IMG/VR virus record: IMGVR_UViG_3300031673_016569 | Span: 3,185-67,184 of that record | Source: a virus | DNA: 64,000 nt | Reading direction: 5' to 3' (one strand) | In this document: one piece after another, positions 1 through 64,000 of the stretch | How the letters are laid out: every line of letters begins with the position of its first letter | How positions within the stretch are numbered: the first letter of the stretch is position 1 | The notes under the pieces: model-generated | The model's database searches: none | Told to the model about the DNA's origin: nothing | What the model saw: only the letters and a program-made list of their open reading frames with translations | Translations under genes and position numbers: made by a program

Positions 1-276
1 GATTTCAGTGGAGCTAAAGGGATGCCCCTGTCTTCCACCCTTGTTGCCGGTCGAGATTTGTCCTCTTGTCAAGTCTAGATGCAGCATTGCTAGTGCGTTC
101 GTCATTCGCTCGCGCTGCGGGCGGGCCGCGCGTCGATGCCGGTTTCGGTGGGCCGATCCTGAACCGGTGCTGCCCTGGGAGTGGCGCAAGCGCACACATA
201 AGGCAATCTAGTCGGGCAACAGAAAGCTATACTGAGCGCGTCCGAAAACGATGCCTTCGCAGGTTGGTTAGGCTGT

Positions 277-381
277 GAGCTAAAGGGCCATTGGGCCGTG
301 TGGGTCGATGCAAATTGGCGCGTCACCTTCACCTTCGAGGGTAAGGACTCGATCTTGGTCAACCACCGGGACTATCACTAG
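277..381 (+). pseudogene. higB: 5'-truncated HigB-like toxin remnant
   Basis: Frame reads ELKGHWAVWVDANWRVTFTFEGKDSILVNHRDYH*, a typical HigB C-terminus. No HigB-like N-terminus upstream; directly precedes higA. Confidence 0.75.
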
Positions 382-390
382 GAGAGAGTT

Positions 391-675
391 ATGGCACGCA
401 TGTATAACCCCCCGCACCCGGGCGAGGTACTTCGAGAGTTCCTGCCGGAGGCAATGACCATCGAGGAAGTGGCGCGCCGGCTCGGCGTATCCCGCGTCCA
501 ATTGTCTCGGATTCTGAACGGCCGTTCGGCGATCTCGTCGGACATGGCCATCCGGATCGGCTTGCTGACCGAAACCACGCCGGAATCGTGGCTAGCAGGA
601 CAAACCAAATGGAATTTGTGGCGGGCATCGCAAAAACTGCGTCCGGCCGTCGAACCGTTCCGCCACGCGGCGTAA
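391..675 (+). CDS. higA: HigA-family antitoxin (XRE HTH)
   Basis: MYNPPHPGEVLRE..HTH..LNGRSAIS.DMA.R...W...Q signature; GGAGAG RBS. Confidence 0.93.
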   Translation: MARMYNPPHPGEVLREFLPEAMTIEEVARRLGVSRVQLSRILNGRSAISSDMAIRIGLLTETTPESWLAGQTKWNLWRASQKLRPAVEPFRHAA

Positions 676-871
676 CGGCCGCGACTAGGACGCACACGGA
701 CGGCATCAGCCCAATCCGGACAATCTTCGCGAACCGCCCGCGGAAAGAGTAGGATTATCGCAATGGGGAATTCAATGTACCCACACCCCTCCTGCTACCC
801 GAACACCGGCACCCCGGTTGTTTGGCGAATTTCCGATACCGTAGCCTCAAACCCAAAAAAGGAGACACAGC

Positions 872-1333
872 ATGGGTTACATTGAGAGCAATCTAATGGC
901 TGACGAGCGAGTTCTTCACCAAGCAAAATTGCACTGGGTAGTATTTCTCTGGCCTGCTATTTGGTTCATCGTTGCAATAATCTTTTTCAGCGGACAAGGC
1001 AAAGACGACACAGCCGGAGCTTGGTGTCTCTTAATTTCGTTCATCACAGGTGCCGCCGAAATTATTAACTATACGACATCTGAATTCGGATTAACAAACA
1101 AACGTGTTATTGCGAAAGTTGGCTTCATCCGCAGAAATTCAATTGAGGTATTGCTAACCAAGGTTGAGGGCATTAACGTGAGTCAAGGCATCATGGGCAG
1201 GATTCTGGGGTTTGGATCTATCACAATAAGCGGCACAGGCGGCACAAAAGATCCGTTTCATAAGATACGCGCACCTCTTGAATTCAGGAAAAAGGTCCAG
1301 GAACAAATTGCCGTCGTACAAGATTCAAAATAA
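872..1333 (+). CDS. Bacterial PH-domain (bPH_2) membrane protein
   Basis: Two TM helices, then TNKRVI.K.G...V.QG..GRILGFG.I.I..TGG; AGGAG RBS. Confidence 0.85.
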   Translation: MGYIESNLMADERVLHQAKLHWVVFLWPAIWFIVAIIFFSGQGKDDTAGAWCLLISFITGAAEIINYTTSEFGLTNKRVIAKVGFIRRNSIEVLLTKVEGINVSQGIMGRILGFGSITISGTGGTKDPFHKIRAPLEFRKKVQEQIAVVQDSK

Positions 1334-1501
1334 TACTTGAGATAATCGCACAACATACCCCTCGACATAGGAGATCACCATGAAAGCCGCCGCGCCACAA
1401 ACCCCTTCTGCTATATTCCCAACGACAACAGCCTCAGCTGGTAGCCGCAAACAAGCGTCCACAGGTCTTCGCATAAGACAAGAGGCAGCGGGAGAACATC
1501 G

Positions 1502-2089
1502 ATGAGATCAGAAACAAGCCATTCAAACTGTGCCGGCCTTAATCAAACGGCTCTGGTATTTTGCACGTGTGTCCTTATGTCCATATCGGCAAATGCACAA
1601 ACATCGGGACCCTCGACGGCACAGGTGCAATCCCCAGACACTCACGCTGCCTTAGATTTCGCAATCGCGTTTTTCAAAGCCCATCTTTTCGAGTGCAACG
1701 GCGCGCGATTTGTTGCACGCCGGAATCCGCCAGATTTCGACTACGTGTACCAATTACTCGATCCGAGAGTTGCCGTCCAGCCCACAAACGCCCCTAGCGA
1801 AATTGATAAACTGAATGGACTTGAATGGCGGGGCCGCATGATCTTAGTAGCGAAGGCAGCAAGAAACGTAGACTTTGAATTCAACCGCGATGCGAAAGGC
1901 CATCCAACTGAGGAAGCTTCTAATTTTGGGGAATGGAACCAGTGGTTTGATCCAATGAAACCTCCTGCCTTCGTAACAAACCTTGAGAAGAGACGAGGCG
2001 AATGGAAGACTGTTCCTAATTATTTTGCCGGGCAGGGAGATTACTTAAAACCCGTAGATTGCACCATTCTTCTCACACCACCAAAATAG
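1502..2089 (+). CDS. Hypothetical exported protein
   Basis: Hydrophobic stretch ending in ANA-Q, resembling a signal peptide; no family recognised. Confidence 0.55.
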   Translation: MRSETSHSNCAGLNQTALVFCTCVLMSISANAQTSGPSTAQVQSPDTHAALDFAIAFFKAHLFECNGARFVARRNPPDFDYVYQLLDPRVAVQPTNAPSEIDKLNGLEWRGRMILVAKAARNVDFEFNRDAKGHPTEEASNFGEWNQWFDPMKPPAFVTNLEKRRGEWKTVPNYFAGQGDYLKPVDCTILLTPPK

Positions 2090-2171
2090 CCCCGAAACTC
2101 CACAGGCCGAGCACTAGACACCCTAACTGACCGAAGCGACTCGTCCAAGAACGAAAGAAGGAGGCGGCGGT

Positions 2172-2678
2172 ATGGCAGAATTCAAAGTAGAGGGACCGTT
2201 TCCCTTGCGTCGAGAGAAGCGCCCGGCCGGGAATGTCATCGTCAAGGACGGTTTCTGGGACTCTTCAAAGAAATTACCCACGCTCCAAGAAAAGGTTGGA
2301 GTTTACGTATTCGCAATAAAACCGCCCAGGACTAAAATCTATACACCCTGCTACGTCGGGCAAGCCAAACACAGCTTCAAGAAGGAAGTGCTAAGTGACC
2401 ATAAGCTTGGAAAGTACAACAATGCCTTGACCCGACGGAAAAAAGGCGCCCCCTACCTTTTCTTGCTTGTCCACCCAAACCAAAGAACAAATATTACGCA
2501 GATAAGAGATCTAGAGAACTACCTTATCATGATGGGGTTCGCAGCAAACCATCAGATCGAGAACGATAAGGGCGCGAAACTTCCGGAATGGGGCATTTCC
2601 GGCGTTATTCGAACCACCACTAAAAAGGCATCGGCCCAGGCTAAAAAGCTGAAAGCAATGTTCCGGATTAAGACCTGA
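2172..2678 (+). CDS. GIY-YIG-like nuclease
   Basis: GVYVF...CYVGQA motif pair, downstream LE..LI and N; AGGAGG RBS. Confidence 0.7.
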   Translation: MAEFKVEGPFPLRREKRPAGNVIVKDGFWDSSKKLPTLQEKVGVYVFAIKPPRTKIYTPCYVGQAKHSFKKEVLSDHKLGKYNNALTRRKKGAPYLFLLVHPNQRTNITQIRDLENYLIMMGFAANHQIENDKGAKLPEWGISGVIRTTTKKASAQAKKLKAMFRIKT

Positions 2679-2847
2679 ACGCAAATAATGTCCCCCGGAG
2701 AGCGACAACGCCGCCAATAGCCACCGGGGTGAGCCCATCCACCTGAAACGCGTGTTTGAGGTGCAGATACTCGACTTCGCAAGCTGCTCACCCCGCGCTC
2801 CAGGCCTCCGGCCTGCTGACCCCCCCGCCTGCAGAAAAGAGATCGGC

Positions 2848-3520
2848 CTAGAGCGCGTCAACTTCGAGCATCACTACAAGCTCGGTTTTGTCGCCGGTCC
2901 CGGTCGAAGACTGGAAGAACTTAGGCAGCCAAGGCGAGCCGCTCTTTGTGTCGGTGTCGTCGGACTGATCCAGGCCCCCGAGGAAAACCACTTCCCCCGC
3001 GTGCAGGCCCACCACCGAGGACACCGAGCGCGTAAGCAAGGTCGGAGAGCCATTGACCCCCGTGGTGGTATTAGCGAAGTCGGAGATTTCCTGTTTCAAC
3101 GTGACGCGAATCACCCCGGCCAGCACCACCGGCGAGATATTGAGCGACACGCCAGACGACTGATAATTGACGCTCTGCACCGGCTGCCCCGAGGCCGTGA
3201 CCGTGAGCGCACCGAGCACCGGCACATCCTGCCCGACCATGACCCGGGCCGACTCCCCCGAGGTAACGCGCAGCGTAGGCGAGGACACCAGCTTAAAGCG
3301 CGAATCGGAGGCGAGCTTAGACACCGCCATGGAAAACCCGCCTTTCGTGAACGCCAGCACCGGCGCCGCCACCGAGCCGACGCCGCCCACCAGCGTACCG
3401 CCCAGGATGTTGAGCGCGATCTGAACCCCGCTCGAATCGTCTTTTGTGGTCTGACCTCGAACACAGGCGCCTTGACCAGGACCTCCGGCGCCGCGACATC
3501 GAGCGAGGCGCACAAGGAGC
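2848..3520 (-). pseudogene. Truncated, frameshifted secretin (GspD or inovirus pIV-like)
   Basis: LDVAAPEVLVKAPVFEV lies in one frame; SSPTLRV..GESA...VGQDVP...Y.SSGV.L.ISP...GEVVFLGGL lies in another. Shift near 3454; N-terminal domains absent. Confidence 0.8.
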
Positions 3521-3760
3521 TCAGCCGAACACCCACAGGGCCAGGGTGTAGAAAACCACCGAGAGCGCAAGCCAATGCACCATCCTCAATTTGTCGCTAA
3601 CCACCGGTGAGATCATTTGCACCCTTTCGCGCCTATGGCGCCGTGCCGCCAGTCACGTCGTTCCATTACAGCTCCTTCGATTTCGATTTACGCGTTCTAT
3701 GGCGCGTCAAGCGGCACCGCCAATTTCGGCGCGACTGCGTTTGCTCACGCCACCCACCGG

Positions 3761-5290
3761 TTACAGCGCAAATGCCGCCGTCGGCGGTGTAAAGGGCGCC
3801 GTGTAGCGCGCGACGCCCTTCGTTATACGAAGTTCGTCAATATAGCCATGGAGAAATGATGCGGCCGGTTGCCCGTCCTGATACCCCACATAAACCGGCT
3901 TTCCGCCGTCATACATCGTCGCCGCCGGTGCCGACCATTCTTGTGCCCCATCCACAAATCCCAAGCACGTTGACCCACTTTTCACCAGCGCGAAATGGTG
4001 CCATGCGTTCAACGTCATCGCCGTCGTGCCGGTGTACCCGGTGCCGGGGTTCGAAACACCGTTGCCGTTTCCTAACCACACGACCAATTTCCCCGCCGGT
4101 GTAATCGCAACATCCCATTGCATATACGACACGCCAGCGATGCCATCTTTCCCGACGATTTCCATATTGCCCGAGGTCAGGCTCGTCAGATAAACCCACC
4201 CTTCGATGGTGAAATCAACGCCGACCAAATTCAGCGCCGCGGAATGGGGCGTCGTCAGATATGACCCGGCCCCATCGAAAGCGCCGCTTGCGCTGCCGAA
4301 CTGTTTTTGCGCCGTGCTGATGTGCGCATTGCCATACGCCGTGAAAATATTGGGCGATGCGCAAGAGTCGGTGAACGTCGTGGAAGCGTCGGCACCCTCG
4401 AAATGCAACAGCGAAACGACGTTTGCGGCGAATGGGTCGGGTGCCGGCGCCGGCGTCGGATACCGAATAATGACGACACCGCTGCCGCCACTCCACGCGG
4501 CGCCACCACCACCGCCGCCGCCTAGACCGTCCGTGCCGTTCGAATTCGAACCGCCGCCGCCGACGCCGCCGGTTCCAGAAAAATTTACACCCGCTGCGGT
4601 TAAGCCTTCGCCAGCACCGCCCCCGGCGTATGTAACCGACGCGCCGCTAATTGAATTGGCCGTGCCGGCGCCACCGTCGCCAGGCGTTTGTTGGGTGGAC
4701 GGCGCGTTGCTACCGGATGCGTCGGTGCCAATGCCGGATGCGCCACCACCACCACCACCGGCCACCCATCCCCCGATGCCGCTGCCGGTGATAGATTTAC
4801 CGCCGTTCCCGCCTTGGCTACCGGTGCCGCCTAATGCCTGCCCCGCGGGGATTCCCTGTGTGCCGCCACCGCCACCGCAACCGCCGTCGGCGCCGTTGTC
4901 GATGTAACTCGTATATGCGCCACCGCGCCCGCCGCCATACGCCGTGATGGTATCAAACACCGAATTGCCGCCGTTCGTGTGCGGCGCGCCGCCAGCACCG
5001 ACCGTGACGGCATAGGCGCCAGCGGCGACCGGGTGCGCCGTGACATATTGGAAACCGCCACCACCACCCCCACCGTCACGAAGATTCCCGCCCCCGCCCC
5101 CGCCGCCGCCAACCGCCAGCACATCGACCGTTCCGCTGCCGGTGACTGTGAACGTCCCGCCAGCGGTGAAAGTGTGAACGGTGTACGCGCCGTCCGTGGT
5201 GATGGTGCCGCCGGTCGCAACCATACCGACGGGCGCAAGCGCCGCCCGCACCGCCATCACCATCGCGTTCAGGCAGCCCGGCACAGTCAT
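3761..5290 (-). CDS. Glycine-rich tail fibre or receptor-binding protein with C-terminal LamG/ConA-like domain
   Basis: YTVHTFT..GTF and GGGGGG..GGSGVVIIRY glycine-rich domain; C-terminal FTIEGWVY...WHHFALV...GYIDELRITKGVARY. Confidence 0.8.
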   Translation of the reverse strand: MTVPGCLNAMVMAVRAALAPVGMVATGGTITTDGAYTVHTFTAGGTFTVTGSGTVDVLAVGGGGGGGGNLRDGGGGGGGFQYVTAHPVAAGAYAVTVGAGGAPHTNGGNSVFDTITAYGGGRGGAYTSYIDNGADGGCGGGGGTQGIPAGQALGGTGSQGGNGGKSITGSGIGGWVAGGGGGGASGIGTDASGSNAPSTQQTPGDGGAGTANSISGASVTYAGGGAGEGLTAAGVNFSGTGGVGGGGSNSNGTDGLGGGGGGGAAWSGGSGVVIIRYPTPAPAPDPFAANVVSLLHFEGADASTTFTDSCASPNIFTAYGNAHISTAQKQFGSASGAFDGAGSYLTTPHSAALNLVGVDFTIEGWVYLTSLTSGNMEIVGKDGIAGVSYMQWDVAITPAGKLVVWLGNGNGVSNPGTGYTGTTAMTLNAWHHFALVKSGSTCLGFVDGAQEWSAPAATMYDGGKPVYVGYQDGQPAASFLHGYIDELRITKGVARYTAPFTPPTAAFAL

Positions 5291-6261
5291 TTCACGTCGC
5301 CCAGGAGCGAACAGGTCGCGCGCGTGGCGGATTCGATGTAATAGGTGAACACGTCCACCGCGCCCGCTGTCGCTGTCAAGGTCGGCACCGTGCCGCCTGG
5401 GAATTTCCAGAACGCGTTAAAGCCGAGCGTGAGCGGCGTGTACGGCGACCCCACTGGTTGCGTAATTACGATGCACCCCGACTGCCCCTGCACCGGATGT
5501 GATGGCGCGGAAAGCGTGGAGTTCTCCGTCATGGTCATGGTGAAGTTGTTGCCGGTGTCCAGGTCAATCGCGGTCGCGCCAGCCGTCGAAGTCAATCCCG
5601 CTGGCGCCGTGCCCCGCTGCGCCTTCGTCCATGACTGAACCACCCCGAGCTGCGCCAGCGCGGCGAGGAGCAAGGCGGAATCCTTGATAAGCGAACCCGT
5701 CGCGCCGTCGAACAAGACGATGGCGCTGTCCGTCGCGGCAATCGGCCCGATGACGTCGCCCGAACCCGAGCCAGAGGGGCCAGCCGGTCCCGTTGCCCCG
5801 GTCGCGCCGGTTGTACCGGTTGCGCCCGTCGGCCCTGTTGGGCCAGTCGGGCCCGCCGGCCCGGTCGGCCCGGCTGGACCCGCCAGAGTGTTGATGCCGA
5901 GGGTGGTGCGGTAATCGGTGTACGCGGTGACCACACCGCCAGCGGTGACCACCGTGTAGAGCGGCCAGCGAGGCGATGGCGGAGAGCCCAACGAGCCCAC
6001 CGTGAACGCGGTGGTGTTCTGGTACAGGTTGCCGAGGTCGTCGCACTCGATATAGCTGGTGGAATTGTCCGGTAGGGTTAGCGTGCCGTCGGCAATGTTG
6101 GCGTAGGTCTGCGGAAAGATGCCGCCGTAGTAGCCCCAGGTGAGGCCCGCCGTGGTCGGCGCTTTGCGCGCGAACAGGGAGTTCGGCGCCACCGCGTCGA
6201 AATTCTCGTTGATTTGCACCTCGGGCGAGGCCGAGGCGTTGATGGTTTGGAGTCGTGACAT
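5287..6261 (-). CDS. Tail fibre protein with short collagen-like segment
   Basis: (GPT/GAT)n repeats; C-terminal WKFPGGTVPTLT..AGAVD; position after tail tip genes. Confidence 0.75.
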   Translation of the reverse strand: MSRLQTINASASPEVQINENFDAVAPNSLFARKAPTTAGLTWGYYGGIFPQTYANIADGTLTLPDNSTSYIECDDLGNLYQNTTAFTVGSLGSPPSPRWPLYTVVTAGGVVTAYTDYRTTLGINTLAGPAGPTGPAGPTGPTGPTGATGTTGATGATGPAGPSGSGSGDVIGPIAATDSAIVLFDGATGSLIKDSALLLAALAQLGVVQSWTKAQRGTAPAGLTSTAGATAIDLDTGNNFTMTMTENSTLSAPSHPVQGQSGCIVITQPVGSPYTPLTLGFNAFWKFPGGTVPTLTATAGAVDVFTYYIESATRATCSLLGDVK

Positions 6262-6270
6262 TTCGGTGTC

Positions 6271-9200
6271 CTATGCGGCCTGCTGCAGCGGGTAGCCTCT
6301 GCCGACCGTGGCAGAGCGTTGGTAGACTCTGGCGTAAATGGTGTTGCCCGGCGTCAGGCCGTCCGCAATTTGCTGTGCCTCGGTGTACGGGGCCGTCGGC
6401 GTCGAGGAGGCGATGGTGCGCACCACGGTGGAATAGCTGCTGCCGCTGAAAATATCAATCTCGTACGATTCGGTGTCCTCGCCGAGCGGCACATTGATGC
6501 CTAGCGGCCCGATCATGCGGACCGCCAGGCGCGTGCGCCGCTGCCATTCGAATATGACGTTGTTCGCCGCGTCGCGGCCCGCCTTGAAAAGAATCGGCGA
6601 AAACGGTTTCAAGCCGATCGCGATGTCGGTGAAGCTGACTGCAACCGCGCTGCTCAAAGGCTGACCGAGGGTGACGCCTTTGTAAAACCGAGAGAGTCCG
6701 AGGTCGGTGTTGAGCATGAGCACCCGGCGCAGACCGGCGGCGCGCAACAGCACGCACCGCTCGCTTACGACGTGCCCGGTCGTCGCCCACTCCGTTCCAC
6801 GGCCGCCGCGCAGCAGACCGCTCAAGACGTAGACCCCGGGCGCCGTGATGGTCGCCGTGCGAAACTGGATCATTTCAGATCCGACCAGCATGGCGTTGAC
6901 CGCGAGGTCATGCAGCACATTGTCGCGCGTGTCGCTCGCCAGCGATCCCAGGCCAACATTGACCGTGACGGTGTTCGTTTCGTCGAACATCCGTCCGCGC
7001 GTCCAATCCCCGAGCGTGGTGGTGCACCAGCCGAACACCGCGCTTTCCAGCACGGTCGCTTTGCGCACGTAGGTCACATCGTCGACGCTGTTGAAAACCG
7101 CCGAGCCAGGATACAGGGCGGAATCGCCCTTGGTCGCGACGTAAAATCCGGCGTCGTTGTCCGAGTCCTGCAGGATCGGAACGTCCATCAGCGTCATCAC
7201 CGTACCCGCGACCGGAACGACCACGGTGCTGGAAGTGTAGTCGGCGCTGGTGATGCCCGTCTCGATAAGCGCCGATGCGTCGTCGAGCACCGCATCGAAG
7301 GTGAGCAGCGGATAGGCGTCGGTCTTTTTAACCAGGCGTGCTCGGAACATTGCGCCGTCCTGGCCCGTGAGCGTCACCACGTCCGTGGGCTCGAGCCGGC
7401 AATAATCTCCGAGCACCTGGATGGTGCTGCTCAATACGCTCGTGGCCGTGTCGAGCAGGATGCTGTCGGCAATAGCCTTGGCATCGGCCGCCGACATTCC
7501 CAAGGCCATGGAAAGCGCGTTGAGCGTTCCGCCCGCCGCGCTAATCAGGCGGTCGCTGTATTGCGTGTCGGGCTGGTAGTCGTTGTCGATGTTGATGTAG
7601 GTCAGCGCCACCTGGGCGGGGATCTCAAGCTCGTTCGCCTGCAGCAATGCGAGCGGCTCGGGCGAATCCGTTCCCTTGGTCGCGCCAAGATCCAGATAGG
7701 GAATGGTGGCGACGGAAGCGCCGCCGCGCGGTCGGAAATAAATCTTGTCGCTCACCGTCATTTCGAAAAAGTACGCGGACTCAAGCAGCTCGATGACTGA
7801 GCGCATATTGACGATCTGCGATACCGCCATGCACCGCACCGGGCGCGTGATTGCCGACAACGCGGCCACGTCAATTTGATTGACGCTTAACCCGGCGCGA
7901 ACGCATAGCGCCGACACGACGCTGGCAAGCGTCGGCGGCGCTTTTGCAATAGTTGCGGCGCCCCTTATCCACGGCCCATAGCCGGCGGGCGGCGTGTACG
8001 AAAAATACAAAGGGTCGGCAATAATCGTCGCGTACCCCGATCCAGTATAAGGCGCGAGTTGTGGCGCCGGCCCCCAATTTCCATTTGCCAATTCCGGGCA
8101 ATGGACGGTTCCCGCCGGTACCCCGCCAATCCATAGTTCAACCGTCAGCGCATCAAAATCAACCAACATTCCGCAATGTTGAAGCCCGCCGATTGACGCG
8201 CTTGAATATTGCGTTGCAATTCCGCCGCTGCGCGTGACGGTTGTCCCGGCCGGCCCGAACGGCGGGTAATATGTTTGATTGAACGAAAAGCCGATCGACT
8301 GGTCATCCCTGCCGAAACGGATGTCGCCCGTCCCGCCGTCATACCCCGGTTGATTTTGCGCGCGCCATTGATCGGTGCACAATCCGCACCCGCCGTACAT
8401 TAGATGAAATTCACAATACAATTTTCTGTCGACCCCGCTGGCGCTTTTGAATACGCTGGGCGTGAATCCCCAAAACTGTGGGTCAGGGTTTCCCCACTGG
8501 CCTTGATAGGTCAATGACGAATTGGGCTCCGCCCACGCCGGTTGCGGAAGCAACCACGGATAATATTGCAGCGATACGCCGCTGTAAGGCACACTCGGCA
8601 AATACGTCAACGGGTCAATCGCCGCGTATGCCTTTCCGCGCACGGCGCCGCTTTCGATCACTTCGAAGGTGAGGTTCGGAACCTGGCCGCTTTGCCCGAG
8701 CTGCAGCCCCTCGATGAACACGTATCCGCGCCCGCGATATGCCGGCGCCGCGCCGATGCCGACCGCGGCCTCATAGGTGGGGTCTGGAAGTTGGGTGTCG
8801 GACCCGGGATAGACCGTCAAGCGCGACCATTGCGTTGTCGCGATGCTCGCCGCCAGGCTTCCATCCGTTGCGGCAGAGTCCGCAGTGTAAATCAGCGCGC
8901 CGTTCAGCCAGATGCGGCCCACCCCGACAATGGGATTGTCCGACAGGCCGACAAGCATATCCATGTTGTAGCTGATCGTTGAGGTGGACACCCCACCACC
9001 GCCGCCGCCTTTTCCGCCGCCCGTTGTCGTGGTGGTGGTCACTGGTCTACGGTCAGTGTTCCACCATACTTGGCCGGCGACCGTTGCCGCGCCGCGAATA
9101 TACGGGATTGCCTGACCGTAGGCCGTGCCAGTGACGGTCAAGTCCATCAAGGATTGTTGCTGTCCTTGGGTCGGTTTTGCGAACGAGCCGCCCAGGGCCG

Positions 9201-9291
9201 AACCGAGCGACCAGCCGAGAAGCGCGCCCTGCGGCCCACCAATCCAAAACCCGAGCGCGGCACCGGCGGCGGATATGACGAGCTGTGCCAT
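6271..9291 (-). CDS. Central tail tip or host-specificity protein (GTA gp15-like)
   Basis: YG.AIP, PAYRG..Y, PNLTFEV, L.GLLRG.RGTE, W.RRTR, PLGE..E.Y motifs; follows DUF2460-DUF2163-NlpC. Confidence 0.85.
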   Translation of the reverse strand: MAQLVISAAGAALGFWIGGPQGALLGWSLGSALGGSFAKPTQGQQQSLMDLTVTGTAYGQAIPYIRGAATVAGQVWWNTDRRPVTTTTTTGGGKGGGGGGVSTSTISYNMDMLVGLSDNPIVGVGRIWLNGALIYTADSAATDGSLAASIATTQWSRLTVYPGSDTQLPDPTYEAAVGIGAAPAYRGRGYVFIEGLQLGQSGQVPNLTFEVIESGAVRGKAYAAIDPLTYLPSVPYSGVSLQYYPWLLPQPAWAEPNSSLTYQGQWGNPDPQFWGFTPSVFKSASGVDRKLYCEFHLMYGGCGLCTDQWRAQNQPGYDGGTGDIRFGRDDQSIGFSFNQTYYPPFGPAGTTVTRSGGIATQYSSASIGGLQHCGMLVDFDALTVELWIGGVPAGTVHCPELANGNWGPAPQLAPYTGSGYATIIADPLYFSYTPPAGYGPWIRGAATIAKAPPTLASVVSALCVRAGLSVNQIDVAALSAITRPVRCMAVSQIVNMRSVIELLESAYFFEMTVSDKIYFRPRGGASVATIPYLDLGATKGTDSPEPLALLQANELEIPAQVALTYINIDNDYQPDTQYSDRLISAAGGTLNALSMALGMSAADAKAIADSILLDTATSVLSSTIQVLGDYCRLEPTDVVTLTGQDGAMFRARLVKKTDAYPLLTFDAVLDDASALIETGITSADYTSSTVVVPVAGTVMTLMDVPILQDSDNDAGFYVATKGDSALYPGSAVFNSVDDVTYVRKATVLESAVFGWCTTTLGDWTRGRMFDETNTVTVNVGLGSLASDTRDNVLHDLAVNAMLVGSEMIQFRTATITAPGVYVLSGLLRGGRGTEWATTGHVVSERCVLLRAAGLRRVLMLNTDLGLSRFYKGVTLGQPLSSAVAVSFTDIAIGLKPFSPILFKAGRDAANNVIFEWQRRTRLAVRMIGPLGINVPLGEDTESYEIDIFSGSSYSTVVRTIASSTPTAPYTEAQQIADGLTPGNTIYARVYQRSATVGRGYPLQQAA

Positions 9292-9740
9292 TAGGGGGAA
9301 ATTCCACGCAGAGAATAGGCCGCAGCGAAGCGCATGGCCCTACTAAACATCAACCGCGTTTCGATCACCCGAGGCGGACGCGCGGCGAGTGCGGCGTGGA
9401 TGATGGACAGCGTCCCTAGGCTCGAAGGGTAGTCCCCCAAGAGGGCAAGGTGTTGCGGGTCCTCGTCCGTTATAAGCAACACCACGTCGCCCGGCACCAT
9501 TAACTCGCGCGGCTTTTGGTCCATGTATTCTCCGCACCAGCGCATCATGCTGCTACCGTCAGGCACTTGGGAGTAGGCAACCGTGTCGAAATCCTTGGAC
9601 ACCAACCCGAGCGCGCGCGCGACGCACACCAGTACCCCGGCACAATCCAGGCCAACACCTGGGAGTCGCCCCATGTGCTGAAACGGCGTGTCGATGTAGC
9701 TGCGCGCCAAGCGCACGGCGTCGGCCCTGGTGTGACTCAT
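9291..9740 (-). CDS. Tail-associated NlpC/P60 peptidase
   Basis: TPF.H.GR..GVGLDCAG, PGDV, H...IIHA. Confidence 0.9.
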   Translation of the reverse strand: MSHTRADAVRLARSYIDTPFQHMGRLPGVGLDCAGVLVCVARALGLVSKDFDTVAYSQVPDGSSMMRWCGEYMDQKPRELMVPGDVVLLITDEDPQHLALLGDYPSSLGTLSIIHAALAARPPRVIETRLMFSRAMRFAAAYSLRGISP

Positions 9741-10594
9741 GCGACCACCGCAATGCTCGGAGGCGCCGTCAGGTCATTCATGCCTTTGCGGTGCGGCTCG
9801 CCGACGAAGTTCAGGACGTTATTGAATTTTGTGTGGCAATCCTCGTCAACCCGTTTCATGCAACCGGCGACTGCGCGATAGGTGTCACCGGGAAGGACGG
9901 GCAATACGAGTGGGATGGCCAGGCCGAAGTGCCCGCCAGCAGCGAAGGTCTTGATTTTGGCGGACAGGCCATTGTTGTTGCCGCTCGTGAACACGATCTC
10001 GCCTTCGTTGAACCATTGCGCGGCCTCCGTGCGGCTACTGTCGGCGAACGTCTGCTCGTTGGTGACGCTGGTGATCGCCCCCGTATAGGTGAACGCCGTG
10101 ACGTCTTTCTTGCAGCGGGCATCCCCGAGCCGCGCGCGGCAGGTTTTGCTGCTCGCGTCGCCCACCGACTGCTGCAGGTATTGGCGAAAGTCGCGCAGCT
10201 CCGCGGTGACGGAATTGCGCAGCAGCGTGAATTCGCCCAAGGTGCCCGAGAGCAGCGTGTCAATGCCGTCGCTGATGCTCGCCCAGTTGTAGCGGAAAAT
10301 GGTAAAGGCGGCGTTGCGCCACTTGCCGCCGAGAATGTCCGCGGTGGTGAATACCGATCCGTCATGCAAGGTGCTGAGCTGCAAGTTTCCCACCGCGGCG
10401 TTGGCGGCGATCACGATGTCGCTCGCGGCGAGGCCCGGCTTCGCGAGATAGGTCACGCCGCCCACCAGGTCGTCGATGTCGTGCGTCGTGAACGCGAACA
10501 CAGCGCCGTCCGCGCGGGTGATTTTCAGGGCGGTTGCGAGAGTGGTGTTGCGCGTCGCAATGTGCGCAGCCAGCGCGCTAGGCAGCGTTTTCAT
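9737..10594 (-). CDS. Tail hub protein (DUF2163/BR0599 family)
   Basis: R.DG....FT.HD, CRARLGDARC, AGC.K....C..KFNN..NF.G.P. Confidence 0.9.
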   Translation of the reverse strand: MKTLPSALAAHIATRNTTLATALKITRADGAVFAFTTHDIDDLVGGVTYLAKPGLAASDIVIAANAAVGNLQLSTLHDGSVFTTADILGGKWRNAAFTIFRYNWASISDGIDTLLSGTLGEFTLLRNSVTAELRDFRQYLQQSVGDASSKTCRARLGDARCKKDVTAFTYTGAITSVTNEQTFADSSRTEAAQWFNEGEIVFTSGNNNGLSAKIKTFAAGGHFGLAIPLVLPVLPGDTYRAVAGCMKRVDEDCHTKFNNVLNFVGEPHRKGMNDLTAPPSIAVVA

Positions 10595-11163
10595 AGGCGC
10601 AGTTCGGTGATGGCGATCGAAGTCCAGTCGTACAGCTCAAAGCTGATCCATTGCGGCATCATCTGGTCGATGTCGAAGCGCACGGGGAAATCGAACTCGC
10701 CCGTCCAGCTTGTCGGCGCGGGGCCAGTTCCCGTCACAATTCCGGTGGTGGTGTCCAGCGAATAAGTGCCGCTGCCGGCGAGTACCACGGTGCCGGCGAC
10801 CGGTTTGGAGATTTTGCGAAAGGTCGTCAGGGCGGCGAAGGTGTATTTTTTGTAAAGCTGCCAGTGGGTGCTGTCGATCGCAACGATCGAACCCTCGCCT
10901 GCGAGCGCCTGATAGTCGTTGAAATTTTTGAACCGGAATCCGTTGTGCATCCCGGCGACGCCGTGGAAAAACGCCAGCAGGTCGTCCAGCTCGGCCTGGT
11001 TGCGCACGCCCTGAATCACGTTGCCCTGGTAGAGCGGCATCGACCAATTCTGGTTATTGACTTCAAACCCGCCGGCGTTGCGCGCGATGCTGGTGGAATA
11101 ACCCGGGCCGAATTGAGAGCCGGCGCCGATCGACTCGGGAAAGCGCGGGGTTTCGATAAACAT
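10591..11163 (-). CDS. Distal tail protein (DUF2460)
   Basis: F.E.RFP...GP.Y.T, FF....G...GFRF, F.FPVRFD.D. Confidence 0.9.
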   Translation of the reverse strand: MFIETPRFPESIGAGSQFGPGYSTSIARNAGGFEVNNQNWSMPLYQGNVIQGVRNQAELDDLLAFFHGVAGMHNGFRFKNFNDYQALAGEGSIVAIDSTHWQLYKKYTFAALTTFRKISKPVAGTVVLAGSGTYSLDTTTGIVTGTGPAPTSWTGEFDFPVRFDIDQMMPQWISFELYDWTSIAITELRL

Positions 11164-13727
11164 CAGTTGTTCCTCGCCATTGCGCGCTGCACGCCGAGGC
11201 CCGCCGCCGCCGCGATCTGCGCCTGCGAGCGCGTGTCGGTCTGGCCGCTAATGGTGAACACGTTGGTCACGGTCACCGCGCCGCCCATCGAGCTGTTTGG
11301 GATGATGTTGCCGGAGGTCGAGGGCACAAACATTTCCGGCCCCTGCTCGCCGACCACGTAAGGGCTGCCAGCGGACACAGGGCCACCGCCCGCTGCAAAG
11401 GCAAGCTCCGCGACCGGCGCCGCTGCCTGGGTGCCAGGCCCGAGAATGTTTCCAAGCCAGGACATCGCGCCGCCAAGGTTGGAAGCAAGTGGGCCGGTAA
11501 TTTGCTGGCGCACCTGAATACGAATAATGTCCGCGATCACCGAGTCCGCGAACGTCTTGAAATTGAGCTTGCCGGTTTGGATGAACGTGACCAGCGCGTC
11601 CTCCATGTTTTTGAAGGCGTCGGTGAAGGCGGTTTTCGCCATCGCTGCGGCGTTGGTCGCGGAGTCCAGGTAGTCGCCGATGGCGTTTTTTGCTCCGTAC
11701 TCGAACGTCCTATTTACCGTCGAGGCCGAGGTTGCGATGTCGTCCAGCCCTTGCCTGAGCGCCGTCGCGCGCTGGATCTGGTCGGGGGTCATAGCCGACT
11801 TGTCGATCTGGTTGAGCGCGTCGAGCTCGATCTGCATCTGCGGGATGAAACTCTGGCGCAGCAGCAATATCCGCTGCCTGCTTTCGTACTCGCTGATGAG
11901 CCCCTGGTTCGCTTGGAGGGTGATCGCCTTTTCCTGATTGCCGAGGTCGGCCTGCGAGCGCCCGAACGCCGTCGTCACGTCGGCAAGCTGCGCGGTAATG
12001 AGGCCCGTCCGGATCAGGTCGTTCGCGATCTCGAGCCCGGCCGTGTCGCTATTGGCCGTCATTTTGTTGAGCTCATCGGTCCATTGCTTGTCCAGGCCGA
12101 CCAGGTACGCTTCGGTCGCCTTGCCTTCCCCGGTGAGCATCTGCTGCTCCATGGTGTTGCGGTCGAGGGTGTATTTGCGCCAGGCGTCGGTGGCGTCCTG
12201 CGCCGTTTTTGCGGAGATCCGTGATTCTTCTTCCATCGCGACGTTCAGCTCGCCCTGCACCTTGACGACCTTCGCCATAGCCGTGTACCTGGCCGCTGGA
12301 TTGGCTGCCGAGTCGACGCTTTTCTGGCCTGCCGCGAGTTCCCTTTGGAAGGTCGCTATCCTGGAATCGGCAGCCTGGTGTTCGAGCACGTCGCGCGCCG
12401 CGTAATAGGTCTGATAGCTGACCATGTTGTGCGCGAGCGCCTGATCGAGCAAAAGCTGCGCGCTCGCGATTCCGGCTTGCATCGTCTTGTCCAGCGCATC
12501 CTGCTGCGCCGTTACATAGGCTGCAAAAGCGGCGGCGTTCTTGCCGGCTTGCAACCCTCCGGTGGCATCGAAATTCGCCTGCGGCTTCGCGGGTGCCGGA
12601 CCGCCCTCCGTGGCCTTGAACACGTCCGCGGCCTTTCGCAACGCGATCTTGGCCGCAACCGCCCGTGTGAAGGCGGTCGTGTCCATGTTGTAGAGCGCGG
12701 CCATTTTCTGATTCGCCTCGACCGTCAGCTTCTCTTGGTCGTCCAGCAATTCCTTGTAGGCCGCGTCGCCTTCCTTCTTCGTGAGCCCGCCCGGCGTCAG
12801 GAAGGAGGCGATGATCGCGAGGTGCTTCGGCAGCAATTCCAAATCTGCGTCGGCCGCCTTGAAGCTCGACATGATCACGTCAAGCATCATGGGGATGGTT
12901 TTGAGGACGTCGATCAAGCGCGCCGCGCCCATCGCCGCCGCATCGGCCCAGCTCGTGATCGAGCCGTCCGCAGCGAGCGCCTTCGTCTCGCCCCCGAGTG
13001 AATCCGCCTCTTTGGCGCTGTCTGTCAATGCCGTAATGAACGACTGCATCGAGGGCAGCGCCGCGCTCACGACGGTATTCCAGAGGATGGTTGTCTGCTG
13101 ATTGAGCAACGCGACCTGGAGCGCGTATTCCTTGGCAGCCTCGGCCTGGGCCTTGGTAGTGGTCGCCTCGACGGGGCCAAGCTCCACCAGCGCCCTCATC
13201 GCCGGCAACTGCTCCGCGCCCGCTTTGCCCATTAACGCGACCGCAATGGCGGTCTTGCCTGCTCCGTCGGCGTAGCCGTAGAGCTGCTGCGCGATCTCGC
13301 GATAGAGCACCGATGGCGCTTTGAGGTTGCCCGCCGCGTCCTTGGCCGACAAGCCCAGGAACGCCAGCGCCTGGGTGGCAGGCTTGGTGATGTTGGCCGA
13401 TGTACTTTCGGCTTGGCTCAATTTGGTGAGTGCGATCGTCACGCTGTCAATATCGCCACCCGAGAGCCCGGCAAAGAACTGCAACTGCGAAAGCGCCTCG
13501 ATACTGGCCCCGGTTTTCTCAGAGGCCTGCTGCAGCTTGTCCATGCCGTCGGCGACCGAGTTGATTTTTTCGAGCAGCATCGTCGCGGAAAACCCCACGC
13601 CGATGGCGCCGAGCATGTGTTCGATGTTTTTCACGGCGTCGCCCACAATGCTCTGGGATTTCGCCATATCGGTCGTGAGCTGCGCCATGTTGGCTAACAT
13701 TTGGATCTCGAGCGTGCCAGCGATCAT
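11163..13727 (-). CDS. Tape measure protein
   Basis: 854 aa, Ala-rich and helical; C-terminal F..M.DAL..F..TGKLNF and GGPV..G.PY.VGE.GPE.F.P. Confidence 0.92.
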   Translation of the reverse strand: MIAGTLEIQMLANMAQLTTDMAKSQSIVGDAVKNIEHMLGAIGVGFSATMLLEKINSVADGMDKLQQASEKTGASIEALSQLQFFAGLSGGDIDSVTIALTKLSQAESTSANITKPATQALAFLGLSAKDAAGNLKAPSVLYREIAQQLYGYADGAGKTAIAVALMGKAGAEQLPAMRALVELGPVEATTTKAQAEAAKEYALQVALLNQQTTILWNTVVSAALPSMQSFITALTDSAKEADSLGGETKALAADGSITSWADAAAMGAARLIDVLKTIPMMLDVIMSSFKAADADLELLPKHLAIIASFLTPGGLTKKEGDAAYKELLDDQEKLTVEANQKMAALYNMDTTAFTRAVAAKIALRKAADVFKATEGGPAPAKPQANFDATGGLQAGKNAAAFAAYVTAQQDALDKTMQAGIASAQLLLDQALAHNMVSYQTYYAARDVLEHQAADSRIATFQRELAAGQKSVDSAANPAARYTAMAKVVKVQGELNVAMEEESRISAKTAQDATDAWRKYTLDRNTMEQQMLTGEGKATEAYLVGLDKQWTDELNKMTANSDTAGLEIANDLIRTGLITAQLADVTTAFGRSQADLGNQEKAITLQANQGLISEYESRQRILLLRQSFIPQMQIELDALNQIDKSAMTPDQIQRATALRQGLDDIATSASTVNRTFEYGAKNAIGDYLDSATNAAAMAKTAFTDAFKNMEDALVTFIQTGKLNFKTFADSVIADIIRIQVRQQITGPLASNLGGAMSWLGNILGPGTQAAAPVAELAFAAGGGPVSAGSPYVVGEQGPEMFVPSTSGNIIPNSSMGGAVTVTNVFTISGQTDTRSQAQIAAAAGLGVQRAMARNN

Positions 13728-14212
13728 TTTTTACCCCTTGCGGCCATTGCGCGAATCGAGTGCAGCATCCTGTCGGCTACCGAGGAGAGATCCACCGCGC
13801 GCGCGGCGGCGGCGCTCCACGGCTGCGGACAGTCTGCCTTTTCCGCGTCACGCATCCCGACGATGTAGTCCATGGATAGTTGCCTCAACAGCCGCGCCTC
13901 CCACGGCTGCAGCCGCACCCCGGTGTTGCTTTGCCAGGCGCGGATTTCCTCATGCGTGAGGGGCCCGAGCCCCATCCCGGCGACCATCGTCGGCCCCATG
14001 TCCCACAGGTAGGCCACGAGATAGTCGGCACCGTCCACGCTCGGCAACTCGGGCACGTAGAACTCGTCCTTGCGATCTGCTCGCATCTGTTCGAGGCGCG
14101 AGAGCCGCCGGGCGGTCGAGCGGTCGTTCTTCCCGCGTTCAGGCGACGTATTCAGCCAGGCTCGTTGACGCACATGGATCGCTAGTTCGTCGTAGAGCCC
14201 TGCGTAAAATTT
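13724..14212 (-). CDS. Tail assembly chaperone, -1 frameshift extension (gpGT-like)
   Basis: Open -1 frame FYAGLYDELAIHVRQRAWL...EI.AW...TG..L.PWE is entered at the slippery site. Confidence 0.8.
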   Translation of the reverse strand, partial: KFYAGLYDELAIHVRQRAWLNTSPERGKNDRSTARRLSRLEQMRADRKDEFYVPELPSVDGADYLVAYLWDMGPTMVAGMGLGPLTHEEIRAWQSNTGVRLQPWEARLLRQLSMDYIVGMRDAEKADCPQPWSAAAARAVDLSSVADRMLHSIRAMAARGKK

Positions 14213-14613
14213 GCGGTTTCGTTCATGTAGGCCATCACCTGGGTCGCGATGAACGAAAGCCGCGTGTTGGCGTAGATCTCCGCGAAAAACGTCGCGCCGG
14301 TTGCCCCGGTGTCGCTTTCCGCGTTCTCTATTTCCTTGGTGCACGCGACGAGGAACTCGGTTTGATCCAGCGCCTTTTCCTCGGCGGATTGATCAGCCTT
14401 GCCCTTGCGCTCGCGGTGTTTGAGCCAGCGCGCGGCCTTGGCCGACATCGCCATCGCGTACTGCTTCGAGCCCGGCCCGTAGACATGCACCCGGATGGGT
14501 TTCGACAGATCGGGCTTGCCATCTGCATCGGCCGCATACATCGGCGCGTCCGCGGCATCGCGCAAGTGCACGATTCCGATCTCCTGCATTTCGTATTGTT
14601 TGAGGGTTGACAT
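14182..14613 (-). CDS. Tail assembly chaperone (gpG-like)
   Basis: HLRDA...P.Y....V.GPGSK.Y; lies between major tail and tape measure genes. Confidence 0.82.
   Translation of the reverse strand: MSTLKQYEMQEIGIVHLRDAADAPMYAADADGKPDLSKPIRVHVYGPGSKQYAMAMSAKAARWLKHRERKGKADQSAEEKALDQTEFLVACTKEIENAESDTGATGATFFAEIYANTRLSFIATQVMAYMNETANFTQGSTTN
14206..14212 (-). other. Programmed -1 frameshift heptamer A AAT TTT
   Basis: X XXY YYZ heptamer in frame near the chaperone 3' end; a -1 shift joins the next ORF upstream of the tape measure gene. Confidence 0.82.
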
Positions 14614-14666
14614 TCAGGTTCTCCAAAGTGAAAGGTGAAAGAGCCGGTTGTTGCCGGGAATTCGTC

Positions 14667-15131
14667 TTACGTCGCCGCAACGACGACGGGCTGCTTGTCC
14701 AGATCGAGCGCGACAGTGACGCGCTGGATGTTGTCCACCGTGCCATCGACGTGAACGAAGCTCGTGACCAGCGCCGAAATGTAATGAACCTCGCCGCTCG
14801 GGTAGACCATCCTGAAAGCGAGGGGATTGTTCGTCTCTACCGCCGTGCGCAGGATGGCCTGCCCTGCGTCTGACGGCACGTTGCCGATCTTGAGCGACAT
14901 CTGGCCGTAATCCTTCGAGCCGGGCCGCTTGACCACCACGGCGGTGTCCACGGGAATGAACTTGGTCACCGTTCGCGTCAAGCCGTGGTCGCCGTAGTCC
15001 TCGACCTCGCCGATGAGCGTGTAGATCATGCTGCTCGCGGCGTAGCCGCCGGCGTCGAAGGTCGCGGGGAGGGTAGCGGAAACAGCCAGCGTTGCGCCGG
15101 CCAATGATTGAACTGTGGTTGGTGCAGTCAT
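14667..15131 (-). CDS. Major tail tube protein
   Basis: AG..L.VSA..PATFD..GY......IGEV...G.HG...K..GS.D.G; AAAGGAAA RBS. Confidence 0.85.
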   Translation of the reverse strand: MTAPTTVQSLAGATLAVSATLPATFDAGGYAASSMIYTLIGEVEDYGDHGLTRTVTKFIPVDTAVVVKRPGSKDYGQMSLKIGNVPSDAGQAILRTAVETNNPLAFRMVYPSGEVHYISALVTSFVHVDGTVDNIQRVTVALDLDKQPVVVAAT

Positions 15132-15154
15132 GGCGTTTTCCTTTCAGTTGGCAT

Positions 15155-15187
15155 AAAAAAACCCGCCGGCAACATTTGCGGGGCGGG
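15155..15187 (-). terminator. Intrinsic-terminator-like hairpin in the late operon
   Basis: Minus strand CCCGCC...GGCGGG followed by T7. Confidence 0.5.
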
Positions 15188-15226
15188 CAGGTTGGAGAAA
15201 CAGGCGCGGCCTGTTCCAGCAATTCG

Positions 15227-15634
15227 CTAAGTTGACTCGATGAATTTGACGATGAAGTCCCGGCTCTGCACGAAAATCAGCAGGTCGTCGTCGCGCAGGT
15301 CCGGCCCGGCGATCTCCGGCAGGATGCTGTCTACCGCGATGCCGTTGACGGTGCCGTGGGTGTTCGGGCAGGCTTTGCGCACGAGTTCAAGGATCGACTT
15401 CTGATCGGCGTAGCTTTTGGTTTGCACCGTCACCTGGACGCGCTCGGTCGCCATGACCTCTGCGCTATTCATGGCAACGGTGTTGCGCTCGACGGTGCTG
15501 ATGTGGCTGATCCCGATGGCGGGCAGCACCGTGTCGATCGGGATCACCCCGGCCATGATCTTGCTCGCCGGCACGACCGCAAGCACGGCGGCATCGTTCG
15601 CGAGGAGCGATCGGATCGCGATGACCCCGCTCAT
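15227..15634 (-). CDS. Tail terminator or completion protein (DUF3168-like)
   Basis: LPAI....IS...RVQV.V...Y; position. Confidence 0.75.
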   Translation of the reverse strand: MSGVIAIRSLLANDAAVLAVVPASKIMAGVIPIDTVLPAIGISHISTVERNTVAMNSAEVMATERVQVTVQTKSYADQKSILELVRKACPNTHGTVNGIAVDSILPEIAGPDLRDDDLLIFVQSRDFIVKFIEST

Positions 15635-15668
15635 GGCGGCGTTTCCTGCTGCTCATAATTCCAGGTCA

Positions 15669-16226
15669 TTATTCGTCGCCCTCAATGAGTATTTCCGCGG
15701 TGTCGAGCCCTTCCTTTTTGGCAAGACGCGTTTTCATGTACTCGGCTGCGGCGATCACCGCCGGCTCGCCCTGGCTGTCCAGGGCCGGGCGCAGGAACGG
15801 GTGCGCTTTCATCCCCGGGTGGTGCACGGACTGATAGAGCAGCCCACCGATTGAGAGCGCGGCCTTGCCTTTGGCCGAAATGGTGTGCGGCACCGCCCCG
15901 GTAAATTCGATGATGTTCGCGTACCAGACATCTGCGCCCCCTTTCGTCTTTCCGCCGACGACCACCCGCGCCATGACGTAGGGCCGGCTGATTTTCGTTC
16001 CAATGTGGATGCTGTCGCGCAGCGCGCCAGCATAGTCGCCGTACTTCGCGGCGCCGCTAGAGCTTGGCGCACCGACCGGCACGTTCGCCTGCGCCTCCGC
16101 CATGATGAGCTTGGCGCCGGCGCGAAGCGCGCCGCGCATCACGTTCAATTCCAGCTTGGGCGGCAGGGTGTCGAGGAGCGCCTGCAATTGCGCAAGGCCA
16201 GTGACTTTAATCTCCCGATCGGCCAT
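15669..16226 (-). CDS. HK97 gp10-family protein
   Basis: V.GL..L...L..LP...RGALRAGA...G.LRDSI...HPG....PFLRPA; start set at ATG 16226. Confidence 0.85.
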   Translation of the reverse strand: MADREIKVTGLAQLQALLDTLPPKLELNVMRGALRAGAKLIMAEAQANVPVGAPSSSGAAKYGDYAGALRDSIHIGTKISRPYVMARVVVGGKTKGGADVWYANIIEFTGAVPHTISAKGKAALSIGGLLYQSVHHPGMKAHPFLRPALDSQGEPAVIAAAEYMKTRLAKKEGLDTAEILIEGDE

Positions 16227-16228
16227 TA

Positions 16229-16627
16229 TCAGCTCGAGTATTTTTCGCACATCATTTCGAGCATCCTGCGCCGGCCACGGATCTCGGCCGGGCCGCCGAC
16301 GATCTGGTAGATGACGTCGGTGTCGCCGTGCACAGTGATGCGCATAGACGAGTCGATGTCGTTGCGCCAGCGAATCCTGATGCGGGTTTGGTTTCGCGCC
16401 ACGGCGAGCCCCTGCAGCACTGACTCCGATCTGCTCGGCAGAGCGTCCTGCACTTCCGCGTGGAACTGCTCGGCCAGCGGCGGGCTCCCGGGCAACACGG
16501 CGAGCGGCACCCAAGTGATTACTTCGGTTCCGTAGTCCGCGTCCTGCGTGACCTGCTTTCGCTCAATGGTGATCAAGCGGTCTAGGGTTCCGGCGGCCAC
16601 GCGCACCCCTGCCCCAGAGCCGATCAT
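16229..16627 (-). CDS. Head closure (head-tail joining) protein
   Basis: AG.LDR.ITIE....D..YG.....W, IRIRWR.DI...MR; ATGA overlap with the TylF-like gene stop. Confidence 0.85.
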   Translation of the reverse strand: MIGSGAGVRVAAGTLDRLITIERKQVTQDADYGTEVITWVPLAVLPGSPPLAEQFHAEVQDALPSRSESVLQGLAVARNQTRIRIRWRNDIDSSMRITVHGDTDVIYQIVGGPAEIRGRRRMLEMMCEKYSS

Positions 16628-17157
16628 GGCGCGATCCAGTAGCACTGCATCGTGTCGGCGCAATCGACGACATGAAGGCCGGCCGCCTCGATCGCTTTCG
16701 CAACGCCTGGACAGTTCTGCCAGCGATAATCGTCGAACACGGCGATGCCGCCCGAGGCCATGCGCGGGCGCAGCCATACGATCGCGTCGGCGGTGCTTTT
16801 TTCAAGGTCCATGTCGACGTGCGCGAAGCTGACGCGCTTGTCGAAGGCCTCGGCGGACTGCGGGAACAGGCCGGCGATCAGCGCCACGTTGGCGGGCATC
16901 GCGTCTTTGACCGCGGCAAGCGATGTGTTTGCGAACTCGCCCGGCTTGTGGAAGTCGATTTCGCGCCAGGACTCTTTCGGCAACCCCTCGAACGTGTCGA
17001 ACCCATAGCACCGCTTTTCCGGGAAGTCGCCCGCCAGTGCTTTCAACGCGCCGCCCTGGTAGACCCCAAGCTCGACGATGCAGCCGGCGACGGGCCGAAC
17101 GCTCTCAGCCAAGCGCAACAGGGACGCGAGCTTTTTCGGTGTGAGCAGAATTTCCAT
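16624..17157 (-). CDS. TylF/MycF/NovP-like sugar O-methyltransferase
   Basis: G.IVELGVY.GG, YGFDTFEGLP, G.F..S, FAHVD.D...S, GG...FDDY...CPGV. Confidence 0.88.
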   Translation of the reverse strand: MEILLTPKKLASLLRLAESVRPVAGCIVELGVYQGGALKALAGDFPEKRCYGFDTFEGLPKESWREIDFHKPGEFANTSLAAVKDAMPANVALIAGLFPQSAEAFDKRVSFAHVDMDLEKSTADAIVWLRPRMASGGIAVFDDYRWQNCPGVAKAIEAAGLHVVDCADTMQCYWIAP

Positions 17158-18088
17158 GATGCTCCGCTATGAAAGTTTCGATCCGCGCGAGTGCGGCCGG
17201 AATGTCGATGCTCTTGTCGTGAGTGCAGTCCGGCGACCAGCACGAGCACGGCTTCACCGGCTCGATTGGTAGCCAAGGCGAATACCTGCCGCCCGCCGAA
17301 AACGATTCCTTGCCCTCGAAGCCGCCGAAGATGCAGATAAGCGGCGTGCTCACGGCCTGCGCGAGCACCGTCATGAATCCGGGCGACGCGAAAACCAGGT
17401 CGACCTTTGCGGTGAGCGCAGCGATGGTTTCCACGTCAAGCTCGCCGTGGTGAAATTCGGCGTCAGCTTTGAACGGTGGCCCGATCAGGTGTTCGCTCAC
17501 CATCGTCATATCGGCCAGGCTGATCACGAAGTACCGGTCGCGGATTGCGCAGAGGAGTGCGTGCGATGCCGCCAGGTCTGGATTGCGTGCGATCTTCGCT
17601 TGGGCTGATACCCGGTTCGCTTCTGAAATAGCTACCGGCGGGCGGTAGATCATCAGCGGCCTGCCGTCGCCTAACTCCATGAGCACGGCGTCCGCCTTCA
17701 CGGCCCACGCGGGTGCGATTGGCAGACGGAAGTCGCCCACCGCCGCCGCGCCGCACACGTTCGCCATTGTCCCAAGCACCGATCCGTGAAATTGCACTCC
17801 ACGCGGCATACGGTGCAAGTAGCCGTTCGTCAGCGTCCGCGCGCCAGGTGGCGGCAGCGTGCGCCCGTACAGCGCGACGGTGCGTTGCTCGTTTTTCGCC
17901 ATCCAGCCAATCGGCGACTTCAATGGCAGCAGATGCAGCTCGGGCATGTCCCAAAAGAGTTGCGGCCAGGACGTTTTCAGCCAGACCTCGTTTTGACGCA
18001 TCAACTCGCGCACGATGGCGCGCTCGTGCAGGTTGTCACCCAGGCCGTGCATCCCGTTAAGGACGAGCGGCGGCAAAGGGGAGGGCAT
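17105..18088 (-). CDS. GT9 (heptosyltransferase)-like glycosyltransferase
   Basis: N-terminal HGLGD; C-terminal AL....DLV....G....LAQAV.TP.ICIFGG and PC.C...C cluster. Confidence 0.72.
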   Translation of the reverse strand: MPSPLPPLVLNGMHGLGDNLHERAIVRELMRQNEVWLKTSWPQLFWDMPELHLLPLKSPIGWMAKNEQRTVALYGRTLPPPGARTLTNGYLHRMPRGVQFHGSVLGTMANVCGAAAVGDFRLPIAPAWAVKADAVLMELGDGRPLMIYRPPVAISEANRVSAQAKIARNPDLAASHALLCAIRDRYFVISLADMTMVSEHLIGPPFKADAEFHHGELDVETIAALTAKVDLVFASPGFMTVLAQAVSTPLICIFGGFEGKESFSAGGRYSPWLPIEPVKPCSCWSPDCTHDKSIDIPAALARIETFIAEHHGNSAHTEKARVPVALG

Positions 18089-18746
18089 CGCTTAACTCCA
18101 ATTTTGGAAAGCTGTCGATGGCCGAGCCCGGCGAGCAGTTGAGCACCCGCACACCGGCTGCCTTGATTGCGTTCTCGCCCGCCGAGAAGGCTTTTCGGTA
18201 TTCGGCATAAGCCGCGACGGGCTCACGTTTCGGATGGTCGCCGAACCAATGCGTTTTGCCGGTGGGCTCTCGCGCATCGAATCCGAGCAAGACCACCGTC
18301 TTGGCGCCGGCCAGGACGGCGATGTTGAGTGCCTGGTAGCCCGAGTTGCTGCCGGTGACGATCTTTTTCGGGTCGAGCGACAATCCGAAGCCATGGCCCC
18401 GGCCATTGGCGTTGCGCAGTATGTGCACCGCCGGATCCCTGATGTTCGCGCCGCTGTCGGAGATCGAGCATTTTTGCCCGGCGAACGACTGAAAGTCCGG
18501 ACGGTCCTTGTGCCAGCCCCACCATTCCGAATCGGCGAAGTAGCACACGTCGGCGAACGGCGCCAGGCGGTAGGCGTCGTTGATTGCGATCACGCGCACC
18601 GCGCCGGCCTCGCGCGCCTCGCGCACCTGCTCGACCTGCTCCACGGTCAGACTCGGCCCGCCTCCGATCAGCACCGCCGTCGTTTTGTCCCATTCCCGCG
18701 CGACTTCGCTAAACGAGGAGCCGGGCCCCCGGCGCAAGACGCTCAC
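18057..18746 (-). CDS. Maf/DUF115 (MptE-like) putative glycosyltransferase
   Basis: AVLIGGGPSL, VIAIND, D..YF.D, NSG..A..IA...GA..VVLLGFD, HWFG, V.NCS..S.I..F. Confidence 0.7.
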   Translation of the reverse strand: MSVLRRGPGSSFSEVAREWDKTTAVLIGGGPSLTVEQVEQVREAREAGAVRVIAINDAYRLAPFADVCYFADSEWWGWHKDRPDFQSFAGQKCSISDSGANIRDPAVHILRNANGRGHGFGLSLDPKKIVTGSNSGYQALNIAVLAGAKTVVLLGFDAREPTGKTHWFGDHPKREPVAAYAEYRKAFSAGENAIKAAGVRVLNCSPGSAIDSFPKLELSDALPFAAARP

Positions 18747-19444
18747 GCGATCGACAGATCGGCGCGCTCCGGCTTGACGATCTGCTGCGCAACATCGAGC
18801 AGCAGCGGCATCATCACCGGGTCGCGGTCATAATTGGCTTCCGCCCACAGCTTCATGGCCTGCTTGAAGCGCGTCGGCACGACGCTCGCATCCTGTTGCG
18901 GACTGCCGAGACGATTGGCAAACCCGGCTCGGAACGTCACCCGGAAGCCCGCGAAAATACCGGTTGTCGGCCAGGAAATTCCGTTCAAGGGAACCAGGCG
19001 CGGCCACTTCGAATTTGCCTCGCGCAGCTCATAGGTCGCAGGGTCAATCTCCGTCTCGACGCCGGCCTGATCGACCGACACGAAGGAAGTCAGCGCGATG
19101 ATCGGGGCTTTGCGCAGCATGATTTCGCCGGATCTCATCCAATGGAGCCAGTCGCGCTCGCCGAACCAGCCACGTCCGAAGCCGAGGCCTGGCGTGTAGC
19201 CCGAAACGCGATCACCCCCGATGGAGTAGCCGCCCAGGCGGCTCCCGAGCGTCAGGCGCCAGGTCTGGTCGATCAGCGCGCGGGCGGTGTAATCCTCGAC
19301 CCATTCGCGCGCGGCAACGATCAGCGTCGTGATGTCGTCATCTTCATCGGTGACGGTCATGAAACAGCGCAGGTGCCGCTTCATTTCATCGAGGGTCACC
19401 GGCTCGATGTCCGGTTGGGTTACACGTTCAAGCGTGAAGTTCAT
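18743..19444 (-). CDS. Head-tail connector (gp6-like adaptor)
   Basis: P..EPVTL.E.K.HLR....EDD.I..LI.AARE.VE.YT.RALI.QTW, V.F.AG, VP...KQA. Confidence 0.9.
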   Translation of the reverse strand: MNFTLERVTQPDIEPVTLDEMKRHLRCFMTVTDEDDDITTLIVAAREWVEDYTARALIDQTWRLTLGSRLGGYSIGGDRVSGYTPGLGFGRGWFGERDWLHWMRSGEIMLRKAPIIALTSFVSVDQAGVETEIDPATYELREANSKWPRLVPLNGISWPTTGIFAGFRVTFRAGFANRLGSPQQDASVVPTRFKQAMKLWAEANYDRDPVMMPLLLDVAQQIVKPERADLSIA

Positions 19445-20742
19445 TTGAGTCGTACCGGCTCGCGCGCGGCGGGCGGGGCATCCGTTTTGCTGTCCTTGCC
19501 GCGCGCACCCTCTTTCACCATCAGACGCCAGGCCGCGGAAGTGCCCGGCTTCTCCGTGGTCTTTTCCTGGCAGTGCCAGGCCGAGCCGCCCCAGGTCACC
19601 ACGTCGCCGCGCTCGAATTCGCCCTCGCGCCATACCTCGCGGTACAGAAGCGCGCTGGTCTTGATCTCCCGCACCAGCGTGCGCCCGCTCGTGTAGTGCG
19701 TGGTGCGGCGGATCGTGCGGCCATCGTCCAGCGTTTCCTCGGATTCGTGGTCAATGCCGTTCATGCTGACGACCCAACCGGCTTTTTCCAGGCCGGCGTC
19801 GGTGATCGGATCGGTGTTGCGGATCGCGCGAATGGTGCCGCCACGGTGTTCTGCGAAGGTGCCGCGCGGATAGTTTCTCGCTTCGTCGATCGCAGGCAGG
19901 ATGTCGATCGCGAGTGCGTCGCGCCCGGCGTCTCCATCCTTACCGTCGCGCCCGTCGCGACCGAAGGCGCCAGCGGCGCCGGGCTCACCGGGTTTCCCAT
20001 CCTTGCCCCGGAGCGCCTCAAGCCATTGGAGCTCCGTACCGGCGAAGCCCTTTTCGACCGCGAGCTCGTAGGCGCTTTTGCCGTTCGCGCCGTCGCGCCC
20101 AGGACTGCCGTCTCTGCCGGGCTCGCCATCGGCGCCCGCTTCGCCAGGATCGCCCTTTTCTCCACGCTCGCCCGCCTGGCCCGACTCACCCGGTGAGCCT
20201 GGCAGACCGCGCTCGCCGACCGCGCCGGGCTCGCCTTTTGCACCCGGTGGACCCTGCTCGCCCGCCGGACCTTGATCGCCCTTTGCGCCGACTTCGCCTG
20301 CCGGGCCTGCCTCACCCTGTGCGCCGGCCTCGCCGCGCTCGCCCTGCGGCCCCGGATCGCCCTTGACGGACTCACCGGGCGCACCGCTGTCGCCCTTTTC
20401 GCCGCGTTCGCCGACTGCGCCGGGCTCACCTCTTGCGCCCGGCTGGCCTTGTTCTCCCGGCTCACCCTTCGCACCACGCTCACCGGGCGTGCCAGGAACG
20501 CCTTTTTTCCCGCGCTCACCGGGCGTCCCGGGCTCGCCTTTTTCTCCGGCCTCGCCGCGCTCGCCCGGCGCGCCCTGGTCGCCAGGGTCGCCAGTGTCAC
20601 CCTTTGGCCCCGCAGGAATGGCGCCGAGCTTACGGTCGAACTCGTCAATCCGCGTGGACAGTGGAGATATGGCGCTAGCAACGTAACGCCTGACCGCCTT
20701 AATCATCTTTTTTGCGAGCAACTCGACGTCAGGCAGGTTCAA
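19441..20742 (-). CDS. Collagen-like head-associated fibre protein
   Basis: About 69 Gly-X-Y triplets in three blocks; C-terminal YR.VW..G.F.RGD.VTWGGS.W; TTG start overlaps the portal 3' end. Confidence 0.8.
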   Translation of the reverse strand: MNLPDVELLAKKMIKAVRRYVASAISPLSTRIDEFDRKLGAIPAGPKGDTGDPGDQGAPGERGEAGEKGEPGTPGERGKKGVPGTPGERGAKGEPGEQGQPGARGEPGAVGERGEKGDSGAPGESVKGDPGPQGERGEAGAQGEAGPAGEVGAKGDQGPAGEQGPPGAKGEPGAVGERGLPGSPGESGQAGERGEKGDPGEAGADGEPGRDGSPGRDGANGKSAYELAVEKGFAGTELQWLEALRGKDGKPGEPGAAGAFGRDGRDGKDGDAGRDALAIDILPAIDEARNYPRGTFAEHRGGTIRAIRNTDPITDAGLEKAGWVVSMNGIDHESEETLDDGRTIRRTTHYTSGRTLVREIKTSALLYREVWREGEFERGDVVTWGGSAWHCQEKTTEKPGTSAAWRLMVKEGARGKDSKTDAPPAAREPVRLK

Positions 20743-22129
20743 GTTCGAGCCCCTTGATGAATAGCTCGGCGAGCACGGCTGCGTCGATTGAGTCCGCTTT
20801 GTCGTTTGCCGCCGCCGGAACCGGCATGGGCGGCGCCCCCGGCGCGGGCGTCATTTCAGGCTTCGGCGCAGCACCGGCGAACGGATCGGCCTTCGCGTCG
20901 CGCTTGGCGAGGGCCGCGAGCGAGTAATTCTGCTGCTGCAGGTAGGGCGACTCGCCACCGGCAACCGGCTGCATGTTTTCCGCGGCGCGCGCTTCGTTCG
21001 GCGACATCCAGCCGCCGGTGATCGCCTTGCTCTTGGTGTCGTAGCGCGTCGCCGTGTCCATGCGCATGAGCCCGTCCAGGTCGAACTCGGTGTAATAGCC
21101 CCCTGGCAGGGACAGGCCTTCGTCGAGGCACGCCTCCACCGATTCAATGAGGGTCTGCAGGCAGTCGGAGTAGTAGGTCTGGTTGAGCGATTCGACGCTG
21201 ACGCGCACCGGTTCCGGCCCGCCGAGCTTGAATAGCGGAACGTGGAAACAGCGCGCGACGTCCTCGACCGTCCATTTCAATTGCTCGATCAACTGCGCTT
21301 CGCCCGCTGGGATCGTCATCGCCTCGTACTTGAGGCCGTCGCCGAGGACCGCGAGGCGCCCGAAGTTGGCACCGCCGTAATTCTCTTCCCAGGCCTTTTT
21401 GATGCGTCCCGCGGTCTCGTCGCTGATCGTGCCGGGCGCCGAGAGCGCCCCGGACGGACGGCTCATGTTGTCGAAGAACTTGGTGCTGTTGCCCTGGATG
21501 CGGTTGCCCATGGTCGCGGACATGCCGCAGGCGTAGATCGGCGAGACGCCGACGAGCGGGTGCCACAGGCAGACCATGCGGTCGTGGATGATTTCGGATG
21601 CGGGCACCGTGATCGCCTCACCGAGCTGCGACAGGTGATCCACGGCGAGCTTGTAATAGACGCTGCCGTCGTCGGCCACGAGCGGGGTGACGCGCTGCGC
21701 GTCCAGAATATAGAGGGTGTTGACGATGCCGCGCGCGTCGCGCTGCTTGAGCGCGAAGGTGTTGCCATAGAGCAGCTTCGACACCACCCACTGCTCCATG
21801 AACTTGATGCGGGTCTGGTAGCGGTTCGGCTTCGAGAGCACCGGCAGAAAGGGCGAAGCGGTCTTAACCTCAGTCGCGATGCCCTTGTCGTCCTGATCGA
21901 CGAGCTTGATTCTGAGTTTCCCGATGTCGGCCGCGATGATGGTGACGCAGGCGAACACCGCCGAAAAGGCCAGCACTTCGCGCGGCGCATCGACTTCGAT
22001 ATTGCGCTGCCAGGCGCCGGCGAAGGACTCCCGGATCAAGCCGAACCAGCCGCCGGTCGAATTGACAGCGGAGAGGGTCTGCGCCTTGACGCGCTGCGCG
22101 CGTGCAATGTCGAAGCCGAAGATGCGCAT
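20729..22129 (-). CDS. HK97-family portal protein
   Basis: V.AC...IA.DI.KL, L.KPN, LL.GN, IIH.R...L.G.SPI, VARCFHVP, W.SPNEAR..EN..P..GG. Confidence 0.95.
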   Translation of the reverse strand: MRIFGFDIARAQRVKAQTLSAVNSTGGWFGLIRESFAGAWQRNIEVDAPREVLAFSAVFACVTIIAADIGKLRIKLVDQDDKGIATEVKTASPFLPVLSKPNRYQTRIKFMEQWVVSKLLYGNTFALKQRDARGIVNTLYILDAQRVTPLVADDGSVYYKLAVDHLSQLGEAITVPASEIIHDRMVCLWHPLVGVSPIYACGMSATMGNRIQGNSTKFFDNMSRPSGALSAPGTISDETAGRIKKAWEENYGGANFGRLAVLGDGLKYEAMTIPAGEAQLIEQLKWTVEDVARCFHVPLFKLGGPEPVRVSVESLNQTYYSDCLQTLIESVEACLDEGLSLPGGYYTEFDLDGLMRMDTATRYDTKSKAITGGWMSPNEARAAENMQPVAGGESPYLQQQNYSLAALAKRDAKADPFAGAAPKPEMTPAPGAPPMPVPAAANDKADSIDAAVLAELFIKGLELEPA

Positions 22130-22130
22130 A

Positions 22131-22364
22131 TCAGGCAGCCTTGTGCCTGGTGCTGTATTTGCGTTTTTGCGCGATCACAGCCGCGACGGGTGGGGCCGAA
22201 GCGTCCATGTGGCGCGTTTCGTACTGCCCGCCGGGCTTGGCCAGCTCGGCTCGGCCGAGCAGCTCCAGGGCGCTGACATATTCGTCGTGGGCCTCGAACG
22301 CCTCGCCTGCCGCGATGGAGCGGCCGTCGTAGACGTGGGCGACTTTGGAGATCATGGTTTTCAT
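22131..22364 (-). CDS. Small head-module protein
   Basis: 77-aa ORF with AAGGA RBS between capsid and portal genes; G..F and Y.TR.M motifs. Confidence 0.65.
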   Translation of the reverse strand: MKTMISKVAHVYDGRSIAAGEAFEAHDEYVSALELLGRAELAKPGGQYETRHMDASAPPVAAVIAQKRKYSTRHKAA

Positions 22365-22382
22365 GGAAAGTCCTTGAAGAAT

Positions 22383-22408
22383 CGGGCGCGCCTTCGCAGG
22401 CGCGCCCG
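22383..22408. other. Perfect 11-bp stem-loop after the capsid gene
   Basis: CGGGCGCGCCT-TCGC-AGGCGCGCCCG, 8 nt beyond the capsid stop; no U-tract. Confidence 0.6.
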
Positions 22409-22416
22409 CCGAGCTA

Positions 22417-24390
22417 TTACGTGCCGGAGACGTATGCAGCGCCCGAAATAAACTGCGCTGCCAGTGCACGTTTCTTCGCCCAGTTGATGAACCGAACGGC
22501 CTTGATCGCGAGGCTGTTGGTCTGGAACATGCTCACCACCGTCGTCGGCACGGTACTGTCCGTCGATTGGTTCGTCGGGTTGTCGAGCATCTGGATCGAC
22601 GCCTCCGAGCTGGTGCTGATCGTCACCTCGCCGTCATCTGCGAGCAGAATCTCCGGCGCGTTGATCAACGCGATAATGGACCCGGCCACCGGGCTGCCGA
22701 CCACCTTGGCCGACATCGAGGTAACCACCGGCAGCCCAAACAGCGAGCCACCGAGCATGTTGATTTCCGGGTACAGAGGCTGGCCCAACGGGTTCAGCAT
22801 CATCGAGAGCGCGAGCGCCTGCGTCGGCGGCATCACCCACACGCCCTGGCTCGGATCCAGATTGATAGCCAGCCAGTTGTCGATCAGCGTCTGCACGTCG
22901 ACGCGCAAATCCGCCGACGTGGTGCCGCTCGCCGGGACCGCGGTGACGCCGTTGAGGATGGACGCCGGCGACACATTGGCGACCGCTGCGATATCCGGGT
23001 TGATGAACTGCTGGTCCAGGAACTGCGCGATGGACTTCGCGAGATCGTTCCGAACCAGCATTTCCGCCGACGGCGAGGAGCTGCGCACCAGCTCGTCGTC
23101 GATCGCCACCAGGCCGGCCGCTTTCGCGATGCCGAGCGTGATCGCCGTGGTGCCCAACTTGCTCATCGGAACCGGCTGGCCCTGCCCGACCCAATACGCC
23201 GAAGAAGGCGCGTTCTGGCCGGCGATGCGGACGTTGAACGGGACTTTCGTCAGGTTCGGTATCTTGCCGATGATCGTCTGCGGACGCAGAAACTCGATGA
23301 ACTCGGTTACGAGGTTCTGCGCGTACACCAGCTCCGAGGCCCAGGTCGCGGTGGTCGTGTCGCCAGTGGCCACAGCGGCCTTGAACACCTGCGCGAGCTC
23401 GGGCGAGCTATCCATCCACGCCTTGTTGTTCTGAACGAGAGAAAGCGCATCGTTCAGGTTGCCCTTGGCGCGTAGCAGCGCCATCGCGTAGCGCGCCATC
23501 TTGATGCCTGGCTCGAGGCGCGGCGGCTTCACGCTGATGATGCCGGTGGTGCCGCGCAGCTTTGCCGCAGCGTCCGGGCCCTCCGACTTGGCGGGGATGA
23601 CCTCAACGGCGCTCGCGATCATCTGCTTCTCGTGCTCTTTCAGGCGCACCAGGTGATCGTCGACCGCCTTGACCTCGGCCTTGACGGTGTCGTATTCCTC
23701 GGTTTCGGCTTCGTTCAGCGTGCGGCCCTCATCGGCCGCCTTGGACATGATTTCGTCCATGCGCGCCTTGCTCGCCGCGCGCTTCGCCTCGAAGGAGGCG
23801 ATTTGTTCTGCTATCGTTTTCATGGAGGTTCCTTTCGGGAAGTTGGACTGCGTTCCCGAAGCGCCGGGAGTGGATTTCAAGCGCACGACCGGGCGCTGCC
23901 GATCGCCTGACGCGGCGAGCAGGGCTTCATCTGCGGACTTGATGGTGGTAATGCTTGCGTCCACGTTCGCGGGGATCGTGACGCAGGAGAGCTCAAGCCA
24001 CTCCCATTTGAGGAAGTGTTCGGCCCAGGTGTCCTTGATCTGCGAGGATTCAATCGGGTTGAACCCGATCGACATCCCCTTGACGAGCTTGTACTTGATC
24101 GACTGCCAGGCATCGTCGATCCGGTCTTTCAGCGTGCCGGGCTCGGGGATTTTGGCAAACTGCGCCTGGAAGGTGATGCCCTCAGGCGTGGCCTTGGCCG
24201 CGACGACTTCGCCGACCGGCTCGCGCGAGTTGTGTTGCCAGAGCAGGGGGATCGGCAAGGTGAACTGCGCGCCCTCGGGCTCGACGATGTCGCCCATGCG
24301 ATCCGTGCTCGGCGTGGTCGCGACGCCCTCGATGATGCGTTGCTCCTCGTCGACGCTCTTGACGGTAAAAAGGCTGTAGGCTCGCTTCAT
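22417..24390 (-). CDS. Fused HK97 prohead protease and major capsid protein
   Basis: Protease: G.ATTP..DR.GDIV, LLWQH, G.SIGF, ELS.V.IPAN. Then a coiled-coil linker and capsid motifs FIEFLRP.TI, A.WVG.G, L.GLPV, S.FQ.N..A. Confidence 0.93.
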   Translation of the reverse strand: MKRAYSLFTVKSVDEEQRIIEGVATTPSTDRMGDIVEPEGAQFTLPIPLLWQHNSREPVGEVVAAKATPEGITFQAQFAKIPEPGTLKDRIDDAWQSIKYKLVKGMSIGFNPIESSQIKDTWAEHFLKWEWLELSCVTIPANVDASITTIKSADEALLAASGDRQRPVVRLKSTPGASGTQSNFPKGTSMKTIAEQIASFEAKRAASKARMDEIMSKAADEGRTLNEAETEEYDTVKAEVKAVDDHLVRLKEHEKQMIASAVEVIPAKSEGPDAAAKLRGTTGIISVKPPRLEPGIKMARYAMALLRAKGNLNDALSLVQNNKAWMDSSPELAQVFKAAVATGDTTTATWASELVYAQNLVTEFIEFLRPQTIIGKIPNLTKVPFNVRIAGQNAPSSAYWVGQGQPVPMSKLGTTAITLGIAKAAGLVAIDDELVRSSSPSAEMLVRNDLAKSIAQFLDQQFINPDIAAVANVSPASILNGVTAVPASGTTSADLRVDVQTLIDNWLAINLDPSQGVWVMPPTQALALSMMLNPLGQPLYPEINMLGGSLFGLPVVTSMSAKVVGSPVAGSIIALINAPEILLADDGEVTISTSSEASIQMLDNPTNQSTDSTVPTTVVSMFQTNSLAIKAVRFINWAKKRALAAQFISGAAYVSGT

Positions 24391-24408
24391 GGTGCTGGCT
24401 CCAGAAAT

Positions 24409-24429
24409 AAAAAAACCGCCCTGAGGCGG
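24409..24429 (-). terminator. Terminator-like hairpin after terL
   Basis: Minus strand CCGCC-TCAG-GGCGG followed by T7. Confidence 0.5.
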
Positions 24430-24469
24430 CCGTGATGACTTGCGCTGCTACGCACCGAAAACGCGCGCC

Positions 24470-26200
24470 CTACACGAAGAACAGTTGAAACTTTTTCTCG
24501 GGCTCGGCCGCGACGCCCATCACGCCGACCGCCATGAAGAGCGCGCACGCGTCGTCGATCTTGTCGGCACTGCGCTTTTTGTCGGGCGCCATGTTCATGT
24601 TCTCGTCGCGCCGCGGCACTACATTGGAGGCGCACCAGTTCAGGACCGCATCGCCGCCGTGGCGCAGGTCCCCGCGCAGGTACAGGCGCTCGGTTTCCTG
24701 CATCGCCGGGTGGTAGGACTTCGGTCCCTGCCTGAATTCCTGCAGCGGCAGCTCGGCCGCCTTCAGCCGGTTCACCAGGTCGCGGATGTTCCAGGGGTCG
24801 TAGGCGATGACCTTCGGCGCGAACCGGTGCGCAATTTCCACGATGTCCTGCTCGATCCGGGCGTAGTCGAGGACGGTTCCGGGGAGTTGACGGATGAGCC
24901 CCGCCGCGACCCACCCGGCGTAGGGCACCGTGCCGCGCTCGGTGCGCTGGGCGATGGCGCCCTCGGGCACCCAGCGCCGGCCCCAGGTGTAGACGATGCC
25001 ATCGACGCGCCACACCAAGCGGAAAGCCATGATGTCGGTCGTGGCCGCGCCGTCGATGCCCGCCCAACATTCCTTACCTTGAAGAAAATCCAGGTCGACC
25101 GGGCCGCTGCAGCGCTTCCAGCGCTCGATGTTGAGCCAGGTATTGGCCGCCGCGGCCTGCCGGTTCAGCCGCTTGATCTTGAATTCGGCGTGCCGGCCCG
25201 GCATCTGCTTCGCGTCCGCCGCAGCCTTCTTGATCTCCCGGTCCAGGATCGGGTTGACGTCCATCAGCGGATTCGCCTTCTGCCACTTCGACGCATCGAA
25301 ATCCTCGTCCGCCGGCCGATACCCGGGTTGCCCAGGCTCGCCGATCTGCTCGTCCAGCGCGAAGATCAGCGCAAAAAAGTGGTCGGCCTCAAGAATGCCG
25401 TTCAGGACCTGATGCGCGTAGTGCCGCATCTCGGGCCACGGCCCCGGCGTCTCGTAGCCTTCGGTCGTGGTGTAGAGCCACAGGGCATTGAGCCTCGCGC
25501 CCGCGGCCGACTGCAGCACGTTCAAGAGGTCGTGCGTCTTGTGCGCGTGGATCTCATCGAGCGCCACATGCGACGGGTTCAGCCCGTCCTGCGTCGAGGC
25601 ATGGGCGTTGATCGGCTTGAAGTTGCCGCCGACCTGCCAGTTCACGATGGCGCTCGCGAACACCTCCAGGTTGAACGCCTCGCGCAGGTCCTGCGTCTGC
25701 TCGACCATGCGCCGCGCGATGTTGAAGATGATGCGCGCCTGATCGCCCGTGGTTGCTGCGGTGATGACCTGCGGCCCGGGTTCCGGTTCGTAGCACAGGC
25801 AATAGAGCAGGACCGCCGCGGCGAGAGTCGATTTGGCGTTCTTGCGCGCCACCGCAAAGAGCGCACTCGTGAACCGTCGCGTGCCGTCGAGCGACCGAAA
25901 GCCAAACAGGTTGACCAGGAAAAACACGTGCGCCGGGTGCAGCACGATGGTCGGCGTTGCCCACTTGCCCTCGACGTGAGGGAGCTGCTCGATGAACTTG
26001 CAGACTTCGCGTGCGTGCGTGGGCGAGAACTTGAACGGGCCGCCTTTTTCCGCCGCGCGCTTGCGATCCTTGAGGTAGCGCGAAGCCGCGAGGCGTATCC
26101 ATTTGCAGTGTGCCTCGCCCCCTACATCGGCGATCGCCGCGCGCGCGAAGGCATTGGCAACCGCGACAAAATCACGCTCGGCGCCTCGTTTTGCCCCCAT
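24470..26200 (-). CDS. terL: Terminase large subunit
   Basis: Walker A VARKNAKST, Walker B VALDEIH, W.KANP, I.YDPW, KIDD..A. Confidence 0.96.
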   Translation of the reverse strand: MGAKRGAERDFVAVANAFARAAIADVGGEAHCKWIRLAASRYLKDRKRAAEKGGPFKFSPTHAREVCKFIEQLPHVEGKWATPTIVLHPAHVFFLVNLFGFRSLDGTRRFTSALFAVARKNAKSTLAAAVLLYCLCYEPEPGPQVITAATTGDQARIIFNIARRMVEQTQDLREAFNLEVFASAIVNWQVGGNFKPINAHASTQDGLNPSHVALDEIHAHKTHDLLNVLQSAAGARLNALWLYTTTEGYETPGPWPEMRHYAHQVLNGILEADHFFALIFALDEQIGEPGQPGYRPADEDFDASKWQKANPLMDVNPILDREIKKAAADAKQMPGRHAEFKIKRLNRQAAAANTWLNIERWKRCSGPVDLDFLQGKECWAGIDGAATTDIMAFRLVWRVDGIVYTWGRRWVPEGAIAQRTERGTVPYAGWVAAGLIRQLPGTVLDYARIEQDIVEIAHRFAPKVIAYDPWNIRDLVNRLKAAELPLQEFRQGPKSYHPAMQETERLYLRGDLRHGGDAVLNWCASNVVPRRDENMNMAPDKKRSADKIDDACALFMAVGVMGVAAEPEKKFQLFFV

Positions 26201-26660
26201 CGATCAGATCCAGAAAACGATTCTTTTTGTTGCTCGGCGCACCGGTAGCGACGCGCGAGCGCGACGAAGGCGTCATGCCGAACTCGGTTTCGAGCTTGTG
26301 CATCTGCTCCATTGCCTTGTTCGCGATGGCCAGGTACGGGTTTTGAATCGGGAACCCGGACGGCGAGATCAGCACTTCGCCTTGCTTCGCAACGTAACTC
26401 TCGGCCACAGTCCAGCGCCCGTACGCCTGGCAATAGGCGGAGAAGGCGTTGATGTCGACCTCGCTGATCATCTTGTTGCGCAGCAGTATCGGAAACGTGC
26501 GCGCCCACTCGACGCGCGCCTCGCCGGAAAGATGCGCAGGCGGGTTCGGCGTTTCGTCAACGCCCTCGGGCTTAGGCTCCGACTCGTTCAGCGGTCGATG
26601 TCCGGGATGGCCGGCGAGCAGTTTGAGGTGCGTCGCCTTCGGTTTTCGACCTGGGCGCAT
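26172..26660 (-). CDS. terS: Terminase small subunit (P27 family)
   Basis: GRKP..T..K...G.PG.RPLN..EP, YC..Y, NP...I, EFG.TPSSR.R. Confidence 0.95.
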   Translation of the reverse strand: MRPGRKPKATHLKLLAGHPGHRPLNESEPKPEGVDETPNPPAHLSGEARVEWARTFPILLRNKMISEVDINAFSAYCQAYGRWTVAESYVAKQGEVLISPSGFPIQNPYLAIANKAMEQMHKLETEFGMTPSSRSRVATGAPSNKKNRFLDLIDGGKTRRRA

Positions 26661-27270
26661 GGGTGCCTAAAAATAGTTGAAAAAAGGTCCTCTTTTGATG
26701 CCAAAAAGCCGGATGGGCGTATTCATGACGTAATCGACGCGTACGCGCTTTTTGAGCTTTTCCTTACTAACCTACCGCCCCACCTGCGAAAAAAAGATCA
26801 TTAAACCAAACGCTTAGAAGTGCCTTTTTTGCCATGGCGCCGGAGAGAAACATGCCACTTGTGCTACTTAGAACCAGGCACGTTTGTCTCCGCGTGCTCG
26901 CCGGAGAGCTTCATGCCAACTCAGTGCGCTGAAGCCGCGCTCGCTCCTGGCACGATCCTCTCCGTGCGCTCGGTGGGAAAATTCCCGGGTACGATACCCT
27001 GAGCAACCAGGAGCTCTCAGTGCCCTGGCCGGGGAGCCATCTAGGTGCAAATCTGCGCACCGCTAGAGCACTCCTATTCGTTTCCTACTGCGTCTGCAGG
27101 TCGAAGCTGAGGCGGCCCATACCCTTCGGTCTATAGACAAGGCTAAGGCGTTGTCCTAGGCTGCGTATCCGTAGGCCCTCGTGTTACTGCAACGGGGGCT
27201 GCCACTTACCCCGATTACTCTGGCGCGATGCACAGCATCTGAAATAATGACTATCGCCATAGTGCGAAAG

Positions 27271-28059
27271 ATGAAATTGGATCTCGCCACATTTGACGGA
27301 CGACTCCTGGACGGCCTTAAATTTTGCCAGAGGGTTTACGCGCTGTTCGACCAGACAAGGGCTGGAGCCGATGGCATTGCGAATCTTCGGCTGCGGCCGA
27401 CGAAGCTGGAGAAGCGCTTAATCGAAGAGCTTATCCCCTTGGCTCGCTACGTGCAGGCGCGCTACCGCGAAGGCCGTCGTATCAAAGTGCGCTGGTTCAG
27501 TGGGTCACAGCCATACGACGCCATCCTGTTATTTTCCGGCGCATTCGTTGAGAAAGGCTACGCGCCGAGAAAAATCTTCGCTGAAGTTACAACGTCCGTT
27601 CACCCAAGCGAATACCTCGTACGTGAGCAGCTGCACGAGCAGGGCCACTCCTTCGGTGTTAAGCGTATATCGCGGGACAGAAAGACCCGCGCTATTGTTT
27701 CGACACCATACGTCAATACCAATGATGAGAGCCAAGCCGACCTGGCGGCTCGGATAATCGATCGGATTAAGAACAAGAGCAAGAAAGGCTATACGCCAGA
27801 CACCGTGCTGATTGTCTATTGCGTGCTGGACGGCGTAACCCTTGAGGATGAATGGGACGAAGCCATCAAGCGCGTGACCCAAGCCGATACGCGCCATGCG
27901 TTTAAGGAAGTGTTTCTAATCGACACAAGTTCAAATTCCTTTTCGGCCACGCTGTACGGCGATCCGAAGCGTGTACCAAAGAAAGACTTGCCCGAAACAG
28001 ACGAGTCGCGCGTTACGCCCCCGGGCGTGGCCAACCCAGCGCATAAAGCTGGTCCTTGA
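27271..28059 (+). CDS. Hypothetical protein, possible PD-(D/E)xK-like fold
   Basis: L.EE..P, G.QPYDA, EVT motifs; antisense to the late operon; start uncertain. Confidence 0.55.
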   Translation: MKLDLATFDGRLLDGLKFCQRVYALFDQTRAGADGIANLRLRPTKLEKRLIEELIPLARYVQARYREGRRIKVRWFSGSQPYDAILLFSGAFVEKGYAPRKIFAEVTTSVHPSEYLVREQLHEQGHSFGVKRISRDRKTRAIVSTPYVNTNDESQADLAARIIDRIKNKSKKGYTPDTVLIVYCVLDGVTLEDEWDEAIKRVTQADTRHAFKEVFLIDTSSNSFSATLYGDPKRVPKKDLPETDESRVTPPGVANPAHKAGP

Positions 28060-29296
28060 TCGACATGATGTCGAAGCCTTCTTTCCCCGCGTCCTTGACG
28101 ATCTGTGCGGCCCACAGTTTTACGTCGGTTCGCTCCGCGTCACCTATCATGTCGCAAAACGCGGCAACCGTAGCGGCGTCCTCGCTCAGCAAGGCCGGAA
28201 CTAGTTCCTCTTTCGGTATGCACGCATCGTCTCTCAGCAACTGATTGCCGAAATCCCCGCGAAAAATTTCATCGTGTTCTCTGGCGGCCGCCTCGGCCAC
28301 CTCGTACAGACGTAACGCTTCAGCGTTGCCTTTGTTGCACGCTCGCCAGACATCCGCCATGTTGCTGCGGGTGCTGTTCAGCATTTCCATGATTTGGGTT
28401 GTGTCTCCGCCAATTTGCCGCGCGCGGCCCTTGAGCGCGTCAATGCGCTGGCGAATATCGTCCAGAAAATCACTCCAGTTGCGCGGGAGATTTTCTGGCA
28501 GCTCGATGGCTTTGACCTGTTCGCGCAGTTCGTAGAATTCGGCATCATCCTTACGCCTGGCGTCGAGCACGTCCGCCGTGGTGAGTACGCGGCGCGCGGC
28601 CGGGAACAGAAAGCTATTGTGACGGCGCTGCAGGTGTCTCTCGTGCGCGCCTGGTTTTTCCCGCCATGACCACTGCGGAAATTGGGTCACGTCGAAGCCC
28701 GTTATGGCATCGACCATAGGCGTGAAGAATTCTCTGGCCGCAACTTTACCGTGGACGAGGCATTCGGTGAGCGCCCAGTCGTCCTTACCGAACCCCGGAT
28801 CACCCTCCGAATTGTAGAAGGGACTATCCGGCATCCGCATTAGCAAGTGCAGTGCCATGAAATATTCCGGCGGCACCGCCACGTCGCCCTCGGGTGTCGG
28901 TATCGTTTTTTTACCGGCTTTTTCTGCGGTGTTGACCGCGTCGTCGATGAGCCGTAGCAGAAATCTAGTCATGCGGCCGATGTCATTTTCCTTGTCGTCG
29001 CTTAATTGGGTGAGAAGCTGCAAGAAGCCGTCCTTGGCAATTTCCGCCTCCGGTACTCCGATGCGGCCATCCAGCAGCCAGAAGTACAAACGGGTCTGCA
29101 GTGCCCGGACGGAAATCTGAACCGTGCTTTCCAAAGCCGGACTAACATCAACGTGCGGGCTTTTCCATTCGCGGAATGGCAGGCTGTCTGCCATGGAGTA
29201 GAAGCCCACCAGGTACTTGACCGACTGATAGGCGTCCGTGGGCCAGGCCGGCGGTTCCGGTTTCTTTGGCGTTTTCTCCCAGAAATTCCACTTCAT
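28013..29296 (-). CDS. Hypothetical helical protein (427 aa)
   Basis: Long ORF with ATG start; no family recognised. Confidence 0.65.
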   Translation of the reverse strand: MKWNFWEKTPKKPEPPAWPTDAYQSVKYLVGFYSMADSLPFREWKSPHVDVSPALESTVQISVRALQTRLYFWLLDGRIGVPEAEIAKDGFLQLLTQLSDDKENDIGRMTRFLLRLIDDAVNTAEKAGKKTIPTPEGDVAVPPEYFMALHLLMRMPDSPFYNSEGDPGFGKDDWALTECLVHGKVAAREFFTPMVDAITGFDVTQFPQWSWREKPGAHERHLQRRHNSFLFPAARRVLTTADVLDARRKDDAEFYELREQVKAIELPENLPRNWSDFLDDIRQRIDALKGRARQIGGDTTQIMEMLNSTRSNMADVWRACNKGNAEALRLYEVAEAAAREHDEIFRGDFGNQLLRDDACIPKEELVPALLSEDAATVAAFCDMIGDAERTDVKLWAAQIVKDAGKEGFDIMSIKDQLYALGWPRPGA

Positions 29297-29604
29297 ACGT
29301 GAGATGATATAACGATCCGGCTATTCAGCGATGCCAACATCGTCTCTATGAACCTGCCAAAGCATTCCTAAGTGCCATGCTGCTGCGCCTACCGGATTGA
29401 GAACTGTAATTGCCAGTGCCCAGATTTGTCCGGTTTGGCGAGCCGACTGGGGCTCGAACTCGCGCATTTACGTTCTCGAACTAGCAGTGAGTCAATGATC
29501 ATAATGGCCGAACTCAGACCGTCACTGTGTTCGCGTTCTCGATCATCATTCATTGGCGCACCGCGCAACGCCGGATCAATCGCGGAAATTGGATGTCCAC
29601 AATC

Positions 29605-30330
29605 TCACGCGACTTTACGCGTCGCCGTCGCTTCTGGCACGACTTTCTCCGCGTCGAGCGCGCTTACCGCGAGCTCCGCGAGCAGGCGAAGCGCGACCGC
29701 GTTGTTGATCACTTTCTTTTCCTGCTTGACCCGCACGATCGCATCGAACAGCGCGTTGAAAGTTGCAAGCTCGCCGACCAGGACCTGCGCCTTTTTATTC
29801 GCCTCGATGCGCGCGACGAGATCGAGGAAAGCGGCTTTTTCCTCGGGCAGAAAAACGATGGTCAGCTCCTCGTACTTCGGCCGCGTGATGCCGAGCGCCG
29901 CGAGCTTCTCGTCGGTGCACTTGAAGGCGTCGTCGGTGACACCGCTGTAGCGCTTCCACTCCAGCGAATTCAGGCTCGTATAGAGCTGCGCCAGGATGTT
30001 CGGATCGTCCTTGCCGTTGATCGCGTTCTGCGACAACTGGATCGCCAGGCGCCGCTCCTCGGAGAGGTCGGTCACGATGTCGAGCACATCGGCCTCCTCG
30101 ATCCCGGCCTTGATCGCAGCGCGAACGCGGTGGTTGCCACTCAGCACTTCGCCGCGGTAGACCACCGGGACGCCCATGAGCTTGCCGTCCTGCTTGATGT
30201 TGTCGACGAGCTGGCTAAACTCCTGCGGCGTCATGTAGCGCGCGTTCTTCGCGAGCAGCTTCAGCTCGCGCAGCTTGACCTTGACGATCCGGCTTTCCAC
30301 CTTGTCCAGCGTATTTTCGGAGCCATTCAT
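29605..30330 (-). CDS. ParB/Srx N-terminal domain protein
   Basis: NAR.M...F..LV.NI..DG, VLSGNHRV.AA..AG, N.I.G.DD. Confidence 0.82.
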   Translation of the reverse strand: MNGSENTLDKVESRIVKVKLRELKLLAKNARYMTPQEFSQLVDNIKQDGKLMGVPVVYRGEVLSGNHRVRAAIKAGIEEADVLDIVTDLSEERRLAIQLSQNAINGKDDPNILAQLYTSLNSLEWKRYSGVTDDAFKCTDEKLAALGITRPKYEELTIVFLPEEKAAFLDLVARIEANKKAQVLVGELATFNALFDAIVRVKQEKKVINNAVALRLLAELAVSALDAEKVVPEATATRKVA

Positions 30331-31591
30331 GGAACACGTCCTGGAGTGATTGATTGCGAATTGCCGACTGGTACTGCAGGTGATCGACAGCGCGTTTGGC
30401 CAATTCAAAAATCCCGCGATACTTCATGGAAACGGGCTTGGTCGTGAACGCCGTGGTCACGATGTATTCGACCTTAATCAACAGCCGGCGGTTGATCGGA
30501 TCGATCACTTCGCGGCAACTTGCGATCATCGGGATCAGCTTCGACAGCCTGCGCTCGCGCGAGACTGAGAAATCCGAGAGCAGGTAGAGCTCGCGCGTCT
30601 TGTCGCCAAACCGGGTTTGCGCGAAGATGAATCCGCCGGCGAGGGCCCCATCGATCAGCACCAGGCAATTGAACTGGCCCGTGGTATGTTCGATGCCTTT
30701 CGCCAGGTAGACGTTTTTCAGGTACGTCATCCGCTTGCCGTCTACGACGCACACCGATACCTTGCTCGCGCCGGTGATCGCGGCAGGATCGACCGCGGTG
30801 TATTTGAACTGCACTTCGTTCGGCAGCCGGCGCCTGAACGATGCGGCCTTGTTGCTCGAATAGGTGTAGACGGGCTTATTCGAGCCATGCCATTCCGTCG
30901 TCGGCGTGCGATCGGCAAGCAACTGATCCGAGATCACGCAGTACGGGATATGCCGCTGTTCGAGCGACGCCACAAACGCGGGCAACGAGTCCGGGTCCCA
31001 AATGCCATATTTCGGCACCGGCCAGTCGGTGTTCTCGTTCACCAGCTTGTAGATCCGCTCATAGCCGCCCTTGTAGGTCGGCGCAAAGCACGCCACGCCA
31101 CCGCCGCTTTTCTCGGCCCGATCCGCCTGCTCGATGAAGTCCCCGGCGTAGTAGTTCTCGATTTTGATTTCCGCCACCAGCGTAGCGAGCTTGGGCAGCG
31201 CTTGATCCACTAACGCCCTGAACTGCTCGCGATAGTGCCGGAAGTGCACTCGGGCATACTCGTTCTTGCTGGTGAACTGGCCCATGGCGGACGCGACCAT
31301 CACAGCGGCGACCCGCCCGCGAAAGTCCAGCCCGGCGATTGCGGCTTCGACAAATTCGAGCTTGCCCCGAAAGCGGATGTCGAACTCGCGCCCCATCGCC
31401 AGCGCGCCGATGCTGCAGGTCAAGAGCGACACATCGTTCGAATACACCCGGCAGCCGGGGTGGCGCTTCTTTACTGCGCGGTCAAAGCGGAAGCTCCCCG
31501 AGCAGCCGACATACACGTCGCCCCATTGATCGAAAGGCACGGTCGAAAGCACTTGGCCGACGACCTCTTTTGGGACTGCGCCGATAAACAT
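30215..31591 (-). CDS. Atypical adenine-methyltransferase-like DNA modification protein
   Basis: VYVGCSGSF (motif I-like), VYSNDVS, GDF, and FAPTY in place of DPPY; extra C-terminal alpha/beta domain. Confidence 0.6.
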   Translation of the reverse strand: MFIGAVPKEVVGQVLSTVPFDQWGDVYVGCSGSFRFDRAVKKRHPGCRVYSNDVSLLTCSIGALAMGREFDIRFRGKLEFVEAAIAGLDFRGRVAAVMVASAMGQFTSKNEYARVHFRHYREQFRALVDQALPKLATLVAEIKIENYYAGDFIEQADRAEKSGGGVACFAPTYKGGYERIYKLVNENTDWPVPKYGIWDPDSLPAFVASLEQRHIPYCVISDQLLADRTPTTEWHGSNKPVYTYSSNKAASFRRRLPNEVQFKYTAVDPAAITGASKVSVCVVDGKRMTYLKNVYLAKGIEHTTGQFNCLVLIDGALAGGFIFAQTRFGDKTRELYLLSDFSVSRERRLSKLIPMIASCREVIDPINRRLLIKVEYIVTTAFTTKPVSMKYRGIFELAKRAVDHLQYQSAIRNQSLQDVFHEWLRKYAGQGGKPDRQGQAARAEAAREERALHDAAGV

Positions 31592-31675
31592 TTGGCCTGA
31601 CTTTCCAGGTTAAAAATCATACCAGTAAGACACTGGCGAGGGAATTATATTTGTGCGAAAAACACACGTAACTAC

Positions 31676-31703
31676 TTGATTACGCGCGTATATTTGCTAT
31701 GAT
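31676..31703 (+). promoter_or_regulatory. Putative sigma70 promoter for the plus-strand cluster
   Basis: TTGATT-N16-TATGAT with extended -10 TG, in an AT-rich divergent intergenic region. Confidence 0.55.
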
Positions 31704-32002
31704 CCTATTAAGGTTTCAATTCACCGAAACCGAGCCGGCCCGACCCGCCGCCCTGATGTTACGAAAAAGAGACGGAAACGAGTCGCAAGCGCAGCAGCAA
31801 GCGTGAGCGACCCAAGCGGGGGACACCCGGAAACACCCACCCTTAAAAAAATGGCGGCGCTCGACGTGCCGTCTATTCCCGCGTCCTTGCGCAAGCGAGG
31901 GCGTCGGAATACCGCGCCAGCCGGTAGCTGGCAAAGCGAAGCCCCGGACGGCTCACGACCGACCGGGGCTTCTAACCAAGTGAAACTTGAGAGGAGTTCC
32001 AA

Positions 32003-32323
32003 ATGGCTATTCAAAGTGTAGCTCAAACCGAAGCGCTCCAACGGGCGCGCACCAGCAACAGCACCGCCAACTTCAGCGCGATCTTCGAGGGGTTCGAGTC
32101 CAAAGGGATCCCGGCCGACCAGATCGAGCCGCGCGTCAACGTCCTCACCTATAACGCCTGGCTCGCCCTGGGCCGGCAAGTGCGCCGCGGCGAGCACGGC
32201 GTGAAGGTCTGCACCTTCGTCTCGATGACCAAGAAAAGCGACGAGGGCAACGCCGAATCCATCGGCAAGCGCCCGCGCATGACCACGGTGTTTCACATCA
32301 CCCAAACCGATCCGGTGCAATGA
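32003..32323 (+). CDS. ArdC N-terminal (ssDNA-binding)-like protein
   Basis: [16 protein letters not shown]....VF.I.QT. Confidence 0.75.
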
Positions 32324-32802
32324 TGGGCGCAAAACTCCTCAATCAGGACACTGGCGCCTACCTGTCCGACGATGACGTGATCAGGATGGCAGTCGCCATC
32401 ATCAATCATCGCTTCGGGCTGAAGCGCGCCTCGCTCAATTCGCCGGCGATGGTCCGCGACTACCTGAAACTTACGCTGACCGACAAAACGCGCGAAGTTT
32501 TTGTGTGCGTTTTCCTCGACGCCCAAAATCGCGTGATAGCAGTGGACGAGCTTTTTCAGGGCACGCTCACGCAAACATCGGTGTACCCGCGCGAAGTCGT
32601 CAAGGCCGCACTGCATCACAACTGCGCGGCGGTGGTACTCGCGCATAATCATCCAAGTGGTGTTGCCGAACCTTCGCACGCTGACCAGTGTCTCACCACC
32701 ACGCTGAAACAGGCTCTCGCGATGGTCGACGTGAAGGTGCTCGACCACTTCATCATCGCCGGCGATCAATCCCTGTCATTTTCAGAAAGGGGACTGCTAT
32801 GA
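32320..32802 (+). CDS. RadC-like JAB domain protein
   Basis: E.F...FLD.QNR, GT...T.VYPREV, AHNHPSG..EPS.AD, LDH.I. Confidence 0.93.
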
Positions 32803-33506
32803 GCGACGTCCGGGACAGAATCAGCAAGCTCCTCGCGATGGCGAACGACAGTCGCGGCAACGAACACGAAGCCGAAACCGCGATGAGGATGGCCGAAAGG
32901 CTGATGCGTCAGCACAACATTGACGTGGCAGACCTCGAGGCCAGCACCGGCAAGCAGACGATCTACAAATGGGCGAGCGTGATTATCCCCGTCGGCGAAA
33001 AGGCCAAGCCGTGCAACTGGAGCCCGATGTGGATGGGGTTCCTGGGCGTGGGCGTCGGCCGGTTCACCGACTGCAGGGCGTCCTGGATGGACCATCCGGA
33101 GTTTCAGCGCTGCATGAAGTTCGAAGGCGACGAGACCGATATCGAATACGCTGCCTGGCTGTTCAAGATGTTGCGCGACCACGGCTACTCGGAATCCAAA
33201 TCGATCGCCGGCCGACACCGTGAAACCTTCCGCAAGGCCTACGCCTTGCGCCTGTGCGAGCGCATGACGGTGCTGCGTAGAGACCGTGACGTGGCGATGA
33301 AAGCGGCAGTCACGACAGCGGGTACCGCCCTCATGGTGGTGCAGAACAAGCTGGCCCTTCGCGATGCGGAATTCGGCAAGCAGAAGGTCCGCCACCAAAG
33401 CACGAAGTTCGGCAGCCAAGGCTTTAACCAAGGCCGCTCCGCAGCGGACAAGGTCAACTTCAACCGCCCGATCGGCTCAAGCGCGCAGCCTCGGCAGCTT
33501 TCCTAG
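32799..33506 (+). CDS. DUF2786-domain protein
   Basis: RI.KLLA.A......HEA..A...A..LM..HNI; ATGA-coupled to the RadC-like gene. Confidence 0.82.
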
Positions 33507-33568
33507 ACAGCGCAGAACACCCCTGGCCCACCCCCAGGCAACCCCTTACCAACTATCAGGAGCTCCAA

Positions 33569-34534
33569 ATGGCAGCAGAAATCGATACAAGCAACAACCG
33601 CCAGAATATGGCGTTCGTCGGACAAACCCCGTGGCACGGCCTTGGCTCACACCTGACCGCCGGCGCCGACATCGAAACCTGGCGCACCGCGGCCGGGCTC
33701 GCATGGGAAGTCGCGGAAACCGAAGTGCTCTTCCGCGATCAGACATTGGTGCGGGAGTTCCCCGATACCAAGATCCTGCTTCGCAGCGATACGCGGGCAC
33801 CGCTCTCGGTCGTCTCCAAGTGGTACAACACCGTCCAACCGGGCGAAGTGCTCGGGTTCTTCGACGAGCTCGTGCGCGCCGGCGGCTTCGAACTTGAAAC
33901 CGCAGGTGCACTGCGCGGCGGCAAGCGGATCTGGGCGCTGGCGCGAGTCGGCGAGGAAGCCAAGGTCGTTGACGGCGACATGATCAAGCCGTACCTGCTG
34001 CTCGCTACCAGCTACGACGCCAGCATGGCGACCACGGCGCAGTTCACCAGCGTCCGGGTCGTCTGCAACAACACGCTGTCAGCCGCGATCGGCAACGGTG
34101 AGCAGAAGGTCAAGATCCCGCACCTGTCCAAGTTCGACGCCAAGGCGGTGCGCGGTCAACTGCAGATCGCGGTCTCGGGCTGGGACGAGTTCCTGCTCCA
34201 GACCCGCCGCATGGCAGCCACACCGCTCGACGCCCAGGCCGCGGACTCCTACCTGCTGGACGTGTTCAAGTGCGACGTTGAAACGCTGGAGGCCCCGGAG
34301 AAGACCCGCAAGTCCAAGGCCTACAAGCGCGTCCTGGCGCTGTTCGACGGATCCGCTGTCGGCTCCGAGCTGGTCGGCCAGAGCCTTTGGGGAATGGTGA
34401 ACAGCGTCACCGAATACGTCGACCACGAGCGCGGCAAGCAGCGCGACTCGGCGCTCGATGCCGCATGGTTCGGCGAAGGCGCCAACCTCAAAGACCGCGC
34501 GTTCTCAGTCGCTCGCGAGCTGATTCACGTCTAA
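33569..34534 (+). CDS. DUF932 family phage/plasmid protein
   Basis: PWHGLG, AGL.W.V, Y..VQP, ETAG.L..G..IW.LA, VRVVC.NTL, WG..N.VTEY.DH. Confidence 0.9.
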   Translation: MAAEIDTSNNRQNMAFVGQTPWHGLGSHLTAGADIETWRTAAGLAWEVAETEVLFRDQTLVREFPDTKILLRSDTRAPLSVVSKWYNTVQPGEVLGFFDELVRAGGFELETAGALRGGKRIWALARVGEEAKVVDGDMIKPYLLLATSYDASMATTAQFTSVRVVCNNTLSAAIGNGEQKVKIPHLSKFDAKAVRGQLQIAVSGWDEFLLQTRRMAATPLDAQAADSYLLDVFKCDVETLEAPEKTRKSKAYKRVLALFDGSAVGSELVGQSLWGMVNSVTEYVDHERGKQRDSALDAAWFGEGANLKDRAFSVARELIHV

Positions 34535-34632
34535 GGCGAAACTGGAGCGGCCCTGCGGAATTGAACCGCAGCGGTCGCCCTGGTGGAACCAGAGCAACTT
34601 TCCATTTAGCCGCAAAACTAGGAGCAACAACC

Positions 34633-35067
34633 ATGCAATTCGACAAACGCAAAACCGCAACCATCCTCGCCGCACTGCGCTACTGGCAGCGCGAGGGCCT
34701 TATGTCCTCCGGCCATGAGCAGGATATCGCCACCGACGACGACACCCTGCAATCCCTTAGCCGCCCGGAAATTGACGTTCTATGCGAGCAGATCAACATC
34801 GTGGACGAGCCGATCACAATCGTCGTCGGCTGCGAGGGCGGGCTTGTCCAGGGCGCCAGCTCGAACGTGGAGGACATTCGCATGATCGTCCTCGACTACG
34901 ACACTGAGGGCGCCGACGAGGACGAGGTTACAGACGTTCCGCAGTCAAGTGAAGGGCCAGGAACGGCTGAAGATGTGCACGCCGTGGTCGGGCTCTGGGA
35001 CGTCGAACATAATCCAAGCTGGGTGAAAGCCGTCTCCGACTGCGAGGCAAAGGCGAGGGTGTCATGA
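34633..35067 (+). CDS. Hypothetical protein, module A
   Basis: TILAALRYWQ..V.GG.VQ..DYD; GGAG RBS; paralogous to the N-terminus of 36729-37361. Confidence 0.75.
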   Translation: MQFDKRKTATILAALRYWQREGLMSSGHEQDIATDDDTLQSLSRPEIDVLCEQINIVDEPITIVVGCEGGLVQGASSNVEDIRMIVLDYDTEGADEDEVTDVPQSSEGPGTAEDVHAVVGLWDVEHNPSWVKAVSDCEAKARVS

Positions 35068-35510
35068 CCAACGCACAAGCAGCAGCAAACGCGCGCAAGC
35101 CTTACGCGGACAAAATTCGTTCCATGGTCGCAGAAAGCGACACCATGAGCGCCCACATTTCCGCACTGACCACCCTCAACGCCGCGCTGCTAACGGCGCT
35201 GAAGGAATTTGTCGCCGACGTTGACGCCGTTGGCGCCAGGGAGGTGGGGAAGGACTGGCCCGACCTGCTGGTCAGCTATAACAAGGCCAGGGCCCTCATC
35301 GCCAAGGTCCCAAATGCGGACAATCCCGCCACGCCGGCCGCAACCGACAACTGCCAGGCCTTGCTCGAGTCGGTACACGAGGAACTAAAAAACATGGGTT
35401 TTGATAGTGATGACCCAATCGACGGCGGCGACTGCTGCGAGTACCTGGGCAAACTGTTCGTGGATGTCGGGGAAGCACTCGAACGCGACGGCGCCAAGGT
35501 GACAGCATGA
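35064..35510 (+). CDS. Hypothetical protein with C-terminal module B
   Basis: C-terminus IDGGDCCEYLGKLFVDVGEALERDGAKVTA is identical to that of 36729-37361. Confidence 0.72.
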   Translation: MTNAQAAANARKPYADKIRSMVAESDTMSAHISALTTLNAALLTALKEFVADVDAVGAREVGKDWPDLLVSYNKARALIAKVPNADNPATPAATDNCQALLESVHEELKNMGFDSDDPIDGGDCCEYLGKLFVDVGEALERDGAKVTA

Positions 35511-35869
35511 AGACCGCGTCGTTTTTCACTTACGTCGGCCCGGGCAGGATCTCGATTGCACGGTTCGCTCCGCGCAACACGCCGGCCGGCTACCGAGTTT
35601 ATAAGCCGCTGGCACCCGGGCCGTGGTTCAACAGCGTGTCCGAGGAAATGTACCGGGAGCTCTACTTCGCGCAACTGGCGGATCTCGACGCGGCAGCGGT
35701 GGTGGGCGATCTTCTCCACCTGGCCGCCGGTGCCGAGCCGGTGCTGCTGTGCTACGAGAGCGTCAAGGACATCGCCGCCGGCATCACCTATTGCCACCGG
35801 CACATGGTCGCCGAATGGCTCAAGACCGAACTCGGGCTCGACGTGCCGGAAATCGGGAGCAAGCCATGA
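35507..35869 (+). CDS. DUF488-family protein
   Basis: ISIAR..P, LAP, Y...Y...L, VLLCYE....CHR..VA.WL. Confidence 0.82.
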   Translation: MKTASFFTYVGPGRISIARFAPRNTPAGYRVYKPLAPGPWFNSVSEEMYRELYFAQLADLDAAAVVGDLLHLAAGAEPVLLCYESVKDIAAGITYCHRHMVAEWLKTELGLDVPEIGSKP

Positions 35870-36714
35870 AACTCCAGACCGCCTCCGTGTTCCCAAACCC
35901 GGACCAGCCGAGAAAACGCTTCGACCCGGTGCTGTTGGCCGAGCTCGCGGAGTCGATCAAATTGAACGGCCTCATTCAGCCGATCACCGTGCGTCCCTTT
36001 CCGGACGATCGCTACATGATCGTGGCCGGGGAGCGCCGCTGGCGCGCCCACGTCCTGGCCGGGCTTGAGACGATCGACGCCACCCTGGTCGAAGTCACCG
36101 ATGGCGAGCGCGACATTCTCGCCATCATCGAGAACCTGCAGCGTGCCGACATCACGCCCCTTGAAGAAGGCCGCGCGTTCCAGCGCATCCTTGACACCGG
36201 CGTCACCGCCGAGGAGCTTGCGCACCGGCTCGGGCTCAAGCAAGCCTGGCGCGTCACCGAGCGCACGGCGCTCTTGCGCCTGAACCCGCCCTACCTGGAC
36301 CTGCTCGAAAAAGGCCATCTGTCGCCGTCCCAGGGCACAGAGCTGGCCAGGCTCGACCCGCTTGACCAGGACACCCTTTTCGGCCTGATCGACTCCGGCC
36401 GCTGCGACACCTACGCCAAGCTGCGCGCTGCGGCGGACGCGCTACTCGCCGCGGCCAATCAGGGCGGGTTCTTCGAAAAGCCCAAGACCACCGCTGAGGA
36501 GGCCAAGGCCCTGAGCACGTTCGAGGCCAAGATCGAGCAGATCGTGAAACTCGTCTCGAGCGGATTCAAGGACGGTGAAGTCGTCGTCTTGCAGAAGATC
36601 AATCCGCACCGCGCGGGCATCGTCGCAACCCAGATCGGGCTGATCGGCAAGCACCTGAAGCTGATCGAGCGCGAAATCCAGAAAGTCGTCGCACAAGGCG
36701 AAATCATCACCTAA
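35866..36714 (+). CDS. ParB/Spo0J-like protein
   Basis: PNPDQPRK.F, ELA.SI...G..QPI.VR, IVAGERRWRA, EN.QR.D..P.EE. Confidence 0.9.
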   Translation: MKLQTASVFPNPDQPRKRFDPVLLAELAESIKLNGLIQPITVRPFPDDRYMIVAGERRWRAHVLAGLETIDATLVEVTDGERDILAIIENLQRADITPLEEGRAFQRILDTGVTAEELAHRLGLKQAWRVTERTALLRLNPPYLDLLEKGHLSPSQGTELARLDPLDQDTLFGLIDSGRCDTYAKLRAAADALLAAANQGGFFEKPKTTAEEAKALSTFEAKIEQIVKLVSSGFKDGEVVVLQKINPHRAGIVATQIGLIGKHLKLIEREIQKVVAQGEIIT

Positions 36715-36728
36715 CCGGGAGCAAAACC

Positions 36729-37361
36729 ATGAACGCTACATTCGATAAACGTCAGTCCGCTACCATCCTAGCGGCGCTGCGCTACTGGCAGCGCGAGGGC
36801 CTTATGTCCTCCGGCCATGAGCAAGATATTGCCACGGATGGCAACAGCATAGATGCTCTGGACGCCGAGGACATCGACGCCCTGTGCGAGCAGATCAACG
36901 TGCCCGCCGCCACGCCCATCATTGTGGTCGGCTGCGAGGGCGGGCTAGTGCAAGGTGCATCGTCGAACATCGAAGGCCTGTCCATGATCGTCCTGGACTA
37001 CGACACTGAAGGCTGCGATGACGACGAGATTACCGAAGTTCCACAGTCCGACACGGTAGAGCCGGAGTCGGCCATCGTTGGATTGCACACCGTCGCGCAC
37101 GATGCGCCCTGGATTCAGCAGATTGTGGCGGCTGCCGGACTCAAGGACACCGACGGAAAGCCCCTGGAGTTGGTTGCCGGAGCAGCGCAGGATTCCGGCA
37201 ACTGCCGCGCACTACTCGAATCTGTCCATGAAGAGCTTGAAGGCATGGGCTTCGGCACGGATCAATCTATCGACGGCGGCGACTGCTGCGAGTACCTGGG
37301 CAAACTGTTCGTAGACGTCGGCGAGGCTCTGGAGCGCGATGGCGCCAAGGTGACAGCATGA
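36729..37361 (+). CDS. Hypothetical protein, fusion of modules A and B
   Basis: N-terminus matches 34633-35067; C-terminus matches 35064-35510. Confidence 0.78.
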   Translation: MNATFDKRQSATILAALRYWQREGLMSSGHEQDIATDGNSIDALDAEDIDALCEQINVPAATPIIVVGCEGGLVQGASSNIEGLSMIVLDYDTEGCDDDEITEVPQSDTVEPESAIVGLHTVAHDAPWIQQIVAAAGLKDTDGKPLELVAGAAQDSGNCRALLESVHEELEGMGFGTDQSIDGGDCCEYLGKLFVDVGEALERDGAKVTA

Positions 37362-37690
37362 CCATCGAAGTATTGCGCCGCACCTTCGCCGCGTCCAAGT
37401 ATCCACCTGGCAGCGAGGAGCGCGCCAGACTGAACCGAGACACGCTCACCAGCGAGTATTACACGTCGCACCGCTACATGACACGCGAGCCGTTCACGAT
37501 GGACGAGGGCACGCCGCACCCAACGCAGCCCTACCTCTGCCGGACGTTCACGACAAAGGCCGAGGCGGACGCCTACGTTTCAAGGCAACGGCCGCCCATC
37601 GTCAGGGTGGTCAAAATCGATCAGGTCGACATGTTCGCCGACCAGGCCGGGCTATTCGGCCACGTCGTGCAGCCGGGCGAACTGGAATGA
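37358..37690 (+). CDS. Hypothetical protein
   Basis: ATGA-coupled to the upstream gene. Confidence 0.55.
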   Translation: MTIEVLRRTFAASKYPPGSEERARLNRDTLTSEYYTSHRYMTREPFTMDEGTPHPTQPYLCRTFTTKAEADAYVSRQRPPIVRVVKIDQVDMFADQAGLFGHVVQPGELE

Positions 37691-38140
37691 ACAGCCCAGT
37701 ACCCAGGCCCAGCCGCATCGACCCGCGCACCGCCAGGCCCGACTCCGCGTACCCGCGCCAGCAGTCCAACGCGCAACGCTACACCGACGAATTCAGCCGC
37801 GCGCTCGGCTTGAGGCCCACGCCCACATTGTTCGGCAGCAAGGTGGTGAAGGTCTAAGCTACGCCCGGCATACACCGGGACTACTTCCCGCCACCAGCTC
37901 ACTTCCCTCCGGCATCGCCACGCCAACCTGAGCACCACCAGCGCGCCAGACCGCGCCACCTGATGCCCACAGGTGCGTAACGCCACACTCACCCCAGGCC
38001 AATCGCGATTGCGGAGCTACAGACCGCGCTAGTCGCCACTCTCCAAGGCAAAATGGCTGTAACTCCCTTCCAATGCTGGTTCTAGCACATCTTACGTCCG
38101 TTTTTCATAGGAGACGGGCAGGGCACGCGACCCCCGGACA

Positions 38141-38226
38141 CCCCCCTGGTCTATTTCGGGCACGACAAAATTTACCTACCTGACGGTCCCAGCGTGAAGA
38201 GTGGCGCCGCATTTTTCAGCCCCCCC
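38141..38226 (-). other. Putative cos packaging region
   Basis: Minus strand G7-CTGAAAAA...GGACCG...AAATTTT...CGAAAT...G6, non-coding and between HNH and terS. Resembles HK97-type cos regions as I recall them. Confidence 0.5.
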
Positions 38227-38455
38227 ACCATCAGCAGATCAGCAGGTCGGCCGATGGCGCGTCAGCGTGAGGAGATCCCCGCCTAAAAGTAAAGTCGAGC
38301 CCCAGTCCGGTTCCGTCGGCTCCCTGATCGGGTCAAAACTGGAAACTTGTGGCGGATCGGTGTGCGATTGAAATGACCGCTTAGCTAACGGTGCCGAAGG
38401 ACACCGAAAATAGGTGTTAGCTACCCCGTACGCGAATGGTAGGACCAAGTTCGCG

Positions 38456-39148
38456 CTAAGTGAAAAAGGCTTTTCGTTGCTCGGGCGATTGGAAGCGAGA
38501 GTGCGCGGCGTCTCGAATCGAAGTTGGCAGCGAGTGCCAGTTTGTAACGTGGATGGCTAGCAGAATGTCATTGAGATATTCTGATACTTCATACGCTACG
38601 TTAGCGCATTCTATGCACCCTGCTTCTGATACAACCATGTCCTTCAAGTTGATAACTTGAGGCAAGACTGGTTCACTCTGCGCGTGAATGTGTGCCGATA
38701 ACAGGCGATAAGGGTCTGGCTCTTTTCGTGTAGCGATTTCCCGTAGCAGACCGAATCTTGCCCCAAATCTAGGATTATTTGCTTCTAGGTACTGAAGGAG
38801 CTCCTTCTTCAGCTTAAATCCGTCCGCAGTGAGGTTGACATGCTCCCATTCAACGGCATGATCCTTGAAATAAAGCCATGCCAACAATAGGTCGATTTGT
38901 CCCCGTAAAGAGAAGAGCGTTTGTCGAAGTAATCCAAGAGATAACGCCCCAGCAGCCTCTCGGATTGATGAACCCACCGCGAGGAGCAGTTGATCTCCGA
39001 TTTTGGTCAGGTGGAACGAGGTAAGATATTGAACCCAGTGAATCAAGAGCACAGATTTGTTTTCGACCGCTGCGGACATCACTTCGCCGTAGGCCGTCGA
39101 GAAATTAGTCGTGGCCTGTCGCAGTTCCGAAGTTTGACTCGCGTGCAT
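38456..39148 (-). CDS. Hypothetical protein, possibly HEPN/DUF5677-like
   Basis: Helical; LR..ID and Y..LS.HIH motifs; lower GC than the phage backbone. Confidence 0.6.
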   Translation of the reverse strand: MHASQTSELRQATTNFSTAYGEVMSAAVENKSVLLIHWVQYLTSFHLTKIGDQLLLAVGSSIREAAGALSLGLLRQTLFSLRGQIDLLLAWLYFKDHAVEWEHVNLTADGFKLKKELLQYLEANNPRFGARFGLLREIATRKEPDPYRLLSAHIHAQSEPVLPQVINLKDMVVSEAGCIECANVAYEVSEYLNDILLAIHVTNWHSLPTSIRDAAHSRFQSPEQRKAFFT

Positions 39149-39154
39149 GGTTGC

Positions 39155-39616
39155 TTACTTAAGTCGCCAGTCGGACGGCCGCTCGTGAACAAACCTATTC
39201 CTTATGCTCGTGGCCAGATGGAGCAATTCCTTTTCTGGAAAAATGCTCGTGAGTTTGTGGATCCACAATTGGAAACCCTTGCGTGATTCAGGGGGGACGG
39301 GCTTCTCCGGGAATCGTTGCCGTAGTTCGGTAGTCAGCAGCGCTACTGCTTCGAGTTTGGGCAATGCTGTTTCGTGAATTAGCAGCCGCTCAATCTTTTC
39401 TTCAATATCACTAGGCGGTCCCGACTGTGTCGGAGAAGGGATATCATATGGCGTCGGGTGCGAAATATCCGAGAGCAATTGCCTCATGGACATGACGTCT
39501 TCTGTGAACTGTTTGGGGCCGAGTTGGCAGATGGATCGCGCGAACTCAGCGAAATCACGTTCGCCAAAACCGGATGCGGCGAGCAGCTTAGAGAGCTGCA
39601 GGTAGCTAATCTTCAT
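39155..39616 (-). CDS. Hypothetical protein
   Basis: ATGA-coupled to the ParA-like gene; lower GC. Confidence 0.7.
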   Translation of the reverse strand: MKISYLQLSKLLAASGFGERDFAEFARSICQLGPKQFTEDVMSMRQLLSDISHPTPYDIPSPTQSGPPSDIEEKIERLLIHETALPKLEAVALLTTELRQRFPEKPVPPESRKGFQLWIHKLTSIFPEKELLHLATSIRNRFVHERPSDWRLK

Positions 39617-40500
39617 ACCAATCCTAGTGAGTGACCAAGCTCATTGACAATAGCAGTTATTCGTGGAGTAACGCGCCAGCTTTGCCCCTGCTTGTCCGTT
39701 GCGAATCCAGTATACCCGACCGTCGCTTCCAACACTCTTGACGTGTGAAGGGTGTTTGCAAGCGTGATCGGGCCGAAATCGGGATCGCTGCGAAGCGTGT
39801 TCTCAACCGTGGGATCGTATCCCGATGTTTTGACGCCGTTTAACAGCACAATGAGTTCAGGCTTTTTGGCTAACTGCGGCAGTTCAACTATGAACCGATT
39901 CAGCATCTTTAGCCCCAGCATCGAGTACCGATCGGGGCGCACGGGAACCAGAACGTGAGTTGCTGCTTGCAGTGCGCAGATCGTCATGAATGAACTGCTG
40001 GGATTGCAGTCAATACATATCAGGTCCCTTTCCTCTTTAGCGTTTTCGATGAATTTGAGAAAGCGATCCTTAACAGGGTGTAGTACCTTCCCGTCACTAA
40101 TCATTGAGTATTTGACAAGATCAAAGTCGCCAGGAATGAGGAGCAGGTTTATCTCTGGCGTCGTATTGATGAATCGCCGAAGTCGAGCTGATACAGCGTC
40201 CAAGCTCGGGGGCGGTCCAAGGTTGCTGCTGACTTTGAAAATGGAGGGTGCAGCGTTGTCTTCCATGACCGTGAAAACTGTCCGTCCCTCGTTCTTGTAA
40301 TTCTCGTAGTCGGTCTGAGAAATGACCGCTTGTGTGAGATTGAACTGCGGATCAAAATCAACAAGCAAGACGCGCTTTCTTAGATGCGAGTAGAGATGTC
40401 TGAACACATGCGCTGAGATTGTCGTTTTTCCCACCCCTCCTTTCATATTGAGAACAGCCACTACGGGGCAGGGTTTCTTCTTTGGTGATTTAGTTGACAA
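39613..40500 (-). CDS. ParA/MinD-family ATPase
   Basis: NMKGGVGKTT, VLLVDFDPQ.NLT, IDC.PS; TTG start with AGGAGG RBS. Confidence 0.9.
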   Translation of the reverse strand: MSTKSPKKKPCPVVAVLNMKGGVGKTTISAHVFRHLYSHLRKRVLLVDFDPQFNLTQAVISQTDYENYKNEGRTVFTVMEDNAAPSIFKVSSNLGPPPSLDAVSARLRRFINTTPEINLLLIPGDFDLVKYSMISDGKVLHPVKDRFLKFIENAKEERDLICIDCNPSSSFMTICALQAATHVLVPVRPDRYSMLGLKMLNRFIVELPQLAKKPELIVLLNGVKTSGYDPTVENTLRSDPDFGPITLANTLHTSRVLEATVGYTGFATDKQGQSWRVTPRITAIVNELGHSLGLV

Positions 40501-40731
40501 GGCAAGGTCCTCCTTGAGGGGCTCACCGCAATTATGCCGGGGTCGGTACCGCGCCCATTGCACTAACGCGGGGACCTGAATACAAAGCTACTCTCTCAGA
40601 GGGTAAAGGGCAAATAGCGTGGCCTGCCAAATCTGGCAAACCGAGACTGCATTACATGCTCGACAAGACGCGGCACGCCGCGCGGGTGAACTGATGGCGG
40701 CGAAGCCACAGGACGTTCTACCGCAGCCTGA

Positions 40732-41067
40732 TCAGACGATTGGGAAGCCATCCAGCCCGATATAGCGTTTAGGTTTGACCGTCTTGCCTTGTTCCTCCTG
40801 CGTCTTGACGACATGGCAATCGGAATTGATCGCCTGCAGGTTGTTCGGGTGTTCAGTCCTCGCCTTGCTCCAGCCTAGCGCTTGAGCGGTCGCCCGGCTG
40901 ACGATGTGGTCGACCTCGGTCGCGAGCGTAGTGCAGCCCTCCGCCTGGCAATGTCGGCATTGGCACAGGTGGCCGTCGCGCTCGAGCACCAGCTTGCGCA
41001 CCTTGTCCCATTCAGCGCCGTATCCGCGCTTGTGGCGTGACTCAGTGGGCCAGTTAGATCGACTCAT
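40732..41067 (-). CDS. Packaging-associated HNH endonuclease
   Basis: RGYG..W...R..VL.RD..LC, A.EVDHI, NLQ.....CH..KT. Confidence 0.92.
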   Translation of the reverse strand: MSRSNWPTESRHKRGYGAEWDKVRKLVLERDGHLCQCRHCQAEGCTTLATEVDHIVSRATAQALGWSKARTEHPNNLQAINSDCHVVKTQEEQGKTVKPKRYIGLDGFPIV

Positions 41068-41226
41068 CAAAGCGCCAAGAATAAAAAGCCGCGACAGCCC
41101 GGAATCGAGCAGCACGGCGAAGGCCGCCAAGGGGAGGATGGCGGCAATGAAGAATGAGACTTTGGAAATGCAAAAGGCCCGCTTGCGCGAGCCTTGGTCA
41201 CAGTTCTACAACTTAGCTGAGATTGC

Positions 41227-41256
41227 ACTATATTCCGCATCGTTTGCGGAAGTCAA
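41227..41256 (-). promoter_or_regulatory. Putative late promoter with palindromic spacer
   Basis: TTGACT-N18-TATAGT containing TTCCGCA-N5-TGCGGAA; upstream of the HNH gene. Confidence 0.6.
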
Positions 41257-41686
41257 GTTTTCGTCACTCTAGGTAGCGTCTCGATCTAAATTCGAATGTC
41301 GGATTTTGGCCATCAAGAGCGCTGGTAAGTCAGAGGAGTTGCCGCACAGGGCGTTCGGTCTACATTCGACAGCCGACCTTCATGAACGAATACAATATGA
41401 CGGTTGATCGACCACGATGTCGCCGTTGAAACTGCAGCGGATCTACGTCTGCTATGGGTTCTTACTGGGGCAATGGCGAGATGATGTTGCCGAACAGCAG
41501 CTTTGCCCTTAATGCTATGGTAAGAGAGGACCCAAAGCTGGCATTGAGAATCATTCTTTGCACAGCCCTCCATTCCAGCGGGATCCAGCGCTCCGGCCAC
41601 GGTGAAACTAGGCGCTGGAAATTGCTAAACGTCTCGCGCGACGCGGCAGAGGCAACAAAGTAGGCGCCGTTCGAGTTTCGACGAGT

Positions 41687-42001
41687 CTAGTTTGACTTAC
41701 GAGCGGGCGCAGGCATGCTTTGAATGAGAGCGCCGAGCGCGGACCGAAGCCGCGCAAACTCCGGGGAGCTTAGGCGTTGCTCGACAAGTCGGGCCACCTC
41801 TTCCGGAGACATAACCGCCGCTCCCCCCGTGATAGTCATGCAGTGCATGATCACTTCGCCGGGCGGTTCGACCAACCCCTTCTCGTACTTCGATACCAAA
41901 CTCTGTCCCCGCCCGAGCTCCTTGCCGAAATCCGCCTGCGTTAAGCCTCTAAACTTGCGCGCATTGCGCACGATGCTGCGAAGTTCGTTCTTGATTGGCA
42001 T
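41687..42001 (-). CDS. XRE-family HTH regulator (R-M controller-like)
   Basis: R.AR..RGLTQ.DF...LG..QS.VSKYE.G...P; divergent from the MTase gene. Confidence 0.82.
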   Translation of the reverse strand: MPIKNELRSIVRNARKFRGLTQADFGKELGRGQSLVSKYEKGLVEPPGEVIMHCMTITGGAAVMSPEEVARLVEQRLSSPEFARLRSALGALIQSMPAPARKSN

Positions 42002-42078
42002 GACAGAAGGTCGTGGGTCTAGTTTTGTTGATTTCAGCAGCTTAGAATAGTCTTGCAACGCCTATTTTACAAGCGTAA

Positions 42079-42095
42079 TATGCATTTTATGCATA
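42079..42095. promoter_or_regulatory. Putative operator palindrome
   Basis: TATGCAT-TTT-ATGCATA overlapping both candidate MTase start codons. Confidence 0.5.
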
Positions 42096-43078
42096 AACCA
42101 AAAGTAGCAGAGATCTTTTCGGGGGCGGGCCTGTTCGGTGCTGCCTTTAAAGATCTGGGATTTGATACGATCTACGCGGCCGAGCTCAACGCCCGCGCCG
42201 TCGCGTCTTTCAATCGGAACGTGGCACCGGTGGCCGAGGTACGCGATGCCCGTGGCGTGCGTACGGATGTGCGGTGTGACATTCTATTAGCTGGCCCGCC
42301 GTGCCAAGGGTTCAGCACGCAGAGCGCCTGCAACCCGAGCGCGCACGCCGCAACGGCAAGAAAACGAAACAAACTGTCTCTCATAGTTAGCGACTGGGCT
42401 GCCGCCACTCGGGCGAACGTAGTCGTCATAGAAAACGTACCGAAGTTCTTTCAATCTTGGCACTGGTCTCGCCTGCGCCGCGTCATGGAGTTGCTCGGAT
42501 ACGAGTGTGCAGAGTGGATATTGCGTGCTGAACTCTATGGTGCGCCCCAGCTTCGGACGCGAGCGTTCGGCGTCTTCTCGAAGCTCGGATTGCCGCCGGC
42601 GCCGAAGCCCACGTTAAATTCGCCTGCCACCGTGCGGGATGCTTTCAAAGGTCTGCCGGTGGAACCAGACAATTCAGGAATGCACGTCGCTCCTGCGCCA
42701 TCCGCAATAGCGCTATCGCGCTTCAAACACATACCTCAGTGCGGCGACAAGCGCGACGTGATGCGCGGCGCACCGGAGCTTTGCCCCCCATCATGGTTTC
42801 GCATGGGGCAGGAGGCAACGGATGTATGGGGGCGCCTAGACTATGATCAGCCATCGAACACGCTGCGGTGTGATTTCCAGAACGCGTCAAAGGGGCGCTA
42901 CGTGCACCCGACTGCGCATCGCGTCATCACGCTTCGCGAGGGCGCGCGCATACAAGGTGTCCCGGATGTCTGGCGTTTTGAAGGCATGCGAACCCACGTC
43001 GCAGAGCAGATCGGCAACGGGGTGCCGCTCCCGTTAGGCAGAACGGTCGCACGCGCAGTCAAGCGTTTGTTCAGCTAG
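42080..43078 (+). CDS. C5 cytosine DNA methyltransferase
   Basis: FSGAG (I), GPPCQGFS (IV), ENV (VI), PQ.R.R (VIII), R.ITLRE.ARIQ (IX), QIGN.VP (X). Confidence 0.95.
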   Translation: MHFMHKPKVAEIFSGAGLFGAAFKDLGFDTIYAAELNARAVASFNRNVAPVAEVRDARGVRTDVRCDILLAGPPCQGFSTQSACNPSAHAATARKRNKLSLIVSDWAAATRANVVVIENVPKFFQSWHWSRLRRVMELLGYECAEWILRAELYGAPQLRTRAFGVFSKLGLPPAPKPTLNSPATVRDAFKGLPVEPDNSGMHVAPAPSAIALSRFKHIPQCGDKRDVMRGAPELCPPSWFRMGQEATDVWGRLDYDQPSNTLRCDFQNASKGRYVHPTAHRVITLREGARIQGVPDVWRFEGMRTHVAEQIGNGVPLPLGRTVARAVKRLFS

Positions 43079-45272
43079 TTAGACTTCTCCGCGCAGGAAT
43101 ACTGGCCGCCGCATTTGCCGTTGGACGAGCGGGTATCACCGTTTTGAGCGCGCTCTCGTCCGGAAGGTCAGCCTCAAGTGTCTCAATTTCCTCAACGTGA
43201 ACCCGCAATGCGGTTTCCACCAACTGGTTAAGGTCCCGAACCTCCCACATCGTCTGCGGTCCGGCTGTTTCTTCCTCTTTACGTAACTGGTAGACGCCCT
43301 CCGCCATAGACTTTGCACTACCGCGCCGACCGATGAGCGCGCCTCGCACTGTGATCTTCCGACCCAGTTCCGCTTGCAGTTCGTCTGACACGCGGTCCAT
43401 GTAGTACTTTAGCTGGTTCAAATGCTCGAACTCGAGTGCGATGCTTGGACTCTTCAACTCGACTACTACCACGTCGCCGTTTCCTTGCGAGTGCGCTGGT
43501 CCCATGATGAACACCAGGTCCGGACGCTTCTTTTCCCGTTCGGGCTTGGCCCCACCTTCCGGTTCAGCGAACCTATCCACTGCCAACACCTTCGCAAGCC
43601 GTGCGTAGACCTGCGTCAAGTTGTTGTCAGACGCCACATACTTGCCGAACTCCGCACGCAGCAGCCACGGCGCTTTTTTTAGCAGGCCGTGAAGTTCAGC
43701 CTCGATGCCTTTCTTCTCCCAAAGTTGATCGCCTTTCTTAATCAACATCTCAAGCGCGGTGATTCCCGATTTCCGTCCGCGGTAAAGCTTAAGTGCGTCG
43801 CTCTTTTCAATCGTGCCCAGTTCACGTAGCGCATCGGCGACTTGCTGCACCGTCGTTGCGTCGCTTCCGAGTTCGATGAGCCTAATAAGAACGTCGGTCG
43901 CATTCATGCAATCAACCACGAGCGGCGCCATTTCCCGGAATTCGTTGCTGTCCGCGCCGTGGTCTGCGGCTAACCTCTTCAACAACGAGCGAGCGGGCCG
44001 CCTTGTATTTTCCGGCAAATGTTCGATAACGCGAAGCAAACCGGCCCCAGTGGGCGATCGTTTAACCTCGTCCTCGGCCTGCTGGTCGCGAAAATTTGCA
44101 TGGGCAGCGACGGCTAAGCGCATTACCTCGACCACCCGATCAAGGAACAGTTGCACGACTTCGCCCTCTTTCAGTTGACTGCGGTTGGTGTTGATCAAAT
44201 CAATGCCGAGGTGATCGAATGCATCCGCCTTCACGATACATTCCATATAGGAGATGTTGTGGAAACCGTGCATGCCGGTCGGCAGCCCGAACAGACTTGG
44301 CCCGGCCGCCAACCGCCCGGTGCAGTAGATGCGCGCTCCGCGCTTGCCTGCAGCTAAATTGTCGGTTCGCTTGCGGAACATCACGGCGATCTGAAAGTGT
44401 ATGCGGCCGAGCGCATCGAATTCGATGCCATCGTCAGCAAGTTCGCCAGACTTCAGGCCCGCGGGGTAGTAGAACTCGTAGTCCGCTGGCGTCTTGGTTA
44501 CCTGATTGCCGTTGAGATATATGCTGAAGTCTGATGGCAGGATGCCGAAGAAATTCTCCCTTAGCGTTTCCTCGATCGAGGTTCCGCCAAATTTGACCGC
44601 GTCGCACTTTAGACGGGAGAGGCGAACCTCCGTCCAGTGCTGCCCCTTCGGTAAGTCTTCGATGTACTTGGCAGGTATCCGAGCCGTTCCAACGTCCTCC
44701 TTGTCCTTCAGCGCACCGTAGTCCAGCCGGAATTCCGTCGCATAGGTGGTTCCCTTGCGCTTCGTGCGGATCACAACCAGTTCGGCCGCGCCGAAGCCCG
44801 CGAGCTTACCCAGGCCTTTTCTACCCATGACTTGACGCTTGTTGTTCTCCGACTTGTTGATGGTCTCCCTCTTGAGATTTGGATCGAACCGGCGGTTCCG
44901 GTTGAACGGCAGGAATTTCTGTTCGATGTCTTCCGGCGTCATGCCGTGGCCGTCATCGCGGATTGCAACCACGATGTTCGCTGGAAGCGGCGTAGTAAGC
45001 ACGGTAAACGGCTCGGCACCTTTCGCCACAGCTTTCTTAGCGGCCGCGCGAACCGTAACCCGTGATTTCTCGATCTCCTCGAACGGGATGGATACATCGA
45101 CCCTCGAAGCCTCCGCGTCATACGCATTCGCCAGGAATTCGATAAGGCATTTGCCGAGCGTTGAGTACATGTTGATGCCGAGCGCCTCCAGCATTCCGCC
45201 TTGGATCTTAATGCCGAAATCCTTCGGCTTCTCCGCGCTCTTTGGCTTCCGCATCGCGACCTTGTTACTCAC
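43071..45272 (-). CDS. GHKL/MORC ATPase fused to a PD-(D/E)xK nuclease (putative restriction endonuclease)
   Basis: E..ANAYDA, DDGHGM, GRKGLGK; C-terminal RPDLV...VVELK.P. Confidence 0.85.
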   Translation of the reverse strand: MSNKVAMRKPKSAEKPKDFGIKIQGGMLEALGINMYSTLGKCLIEFLANAYDAEASRVDVSIPFEEIEKSRVTVRAAAKKAVAKGAEPFTVLTTPLPANIVVAIRDDGHGMTPEDIEQKFLPFNRNRRFDPNLKRETINKSENNKRQVMGRKGLGKLAGFGAAELVVIRTKRKGTTYATEFRLDYGALKDKEDVGTARIPAKYIEDLPKGQHWTEVRLSRLKCDAVKFGGTSIEETLRENFFGILPSDFSIYLNGNQVTKTPADYEFYYPAGLKSGELADDGIEFDALGRIHFQIAVMFRKRTDNLAAGKRGARIYCTGRLAAGPSLFGLPTGMHGFHNISYMECIVKADAFDHLGIDLINTNRSQLKEGEVVQLFLDRVVEVMRLAVAAHANFRDQQAEDEVKRSPTGAGLLRVIEHLPENTRRPARSLLKRLAADHGADSNEFREMAPLVVDCMNATDVLIRLIELGSDATTVQQVADALRELGTIEKSDALKLYRGRKSGITALEMLIKKGDQLWEKKGIEAELHGLLKKAPWLLRAEFGKYVASDNNLTQVYARLAKVLAVDRFAEPEGGAKPEREKKRPDLVFIMGPAHSQGNGDVVVVELKSPSIALEFEHLNQLKYYMDRVSDELQAELGRKITVRGALIGRRGSAKSMAEGVYQLRKEEETAGPQTMWEVRDLNQLVETALRVHVEEIETLEADLPDESALKTVIPARPTANAAASIPARRSLTS

Positions 45273-45688
45273 TGTTCTCCTCCATCACTAAGGAATCGTT
45301 CGAGCTTGCGTTGTAGCCGGGTGAGATCGCGCGTTTCGCATTCCCATACGACCAGCGCCTTCCAGCCCTCCCGCTTGATCTTACGAAGCGTTCTAGCGTC
45401 TCGAGCCTGGTTGCGCTCGATCTTAGCTGCCCAGTAGTCCGCTCGGGTTTTCGAGGCCGGTTTGCTGCCACATGTATGCCCGTGCCAAAAGCATCCGTGG
45501 ACGAAAACCACCCGTCCAAGGCGAGGGAATACCAAATCCGGGGTACCGGGCAAATCCCGCCGGTGCAGCCTAAAGCGATAGCCTAACCGATGCGCCATGC
45601 AACGGACGATCTTCTCCGGCGCTGTATCCTTGCCACGTATGCGCGACATGATTTTGCTCCGTACGGCTGAGGAGAAGATATCGACCAT
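45269..45688 (-). CDS. vsr: Very short patch repair endonuclease
   Basis: RS.IMSRIR.KDT.PE, LPG.PD, FVHGCFWHGH, VWECE. Confidence 0.95.
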   Translation of the reverse strand: MVDIFSSAVRSKIMSRIRGKDTAPEKIVRCMAHRLGYRFRLHRRDLPGTPDLVFPRLGRVVFVHGCFWHGHTCGSKPASKTRADYWAAKIERNQARDARTLRKIKREGWKALVVWECETRDLTRLQRKLERFLSDGGEQ

Positions 45689-45950
45689 GGACGGAATTTT
45701 GCTCCACTTCTGGACTATCCGTCAGCGGAATAATGGCGACCGGTCGTAAGCTGGCAGGCAAGATGACGCGACCTCGGTTGAATATCGACGTGTGCGTGAC
45801 GTGGCCCGCGTTGGAGTAACGCGGGGATCCACGGATACGCAGGCTATTACACGGCGCCAAGCTTGTCTATAGACTTAGACCGAAAGCAGCGGTGGGGGGC
45901 GAGCCAAACGGCTCTTCCGGGTCGGAGGCCGAAATTCAAACTGAGACACC

Positions 45951-46523
45951 TCACTCGACAATCCCGGCCGCCTTCAGCCGTCCCTCAATGTCATACCGGG
46001 CGCGCTGTTCCTGCGCTTTCAGATAGCCGATAACCCTGCTGGCATGGGCACTCGCCGTGTCCCGGTGCACGCCGGCCGCAGCAGCCGCGTCAATCAGGTT
46101 GCAATGTACGCCGAAATAGCGCCGAACGAGGATATGCCGTAGCTGGAAATTGACCGAGCGGCCGGCCAGCGCTCCAGTGCGCACCAACTCACTGATCTTC
46201 GCGATTGCTAGCAACCATTCCGTGTTGGGTCGAAAGCCAGAGCAGCAGGAATGCCGGCAATCGCAGGGCACCGCCCGGACAGCGAACCGAGCAACGAGTA
46301 TCTGGCCGCGTATCTTGGGATCCAGGGCATCGATCTCGGCGCGGATCATGCCGGAGGTGCCGGCGCCGTCCAGACCGCCCAAACCGTGTCCTGCTGGCTT
46401 CGGGCCGCCCATCATGGTTGCCATTGCGCTCGACTTGTACTGGCCATGCATGAAGTTGAACGCAAAGGAAAGGGCGGCGTTCGTCGATCGGAACAGGGCT
46501 AGCTCTTGGGTTTCATCCTGCAT
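45951..46523 (-). CDS. Putative late-gene regulator (Q-like)
   Basis: F.S...AL.FA, L.GLDGA...G.I, C.C...CC.G, C-terminal HTH; last gene of the early run. Confidence 0.6.
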   Translation of the reverse strand: MQDETQELALFRSTNAALSFAFNFMHGQYKSSAMATMMGGPKPAGHGLGGLDGAGTSGMIRAEIDALDPKIRGQILVARFAVRAVPCDCRHSCCSGFRPNTEWLLAIAKISELVRTGALAGRSVNFQLRHILVRRYFGVHCNLIDAAAAAGVHRDTASAHASRVIGYLKAQEQRARYDIEGRLKAAGIVE

Positions 46524-46710
46524 TCTTTCCCTCCTCGTAATTTCTGCACCGCACCCCGATCCTGCGGCCCTTGCCGCAACTGTCCACACTTTGGCCGGCG
46601 ACGGGAACCCGGATAATCCATCCGCAGCCACGGCAGGTAACGCCTTCGATCCGCTCATAGGCATCGGCGGGGTCGCCCCACATGAACTGCGGAAGGTTCG
46701 CGCTGCTCAT
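46513..46710 (-). CDS. Small Cys-rich protein
   Basis: DPA......C.GC...C......C..Y; overlaps the start of the next gene. Confidence 0.6.
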   Translation of the reverse strand: MSSANLPQFMWGDPADAYERIEGVTCRGCGWIIRVPVAGQSVDSCGKGRRIGVRCRNYEEGKNAG

Positions 46711-46735
46711 GCGGACAGCTCGTGGGAGTCGCGGT

Positions 46736-47002
46736 TCATTGCAGCGTGCCGCCGTGGCGGCCGATTAGGCCGATCAGCACAAATGCGTCGAATTTCGCCG
46801 CCGGGATGCGCAGCTCGCATGTACCCTTGTCCCGGATCGGCAGCGCCGGGATCACCGGGGGCGGCGTCCGGTTTGTCCGGTTTGTCCGTTTCGGACACAT
46901 TCCGGACGCCGGACAAGTACGGGTCGGTCTGTCCGTCCGGTTCCGGTTTTCTTTAGAAACCGGACCGTCGGACACCCGGCGTAGTCCCCGAGTGGCAGTC
47001 AT
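46736..47002 (-). CDS. Hypothetical protein overlapping the iteron cluster
   Basis: ATGA-coupled to the helicase gene; C-terminal L.IP..KFD...LI. Confidence 0.45.
   Translation of the reverse strand: MTATRGLRRVSDGPVSKENRNRTDRPTRTCPASGMCPKRTNRTNRTPPPVIPALPIRDKGTCELRIPAAKFDAFVLIGLIGRHGGTLQ
46866..46973. repeat. GTCCG/CGGAC iteron-like cluster (putative origin)
   Basis: About ten pentamer copies in alternating orientation blocks, around TTTTCTTTAGAAA, just downstream of the helicase gene. Confidence 0.6.
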
Positions 47003-48078
47003 TGGATAGACACCTCGGGCGGGTCAACATCGTTGTGAGCAACCAGCATGCCGATGTCGAACAAGGCGCATATCGCTTCGTAAGCGCGATTCCGGGGCGT
47101 GCCCTCGTCCTTCAGCTTGTGCACTAGTTCGGTCCGCACCATGCGCCCGCCAGCGACCTCTAGGACGCGCAGGACGGTTTTCTGGTGCTTGCCGAGGCCG
47201 GTGCCCTTACGCTGCTGTCTGACTCGTCGGGTTCCGGTTTCGTCGAGGGATTCAACGACGCAGGTCCGCACCGGGTCGCCGTCCGCGTCTATGCCCAGTT
47301 CCACTGTGCGCAGCTTGAAGGCGAAAAGGTCCGCGTAGGCGTCGCCGTCTCTCACCTTGCCGGTTCGCAAGATACGCTGCCCATCGCCGGCCATTTCGAT
47401 GGCGAGCTCGGCATCGAGTGCTCCAAGCAAGGCCGAATGACCGCGCATGCCCTTGGCTTCGTCCTTGCCGCAGTGGTGCACGATAAGGACGGCCGCGCCA
47501 GTTTCGGCGACGATGCGCTTGATGTTCGCTACGTAGGCGCCCATGTCCTCGGATTTGTTCTCGTCACCGCCGCCGAAGGTCACGGCGAGCGTGTCGATGA
47601 CGATAAGTGCGACTTCGCCGCGCTCTTGAGCCAAGTGCTTTGCGGTCTCAATAACGCGCTCCACGTCGCCGCCTTCACCGTGCAGAAGGTTGAGCGCCAG
47701 CGGCACAAAGAGCACCTTAGCTTCGGCCATCGCCGGATATTCGCGTTTGAGTCCTGCAATGCGATTTTCCGCATAGGGACGCGATGACTCGGCCAGGACA
47801 TAGATCACAACTCCGTTTCGCGTCCGTCGGCCGCGCCATCTCTGGCCGCTGCCTACCGCGCAGGCCATCTCCATGACGACAAACGTCTTGCCCGAGCCCG
47901 GGGGTCCCCAGCAAACAATAATTTGGCCACGTCCGAAAAGTCCTTTTACGACGTACGGAAGCTCAAGAGTGAACGTGGCGTCTCGGACCCAAAAGGCATG
48001 TTCGAGCAGATGGCCTACGCCTTTGGGCACGTAGTCGGGCGCGGCCTCGACTACATTCTTGACGGCGGTGGCTGTCAT
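46999..48078 (-). CDS. AAA_25/RepA-family helicase
   Basis: GPPGSGKT, LIVIDTL, GGDEN, VHH.GKD..KG.RG.SAL. Confidence 0.9.
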   Translation of the reverse strand: MTATAVKNVVEAAPDYVPKGVGHLLEHAFWVRDATFTLELPYVVKGLFGRGQIIVCWGPPGSGKTFVVMEMACAVGSGQRWRGRRTRNGVVIYVLAESSRPYAENRIAGLKREYPAMAEAKVLFVPLALNLLHGEGGDVERVIETAKHLAQERGEVALIVIDTLAVTFGGGDENKSEDMGAYVANIKRIVAETGAAVLIVHHCGKDEAKGMRGHSALLGALDAELAIEMAGDGQRILRTGKVRDGDAYADLFAFKLRTVELGIDADGDPVRTCVVESLDETGTRRVRQQRKGTGLGKHQKTVLRVLEVAGGRMVRTELVHKLKDEGTPRNRAYEAICALFDIGMLVAHNDVDPPEVSIQ

Positions 48079-48935
48079 GCCGCTCTGCGCGCGTAGTCGT
48101 TGAGATCCTCGCCCGGGATCGGGGATTTGGCGATGCGCACTTTGCAGCCCGCGCGATACCAGCGCTCAGCGCATTGTTCGGCGGCTCGCAGTCCTGCGTC
48201 ATCATGGTCGGCCACGATGAGCAGCGATTCGATACCAGCGAGTACGGGTAACGCCGCCAGGTTGCCGGCGTCGATCGCCGACCATACCGGCGTGAAGACC
48301 TCGGCAACGGTAAGGGCGGTCTCTATACCCTCAGCGATTGCAAGCCCGGTCATAACGGCGTCGTCAGGCCACAAGCGGATGACGCCGCCTTGCTTCCGAT
48401 GCTTGCCCAGGAGCAGCCGCGGCGGGTCAACGTCCGCTTTGCTTCCATCGGGCCGGATCCAAGTCCGATGCAGGGTCAACGGCTCGCGTGTGACAGCATC
48501 GGTTACAAGCGCGACGAGCGCCGGGCCGATGTATCCGGATGGATGCTGCAGAGATTCGGTGTAACGTAGGTCGCCATCTGCGGGCGGTAGTGCACACGAG
48601 CGCGCTTGCAAGTACGCTTCAGCAGTGCCGCGTATCGGTGCGAGCGTCCGCCACAATGCGAGCCAATTCGAGGCCAGCGCCAAGTGTCGATCGGGTCTTG
48701 TCGGCGGTAGAGTAGCCCCTGAGCGTGCGTTTTGTCGATCAGCACGCCATCCGCCAGCCGTTCCGCAGCGGAAGCAGTGCCACACGCCGCCAACGTGGTC
48801 GACCGTCACACCCAGCGTTTTGTCGGATGGGCGTTTGGCGCACTCAGAGCAAGGCACGCGGTGTTCGCCGATCGGAAGATCTTGCAAGGTCAGCGCCATC
48901 CCGCTTTTGCAGTGGACGCGGGCGTCGGCGCTCAT
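48075..48935 (-). CDS. Zn-finger and Toprim primase
   Basis: C..C...WHCFRC, YL..R, LHRT, AEGIET, ADHD.AG. Confidence 0.88.
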   Translation of the reverse strand: MSADARVHCKSGMALTLQDLPIGEHRVPCSECAKRPSDKTLGVTVDHVGGVWHCFRCGTAGGWRADRQNARSGATLPPTRPDRHLALASNWLALWRTLAPIRGTAEAYLQARSCALPPADGDLRYTESLQHPSGYIGPALVALVTDAVTREPLTLHRTWIRPDGSKADVDPPRLLLGKHRKQGGVIRLWPDDAVMTGLAIAEGIETALTVAEVFTPVWSAIDAGNLAALPVLAGIESLLIVADHDDAGLRAAEQCAERWYRAGCKVRIAKSPIPGEDLNDYARRAA

Positions 48936-49068
48936 GCGGATTGCTCCGCGCATTCGCTCTTGATCTCAGCCAGCCACGCCTCACAGCGCGCGAAGTGTTT
49001 GTCCGGATTGCTCTGCTCATTCGTTCCAACTTCGGTCACCTGCCCGTGACCGTTCTCCCGTCTGGGCC

Positions 49069-49275
49069 TCATGCTGCGATAGTTCGGGAAGCAATGAACG
49101 CCAGGAGCGCGGATCTCTGGTATCGAACGTTGCGGCCGACCTTTACGTATGCGAGCGAGTAGCGCTTAGTGCAGCGCCACACCTGAAGCGTGCCGACGCT
49201 CACGTCGAGAATCGCTGCAGCTTCCTTCTCGTCGAGGAGATCGTCGCCCTCGGACTTGCCTTGCTGATGTGCCAT
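49069..49275 (-). CDS. AlpA/excisionase-like HTH protein
   Basis: LL..KEAA..L.VS..TL..WR......VKVGR.VRY. Confidence 0.88.
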   Translation of the reverse strand: MAHQQGKSEGDDLLDEKEAAAILDVSVGTLQVWRCTKRYSLAYVKVGRNVRYQRSALLAFIASRTIAA

Positions 49276-49393
49276 CGCTTCGCCTCCTGCGTTCGGTCTG
49301 CGTGATTACAGAGCGTTAAGCAGAAGGGTAAAACGGTCGGCTACATTATGGAATCCTTCGCGTTTCCGCTTTTCCGACAAAAGCGGAAAAAGA

Positions 49394-49972
49394 CTAGCGA
49401 ATACGCGCGCGGTGTCGGCTCAGGCTAGTGTCGAACTGCTTCCAAGAAGTTTCTTTCTGCCTCCCGGCGTCATCAGTCCAACGTAGTAATCCGGAATCGT
49501 CGCGAATCACGCCGGCCTTTTCTAGCGCCAGGCGCACACGTTTTGAAGGCAAGTCAATGCCTTCGCTTTCCAGGATCGCGAGCGCCTCGCGATACAGGAG
49601 AGAGAGAGGTCGCTTGTTGCCAGTGAACTGTGCACCCCGTTTCGCCAACGGGAGTGCGTACGAATCGAGCTCTTCCCTAGCTTTATCGGCTGCACTCCTG
49701 AGTTCTACCCCGTGCAGCAAATCCCGATGTTGAACTTCGAGCATTTCATCCACGCACTTGAGCGCAAGAAAATTTTTCTCGCTTATCACTCTCGCCCTGG
49801 CGGCCTTATACAGTATTCCGCGCGATAGAGATTCAGGCGTGAGGCGCTCACCGAGGACAGCGCGAACTTCGGAGTAAATCTCTTTTGCCTTCGCTTTTAG
49901 TTCTTCGATCGTTGGTGGAGCTTCGAGGGCTTCCATGGCGGCCGCGAACTTGGTTGTGGTCGCCTTAACCAC
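49394..49972 (-). CDS. Hypothetical protein coupled to the integrase
   Basis: Overlaps the integrase stop; no family recognised. Confidence 0.65.
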   Translation of the reverse strand: MVKATTTKFAAAMEALEAPPTIEELKAKAKEIYSEVRAVLGERLTPESLSRGILYKAARARVISEKNFLALKCVDEMLEVQHRDLLHGVELRSAADKAREELDSYALPLAKRGAQFTGNKRPLSLLYREALAILESEGIDLPSKRVRLALEKAGVIRDDSGLLRWTDDAGRQKETSWKQFDTSLSRHRARIR

Positions 49973-51224
49973 GGTGCGCCACCTTCTTTAGCTTCACCAC
50001 CTTGGCGCGCTTTTTCACGCCTCCGGCCTCGAGCATCGCGCTCGTCGCCGTGTTCAGCGATGCCCGCACGGGGTCAAGACTCAATCGCGCGTAGATCATC
50101 GTCGCATCGGCGGACTTATGGCCGAGCGACTTTCCGATGATCGCGAGCGATGCGCCGCTGATCGCCTGCCACGATCCGAGCGAGCGGCGCAGGTCGTGAA
50201 TCCGCAGGTCCGCAATCTTGGCCCGCGCGAGAAGCGCACGCCAGCGCTTCTTCGGCGGCGTCGCGTAGCCCGTTGCGGAAGGGGCGGAAAACACGTAGCC
50301 CGCATCCTGCGGCGTGCGCTCGCGCAGGAGTTCGACGGCCTCGGGCACAAGGGCGACCACCTGCGGGTCATCGTTCTTGGTCTGAGGTATGCGCCATGTC
50401 GCGGCCTGCAGGTCTACGTCCTGCCAGCGCATCGCGAGCACGTTGCTTCGCCGAGCTCCGGTTAGCAGGGAGAACAAGACGAAGTGCTTGAAATCCTCGG
50501 ACGTATCGGCGGCCAGGGCGGTAAAGAATCGCGGCAGCTCGCCGCCCTGAATGAAGCGGTCGCGCTTCGTTTCCTTGAACGGCTTGATGCCGTTGGTGGG
50601 ATTGTTGCCGCGGTATCCCGCCTCGATCGCTCGGTTGTAGACACTACTCAACAGCTCGACCACGCGGTTCGCCATGGTCTTGTGCGTCTTGCCTATGCCG
50701 GCGTGCAGGGAGCGAACGGCGGCGTTGTCGATCGCGTCGAGCTTGCGCTTCGACCAGTCCACTCCTGCAGGGTGCTTGGCTCGTTTGCGGCCGTGCATTT
50801 TCGCTGGCTCATCGGGCAGGGTGCCCAGGCAGCGCTCCCATAGCGCATGGATCTCCGCAGCGCTCTTGATGCCGCGCGGCGAGACGTGGAGCACGCGGTA
50901 GGCCTCGTAGGCTTCGCCAAGCGTCTGCTTATCGCGTTCTGCGCGCTTAGCCGCATTCGGGTTGATACCTTTAGCGAAGTCCCCCAGGATGCGCTCCGCG
51001 GCCTTCCTGGCGCCTTCTGGCGTCATATCGGGAAAGGTGCCGAGCTTCACCCATGAAATGACTGCGCCGTCGCGCTTGACCACATAGAAGGTGCGCGCGC
51101 CGGCCGCGGTCAAGCGGATTGCGAGTTTCGGAACTTCAGTGTCGTAGATGACGAACCGGGCGCCATTTTTCGGCAAAGGAAGGTTGGAAAGGGCGGTTTT
51201 CGTGAAGCGTTTTCGTACTGTCAT
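49965..51224 (-). CDS. int: Tyrosine integrase (P4-like, with arm-binding domain)
   Basis: D......L.IR....G..TF..LG.FP; TGARR, HDLRR, LGH, YAR. Confidence 0.95.
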   Translation of the reverse strand: MTVRKRFTKTALSNLPLPKNGARFVIYDTEVPKLAIRLTAAGARTFYVVKRDGAVISWVKLGTFPDMTPEGARKAAERILGDFAKGINPNAAKRAERDKQTLGEAYEAYRVLHVSPRGIKSAAEIHALWERCLGTLPDEPAKMHGRKRAKHPAGVDWSKRKLDAIDNAAVRSLHAGIGKTHKTMANRVVELLSSVYNRAIEAGYRGNNPTNGIKPFKETKRDRFIQGGELPRFFTALAADTSEDFKHFVLFSLLTGARRSNVLAMRWQDVDLQAATWRIPQTKNDDPQVVALVPEAVELLRERTPQDAGYVFSAPSATGYATPPKKRWRALLARAKIADLRIHDLRRSLGSWQAISGASLAIIGKSLGHKSADATMIYARLSLDPVRASLNTATSAMLEAGGVKKRAKVVKLKKVAHRG

Positions 51225-51246
51225 CGCGACCCCTTGGTTATAGCTG

Positions 51247-51300
51247 GGCTAACGCCGGGCTAACACAGGCTAACAAATTTCGTTAAGGTTCATGTTAGCC
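51247..51300. repeat. Putative integrase arm-type sites
   Basis: GGCTAAC at 51247, 51258 and 51268; inverted GTTAGCC at 51294-51300. Confidence 0.6.
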
Positions 51301-51381
51301 CGTTAAACTTACGGGGTCAACGCATAGAGGGTAAATAGGGCAGCGATAAGGTGCATTAAGTTTCAGAAGGGTATCTGCCCT

Positions 51382-51430
51382 TTGGCTACGAACCAAGGGG
51401 TCGTGGGTTCGAATCCTGCCAGGCGCGCCA
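51382..51430 (+). other. att site: 3' fragment of tRNA-Arg(ACG)
   Basis: TTGG-CTACGAA-CCAA anticodon arm, GGTTCGAATCC T-arm and CCA end; no D-arm or 5' acceptor strand upstream. Confidence 0.9.
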
Positions 51431-51447
51431 ATAAATAGTGTCAAATT

Positions 51448-51485
51448 AAGCGGTTAGGTCTACTCGGCCTAGCCGCTTTTTCTTT
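51448..51485 (+). terminator. Intrinsic terminator, possibly bidirectional
   Basis: AAGCGGTTAGG...CCTAGCCGCTT followed by a T-rich tract. Confidence 0.7.
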
Positions 51486-51487
51486 GG

Positions 51488-51519
51488 TTGTACTATTCAA
51501 GCATCTTTGTACTATTCAA
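51488..51519. repeat. 13-bp direct repeat (putative arm sites of the second integrase)
   Basis: TTGTACTATTCAA at 51488 and 51507. Confidence 0.6.
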
Positions 51520-52610
51520 CCGACACCACCGAGCGGTTTGACAACCTCCGGCTTGCGGCGGTAGATCGCATCGGTAGTCCTTGCATCGGCATGCGATAGC
51601 AGCGCTCTGGCATGTTCCAGAGACGTTGCATCGCTCGCGCACTTGGCACGCAGGTCGTGTTCGGTGAAGCGGTTCTCGACCTTGGTCTCCTCAATTACGC
51701 GGTCCATGAACCTTTGCCACATGCTGTCCCATCCGTGCGACTCGCCCGTAGCCTCATCAATGTAACCCTGGCCATTGCGCTTGCAGAAGAGAAATGGGGA
51801 AATAACGGGACGCATTGCCTTGACTAACTCGACCGTGGCACGCAACTCAGGGGTCCATGAGTAGACAGTACGCTTGCCGGTGCTGGCTGCGGTCTTGTGC
51901 CGCTGGATGTGCAGTCCGTCATCTTTAATGTTCGATACGGTCAGACGTAACATGTCCGAGCGAGCCATGCCGGTCATCAGTTTCAGGCGAATGTATGCCT
52001 GGATCGCCGGCACGCTACCTTTCTTGCGCGGTGAATTGAGCGCCAGGATTTCGATGACTTCCCAATCCTCGACGTAACGGTCGCGTGGTTTCTCACCCTT
52101 GAGGCGGACTTCACCCTTGAACGGGTGCCGTTCGATGTAGCCCCACTCGACAGCTTTGGTGAATGCGTGGCTCAATACCTCGACCTCACGATGCGCTGCG
52201 GTCGGCCCCCCGGTTACTCGTCCGGTGTCGCTGGTTTTTTTCTGGCTGCGCTTATCGACGTAACGATAGACATATTGAGGTTTAATCGCGTCCAGTGGCA
52301 TCGCGCCGAACACGGATCTCAGTTGCTTAATCCAAATCGCATTCAGTGTCTGGTTCTTCGGCGCCTTGGTTGGTACTACTTCCAATAAGTAACGGTCGAG
52401 GAGTTCGCCGATGTTTCGAGCCTTATCCATTGCGCCCAGACGGGCGGACCAAACGCGATAGGATTCCGGCAATGTCCTGCCGAGGCGAAACAGCTTCTTG
52501 CCTTCCCATAGGTATTCGAGGCCGGGCGGCACTTGGAAGTAGTAAGCGCTATGCGCCAGTCGCCAGCGGGCGGGAAGTCCTTTATTCTCTACACTGCGCT
52601 TGCGCGGCAC
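51516..52610 (-). CDS. int: Phage tyrosine integrase
   Basis: LP.R......YY; R.RYV...E; HDLRAK, LL.H, Y.R. Confidence 0.9.
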   Translation of the reverse strand: MPRKRSVENKGLPARWRLAHSAYYFQVPPGLEYLWEGKKLFRLGRTLPESYRVWSARLGAMDKARNIGELLDRYLLEVVPTKAPKNQTLNAIWIKQLRSVFGAMPLDAIKPQYVYRYVDKRSQKKTSDTGRVTGGPTAAHREVEVLSHAFTKAVEWGYIERHPFKGEVRLKGEKPRDRYVEDWEVIEILALNSPRKKGSVPAIQAYIRLKLMTGMARSDMLRLTVSNIKDDGLHIQRHKTAASTGKRTVYSWTPELRATVELVKAMRPVISPFLFCKRNGQGYIDEATGESHGWDSMWQRFMDRVIEETKVENRFTEHDLRAKCASDATSLEHARALLSHADARTTDAIYRRKPEVVKPLGGVG

Positions 52611-52831
52611 TAGATTGCACTCCAGTTGGGTTCATGCTCCTTATTGCCGGCTTTGGTATGTGCCTCGCCAGAAAGGACGCCCTCAGCGTGGGCGCGCAGT
52701 ATGACTATACTGCCATCCGGTCGGACACCGTGCTCGATTCCCATAGAACGCAGTGCTTGGGCTTGCGTTGACCTTCGTACGCGCCCGGTCAGCTCACGCA
52801 CTTCGGCGGGAGTTAGGAGGAAGCCTGACAC
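52610..52831 (-). CDS. DUF4224 excisionase-like protein
   Basis: LT..E..ELTG......Q...L..MGI....RPDG...V; immediately upstream of the integrase. Confidence 0.85.
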   Translation of the reverse strand: MSGFLLTPAEVRELTGRVRRSTQAQALRSMGIEHGVRPDGSIVILRAHAEGVLSGEAHTKAGNKEHEPNWSAI

Positions 52832-53727
52832 TTCATCCTCAAATCGATACGCGCAGGTTGACCGCGATTGCCTTCAATCCAGCTATTCAATCCCGCCAAT
52901 CCAACTACGATACCCCTTTTTACGGCAGATCTGGGTGCTTTGCAGGCGAACTCGCGAAAATTTTGCATGCAGACGCATTTGGCTATGGCGCCATTTCCGA
53001 ATATCTCGCCGCAGAAAGGCGAATCGACACTCCGTGGAAAGCCGTTTAGCGCCCTCAACCTTTCGGCTACCAAACCGCCTACACTTTCAAGCAGTTCAAC
53101 CAGATTCGCTCTGTGGTTGATTTGCATTCTGGTCCCCCTTTCGCGTTTGTGTGGGGAAGCCCGGGTGCAGACGTGCACGGAGCGGAACGAGCCCACTCCA
53201 AGTTAAGCAACGGGGTTTTATATCCATGCAGAGTCGCCGCGCTGGCCGTCGCGCAGTGACATCGGAGCAGCCGGAGAAAGCTAGCCGCCGTATGAATTCT
53301 GCGCCGTATGACTTCTTATGCCCACAAGGACTAAGGCGATGACACTGCAGCCGTGGGGCCGAACCAATTCACCGCCGGGATGTCTGGGGTCAAAAACCCG
53401 TAGACTCGGGCCAGTCCTGACACGGGAATTTAGGTAACGGCCGCCACCGGGTACCGGCCCTGCGGTAGCGCTCGGCGTCGCGCGTCAGCCGCGACCACCA
53501 AGAGCCTGCGTGCTTTCGGAAGCGCACACACTGAGGAATTGAAATCAATAATTGACAGGCTGGAAGCGGAGCTGTCGGTGGCCAACGGCTCTCACGGAGG
53601 AAACCTTGTCCTGCTGTGGGTCCGGATCTAACTCTATTGCCGACGTCCGGCAAATTGGACCCGGCGACGGCACCTCGGCCTAAGCCGACTTTGTAGCTGT
53701 CGTCAAAACCAGTCGGCAACGCGCCAG

Positions 53728-54000
53728 TTAGCTGCCGCTCAAGTGCACTGTGCCTGGCAGTGATGCACGGACAGAGATTGAGCGGGGCAGTTCGAAGAAG
53801 CGCTGCGTCGGGGTGAGGCGGTTGTCCGGCGTGCGTCTCAGAAAGCCGGCCTTCTCAAGCCGACTTACCAGGCTCGCGGCAGCAGTCTTGGTGAAGCCCA
53901 GCAGCGTGCTAATCGCTGCATAGGACGGAATCAGCCGATGTTCGGCGTAGTAGTCCCTTAGGACAGCAAGATGGTCGGGAGCTCGGTTCGGGCGAGGTAT
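53728..54000 (-). pseudogene. Truncated LexA-like repressor (DNA-binding domain only)
   Basis: L.DYYA....PSY..I..LLG.....A...V.RL...GFL.RTPD....PT.RFF; no S24 domain; the expected start reads ATA. Confidence 0.6.
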
Positions 54001-54107
54001 TGTTGCATAATAGTGTACGAACGTACGACGGATTAAAATCATTATTTTTGGTTACTTAGGCGAGTCGATGGTGGGACGGATCATTCGCCACAGGCGAGAA
54101 AATCAAC

Positions 54108-55169
54108 ATGGGCGTTATCGTCGTCTGTGACACCAATGTCTTTGTGCGCGAAACACATCTTCTGCGCAAGAAGGGCGGACCCGCTCTCGTAGGCCTGTTG
54201 CGTGCCATCAACGGTCGCCTTTTCGTTCCGGACATCCTGAGGACGGAATACATCGAGCAAACCCTGGAAGCTGCAACTGCCGAGCGCCAAAAATACGAAT
54301 CCGCATCGAGCGTTCTCGGGACCCTGATCGGCTTCCAGCATCGTCCCTTGCCGAACAGCGATACGATCAACCAAACCGCCGTTAATCGCCTTCGTGCGCT
54401 GGAATCTTTAACGCAGAATGCTCCGCTCGACGCAGAAATTCTGGAAGCCGCCGGCAGGCGCTCCGTCGCCAAGTGCAGGCCCACGTCGAAGACCGATCAC
54501 GGCTACAAGGATTGCCTGATCTGGGAGGGCGTACTTCGCTTGCCGGCCGGTTCCGATGTTCGGTTCGTGAGCCGTGACGGCAAGGCGTTTTTCGACGGCG
54601 AGCATTTCGCGCAAGACCTCATCGATGAGGCGCAGGCCAAAGAGATCAAGGTCGCGGGATACACGAGCATCGACGATCTCGTGCGCGATCTTCAAGCCGA
54701 GAATCCCGCCTTGAATCTGGCTGCCACCGAGGCTCAAGACCTTTCGGAAACGGGCGCCACCGCGCCGGCGGACGTGACCGTTGCGTCTGCCGCACCTGTC
54801 CCCGAGGCGGCTGGTACGGATCAGACTTTGCCCGGCGCTGCCGTAGCGGAGAGCGAGGTCGCGGAAGTGAGCCGGCGGCTCGCCGAGGCGCGAAAGCGCT
54901 TCGACGAGCTCGAACTGAAGATTCTGGCCTACATCGCCTATCTTGACTCCGCGGGACGGGATCAACTGTTCGGGCTTCTGAGTCAGTCGAGGATCTCCAC
55001 CGACGCGGCCAAAAACGTCGTTGAGCGCCTCGTCATGAGCGGATTCGTTCGCGACATCGGAAATCACTACCTGGTGGCGGATCGCAAGGTGGCGGAGGCC
55101 GTAGCGTCCACGGTCGAAAACGAGATCATCGACTTGCTCTCCAAGGATGGCGACGGCCATGGACATTGA
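54108..55169 (+). CDS. PIN-domain protein (DUF4935-like) with C-terminal wHTH-like region
   Basis: VCDTNVF, E, YKD.LIWE, FVS.D. Confidence 0.8.
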   Translation: MGVIVVCDTNVFVRETHLLRKKGGPALVGLLRAINGRLFVPDILRTEYIEQTLEAATAERQKYESASSVLGTLIGFQHRPLPNSDTINQTAVNRLRALESLTQNAPLDAEILEAAGRRSVAKCRPTSKTDHGYKDCLIWEGVLRLPAGSDVRFVSRDGKAFFDGEHFAQDLIDEAQAKEIKVAGYTSIDDLVRDLQAENPALNLAATEAQDLSETGATAPADVTVASAAPVPEAAGTDQTLPGAAVAESEVAEVSRRLAEARKRFDELELKILAYIAYLDSAGRDQLFGLLSQSRISTDAAKNVVERLVMSGFVRDIGNHYLVADRKVAEAVASTVENEIIDLLSKDGDGHGH

Positions 55170-57573
55170 CGCACGACTCAAGGCGCTGCGACGCCTGGTC
55201 CAGTCGCAGACCGACGCGGCAAAGGCTGCGCTGAGCAAGGAGATGAATGGCGTTTCCGATGCACTGGAAAAGTATGACGAGTACGACGTGCTTGAACAGA
55301 ATCTCGACATACTCGATGTCATCGGATATCGGTTCAGTGAACGCGCGGTTTCCATATTGAATGGCTTCATCCAGACCATCGAATCGCGAACGCTCAAGTA
55401 TTCACATACCACGGAAGGATTTGCGGACTACGTCGCCAAATACAGCAACGCACAATCGCTGATCGTCAAGGCGGTCGAGGTGCTCGTCCGTCTCCGATAT
55501 CTGGAAACCAGGGCCGTTCTGGATGTTCTGTTGCGACTTTCGGATCATCCCGTCGAGAAGATTCGCGAGAAGGCGCTTAGCGGGCTGGAATCGCTCGCGA
55601 AATACGACCTGAATGTCTTCTATGGATCGGATCGCCAACGTGGAATCGGTCCCTATCCACAAATCCAGATCCTGGAGGTCCTCGAATCACTGGATGATCG
55701 CTTCCTAGGCAGCCACCAGGAGCCCGTACTGCGCCTGCTCGCCGGACTCTTGTCTCCCACGATGGAAGGGACGCGATGGTCCTCGGAGGCGATGACGCTT
55801 TCTCAGAGCGCCACACCAGGCGAATGCTCAGTCGCCGACGTTCGCCGTCGCGCGATCGACCTGCTGCGCCGTCTCTACCGATTGACGGACACCAAAAGAG
55901 GAAAGCTGGCGGTCATTGGCACGCTCAATGGCGCGGCGCGGGCCGACTCGCGAAGCGTTGTAGACGACAAGATCAGCACCATGATCGCCCGCGACACCCT
56001 GGAGATACTCAAGTTCTATGCGGAATTGGTTCCGGAAGAGGATCTGCAGATTGTCCAGAAGATCGAGTCGTGCAGTTACTGGATCTTCATGCATGCGCGC
56101 AGCGGCGAGGTCAAGGCGGCCGCGAGAAGCATCGAGAAAGCGCTGACGGAACGTGCCGAGTATTACATCTATCGGGTTCTCGTGGGTTTCGAGAGCGTAT
56201 TTGGCGACTGGGCTACGCTGGTCCGCTCGGGCGACTATTTTCGGGACACGGAGAAGGAACGTAGAGAGACCGCATCGCGATTCGCCGGTGAGATATCCGA
56301 GGCGAATTACGCCGAGTGGCGTGAGCGAATCCTCTTGTACGCCACAACCGAGTCGGACGACCTCGCGACCTTTCCGGTCTTCTATTACTTCCTCGGCGAG
56401 TTCGCGAAGGCGCGCCCGGAACTCGCGCTCCGACTCATTACGGAGGATACGGTCGGGATTGTGCCGTTTCTGATCCCGATTCTCTCCAATCTATGGGACG
56501 GCCCGCAAAGGGCGGCGACCAGAGCCCTTATCGACGGGTGGATTGCGCACGCGCGGACCGGTTTGGACAACCATCTCTTTGCGTCCACGAAGATGTTCCT
56601 ATCGACAAGGGACGTCGACATCGATTTGCTCAAGCAACTGCTCTCGAAAGCTGCCGAGATTAAGGATATTCCGACCATTCGACAGATTGTGACGGTGTCG
56701 ATCGCGCGATACGGCGACGCAGACGAGAAGCTCATCGCCGACCTGTTTCTGCCGGCGATCGACGTGCTGACGCAAGAAAAAAACGCTAGTTGGATCTTCG
56801 AAGCCTGGTACAGAAAAGAAGCGATGGAGCTGTTCGAAAAGCTCGGCGCCGAAATCGACGTCCAGGTCCTGCGGAATCTGATTGTTCTACCCAAGATCGA
56901 CTTTCAGGCGGAGGAAGTCCTTTCGCGCATCGCCCGACGAGCGCCTGACAGCATCGTCGATTTCTTCTGTCAACGCATCGCCGACGATTCTCAAGGCCGT
57001 GAATACGCCGGTGCCGACGCGTTCGAGGCCATACCCTTCGGACTCGACAAACTGCAGGAGCCACTATCTAAGATTCCCGAGAGCGCGGTGCGCAGGGTCT
57101 ACGAGCAATACAAGGCGGACACGGAACTGCTTGAGTTTCGCGGCGCGCGATTGTTGACCAACATTTTTCCGAATTTCTCGGAAGGGTTCGAGGCGGCATT
57201 GCTGAGGCTGGTGAAAGAGGGTGGCGAGACGGAGCGCCGCTTTGTCGTCGGCATTATGAGGGCCTATCAGGGACAGCCGTTCATCCATCGTGTTTGCAAG
57301 GAGATCGTAAAGGCCGTTCCTGAAGACAGTCCAATCGTCAACGAAGTCGCAATCGCATTGGAGACGACGGGGGTCGTATCCGGGGTTTTCGGGATGACCG
57401 AAGCCTATGAGCGCAAGAAGCAGGAAGTGCTGGAATGGCTGACCGATCCGGACGAACGAGTCCGGGAATTTGCCAAGCGATACATCGAAGATCTGGACAA
57501 GTTGCGTGAGGTCGAAAGGAAGCGGGCGGAGGAGGGTATCGCCCTGCGTAAGCATAGCTATGGTGAAGACTAA
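55147..57573 (+). CDS. Large helical-repeat hypothetical protein (808 aa)
   Basis: HEAT-like helical pattern; no Walker A seen; overlaps the PIN gene by 23 nt. Confidence 0.75.
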   Translation: MATAMDIDARLKALRRLVQSQTDAAKAALSKEMNGVSDALEKYDEYDVLEQNLDILDVIGYRFSERAVSILNGFIQTIESRTLKYSHTTEGFADYVAKYSNAQSLIVKAVEVLVRLRYLETRAVLDVLLRLSDHPVEKIREKALSGLESLAKYDLNVFYGSDRQRGIGPYPQIQILEVLESLDDRFLGSHQEPVLRLLAGLLSPTMEGTRWSSEAMTLSQSATPGECSVADVRRRAIDLLRRLYRLTDTKRGKLAVIGTLNGAARADSRSVVDDKISTMIARDTLEILKFYAELVPEEDLQIVQKIESCSYWIFMHARSGEVKAAARSIEKALTERAEYYIYRVLVGFESVFGDWATLVRSGDYFRDTEKERRETASRFAGEISEANYAEWRERILLYATTESDDLATFPVFYYFLGEFAKARPELALRLITEDTVGIVPFLIPILSNLWDGPQRAATRALIDGWIAHARTGLDNHLFASTKMFLSTRDVDIDLLKQLLSKAAEIKDIPTIRQIVTVSIARYGDADEKLIADLFLPAIDVLTQEKNASWIFEAWYRKEAMELFEKLGAEIDVQVLRNLIVLPKIDFQAEEVLSRIARRAPDSIVDFFCQRIADDSQGREYAGADAFEAIPFGLDKLQEPLSKIPESAVRRVYEQYKADTELLEFRGARLLTNIFPNFSEGFEAALLRLVKEGGETERRFVVGIMRAYQGQPFIHRVCKEIVKAVPEDSPIVNEVAIALETTGVVSGVFGMTEAYERKKQEVLEWLTDPDERVREFAKRYIEDLDKLREVERKRAEEGIALRKHSYGED

Positions 57574-57658
57574 GGGGTGCGTATGAGTGGAGAACGCGAA
57601 AGCCGCTTCAGCCGGTTCAACGGAGCCGCGAAGGATTTCGTGGCATGCCCGCATTGCC

Positions 57659-58303
57659 ATGTCTGAATCATTCGAGCGGCTGGGGTTTCTATCTTCTGAA
57701 TCTGAGGAGTTCCGCGCTTCGGTTCGGTCGCAGTTCAGCGCTCAATTCAGCGAGGTCGAAACGGCGTCGGGGGTTGCGATTGCAGAGCTGAGCGCGACCA
57801 GTGGACATGCGCCCCCCTCCCATATTGTCGGTGTGCTGTTTTGGTTGCGGAGTATTGAGTCGTGCCAAGCAACAGTATTGCTAGCTGAGCGCGGGCTGCC
57901 GACGTCACCGTTCTCCGTGCTGAGAACGGCCTTGGAATGTCTATTCGCTGCGTGTGCAGTATGGCGCAAACCCGAGGCCGCAGACAAGATTCAAGCGTGG
58001 CACCATGAGGAGCGCGTTAGGCAGGCCAAGCAGGTTCTTACGTTGGGGGCTGAAGGGCGTGTGACGCCGGAGGGTCTTGCTGCGTTGAAGGCAATAGCCA
58101 GTGAAACGGTTGTCCCGTCCGGATGGTCTCATTGGGAAGCGGCGGGCGCAGCGGACCTTACATTCGAATACGCAATGATGTACAGGGGGCTGGGAATTGG
58201 GGGCGCACATGCTTCGGTGCGCAGCCTCGACGACTTTCATGCCGCCAAGTCAGACGGCAGCTTCGACTTGCATTTTCAACCGACCGCGGACCGAGTCGCC
58301 TAG
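57659..58303 (+). CDS. DUF5677/HEPN-like protein, possibly with a premature stop
   Basis: LR.ALE, YR.L....H.S; the frame stays open after TAG until TGA at 58390. Confidence 0.6.
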   Translation: MSESFERLGFLSSESEEFRASVRSQFSAQFSEVETASGVAIAELSATSGHAPPSHIVGVLFWLRSIESCQATVLLAERGLPTSPFSVLRTALECLFAACAVWRKPEAADKIQAWHHEERVRQAKQVLTLGAEGRVTPEGLAALKAIASETVVPSGWSHWEAAGAADLTFEYAMMYRGLGIGGAHASVRSLDDFHAAKSDGSFDLHFQPTADRVA

Positions 58304-58421
58304 CTGCTCGGTCTGGTCACAAACTGCCTAAAACTCGGAATCGTACGGCAGCGGGAAGCCCGCAGCGCATGCGCGGGACTCGATACATGAGTCATGTGAC
58401 TCTCGGACTAGAAGGCGAGTA

Positions 58422-59075
58422 ATGGACGCGGCGGCGGCCTTGGATATTCATGAAGCGGAACTCGCGCGGTGGCTTTTCACTGCGTGGACACCCGCTCGGC
58501 TGCTCGCTTCCGAACTGGGATTCGGATGTGATACCCGCTTGGCATTCCGCATTGATCCTTCGAGTCTGGCAGGTATCGGCGCCGCGCCCGGTGATATCGA
58601 TGTTCTCGCAATCGATCACGCGCACCCCGATCAGGCGACTGCGATCGAGGTCAAACGGGTGAAGCTGCGGCCAGAAGCTTATCTAACCGCGCAACCTAAC
58701 AAGCTGCAGGAACTGGACAAGGGTTGCCGGCAAGCAGGGCTTCTGCGGAGCATGGGTTTTTGTCGATCCTATCTTTTGGTGGCAGTGGTCGCCGATGGAC
58801 GCGAGCAGACGGACGTGGGTTTTCCTTTTCGGGGGCCGCCTCCCGCACTCGTCAGGGTCGTGCGCGACAAGCTGCGCAGCTTGCCGTTTCATTCTGATGT
58901 CGGCGTTGTCGTGGTCGAGGTCACGCAGCCTGTCGACAAGGACATTCAGGACAGCGGTGCCATCGGCATCTGGACGCATCAGCATGCTCAGGGAACCGAG
59001 CAGGACTCGGCCCTGACGGACAGGCTTAGAGCCTTTCTGAAGGTCCACGATTCGTCACCACGCGATTCGGACTAG
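58422..59075 (+). CDS. PD-(D/E)xK nuclease-like protein
   Basis: GDIDVL...AIEVKR...Q. Confidence 0.68.
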   Translation: MDAAAALDIHEAELARWLFTAWTPARLLASELGFGCDTRLAFRIDPSSLAGIGAAPGDIDVLAIDHAHPDQATAIEVKRVKLRPEAYLTAQPNKLQELDKGCRQAGLLRSMGFCRSYLLVAVVADGREQTDVGFPFRGPPPALVRVVRDKLRSLPFHSDVGVVVVEVTQPVDKDIQDSGAIGIWTHQHAQGTEQDSALTDRLRAFLKVHDSSPRDSD

Positions 59076-59086
59076 TCTCGGAGGGC

Positions 59087-60175
59087 GTGATGAGACGATT
59101 GAACGATTTGCTTACGCCAGGGCAGTTGACTGACATCGAAGGCGCACCGCTCATCATGGGAACGAGGCATCCCACGTGGTTTCCCCTTTTCTCTGAGAAA
59201 TCTCGCGCCATTGACCATCTCGTGCACGAGGCGGTTGCGAAGATTCATCATGAGCCTAAGGGTGATGGATGGTTGAAGGACCTTGTGCCACGGCTCGTGG
59301 ATGTCGCGGATGCCAGTGGCGGCTCCTCTGCGTTGGCAGAGCTCCGCGCGTATGGCGGCCTGCTGGAGGCTGGATTCTCAGTTGAGCCGATCCCATGCAG
59401 GGATGACAGCACGCCGGACTTCCGGGTAGACGCAGGGGACGGGCCGATCACCGTGGAGGTGTTCGCCAAGCATCAGGACAAGGAGCAGGACCGCCTGCTC
59501 GAAGCGATCAACAAGCCAGGTGAGCGGCTCCCCGATGGCGTCGAGCGCCACGTCCATACCGCGGGTTCGCGCAGTGTCACCACGACGATGGCTGAGTTGG
59601 CGCCAGCCGGCAGACCAGACCCTACAAAGCCCTTTGACAGTATCCAGGCGAACTTCGTCAGCCGGGTCTGCGCGATCAAGCAAGCGGAGCACCAGCTACC
59701 CCAGGACGAGCCGGCACTTCTCATCATCGATTTCGCCCACTTCGGCGGTCCACATGTCGCCGAGTTCCTCGAGCCAGGACAGGCCACGCCAATCGAAAGC
59801 GGCCATCGCGGCATTACATGCGGCGCAATCTGGTATGCGATGTACGGATGGAGGGGGGCGCTCCTGTTTGAGGAAAGCTCGCACAGGCTCGTCCGAATGG
59901 GGCATGACGGCCGCTTTCGCCTCGCGGGATCGAAGACCACCAAGCTTTCAGGGGTCCTGGCGGTGTTTTACGAGGGTGCGGTGTTGCTCGAGAATCCTTG
60001 GGCAGCGCATCGAATTCCCGATCGGACACGGCTGGCGCTGTCCCGGTACCCGTGGTTCGATCTGTCGCGGTCGGTCGCCGACTGGCACCCAGGCGACGCG
60101 TCGAAGCAGATCGATTTGCAGCGGCGCATGATCGAGATTTTCGAACGGGATCGCTCGCGCTTCGAATTCGAGTAG
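59087..60175 (+). CDS. PD-(D/E)xK-like hypothetical protein
   Basis: AEL......L, TPDF.V.....VEV..K. Confidence 0.65.
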   Translation: MMRRLNDLLTPGQLTDIEGAPLIMGTRHPTWFPLFSEKSRAIDHLVHEAVAKIHHEPKGDGWLKDLVPRLVDVADASGGSSALAELRAYGGLLEAGFSVEPIPCRDDSTPDFRVDAGDGPITVEVFAKHQDKEQDRLLEAINKPGERLPDGVERHVHTAGSRSVTTTMAELAPAGRPDPTKPFDSIQANFVSRVCAIKQAEHQLPQDEPALLIIDFAHFGGPHVAEFLEPGQATPIESGHRGITCGAIWYAMYGWRGALLFEESSHRLVRMGHDGRFRLAGSKTTKLSGVLAVFYEGAVLLENPWAAHRIPDRTRLALSRYPWFDLSRSVADWHPGDASKQIDLQRRMIEIFERDRSRFEFE

Positions 60176-60226
60176 CCCGGACGCTGTGTCTGATATCTGC
60201 AGCGGTTCAAAACTGGTCCTGAGCCG

Positions 60227-63200
60227 ATGACCGACGAACAACCGAATACCCCCGATATCGATGCTCTCCTCGCCGCGATGGCGCCCCCGCGCATCCCCGA
60301 ACAGGGGTTCGGCCCGGACAATCCCGATCTATTTCATCTCCGGGGTTGGAGCAAGATCCATGCGGCAACGATGCTTGCGGGCCTCGCCACCGTACCTGAC
60401 TTTCATGCGAATGACATCCGCCTGGATTGGCTGCTGCGGCTGGTCCTGGCCAAGGCCGAAGGCCATGCCAAGGTTCAGCCGGCCCAGTTGGAGCGGGCAC
60501 TCAATGCCGGGCTCGCCCAAGCGAAGGTATTGAGAGCCGAAGATCCGGTTGAAGATTTGTTCTGCGATCGCATCGCGACTTCCCGCGGGAACTTTCGAAT
60601 TATTGCCGGCAGATGGGAGGCGCCCGGTCCCTATACCCAGACGTTGCTTTCGGCCTTCGAAGCGCTGCCAGCCGGTGCACTGAAGGACCGGACCCTGGCA
60701 TCGGTCTACGCGCTCCTTTCGATCAGCGACGAAATCGCCCGCAGGGCAAACCTGCATCGCTTCACACCGTCAGGCGGCGTGGAGATGGGCCAACTGTCGG
60801 TGCCCAGTGCCGATTCGCTCAAGAAAATCTCTCGTCGGGTTGTCTTCACAACCGATGCGCTGAGAAACCTCGGGATAAGCCAAGAGGCGCTGGCTCCATT
60901 CGTTCTTCGACAGGAGCAATTTTCCTACACCGGCATCGCGCCTCGCGGCGAGTCGCCCCTTGAGCTGCATCCACTCATCGAGCACCATAACGGCATCGCG
61001 GTGGTATCCCCAACGGGTTTGTCTCTCGCCGCTCGTGCAATAATGGTCAATGCTGCAAAGCTCGGCGGAGTCGAGCGCCCGCTGCTGGCGGGCCTGATGA
61101 TTGCCCAGGAGAAATACGCTGAAATAGCCGGCTTCTGGAATGGCCCCCTTTCGTTGCCGGCGCCAGACGCCCATTTCGTCCGCGCGGCGATCGTCCGAAC
61201 CGGGAGCGGGCGATATCTGCAGGTGATACAGGTTCCGTCGACATTCGAGTATTTCCCTCAGCGCTTGTTTTCAGCCGTGGCGGAGATCGCGGCGGAAGTG
61301 AATCAAGCAATCGCCGATCACGTCATGGCCTTCTATAACTTCGTAGGCGGCCGCTCGGACTACCGTGAAGCGACCACATTGCTGTTGACAAGCGGCTGGG
61401 GTGCGCCCTACAGCGTGGAGCCGCCGATCGACGGAAGCCGAGTGCCTCGAAACTGGCGATTCTTGGCATTGAGCTTCTTCGAGGCATCAGTGCTCGGTGC
61501 TTGCGCTGATGGAAAGCTGCGGGATTTCCTTCGCATCAACGCCCAGAAGGAACGGCTGGAGGCGGACGGATTCGCATTCGAGAACCCGAACGGTCCCGTC
61601 AATCTTTTTGGGTTCTGGCGCGATACGCGGAACAACCTCATCCCGGAGCACATGACGGACCTCGAGCCACCCTTTGGTCTGATGCTCCCCGTCGACAGTC
61701 TCCGCGAGCCACACATCGAAGCCGCCCGGCGCAAGGATCTCCAAGCAATGCCCTATATCGACGGCACCTACCGATGGGTACAGCGAGAGAACTGGGACGA
61801 TCACGACCGGCTCCAGCCGATCTATGCGAGCCTCGACGACATCGTTCATCGTCGGCTGCTGGGCGCAATCGTAATCAAGGAGCGCGTCTGGTGGCTCGAA
61901 TCGCTGGATGTCGATGGTGCCTCGCGGGAATGGCGGTACCGGCTGTGGCACGCGATGCTCCAGTGGCTTGAGGCGATCGGGCCGCAATTGATCGAACGCT
62001 TCCCCAACAGCTTTCCCCGTGGTCCACGCTGTGTTGGACTCTCTGTGCCAACCGACACGGAGTTTCAGAGCATCGGCGACCTTCCGGCGGATAGCGCGAA
62101 TCTTGCGAAGGCCGTGGTAGTCACCCCTGCGCAAGCGAACGCGCCGGCTGCGGTGGCCGTGACTGGTCTTTGGCTCTCCCACGTCCGCAGGCAGGAGAAT
62201 GACGCGGAGGTCGAGCTGGTCGCCGCGATTCTGGACCAGTTGGCCGCAGCCGGGCCCAGTAGGCTCTCCAGGGACGCGCTGCGCGGTACCGTCAAAGCGT
62301 CCATTGGCTCGCAGCATTGGCGCTGGACTCATGCCGGTGTTGCCTTGACTCCTCTCGATCGCATGGGCGCGCAGGGTCTGCTCGGGTCGTTCAAGGCCAT
62401 TCCAAAGTCCGCTCTGGCTTTCGCCAGGTGCGGCTCTATCTGGCGGTTTTACTCCAGAGCGGCTGGAGTGGAGATTGTCGGCGAGGTGCCTTGCATGGAG
62501 TTCCTCGCCCGCTATCGCGCCAGCATGCTCGACGCGTTGATCGACAAGATTCGAGCCTTCAATCGCACCGAGTTGGTCCTCCTTGCCGCTGGACGCTATC
62601 AGGGGTCGCGCCACGAGCAATCATCGTGGCGACGAGCGATACGAGCCATGCGGGCGATTCAAGGTAAAGCGGCCGATCAGCACGCTTTTGAACGCCAGAG
62701 CGAGATGAATGCGGTTCAGCGCGCGGCGAAATCTGTCATGGAGATCGCTGCCTGCGAGGCTCAGGCCAACGGCGGGGTGTCACCGGATCAGCATGACCTC
62801 GACGACTTGTTCGCGACCGCGCTACTGCTTTTGGGCAACGGACAGCTGCTTTCCTCAATTCGAGCTGGTCTCGTTGAACCTCGACTTAAGATTAGCCCGG
62901 CAGGAGACCTGCTCAGCAACCGCAGCTTGGTGGACGCGACCATGCGTCCGGGCGCTGAATGGAAGAACACTCAGACACTTGACGAAGCGGACCAATCCTA
63001 CGGGCGGGACCGATCGCTAGAGATCGCGGCTCGCCAGCGAGAGCCGCTTGATACCAAGCTTCGCGCTGCGATCGAGGCCGAGTACCAGATAGCTGCAGAA
63101 GCTTTTGTAGATTTACAGTATGCAGTCGTGGCGGTCGCCTTGGCTGCTCGGCAAGAGGTCCTGTTCGTGCATCGCTCGGAGCTTGCCCGCGCTTTGGCGG

Positions 63201-64000
63201 CTGATGCGTCGTTCTCTCATGAGGACCTGACGCCGCTTCTGTCTCGCCTTACCCTTTCAAAGCGCGAGTCGTGGCGCGAAATTCCCGCCGATCGCAAGGC
63301 GATTGATTTCGATCTCAGCAGGTTCGATAGGGCGTTTTCATTGATCGGACGCCCATTGCTCGCGCTGGATGACGATGCCGATCCGACCGTGTTGGTTGCA
63401 CCGTTGCTGGTCAGTGACTCAACGATGTACTCGTTGTCGGGACTCATGGATGGCTCGCTGCAGAATCAGTTCTGGACGTCCGATATTGCCCGACGTTACG
63501 TGGGAGAGGTCGCCGCGGCGGCGGGGCCCCGGTTCGAGGAATCGGTCGCGGAGAAAGTGCGAGGTCTCGGCCTCCGGGCATGGGTGCGGTGCAAGCTCTC
63601 TTGGGCGTTGAATCAAAAGGTCGGCCAGGAGCTTGGCGATGTCGATGTACTGGCAGTCAGCCCGGACGGCCGCCGCGTGTGGGTCATCGAAGCCAAGAAC
63701 CTGCGGCTATGTAGATCGGAGATCGAAGTGGCGTCCAGACTCTATGAATACCGCGGCCGCACGACAATGGATCGCAAGGGGAAGGAGGTCCCGGACGCAC
63801 TTCTGCGACACATTCGCAGGGTCCGCTATCTACGCGAGCGCAATGAAGCCTTGTGCCATCGGCTGGAACTGCAGGCGCCGCCCGACGTGCGCGGACTGCT
63901 TGTCGTTGATTCCCCACAGCCGATGAACTTCCACATGCTCGAAAAGATTGAGGACGCCGAGAGCGCATTTCTCGGCGCTATCGACAAGTTCAAGTTTTGA
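60227..64000 (+). CDS. 1257-aa protein with C-terminal PD-(D/E)xK (NERD-like) nuclease
   Basis: G..FE..V, GDVDVLA....VIEAK...H..R; TGA at 63998-64000. Confidence 0.8.
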   Translation: MTDEQPNTPDIDALLAAMAPPRIPEQGFGPDNPDLFHLRGWSKIHAATMLAGLATVPDFHANDIRLDWLLRLVLAKAEGHAKVQPAQLERALNAGLAQAKVLRAEDPVEDLFCDRIATSRGNFRIIAGRWEAPGPYTQTLLSAFEALPAGALKDRTLASVYALLSISDEIARRANLHRFTPSGGVEMGQLSVPSADSLKKISRRVVFTTDALRNLGISQEALAPFVLRQEQFSYTGIAPRGESPLELHPLIEHHNGIAVVSPTGLSLAARAIMVNAAKLGGVERPLLAGLMIAQEKYAEIAGFWNGPLSLPAPDAHFVRAAIVRTGSGRYLQVIQVPSTFEYFPQRLFSAVAEIAAEVNQAIADHVMAFYNFVGGRSDYREATTLLLTSGWGAPYSVEPPIDGSRVPRNWRFLALSFFEASVLGACADGKLRDFLRINAQKERLEADGFAFENPNGPVNLFGFWRDTRNNLIPEHMTDLEPPFGLMLPVDSLREPHIEAARRKDLQAMPYIDGTYRWVQRENWDDHDRLQPIYASLDDIVHRRLLGAIVIKERVWWLESLDVDGASREWRYRLWHAMLQWLEAIGPQLIERFPNSFPRGPRCVGLSVPTDTEFQSIGDLPADSANLAKAVVVTPAQANAPAAVAVTGLWLSHVRRQENDAEVELVAAILDQLAAAGPSRLSRDALRGTVKASIGSQHWRWTHAGVALTPLDRMGAQGLLGSFKAIPKSALAFARCGSIWRFYSRAAGVEIVGEVPCMEFLARYRASMLDALIDKIRAFNRTELVLLAAGRYQGSRHEQSSWRRAIRAMRAIQGKAADQHAFERQSEMNAVQRAAKSVMEIAACEAQANGGVSPDQHDLDDLFATALLLLGNGQLLSSIRAGLVEPRLKISPAGDLLSNRSLVDATMRPGAEWKNTQTLDEADQSYGRDRSLEIAARQREPLDTKLRAAIEAEYQIAAEAFVDLQYAVVAVALAARQEVLFVHRSELARALAADASFSHEDLTPLLSRLTLSKRESWREIPADRKAIDFDLSRFDRAFSLIGRPLLALDDDADPTVLVAPLLVSDSTMYSLSGLMDGSLQNQFWTSDIARRYVGEVAAAAGPRFEESVAEKVRGLGLRAWVRCKLSWALNQKVGQELGDVDVLAVSPDGRRVWVIEAKNLRLCRSEIEVASRLYEYRGRTTMDRKGKEVPDALLRHIRRVRYLRERNEALCHRLELQAPPDVRGLLVVDSPQPMNFHMLEKIEDAESAFLGAIDKFKF

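Follow-up and report, generated by a model that had tools for sequence, protein, structure and literature searches.

The window analysed here, a 64-kb stretch of viral DNA, raises the question of why the tripeptide Gly-Ser-Pro (GSP) recurs in its virion proteins. A sequence-only reading had proposed that GSP could provide Ser acceptor tags for a glycosyltransferase cassette, and that it is a motif of the proteins and not a DNA repeat. All eight GSP sites listed there do read G-S-P on the minus strand, in frame of the named open reading frames (ORFs), whose protein identities hold, and since the codon triplets differ at all eight sites (eight versions), the motif is indeed a protein-level one. 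On translation GSP was also missing, as had been claimed, from TerL, either integrase and the 733/808/1257-aa cargo proteins, and it was missing from TerS. The 16 virion proteins of the window (5,790 aa) contain 8 GSP against 2.15 expected (Poisson P 0.0017), which ranks it 15 of 8,000 among their tripeptides; without the collagen-like protein the count is 6 against 1.89 (P 0.013, rank 47 of 8,000). The 39 translated non-structural ORFs (12,311 aa) hold none against 2.36 expected, but a secretin fragment (2848-3570, minus strand), which carries two GSP as the earlier reading had cautioned, sat outside this set, so that the fair non-structural count is two and not zero. Within the window alone the excess is weak. 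Allowing for the 8,000 tripeptides that might have been picked, it falls short of significance, and window-only statistics cannot carry the claim.

Three of the sites lie in short loops inserted in a lineage-specific manner. The prohead protease-major capsid protein fusion (657 aa; 22417-24390, minus strand; PF04586 and PF05065; PHROG 617, E 1.5e-143) bears in its HK97-fold domain the insertion KVVGSPVA (22684-22707, GSP at 22690-22698, minus strand), which is without counterpart in cassette-free homologues. Of 33 distinct loop strings that bear the insertion, 28 retain GSP. In an AF2 model the window's loop is coil between two strands, with a pLDDT of 77 for the 10-residue block versus 95 on either side. 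The gp6-like head-tail adaptor (18743-19444, minus strand; PF05135; PHROG 442; profile match to the RcGTA adaptor 6tba, E 2.3e-10) has the insertion NRLGSPQQD (18890-18916, GSP at 18899-18907, minus strand) between the AGF/AGY strand and the VP..K.A helix. An x-S-P loop occurs here in 25 of 28 insertion-bearing strings, even in adaptors only 24-30% identical to that of the window, and is missing both in 6tba and in all 40 adaptors from loci without the class-A Maf-like gene described below; in L207, as in the L092 cluster, the same position accommodates an insertion of ~70-90 aa. Finally, comparison with homologues reveals an 11-residue insertion, LPGSPPLAEQF (16463-16495, GSP at 16481-16489, minus strand), in the head-closure or head-completion protein (16229-16627, minus strand; PF05521, E 1.1e-19; PHROG 25). 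Of the 25 strings bearing it, 23 keep G, S and P without change and the other two read PSNP; 54 of 78 distinct head-closure homologues lack it.

Across the distinct SP-bearing loops of the three families, S and P are invariant (23/23 in head closure, 25/25 in the adaptor and 28/28 in the capsid) while the flanks vary, and Thr never replaces the loop Ser in any of these 76 loops. The adaptor core is the broader one, [G/S/A/T]-S-P; elsewhere it is G-S-P. The same tripeptide is found inside lineage-specific insertions of three non-homologous proteins, whereas in simulations a trio of random inserts (11, 9 and 9 aa) had some tripeptide in common in just 17 of 200,000 cases, and a G-S-P core common to several unrelated proteins is what a sequon would look like. 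The view that five main sites are short loop insertions applies to these three and to tail-fibre site 92; at tail-fibre site 271 the surrounding stretch exceeds that of L194-L196 by 3 residues. As acceptor sites the three loops would have to be exposed, for which the capsid coil of lower pLDDT and the long insertions accommodated in adaptors are indirect hints. In the SPP1 gp16-type stopper one loop plugs the channel, and the head-closure insertion would be internal if it were the equivalent of that loop.

The gene that accompanies these loops (18057-18746, minus strand; PHROG 4603, E 1.4e-39) encodes a 229-aa Maf/MptE-like (GT42-like) transferase, the proposed GSP-loop enzyme. It lies between the adaptor and head-closure genes in frame order, with overlapping or abutting ORFs, and is the constant cassette member beside the adaptor gene, while other transferases and methyltransferases vary between loci. 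The expectation that GSP insertions co-occur with the cassette in homologues was supported for capsid, adaptor and head closure: among loci that could be judged, none had a loop and no gene. For adaptors, gene and loop were found together in 26 cases, the gene only in 7, the loop only in 0 and neither in 40. In head closure, 17 of 22 GSP insertions had the gene in the locus, the other five having at most 5.2 kb of upstream sequence, and the gene accompanied none of the 54 homologues without the insertion. Capsids gave 12 with gene and GSP, 3 with the gene only, 14 with neither and, among loci with at least 6 kb of downstream sequence, 0 with GSP only. One of the 14, L175, is nested among GSP sisters and reads GSA, having lost both the gene and the Pro, and mosaic phages retain just one or two of the three tags. 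Two seeming GSP capsids without the gene (L123 and L127) were set aside as their contigs stop short of the adaptor region, and L027 was dropped as a joint loss of gene and motif after a whole-contig search found the gene just outside the locus.

Retrieval was not steered toward GSP, as homologues of head closure and capsid were sought with patterns taken from beyond the loops. In an unbiased scan, GSP was the only one of 13 specific tripeptides that was specific to gene-bearing phages in two families. A replicate that left out the window's own cluster gave 72 GSP against 36.5 expected in 41 gene-bearing clusters and 25 against 26.5 in 35 gene-less clusters. The enrichment across gene-bearing phages is about twofold; in the window by itself it is not significant. 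Per protein, capsid, adaptor and head closure contain 0.57, 0.56 and 0.77 GSP with the gene versus 0, 0.08 and 0.07 without it. Loci fetched later via the enzyme show tags again: all three in L201 (a Pseudoduganella chromosome), that of the capsid in L202 and L203, and an adaptor x-S-P loop in L205 and L216; no tag was found at L206, L209, L210 and L213, whose enzymes are more distant.

Could the loops instead be structural features of one lineage, such as turns or capsid and neck contacts, with an unmodified Ser, that travel with the gene through a shared module? Loops and gene do share one ~8 kb module and are co-inherited, and although the raw association is strong, tree-aware tests of it are underpowered and not significant: the capsid tree offers 4 independent pairs differing in the gene, of which 2 change the same way, 0 the opposite way and 2 show no difference (P 0.5), and the adaptor tree has only 1 pair on supported branches. 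Gly-Ser-Pro suits a tight turn, and structural reasons can keep GSP conserved where the gene is absent, as inside G-x-P motifs of the capsids of gene-less phages (DGSPxFPG and VGEGSPxPV). There are exceptions to the association as well: seven adaptor rows have the gene and no loop, the adaptor tag is missing beside the gene in L015/L040, L132 and L157, the capsid tag is absent despite the gene in L168, L022, L148 and L153, and head closure reads PSNP beside the gene in L027 and L040. Moreover, many insertion-less phages have a distant Maf-like gene (30-122 bits) adjoining the head-closure gene, and a Maf-like gene alone therefore does not imply GSP loops. What a purely structural role leaves unexplained is the same tripeptide in separate insertions of three unrelated proteins (17 of 200,000 by chance), the constancy of Ser, never exchanged for Thr or Ala across 76 distinct loops whose flanks drift, the occurrence of the loop in adaptors of 24-30% identity only when the gene is present, and the loss of both gene and Pro in L175. 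We consider such a role unlikely, though it deserves to be taken seriously.

The nature of the 229-aa protein bears on the remaining explanations. Sequence searches of the 229-aa protein and of its 327-aa cassette neighbour against PDB chains returned nothing significant; fold comparison alone was informative. The AF2 model of the 229-aa protein (pLDDT 92.8) is matched best by 5mu5_A, a Maf glycosyltransferase of flagellin (Z 17.2, rmsd 3.8, 200 aligned residues), and the alignment covers chain residues 256-517, that is, the central catalytic domain (modified GT-A, GT42-like). As modelled, the protein is of the Maf catalytic-domain fold. Weaker matches are HPPK 8sd5, the next best (Z 11.4), the Campylobacter GT42 sialyltransferase Cst-I 2p56 (Z 9.9) and thiamine pyrophosphokinases (Z 6.2-8.7), and Foldseek matches Cst-II at a probability of 1.00 (TM 0.46-0.49). 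The Gly-rich N-terminal GGGPS-type motif presumably resembles that of Cst-I and Cst-II, and the profile match of this region to Cst-II is not significant (E 0.47-0.99). By sequence the link to PF01973 is real but marginal, because many close homologues carry a precomputed match to this family and the window protein itself, at 23.0 bits, falls below the gathering cut-off of 34.6. The flanking N- and C-terminal domains with which the 632-aa Maf recognizes flagellin are missing from the 229-aa protein. A search at near-length gave homologues of 172-296 aa; 699 were found at E <= 1e-10, unnamed or 'hypothetical' throughout the 120 among the matches listed. D72, D157 and H166 are invariant and S135 is nearly so in 31 aligned family sequences. 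A predicted complex of the enzyme and head-closure families, run without controls, scored 0.00 (mark 0.32) and speaks neither for nor against binding.

Two variable members, present in only some class-A loci, complete the cassette of the window. A 327-aa GT9-like (heptosyltransferase-like) protein (17105-18088, minus strand; PHROG 6804) has no Pfam match; in the ESM Atlas its feature neighbours bear the name ADP-heptose:LPS heptosyltransferase, and its structure matches a PF01075 cluster (TM 0.70). The other is a 177-aa TylF-like O-methyltransferase (16624-17157, minus strand; PF05711 TylF, E 5.7e-13). Elsewhere the neighbours are DUF6716 and GT9 transferases, FkbM and other methyltransferases, or a second Maf-like copy. 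The scanned ORFs of the window include no flagellin or nonulosonic-acid (NulO) genes. The relatives are found in contigs of Pseudomonadota, and the host is therefore probably Gram-negative.

Such a cassette might act on a non-protein target, for example the host LPS/LOS core or capsule in lysogenic conversion, with the GSP loops unrelated to it. Morons are often inserted in late operons, and the fold matches by name include Cst-II and GT9 heptosyltransferases, which act on lipo-oligosaccharide cores. However, the best match is the protein-glycosylating Maf (Z 17.2 versus 9.9 for Cst-I), the gene is fitted in frame order into the head-tail module, its ORF overlapping or abutting those of its neighbours, and the co-occurrence of loops and gene would go unexplained; we regard this possibility as improbable and consider that the enzyme probably acts on proteins. 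It is quite improbable, too, that the loop Ser takes another modification, such as a phosphate-linked group, or that the loops dock the Maf-like protein in a role in assembly or decoration. Ser-Pro is a motif classically recognized by kinases and the fold superfamily includes pyrophosphokinases (HPPK 8sd5 at Z 11.4, thiamine pyrophosphokinases at Z 6.2-8.7), but Maf is the nearest structure by a wide margin and the genes next door encode transferases and methyltransferases of the kinds that tailor sugars. That the recurrence is a chance pattern picked after the fact, as the ranks of 15 and, without the collagen protein, 47 of 8,000, the two GSP of the secretin fragment and three incidental sites of eight might suggest, is hardly credible given the twofold enrichment in 41 independent gene-bearing clusters with none in 35 gene-less ones, the conservation of three loops and the reappearance of tags in newly fetched loci.

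On balance we lean, with some reserve, towards G-S-P being the acceptor tag for a minimal Maf-like transferase encoded by the phage, with the inserted loops of capsid, adaptor and head closure probably serving as tags for sugar attachment. Co-occurrence and the Maf-like fold favour the proposal of the sequence-only reading for these three proteins; it finds no support in the tape measure, the collagen protein and the tail fibre, or in the enrichment within the window. We infer glycosylation itself, and the loop Ser as its site: the Ser of the G-S-P core in the short inserted loops would be the acceptor for the product of 18057-18746. The enzyme is a catalytic domain only and, because it is without the flagellin-docking domains of bacterial Maf, would recognize a short, portable tag in a loop rather than the protein as a whole. 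O-glycosylation would take place in the cytoplasm during late gene expression, before or during assembly, and the variable neighbours (here the GT9-like transferase and the O-methyltransferase) may extend or methylate the sugar. Our guess by analogy is that the donor is CMP-Kdo or a CMP-nonulosonic acid, because Maf enzymes have been shown to use CMP-Kdo and CMP-Neu5Ac.

Short sequons are familiar from Bacteroidetes, in which periplasmic oligosaccharyltransferases O-glycosylate proteins at D-(S/T)-(A/I/L/V/M/T). The phage loops would resemble them as a short motif marking the acceptor Ser/Thr on many different proteins, and would differ in the G-S-P core and in relying on a cytoplasmic, sugar-nucleotide-dependent phage enzyme. 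Cst-I and Cst-II are alike in fold, but their acceptors are lipo-oligosaccharides and not proteins, and the match is weaker than that to Maf (PF01973/Maf_flag10; 5mu5). Bacterial Maf enzymes, as described in PMC11339370, O-glycosylate surface-exposed Ser/Thr in loops, and the same account holds that no sequon is known for them and that the choice of acceptor site is an open question. The likeness to Maf extends from the catalytic-domain fold (Z 17.2) to the proposed role, that of a cytoplasmic enzyme modifying exposed-loop Ser residues in a structural protein that self-assembles. By kind of residue, D72, D157 and S135 may also correspond to those, two acidic and one Ser, that Maf is described as needing (bioRxiv 10.1101/2020.06.03.131540). 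Unlike Maf, the phage enzyme has 229 aa instead of 632 and is stripped of the N- and C-terminal domains, its gene lies in a head-tail module and not beside flagellin or nonulosonic-acid genes, its proposed targets are capsid and neck proteins, and the loops share a short conserved motif where the description of Maf gives no sequon (PMC11339370).

Virion glycosylation by enzymes that the phage itself encodes is described as documented for a few mycobacteriophages, where it protects the capsid against antibodies. Among mycobacteriophages, Che8 and its F1 relatives (Freeman et al. 2023) encode glycosyltransferases and carry glycans on their major capsid proteins (PMC11256854). Phage-encoded glycosyltransferases and the capsid as target, here a proposed one, are common to both cases. 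Here, however, the host is probably Gram-negative, the fold of the enzyme belongs to another class (Maf/GT42-like), the cassette is placed between the genes for adaptor and head closure and not near the 3' end of the genome and, going by the citing description (PMC11256854), a tripeptide tag common to three proteins sets the phage system apart. The literature listings and passages searched contained no paper connecting Maf or DUF115 proteins with phage virions. If the loops are acceptor tags, they form with the enzyme a natural minimal pair on which Maf acceptor specificity becomes directly testable, a widespread unnamed phage gene family is explained, and there may be a tool for directing glycosylation to chosen sites on proteins and phage particles. 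More speculatively, and here we are doubtful, a family of environmental siphophages of Gram-negative hosts may carry a transferable two-part system of a domain-stripped Maf-like O-glycosyltransferase and a portable G-S-P tag insertable in any virion protein, here capsid, adaptor and head closure and perhaps, as a new addition, a tail fibre, with the first sugar from host LPS-core precursors (CMP-Kdo, then ADP-heptose) and variable neighbours that diversify the glycan. Were this true, a Maf-type enzyme would for the first time have a defined sequon, and a system glycosylating capsid plus neck would for the first time be described in phages other than actinobacteriophages.

The other sites fared differently. 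Three of the eight, those in the tape measure and the collagen-like protein, which had been offered as weaker cases, are judged incidental from their alignments. The GSP of the tape measure (11163-13727, minus strand; GSP at 11361-11369) belongs to a conserved C-terminal family motif, AG[S/T/R]PY[V/M]VGE.GPE, in which the residue preceding P varies between S, T and R and there is no insertion. Those of the collagen-like protein (19441-20742, minus strand; GSP at 20101-20109 and 20191-20199) are unconserved G-X-Y triplets, S being kept in 0.04 and 0.10 of aligned homologues, and a DSP in the tip protein was likewise rejected, with S conserved at only 0.33. The collagen-containing tail fibre (5287-6261, minus strand) holds two GSP, which had been counted among the main sites and which appear, on comparison with relatives, to be recent and unconserved even in the closest cassette-bearing one. 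Site 271, QPVGSPYTP (5443-5451, minus strand), falls where L194-L196 read QHASAAK---TL. Site 92 lies in an insertion around GSLGSPPSP (5974-5997, GSP at 5980-5988, minus strand), an 8-residue indel relative to L198, that closest relative; the insertion is shared by the window and L197 only, and is possibly a recently gained tag.

The siphovirus structural module of the window occupies 3761-26660 on the minus strand and runs in the order TerS, TerL, a prohead-protease (PF04586)/HK97-type major-capsid (PF05065) fusion encoded by a single 657-aa ORF (22417-24390, minus), a small ORF, portal, a collagen-like protein (19441-20742, minus) and a gp6-like adaptor (18743-19444, minus). Three non-structural genes (18057-18746, 17105-18088 and 16624-17157, all minus) are followed by the head-completion (henceforth 'head-closure') protein (16229-16627, minus), the gp10-like, tail-completion, tail-tube, chaperone and tape-measure proteins; last come the GTA-like distal tail proteins, a tail fibre that contains collagen repeats (5287-6261, minus) and a Gly-rich/LamG fibre. 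The portal gene comes after the capsid gene, not ahead of it. The C-terminal domain of the collagen-like protein matches the C-terminal part of the portal-annotated PHROG families phrog_1289 and phrog_2271, and this protein could be a fibre on the neck or portal.

A sequence-only reading of the window had listed eight GSP tripeptides in virion proteins and proposed the five main ones as possible Ser acceptor tags for a glycosyltransferase cassette. All eight are present in frame in the genes it named and, as it had also stated, their codons differ, with eight different triplets for the eight sites. The 16 virion proteins (5,790 aa) of this 67-kb virus contig contain 8 GSP against 2.15 expected by composition, and the 39 other ORFs (12,311 aa, a secretin fragment excluded) contain none against 2.36 expected. 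Because the secretin fragment (2848-3570, minus) holds two GSP, as had been pointed out, a fair tally for the remaining ORFs is two. GSP ranks 15th among 8,000 tripeptides in the virion proteins (P 0.0017), below mostly collagen triplets; with the collagen-like protein left out, it is found 6 times against 1.89 expected (P 0.013) and falls to rank 47. By itself, the window shows no excess of GSP beyond chance.

The related phages comprised 24 loci obtained as encoding a homologue of the 229-aa Maf/MptE-like transferase specified by 18057-18746 (henceforth 'the enzyme'), 80 viral loci (kept from 161 relatives) and 10 genome loci from a head-closure alignment search, 80 loci kept of 456 relatives from a capsid alignment search, 7 loci from a tail-fibre search and 19 new loci from a later enzyme search of genome contigs. 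The GSP loops were left outside the search patterns. Since loci with common exact 60-mers were merged, the 200 loci gave 136 clusters. An enzyme HMM separated the loci cleanly into class A, with a close homologue (167-337 bits), and, after a gap, non-A loci with distant relatives (28-122 bits) or no match.

In all three of the head-closure, adaptor and capsid families, a short inserted loop co-occurs with the enzyme gene, the comparison that the earlier reading had suggested for the cassette. Among 78 distinct head-closure sequences, an 11-residue insertion, x-P-G-S-P-x-V-A-E-x-x, is found in 22, reads PSNP in 2 and is absent from 54 (including L037 and L100, which have shorter extra segments). 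The class-A gene lies in the same locus in 17 of the 22 and in both PSNP lineages, and in none of the 54; in the other five GSP-bearing loci, the upstream sequence extends 5.2 kb or less, short of the 4.5-10 kb spacing elsewhere. The adaptor loop, x-[G/S/A/T]-S-P-x-x-x, follows the AGY strand and precedes the next V-P; of 73 adaptor rows, 26 combine gene and loop, 7 have the gene without the loop, none has the loop without the gene and 40 are without both. Adaptors merely 24-30% identical to that of the window also carry this loop, which is not in the solved RcGTA adaptor. The capsid insertion, x-G-S-P-x-x, occurs at three places on the capsid tree: GSP and gene coincide in 12 rows, 3 have the gene without GSP and 14 neither, and no row whose downstream sequence reaches 6 kb or more has GSP but not the gene. 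One capsid (L175) reads G-S-A among G-S-P sisters, and its contig, a fragment, is without the gene.

Neither S nor P varies among the distinct loop strings that carry SP (head closure 23/23, adaptor 25/25, capsid 28/28), Thr never takes the Ser position and the preceding residue is G in 23/23, 16/25 and 27/28, respectively, while the flanks vary. When sets of three inserts (11, 9 and 9 residues) were drawn at random, they had any tripeptide in common in 17 of 200,000 simulations. An unbiased scan required a tripeptide to occur in 60% or more of class-A clusters and in no more than 10% of evaluable non-A clusters; 13 passed, and GSP alone passed in two protein families; in the capsid, GSP occurs in 13/16 class-A vs 4/17 non-A clusters, the latter four at other positions within conserved G-x-P motifs. 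In a replicate count, with the window's own cluster left out and collagen-like ORFs removed, 41 class-A clusters (147,521 aa) contained 72 GSP vs 36.5 expected and 35 non-A clusters (123,136 aa) 25 vs 26.5, a comparison whose P value overstates the case because homologues are not independent. The surplus is located in the three loop-bearing families: per protein, GSP amounted to 0.57 (capsid), 0.56 (adaptor) and 0.77 (head closure) in class A, compared to 0, 0.08 and 0.07 in non-A. The 19 later-fetched loci contained 37 GSP vs 21.7 expected: a Pseudoduganella chromosome (L201) has all three tags, L202 and L203 the capsid tag and L205 and L216 the adaptor x-S-P loop; L207 is ambiguous, and the tags are absent in L206, L209, L210 and L213, whose enzymes are more divergent.

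Sequence searches of the PDB gave nothing significant for the enzyme, and its Pfam match, PF01973, is below threshold. Its AF2 model (pLDDT 92.8, 31-sequence alignment) best fits 5mu5, a Maf flagellin glycosyltransferase, over the latter's central catalytic domain (Z 17.2, 200 residues), followed by the archaeal pterin pyrophosphokinase MptE (Z 11.4), SteA (Z 10.7) and the sialyltransferase Cst-I (Z 9.9); the top Foldseek match is Cst-II (probability 1.00). G30, D72, G136, L153, D157 and H166 are invariant in the family. Maf enzymes O-glycosylate exposed Ser/Thr in flagellin loops, no sequon is known for them, and one is described as taking CMP-Neu5Ac and CMP-Kdo (PMC11339370; bioRxiv 10.1101/2020.06.03.131540). 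The 327-aa neighbour (17105-18088) looks GT9-like, and the gene after it (16624-17157) encodes a TylF-like O-methyltransferase. In other class-A loci, the 4-10 kb from enzyme to head-closure gene contain a putative DUF6716 transferase, a GT9 domain, FkbM and other methyltransferases, or a second Maf-like copy. Tandem Maf-like paralogues followed by methyltransferases are seen in L038 (2708-3418 and 3435-3980; about 295 and 193 bits) and L103 (2482-3186 and 3212-3769; 280 and 188 bits). Because the neighbours vary and some loci have the Maf-like gene by itself, it is the constant cassette member, a pattern that fits a Maf-like enzyme priming the glycan and variable neighbours elaborating it afterwards.

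The earlier observation is thus confirmed and its interpretation partly supported, since three of the eight sites behave like conserved tags linked to the enzyme, another three are incidental and the two in the tail fibre may be either. We lean, by a modest margin of belief, towards a reading in which the phage's Maf-like transferase uses the Ser of the GSP loops as its acceptor, which would place the finding among already-known kinds, phage virion glycosylation and Maf-type O-glycosylation. In the 377-aa model, the capsid GSP is in a coil (residues 283-290) that strands 273-277 and 293-297 flank, and the 10-residue block has pLDDT 77 vs 95 on each side. L092-L095 (L092 adaptor ORF 2125-2949) and L207 (10425-11231) have, where the window adaptor has its loop, an insertion of ~70-90 residues, apparently a whole extra domain; because this position accepts it, the adaptor loop arguably faces solvent. 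In SPP1 gp16-type stoppers, one loop plugs the channel, and the head-closure insertion would be internal if equivalent to that loop.

That the loops are structural and merely co-inherited with the gene is, in our judgement, unlikely. The association nevertheless has limits: loops and gene are inherited together because both lie within one module, and the capsid tree offers just four independent pairs differing in the gene, of which two change the same way, none the opposite way and two show no difference; the adaptor tree has one pair only on supported branches. GSP is also kept at capsid residue ~238 (L154, L155, L156, L159, L163, L172) or ~124-131 (L175, L181, L185) in clusters where a Maf-like gene was not detected, several being short contigs; it sits there in the family-wide G-x-P motifs DGSPxFPG and VGEGSPxPV, so the tripeptide can persist for structural reasons. 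Several class-A phages have one or two tags only, and where one or more of the three proteins could be seen (35 class-A clusters), five clusters are without a clear tag: L168, L022, L148, L153 (capsid only seen) and L023 (adaptor GDSPSD). The enzymes of these five score lowest (167-224 bits). What probability the acceptor and structural readings leave is divided among a different target, a different chemistry and chance.

A Maf-like gene in the head-tail module seems common well outside the GSP group, because in many insertion-less phages a distant one (28-122 bits to the class-A HMM) directly adjoins the head-closure gene, examples being L049 5885-6589, L069 6601-7284, L061 309-833 and L079 5934-6548 and, among others, L085 5165-5779, L066 7288-8019 and L037 6667-7281. 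In L075-L077 and L079 (two clusters, distant Maf-like gene only), head closure has GSP elsewhere (YGSPVESW, residue 23), and the L076/L077 adaptor has it at residue 113 (STGSPARIT); this may be either chance or a second tag arrangement.

The incidental sites are the tape-measure GSP, which is part of a conserved C-terminal motif, AG[S/T/R]PY[V/M]VGE.GPE, and the two collagen triplets, where GSP is unconserved. At tail-fibre site 92, the window and L197 alone have an 8-residue insertion, which is absent from L198, the closest cassette-bearing relative, and site 271 is unconserved; both sites may be chance or tags of recent origin. The 240-aa secretin ORF (2848-3570, minus), immediately past the final tail-fibre gene, has the C-terminal Secretin domain only (PF00263, E 7.5e-25) and may mark the phage edge or be a disrupted host gene. 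The window from 27000 to 64000 is a mixed cargo region, mobile-element or defence-like, with genes for a Dam-like/GNAT fusion, RadC, DUF932, ParB, ParA-like, a Dcm methylase, a 733-aa HATPase protein, an AAA_25/Toprim pair, two tyrosine integrases and PIN, HEAT-repeat and DUF5677 proteins.
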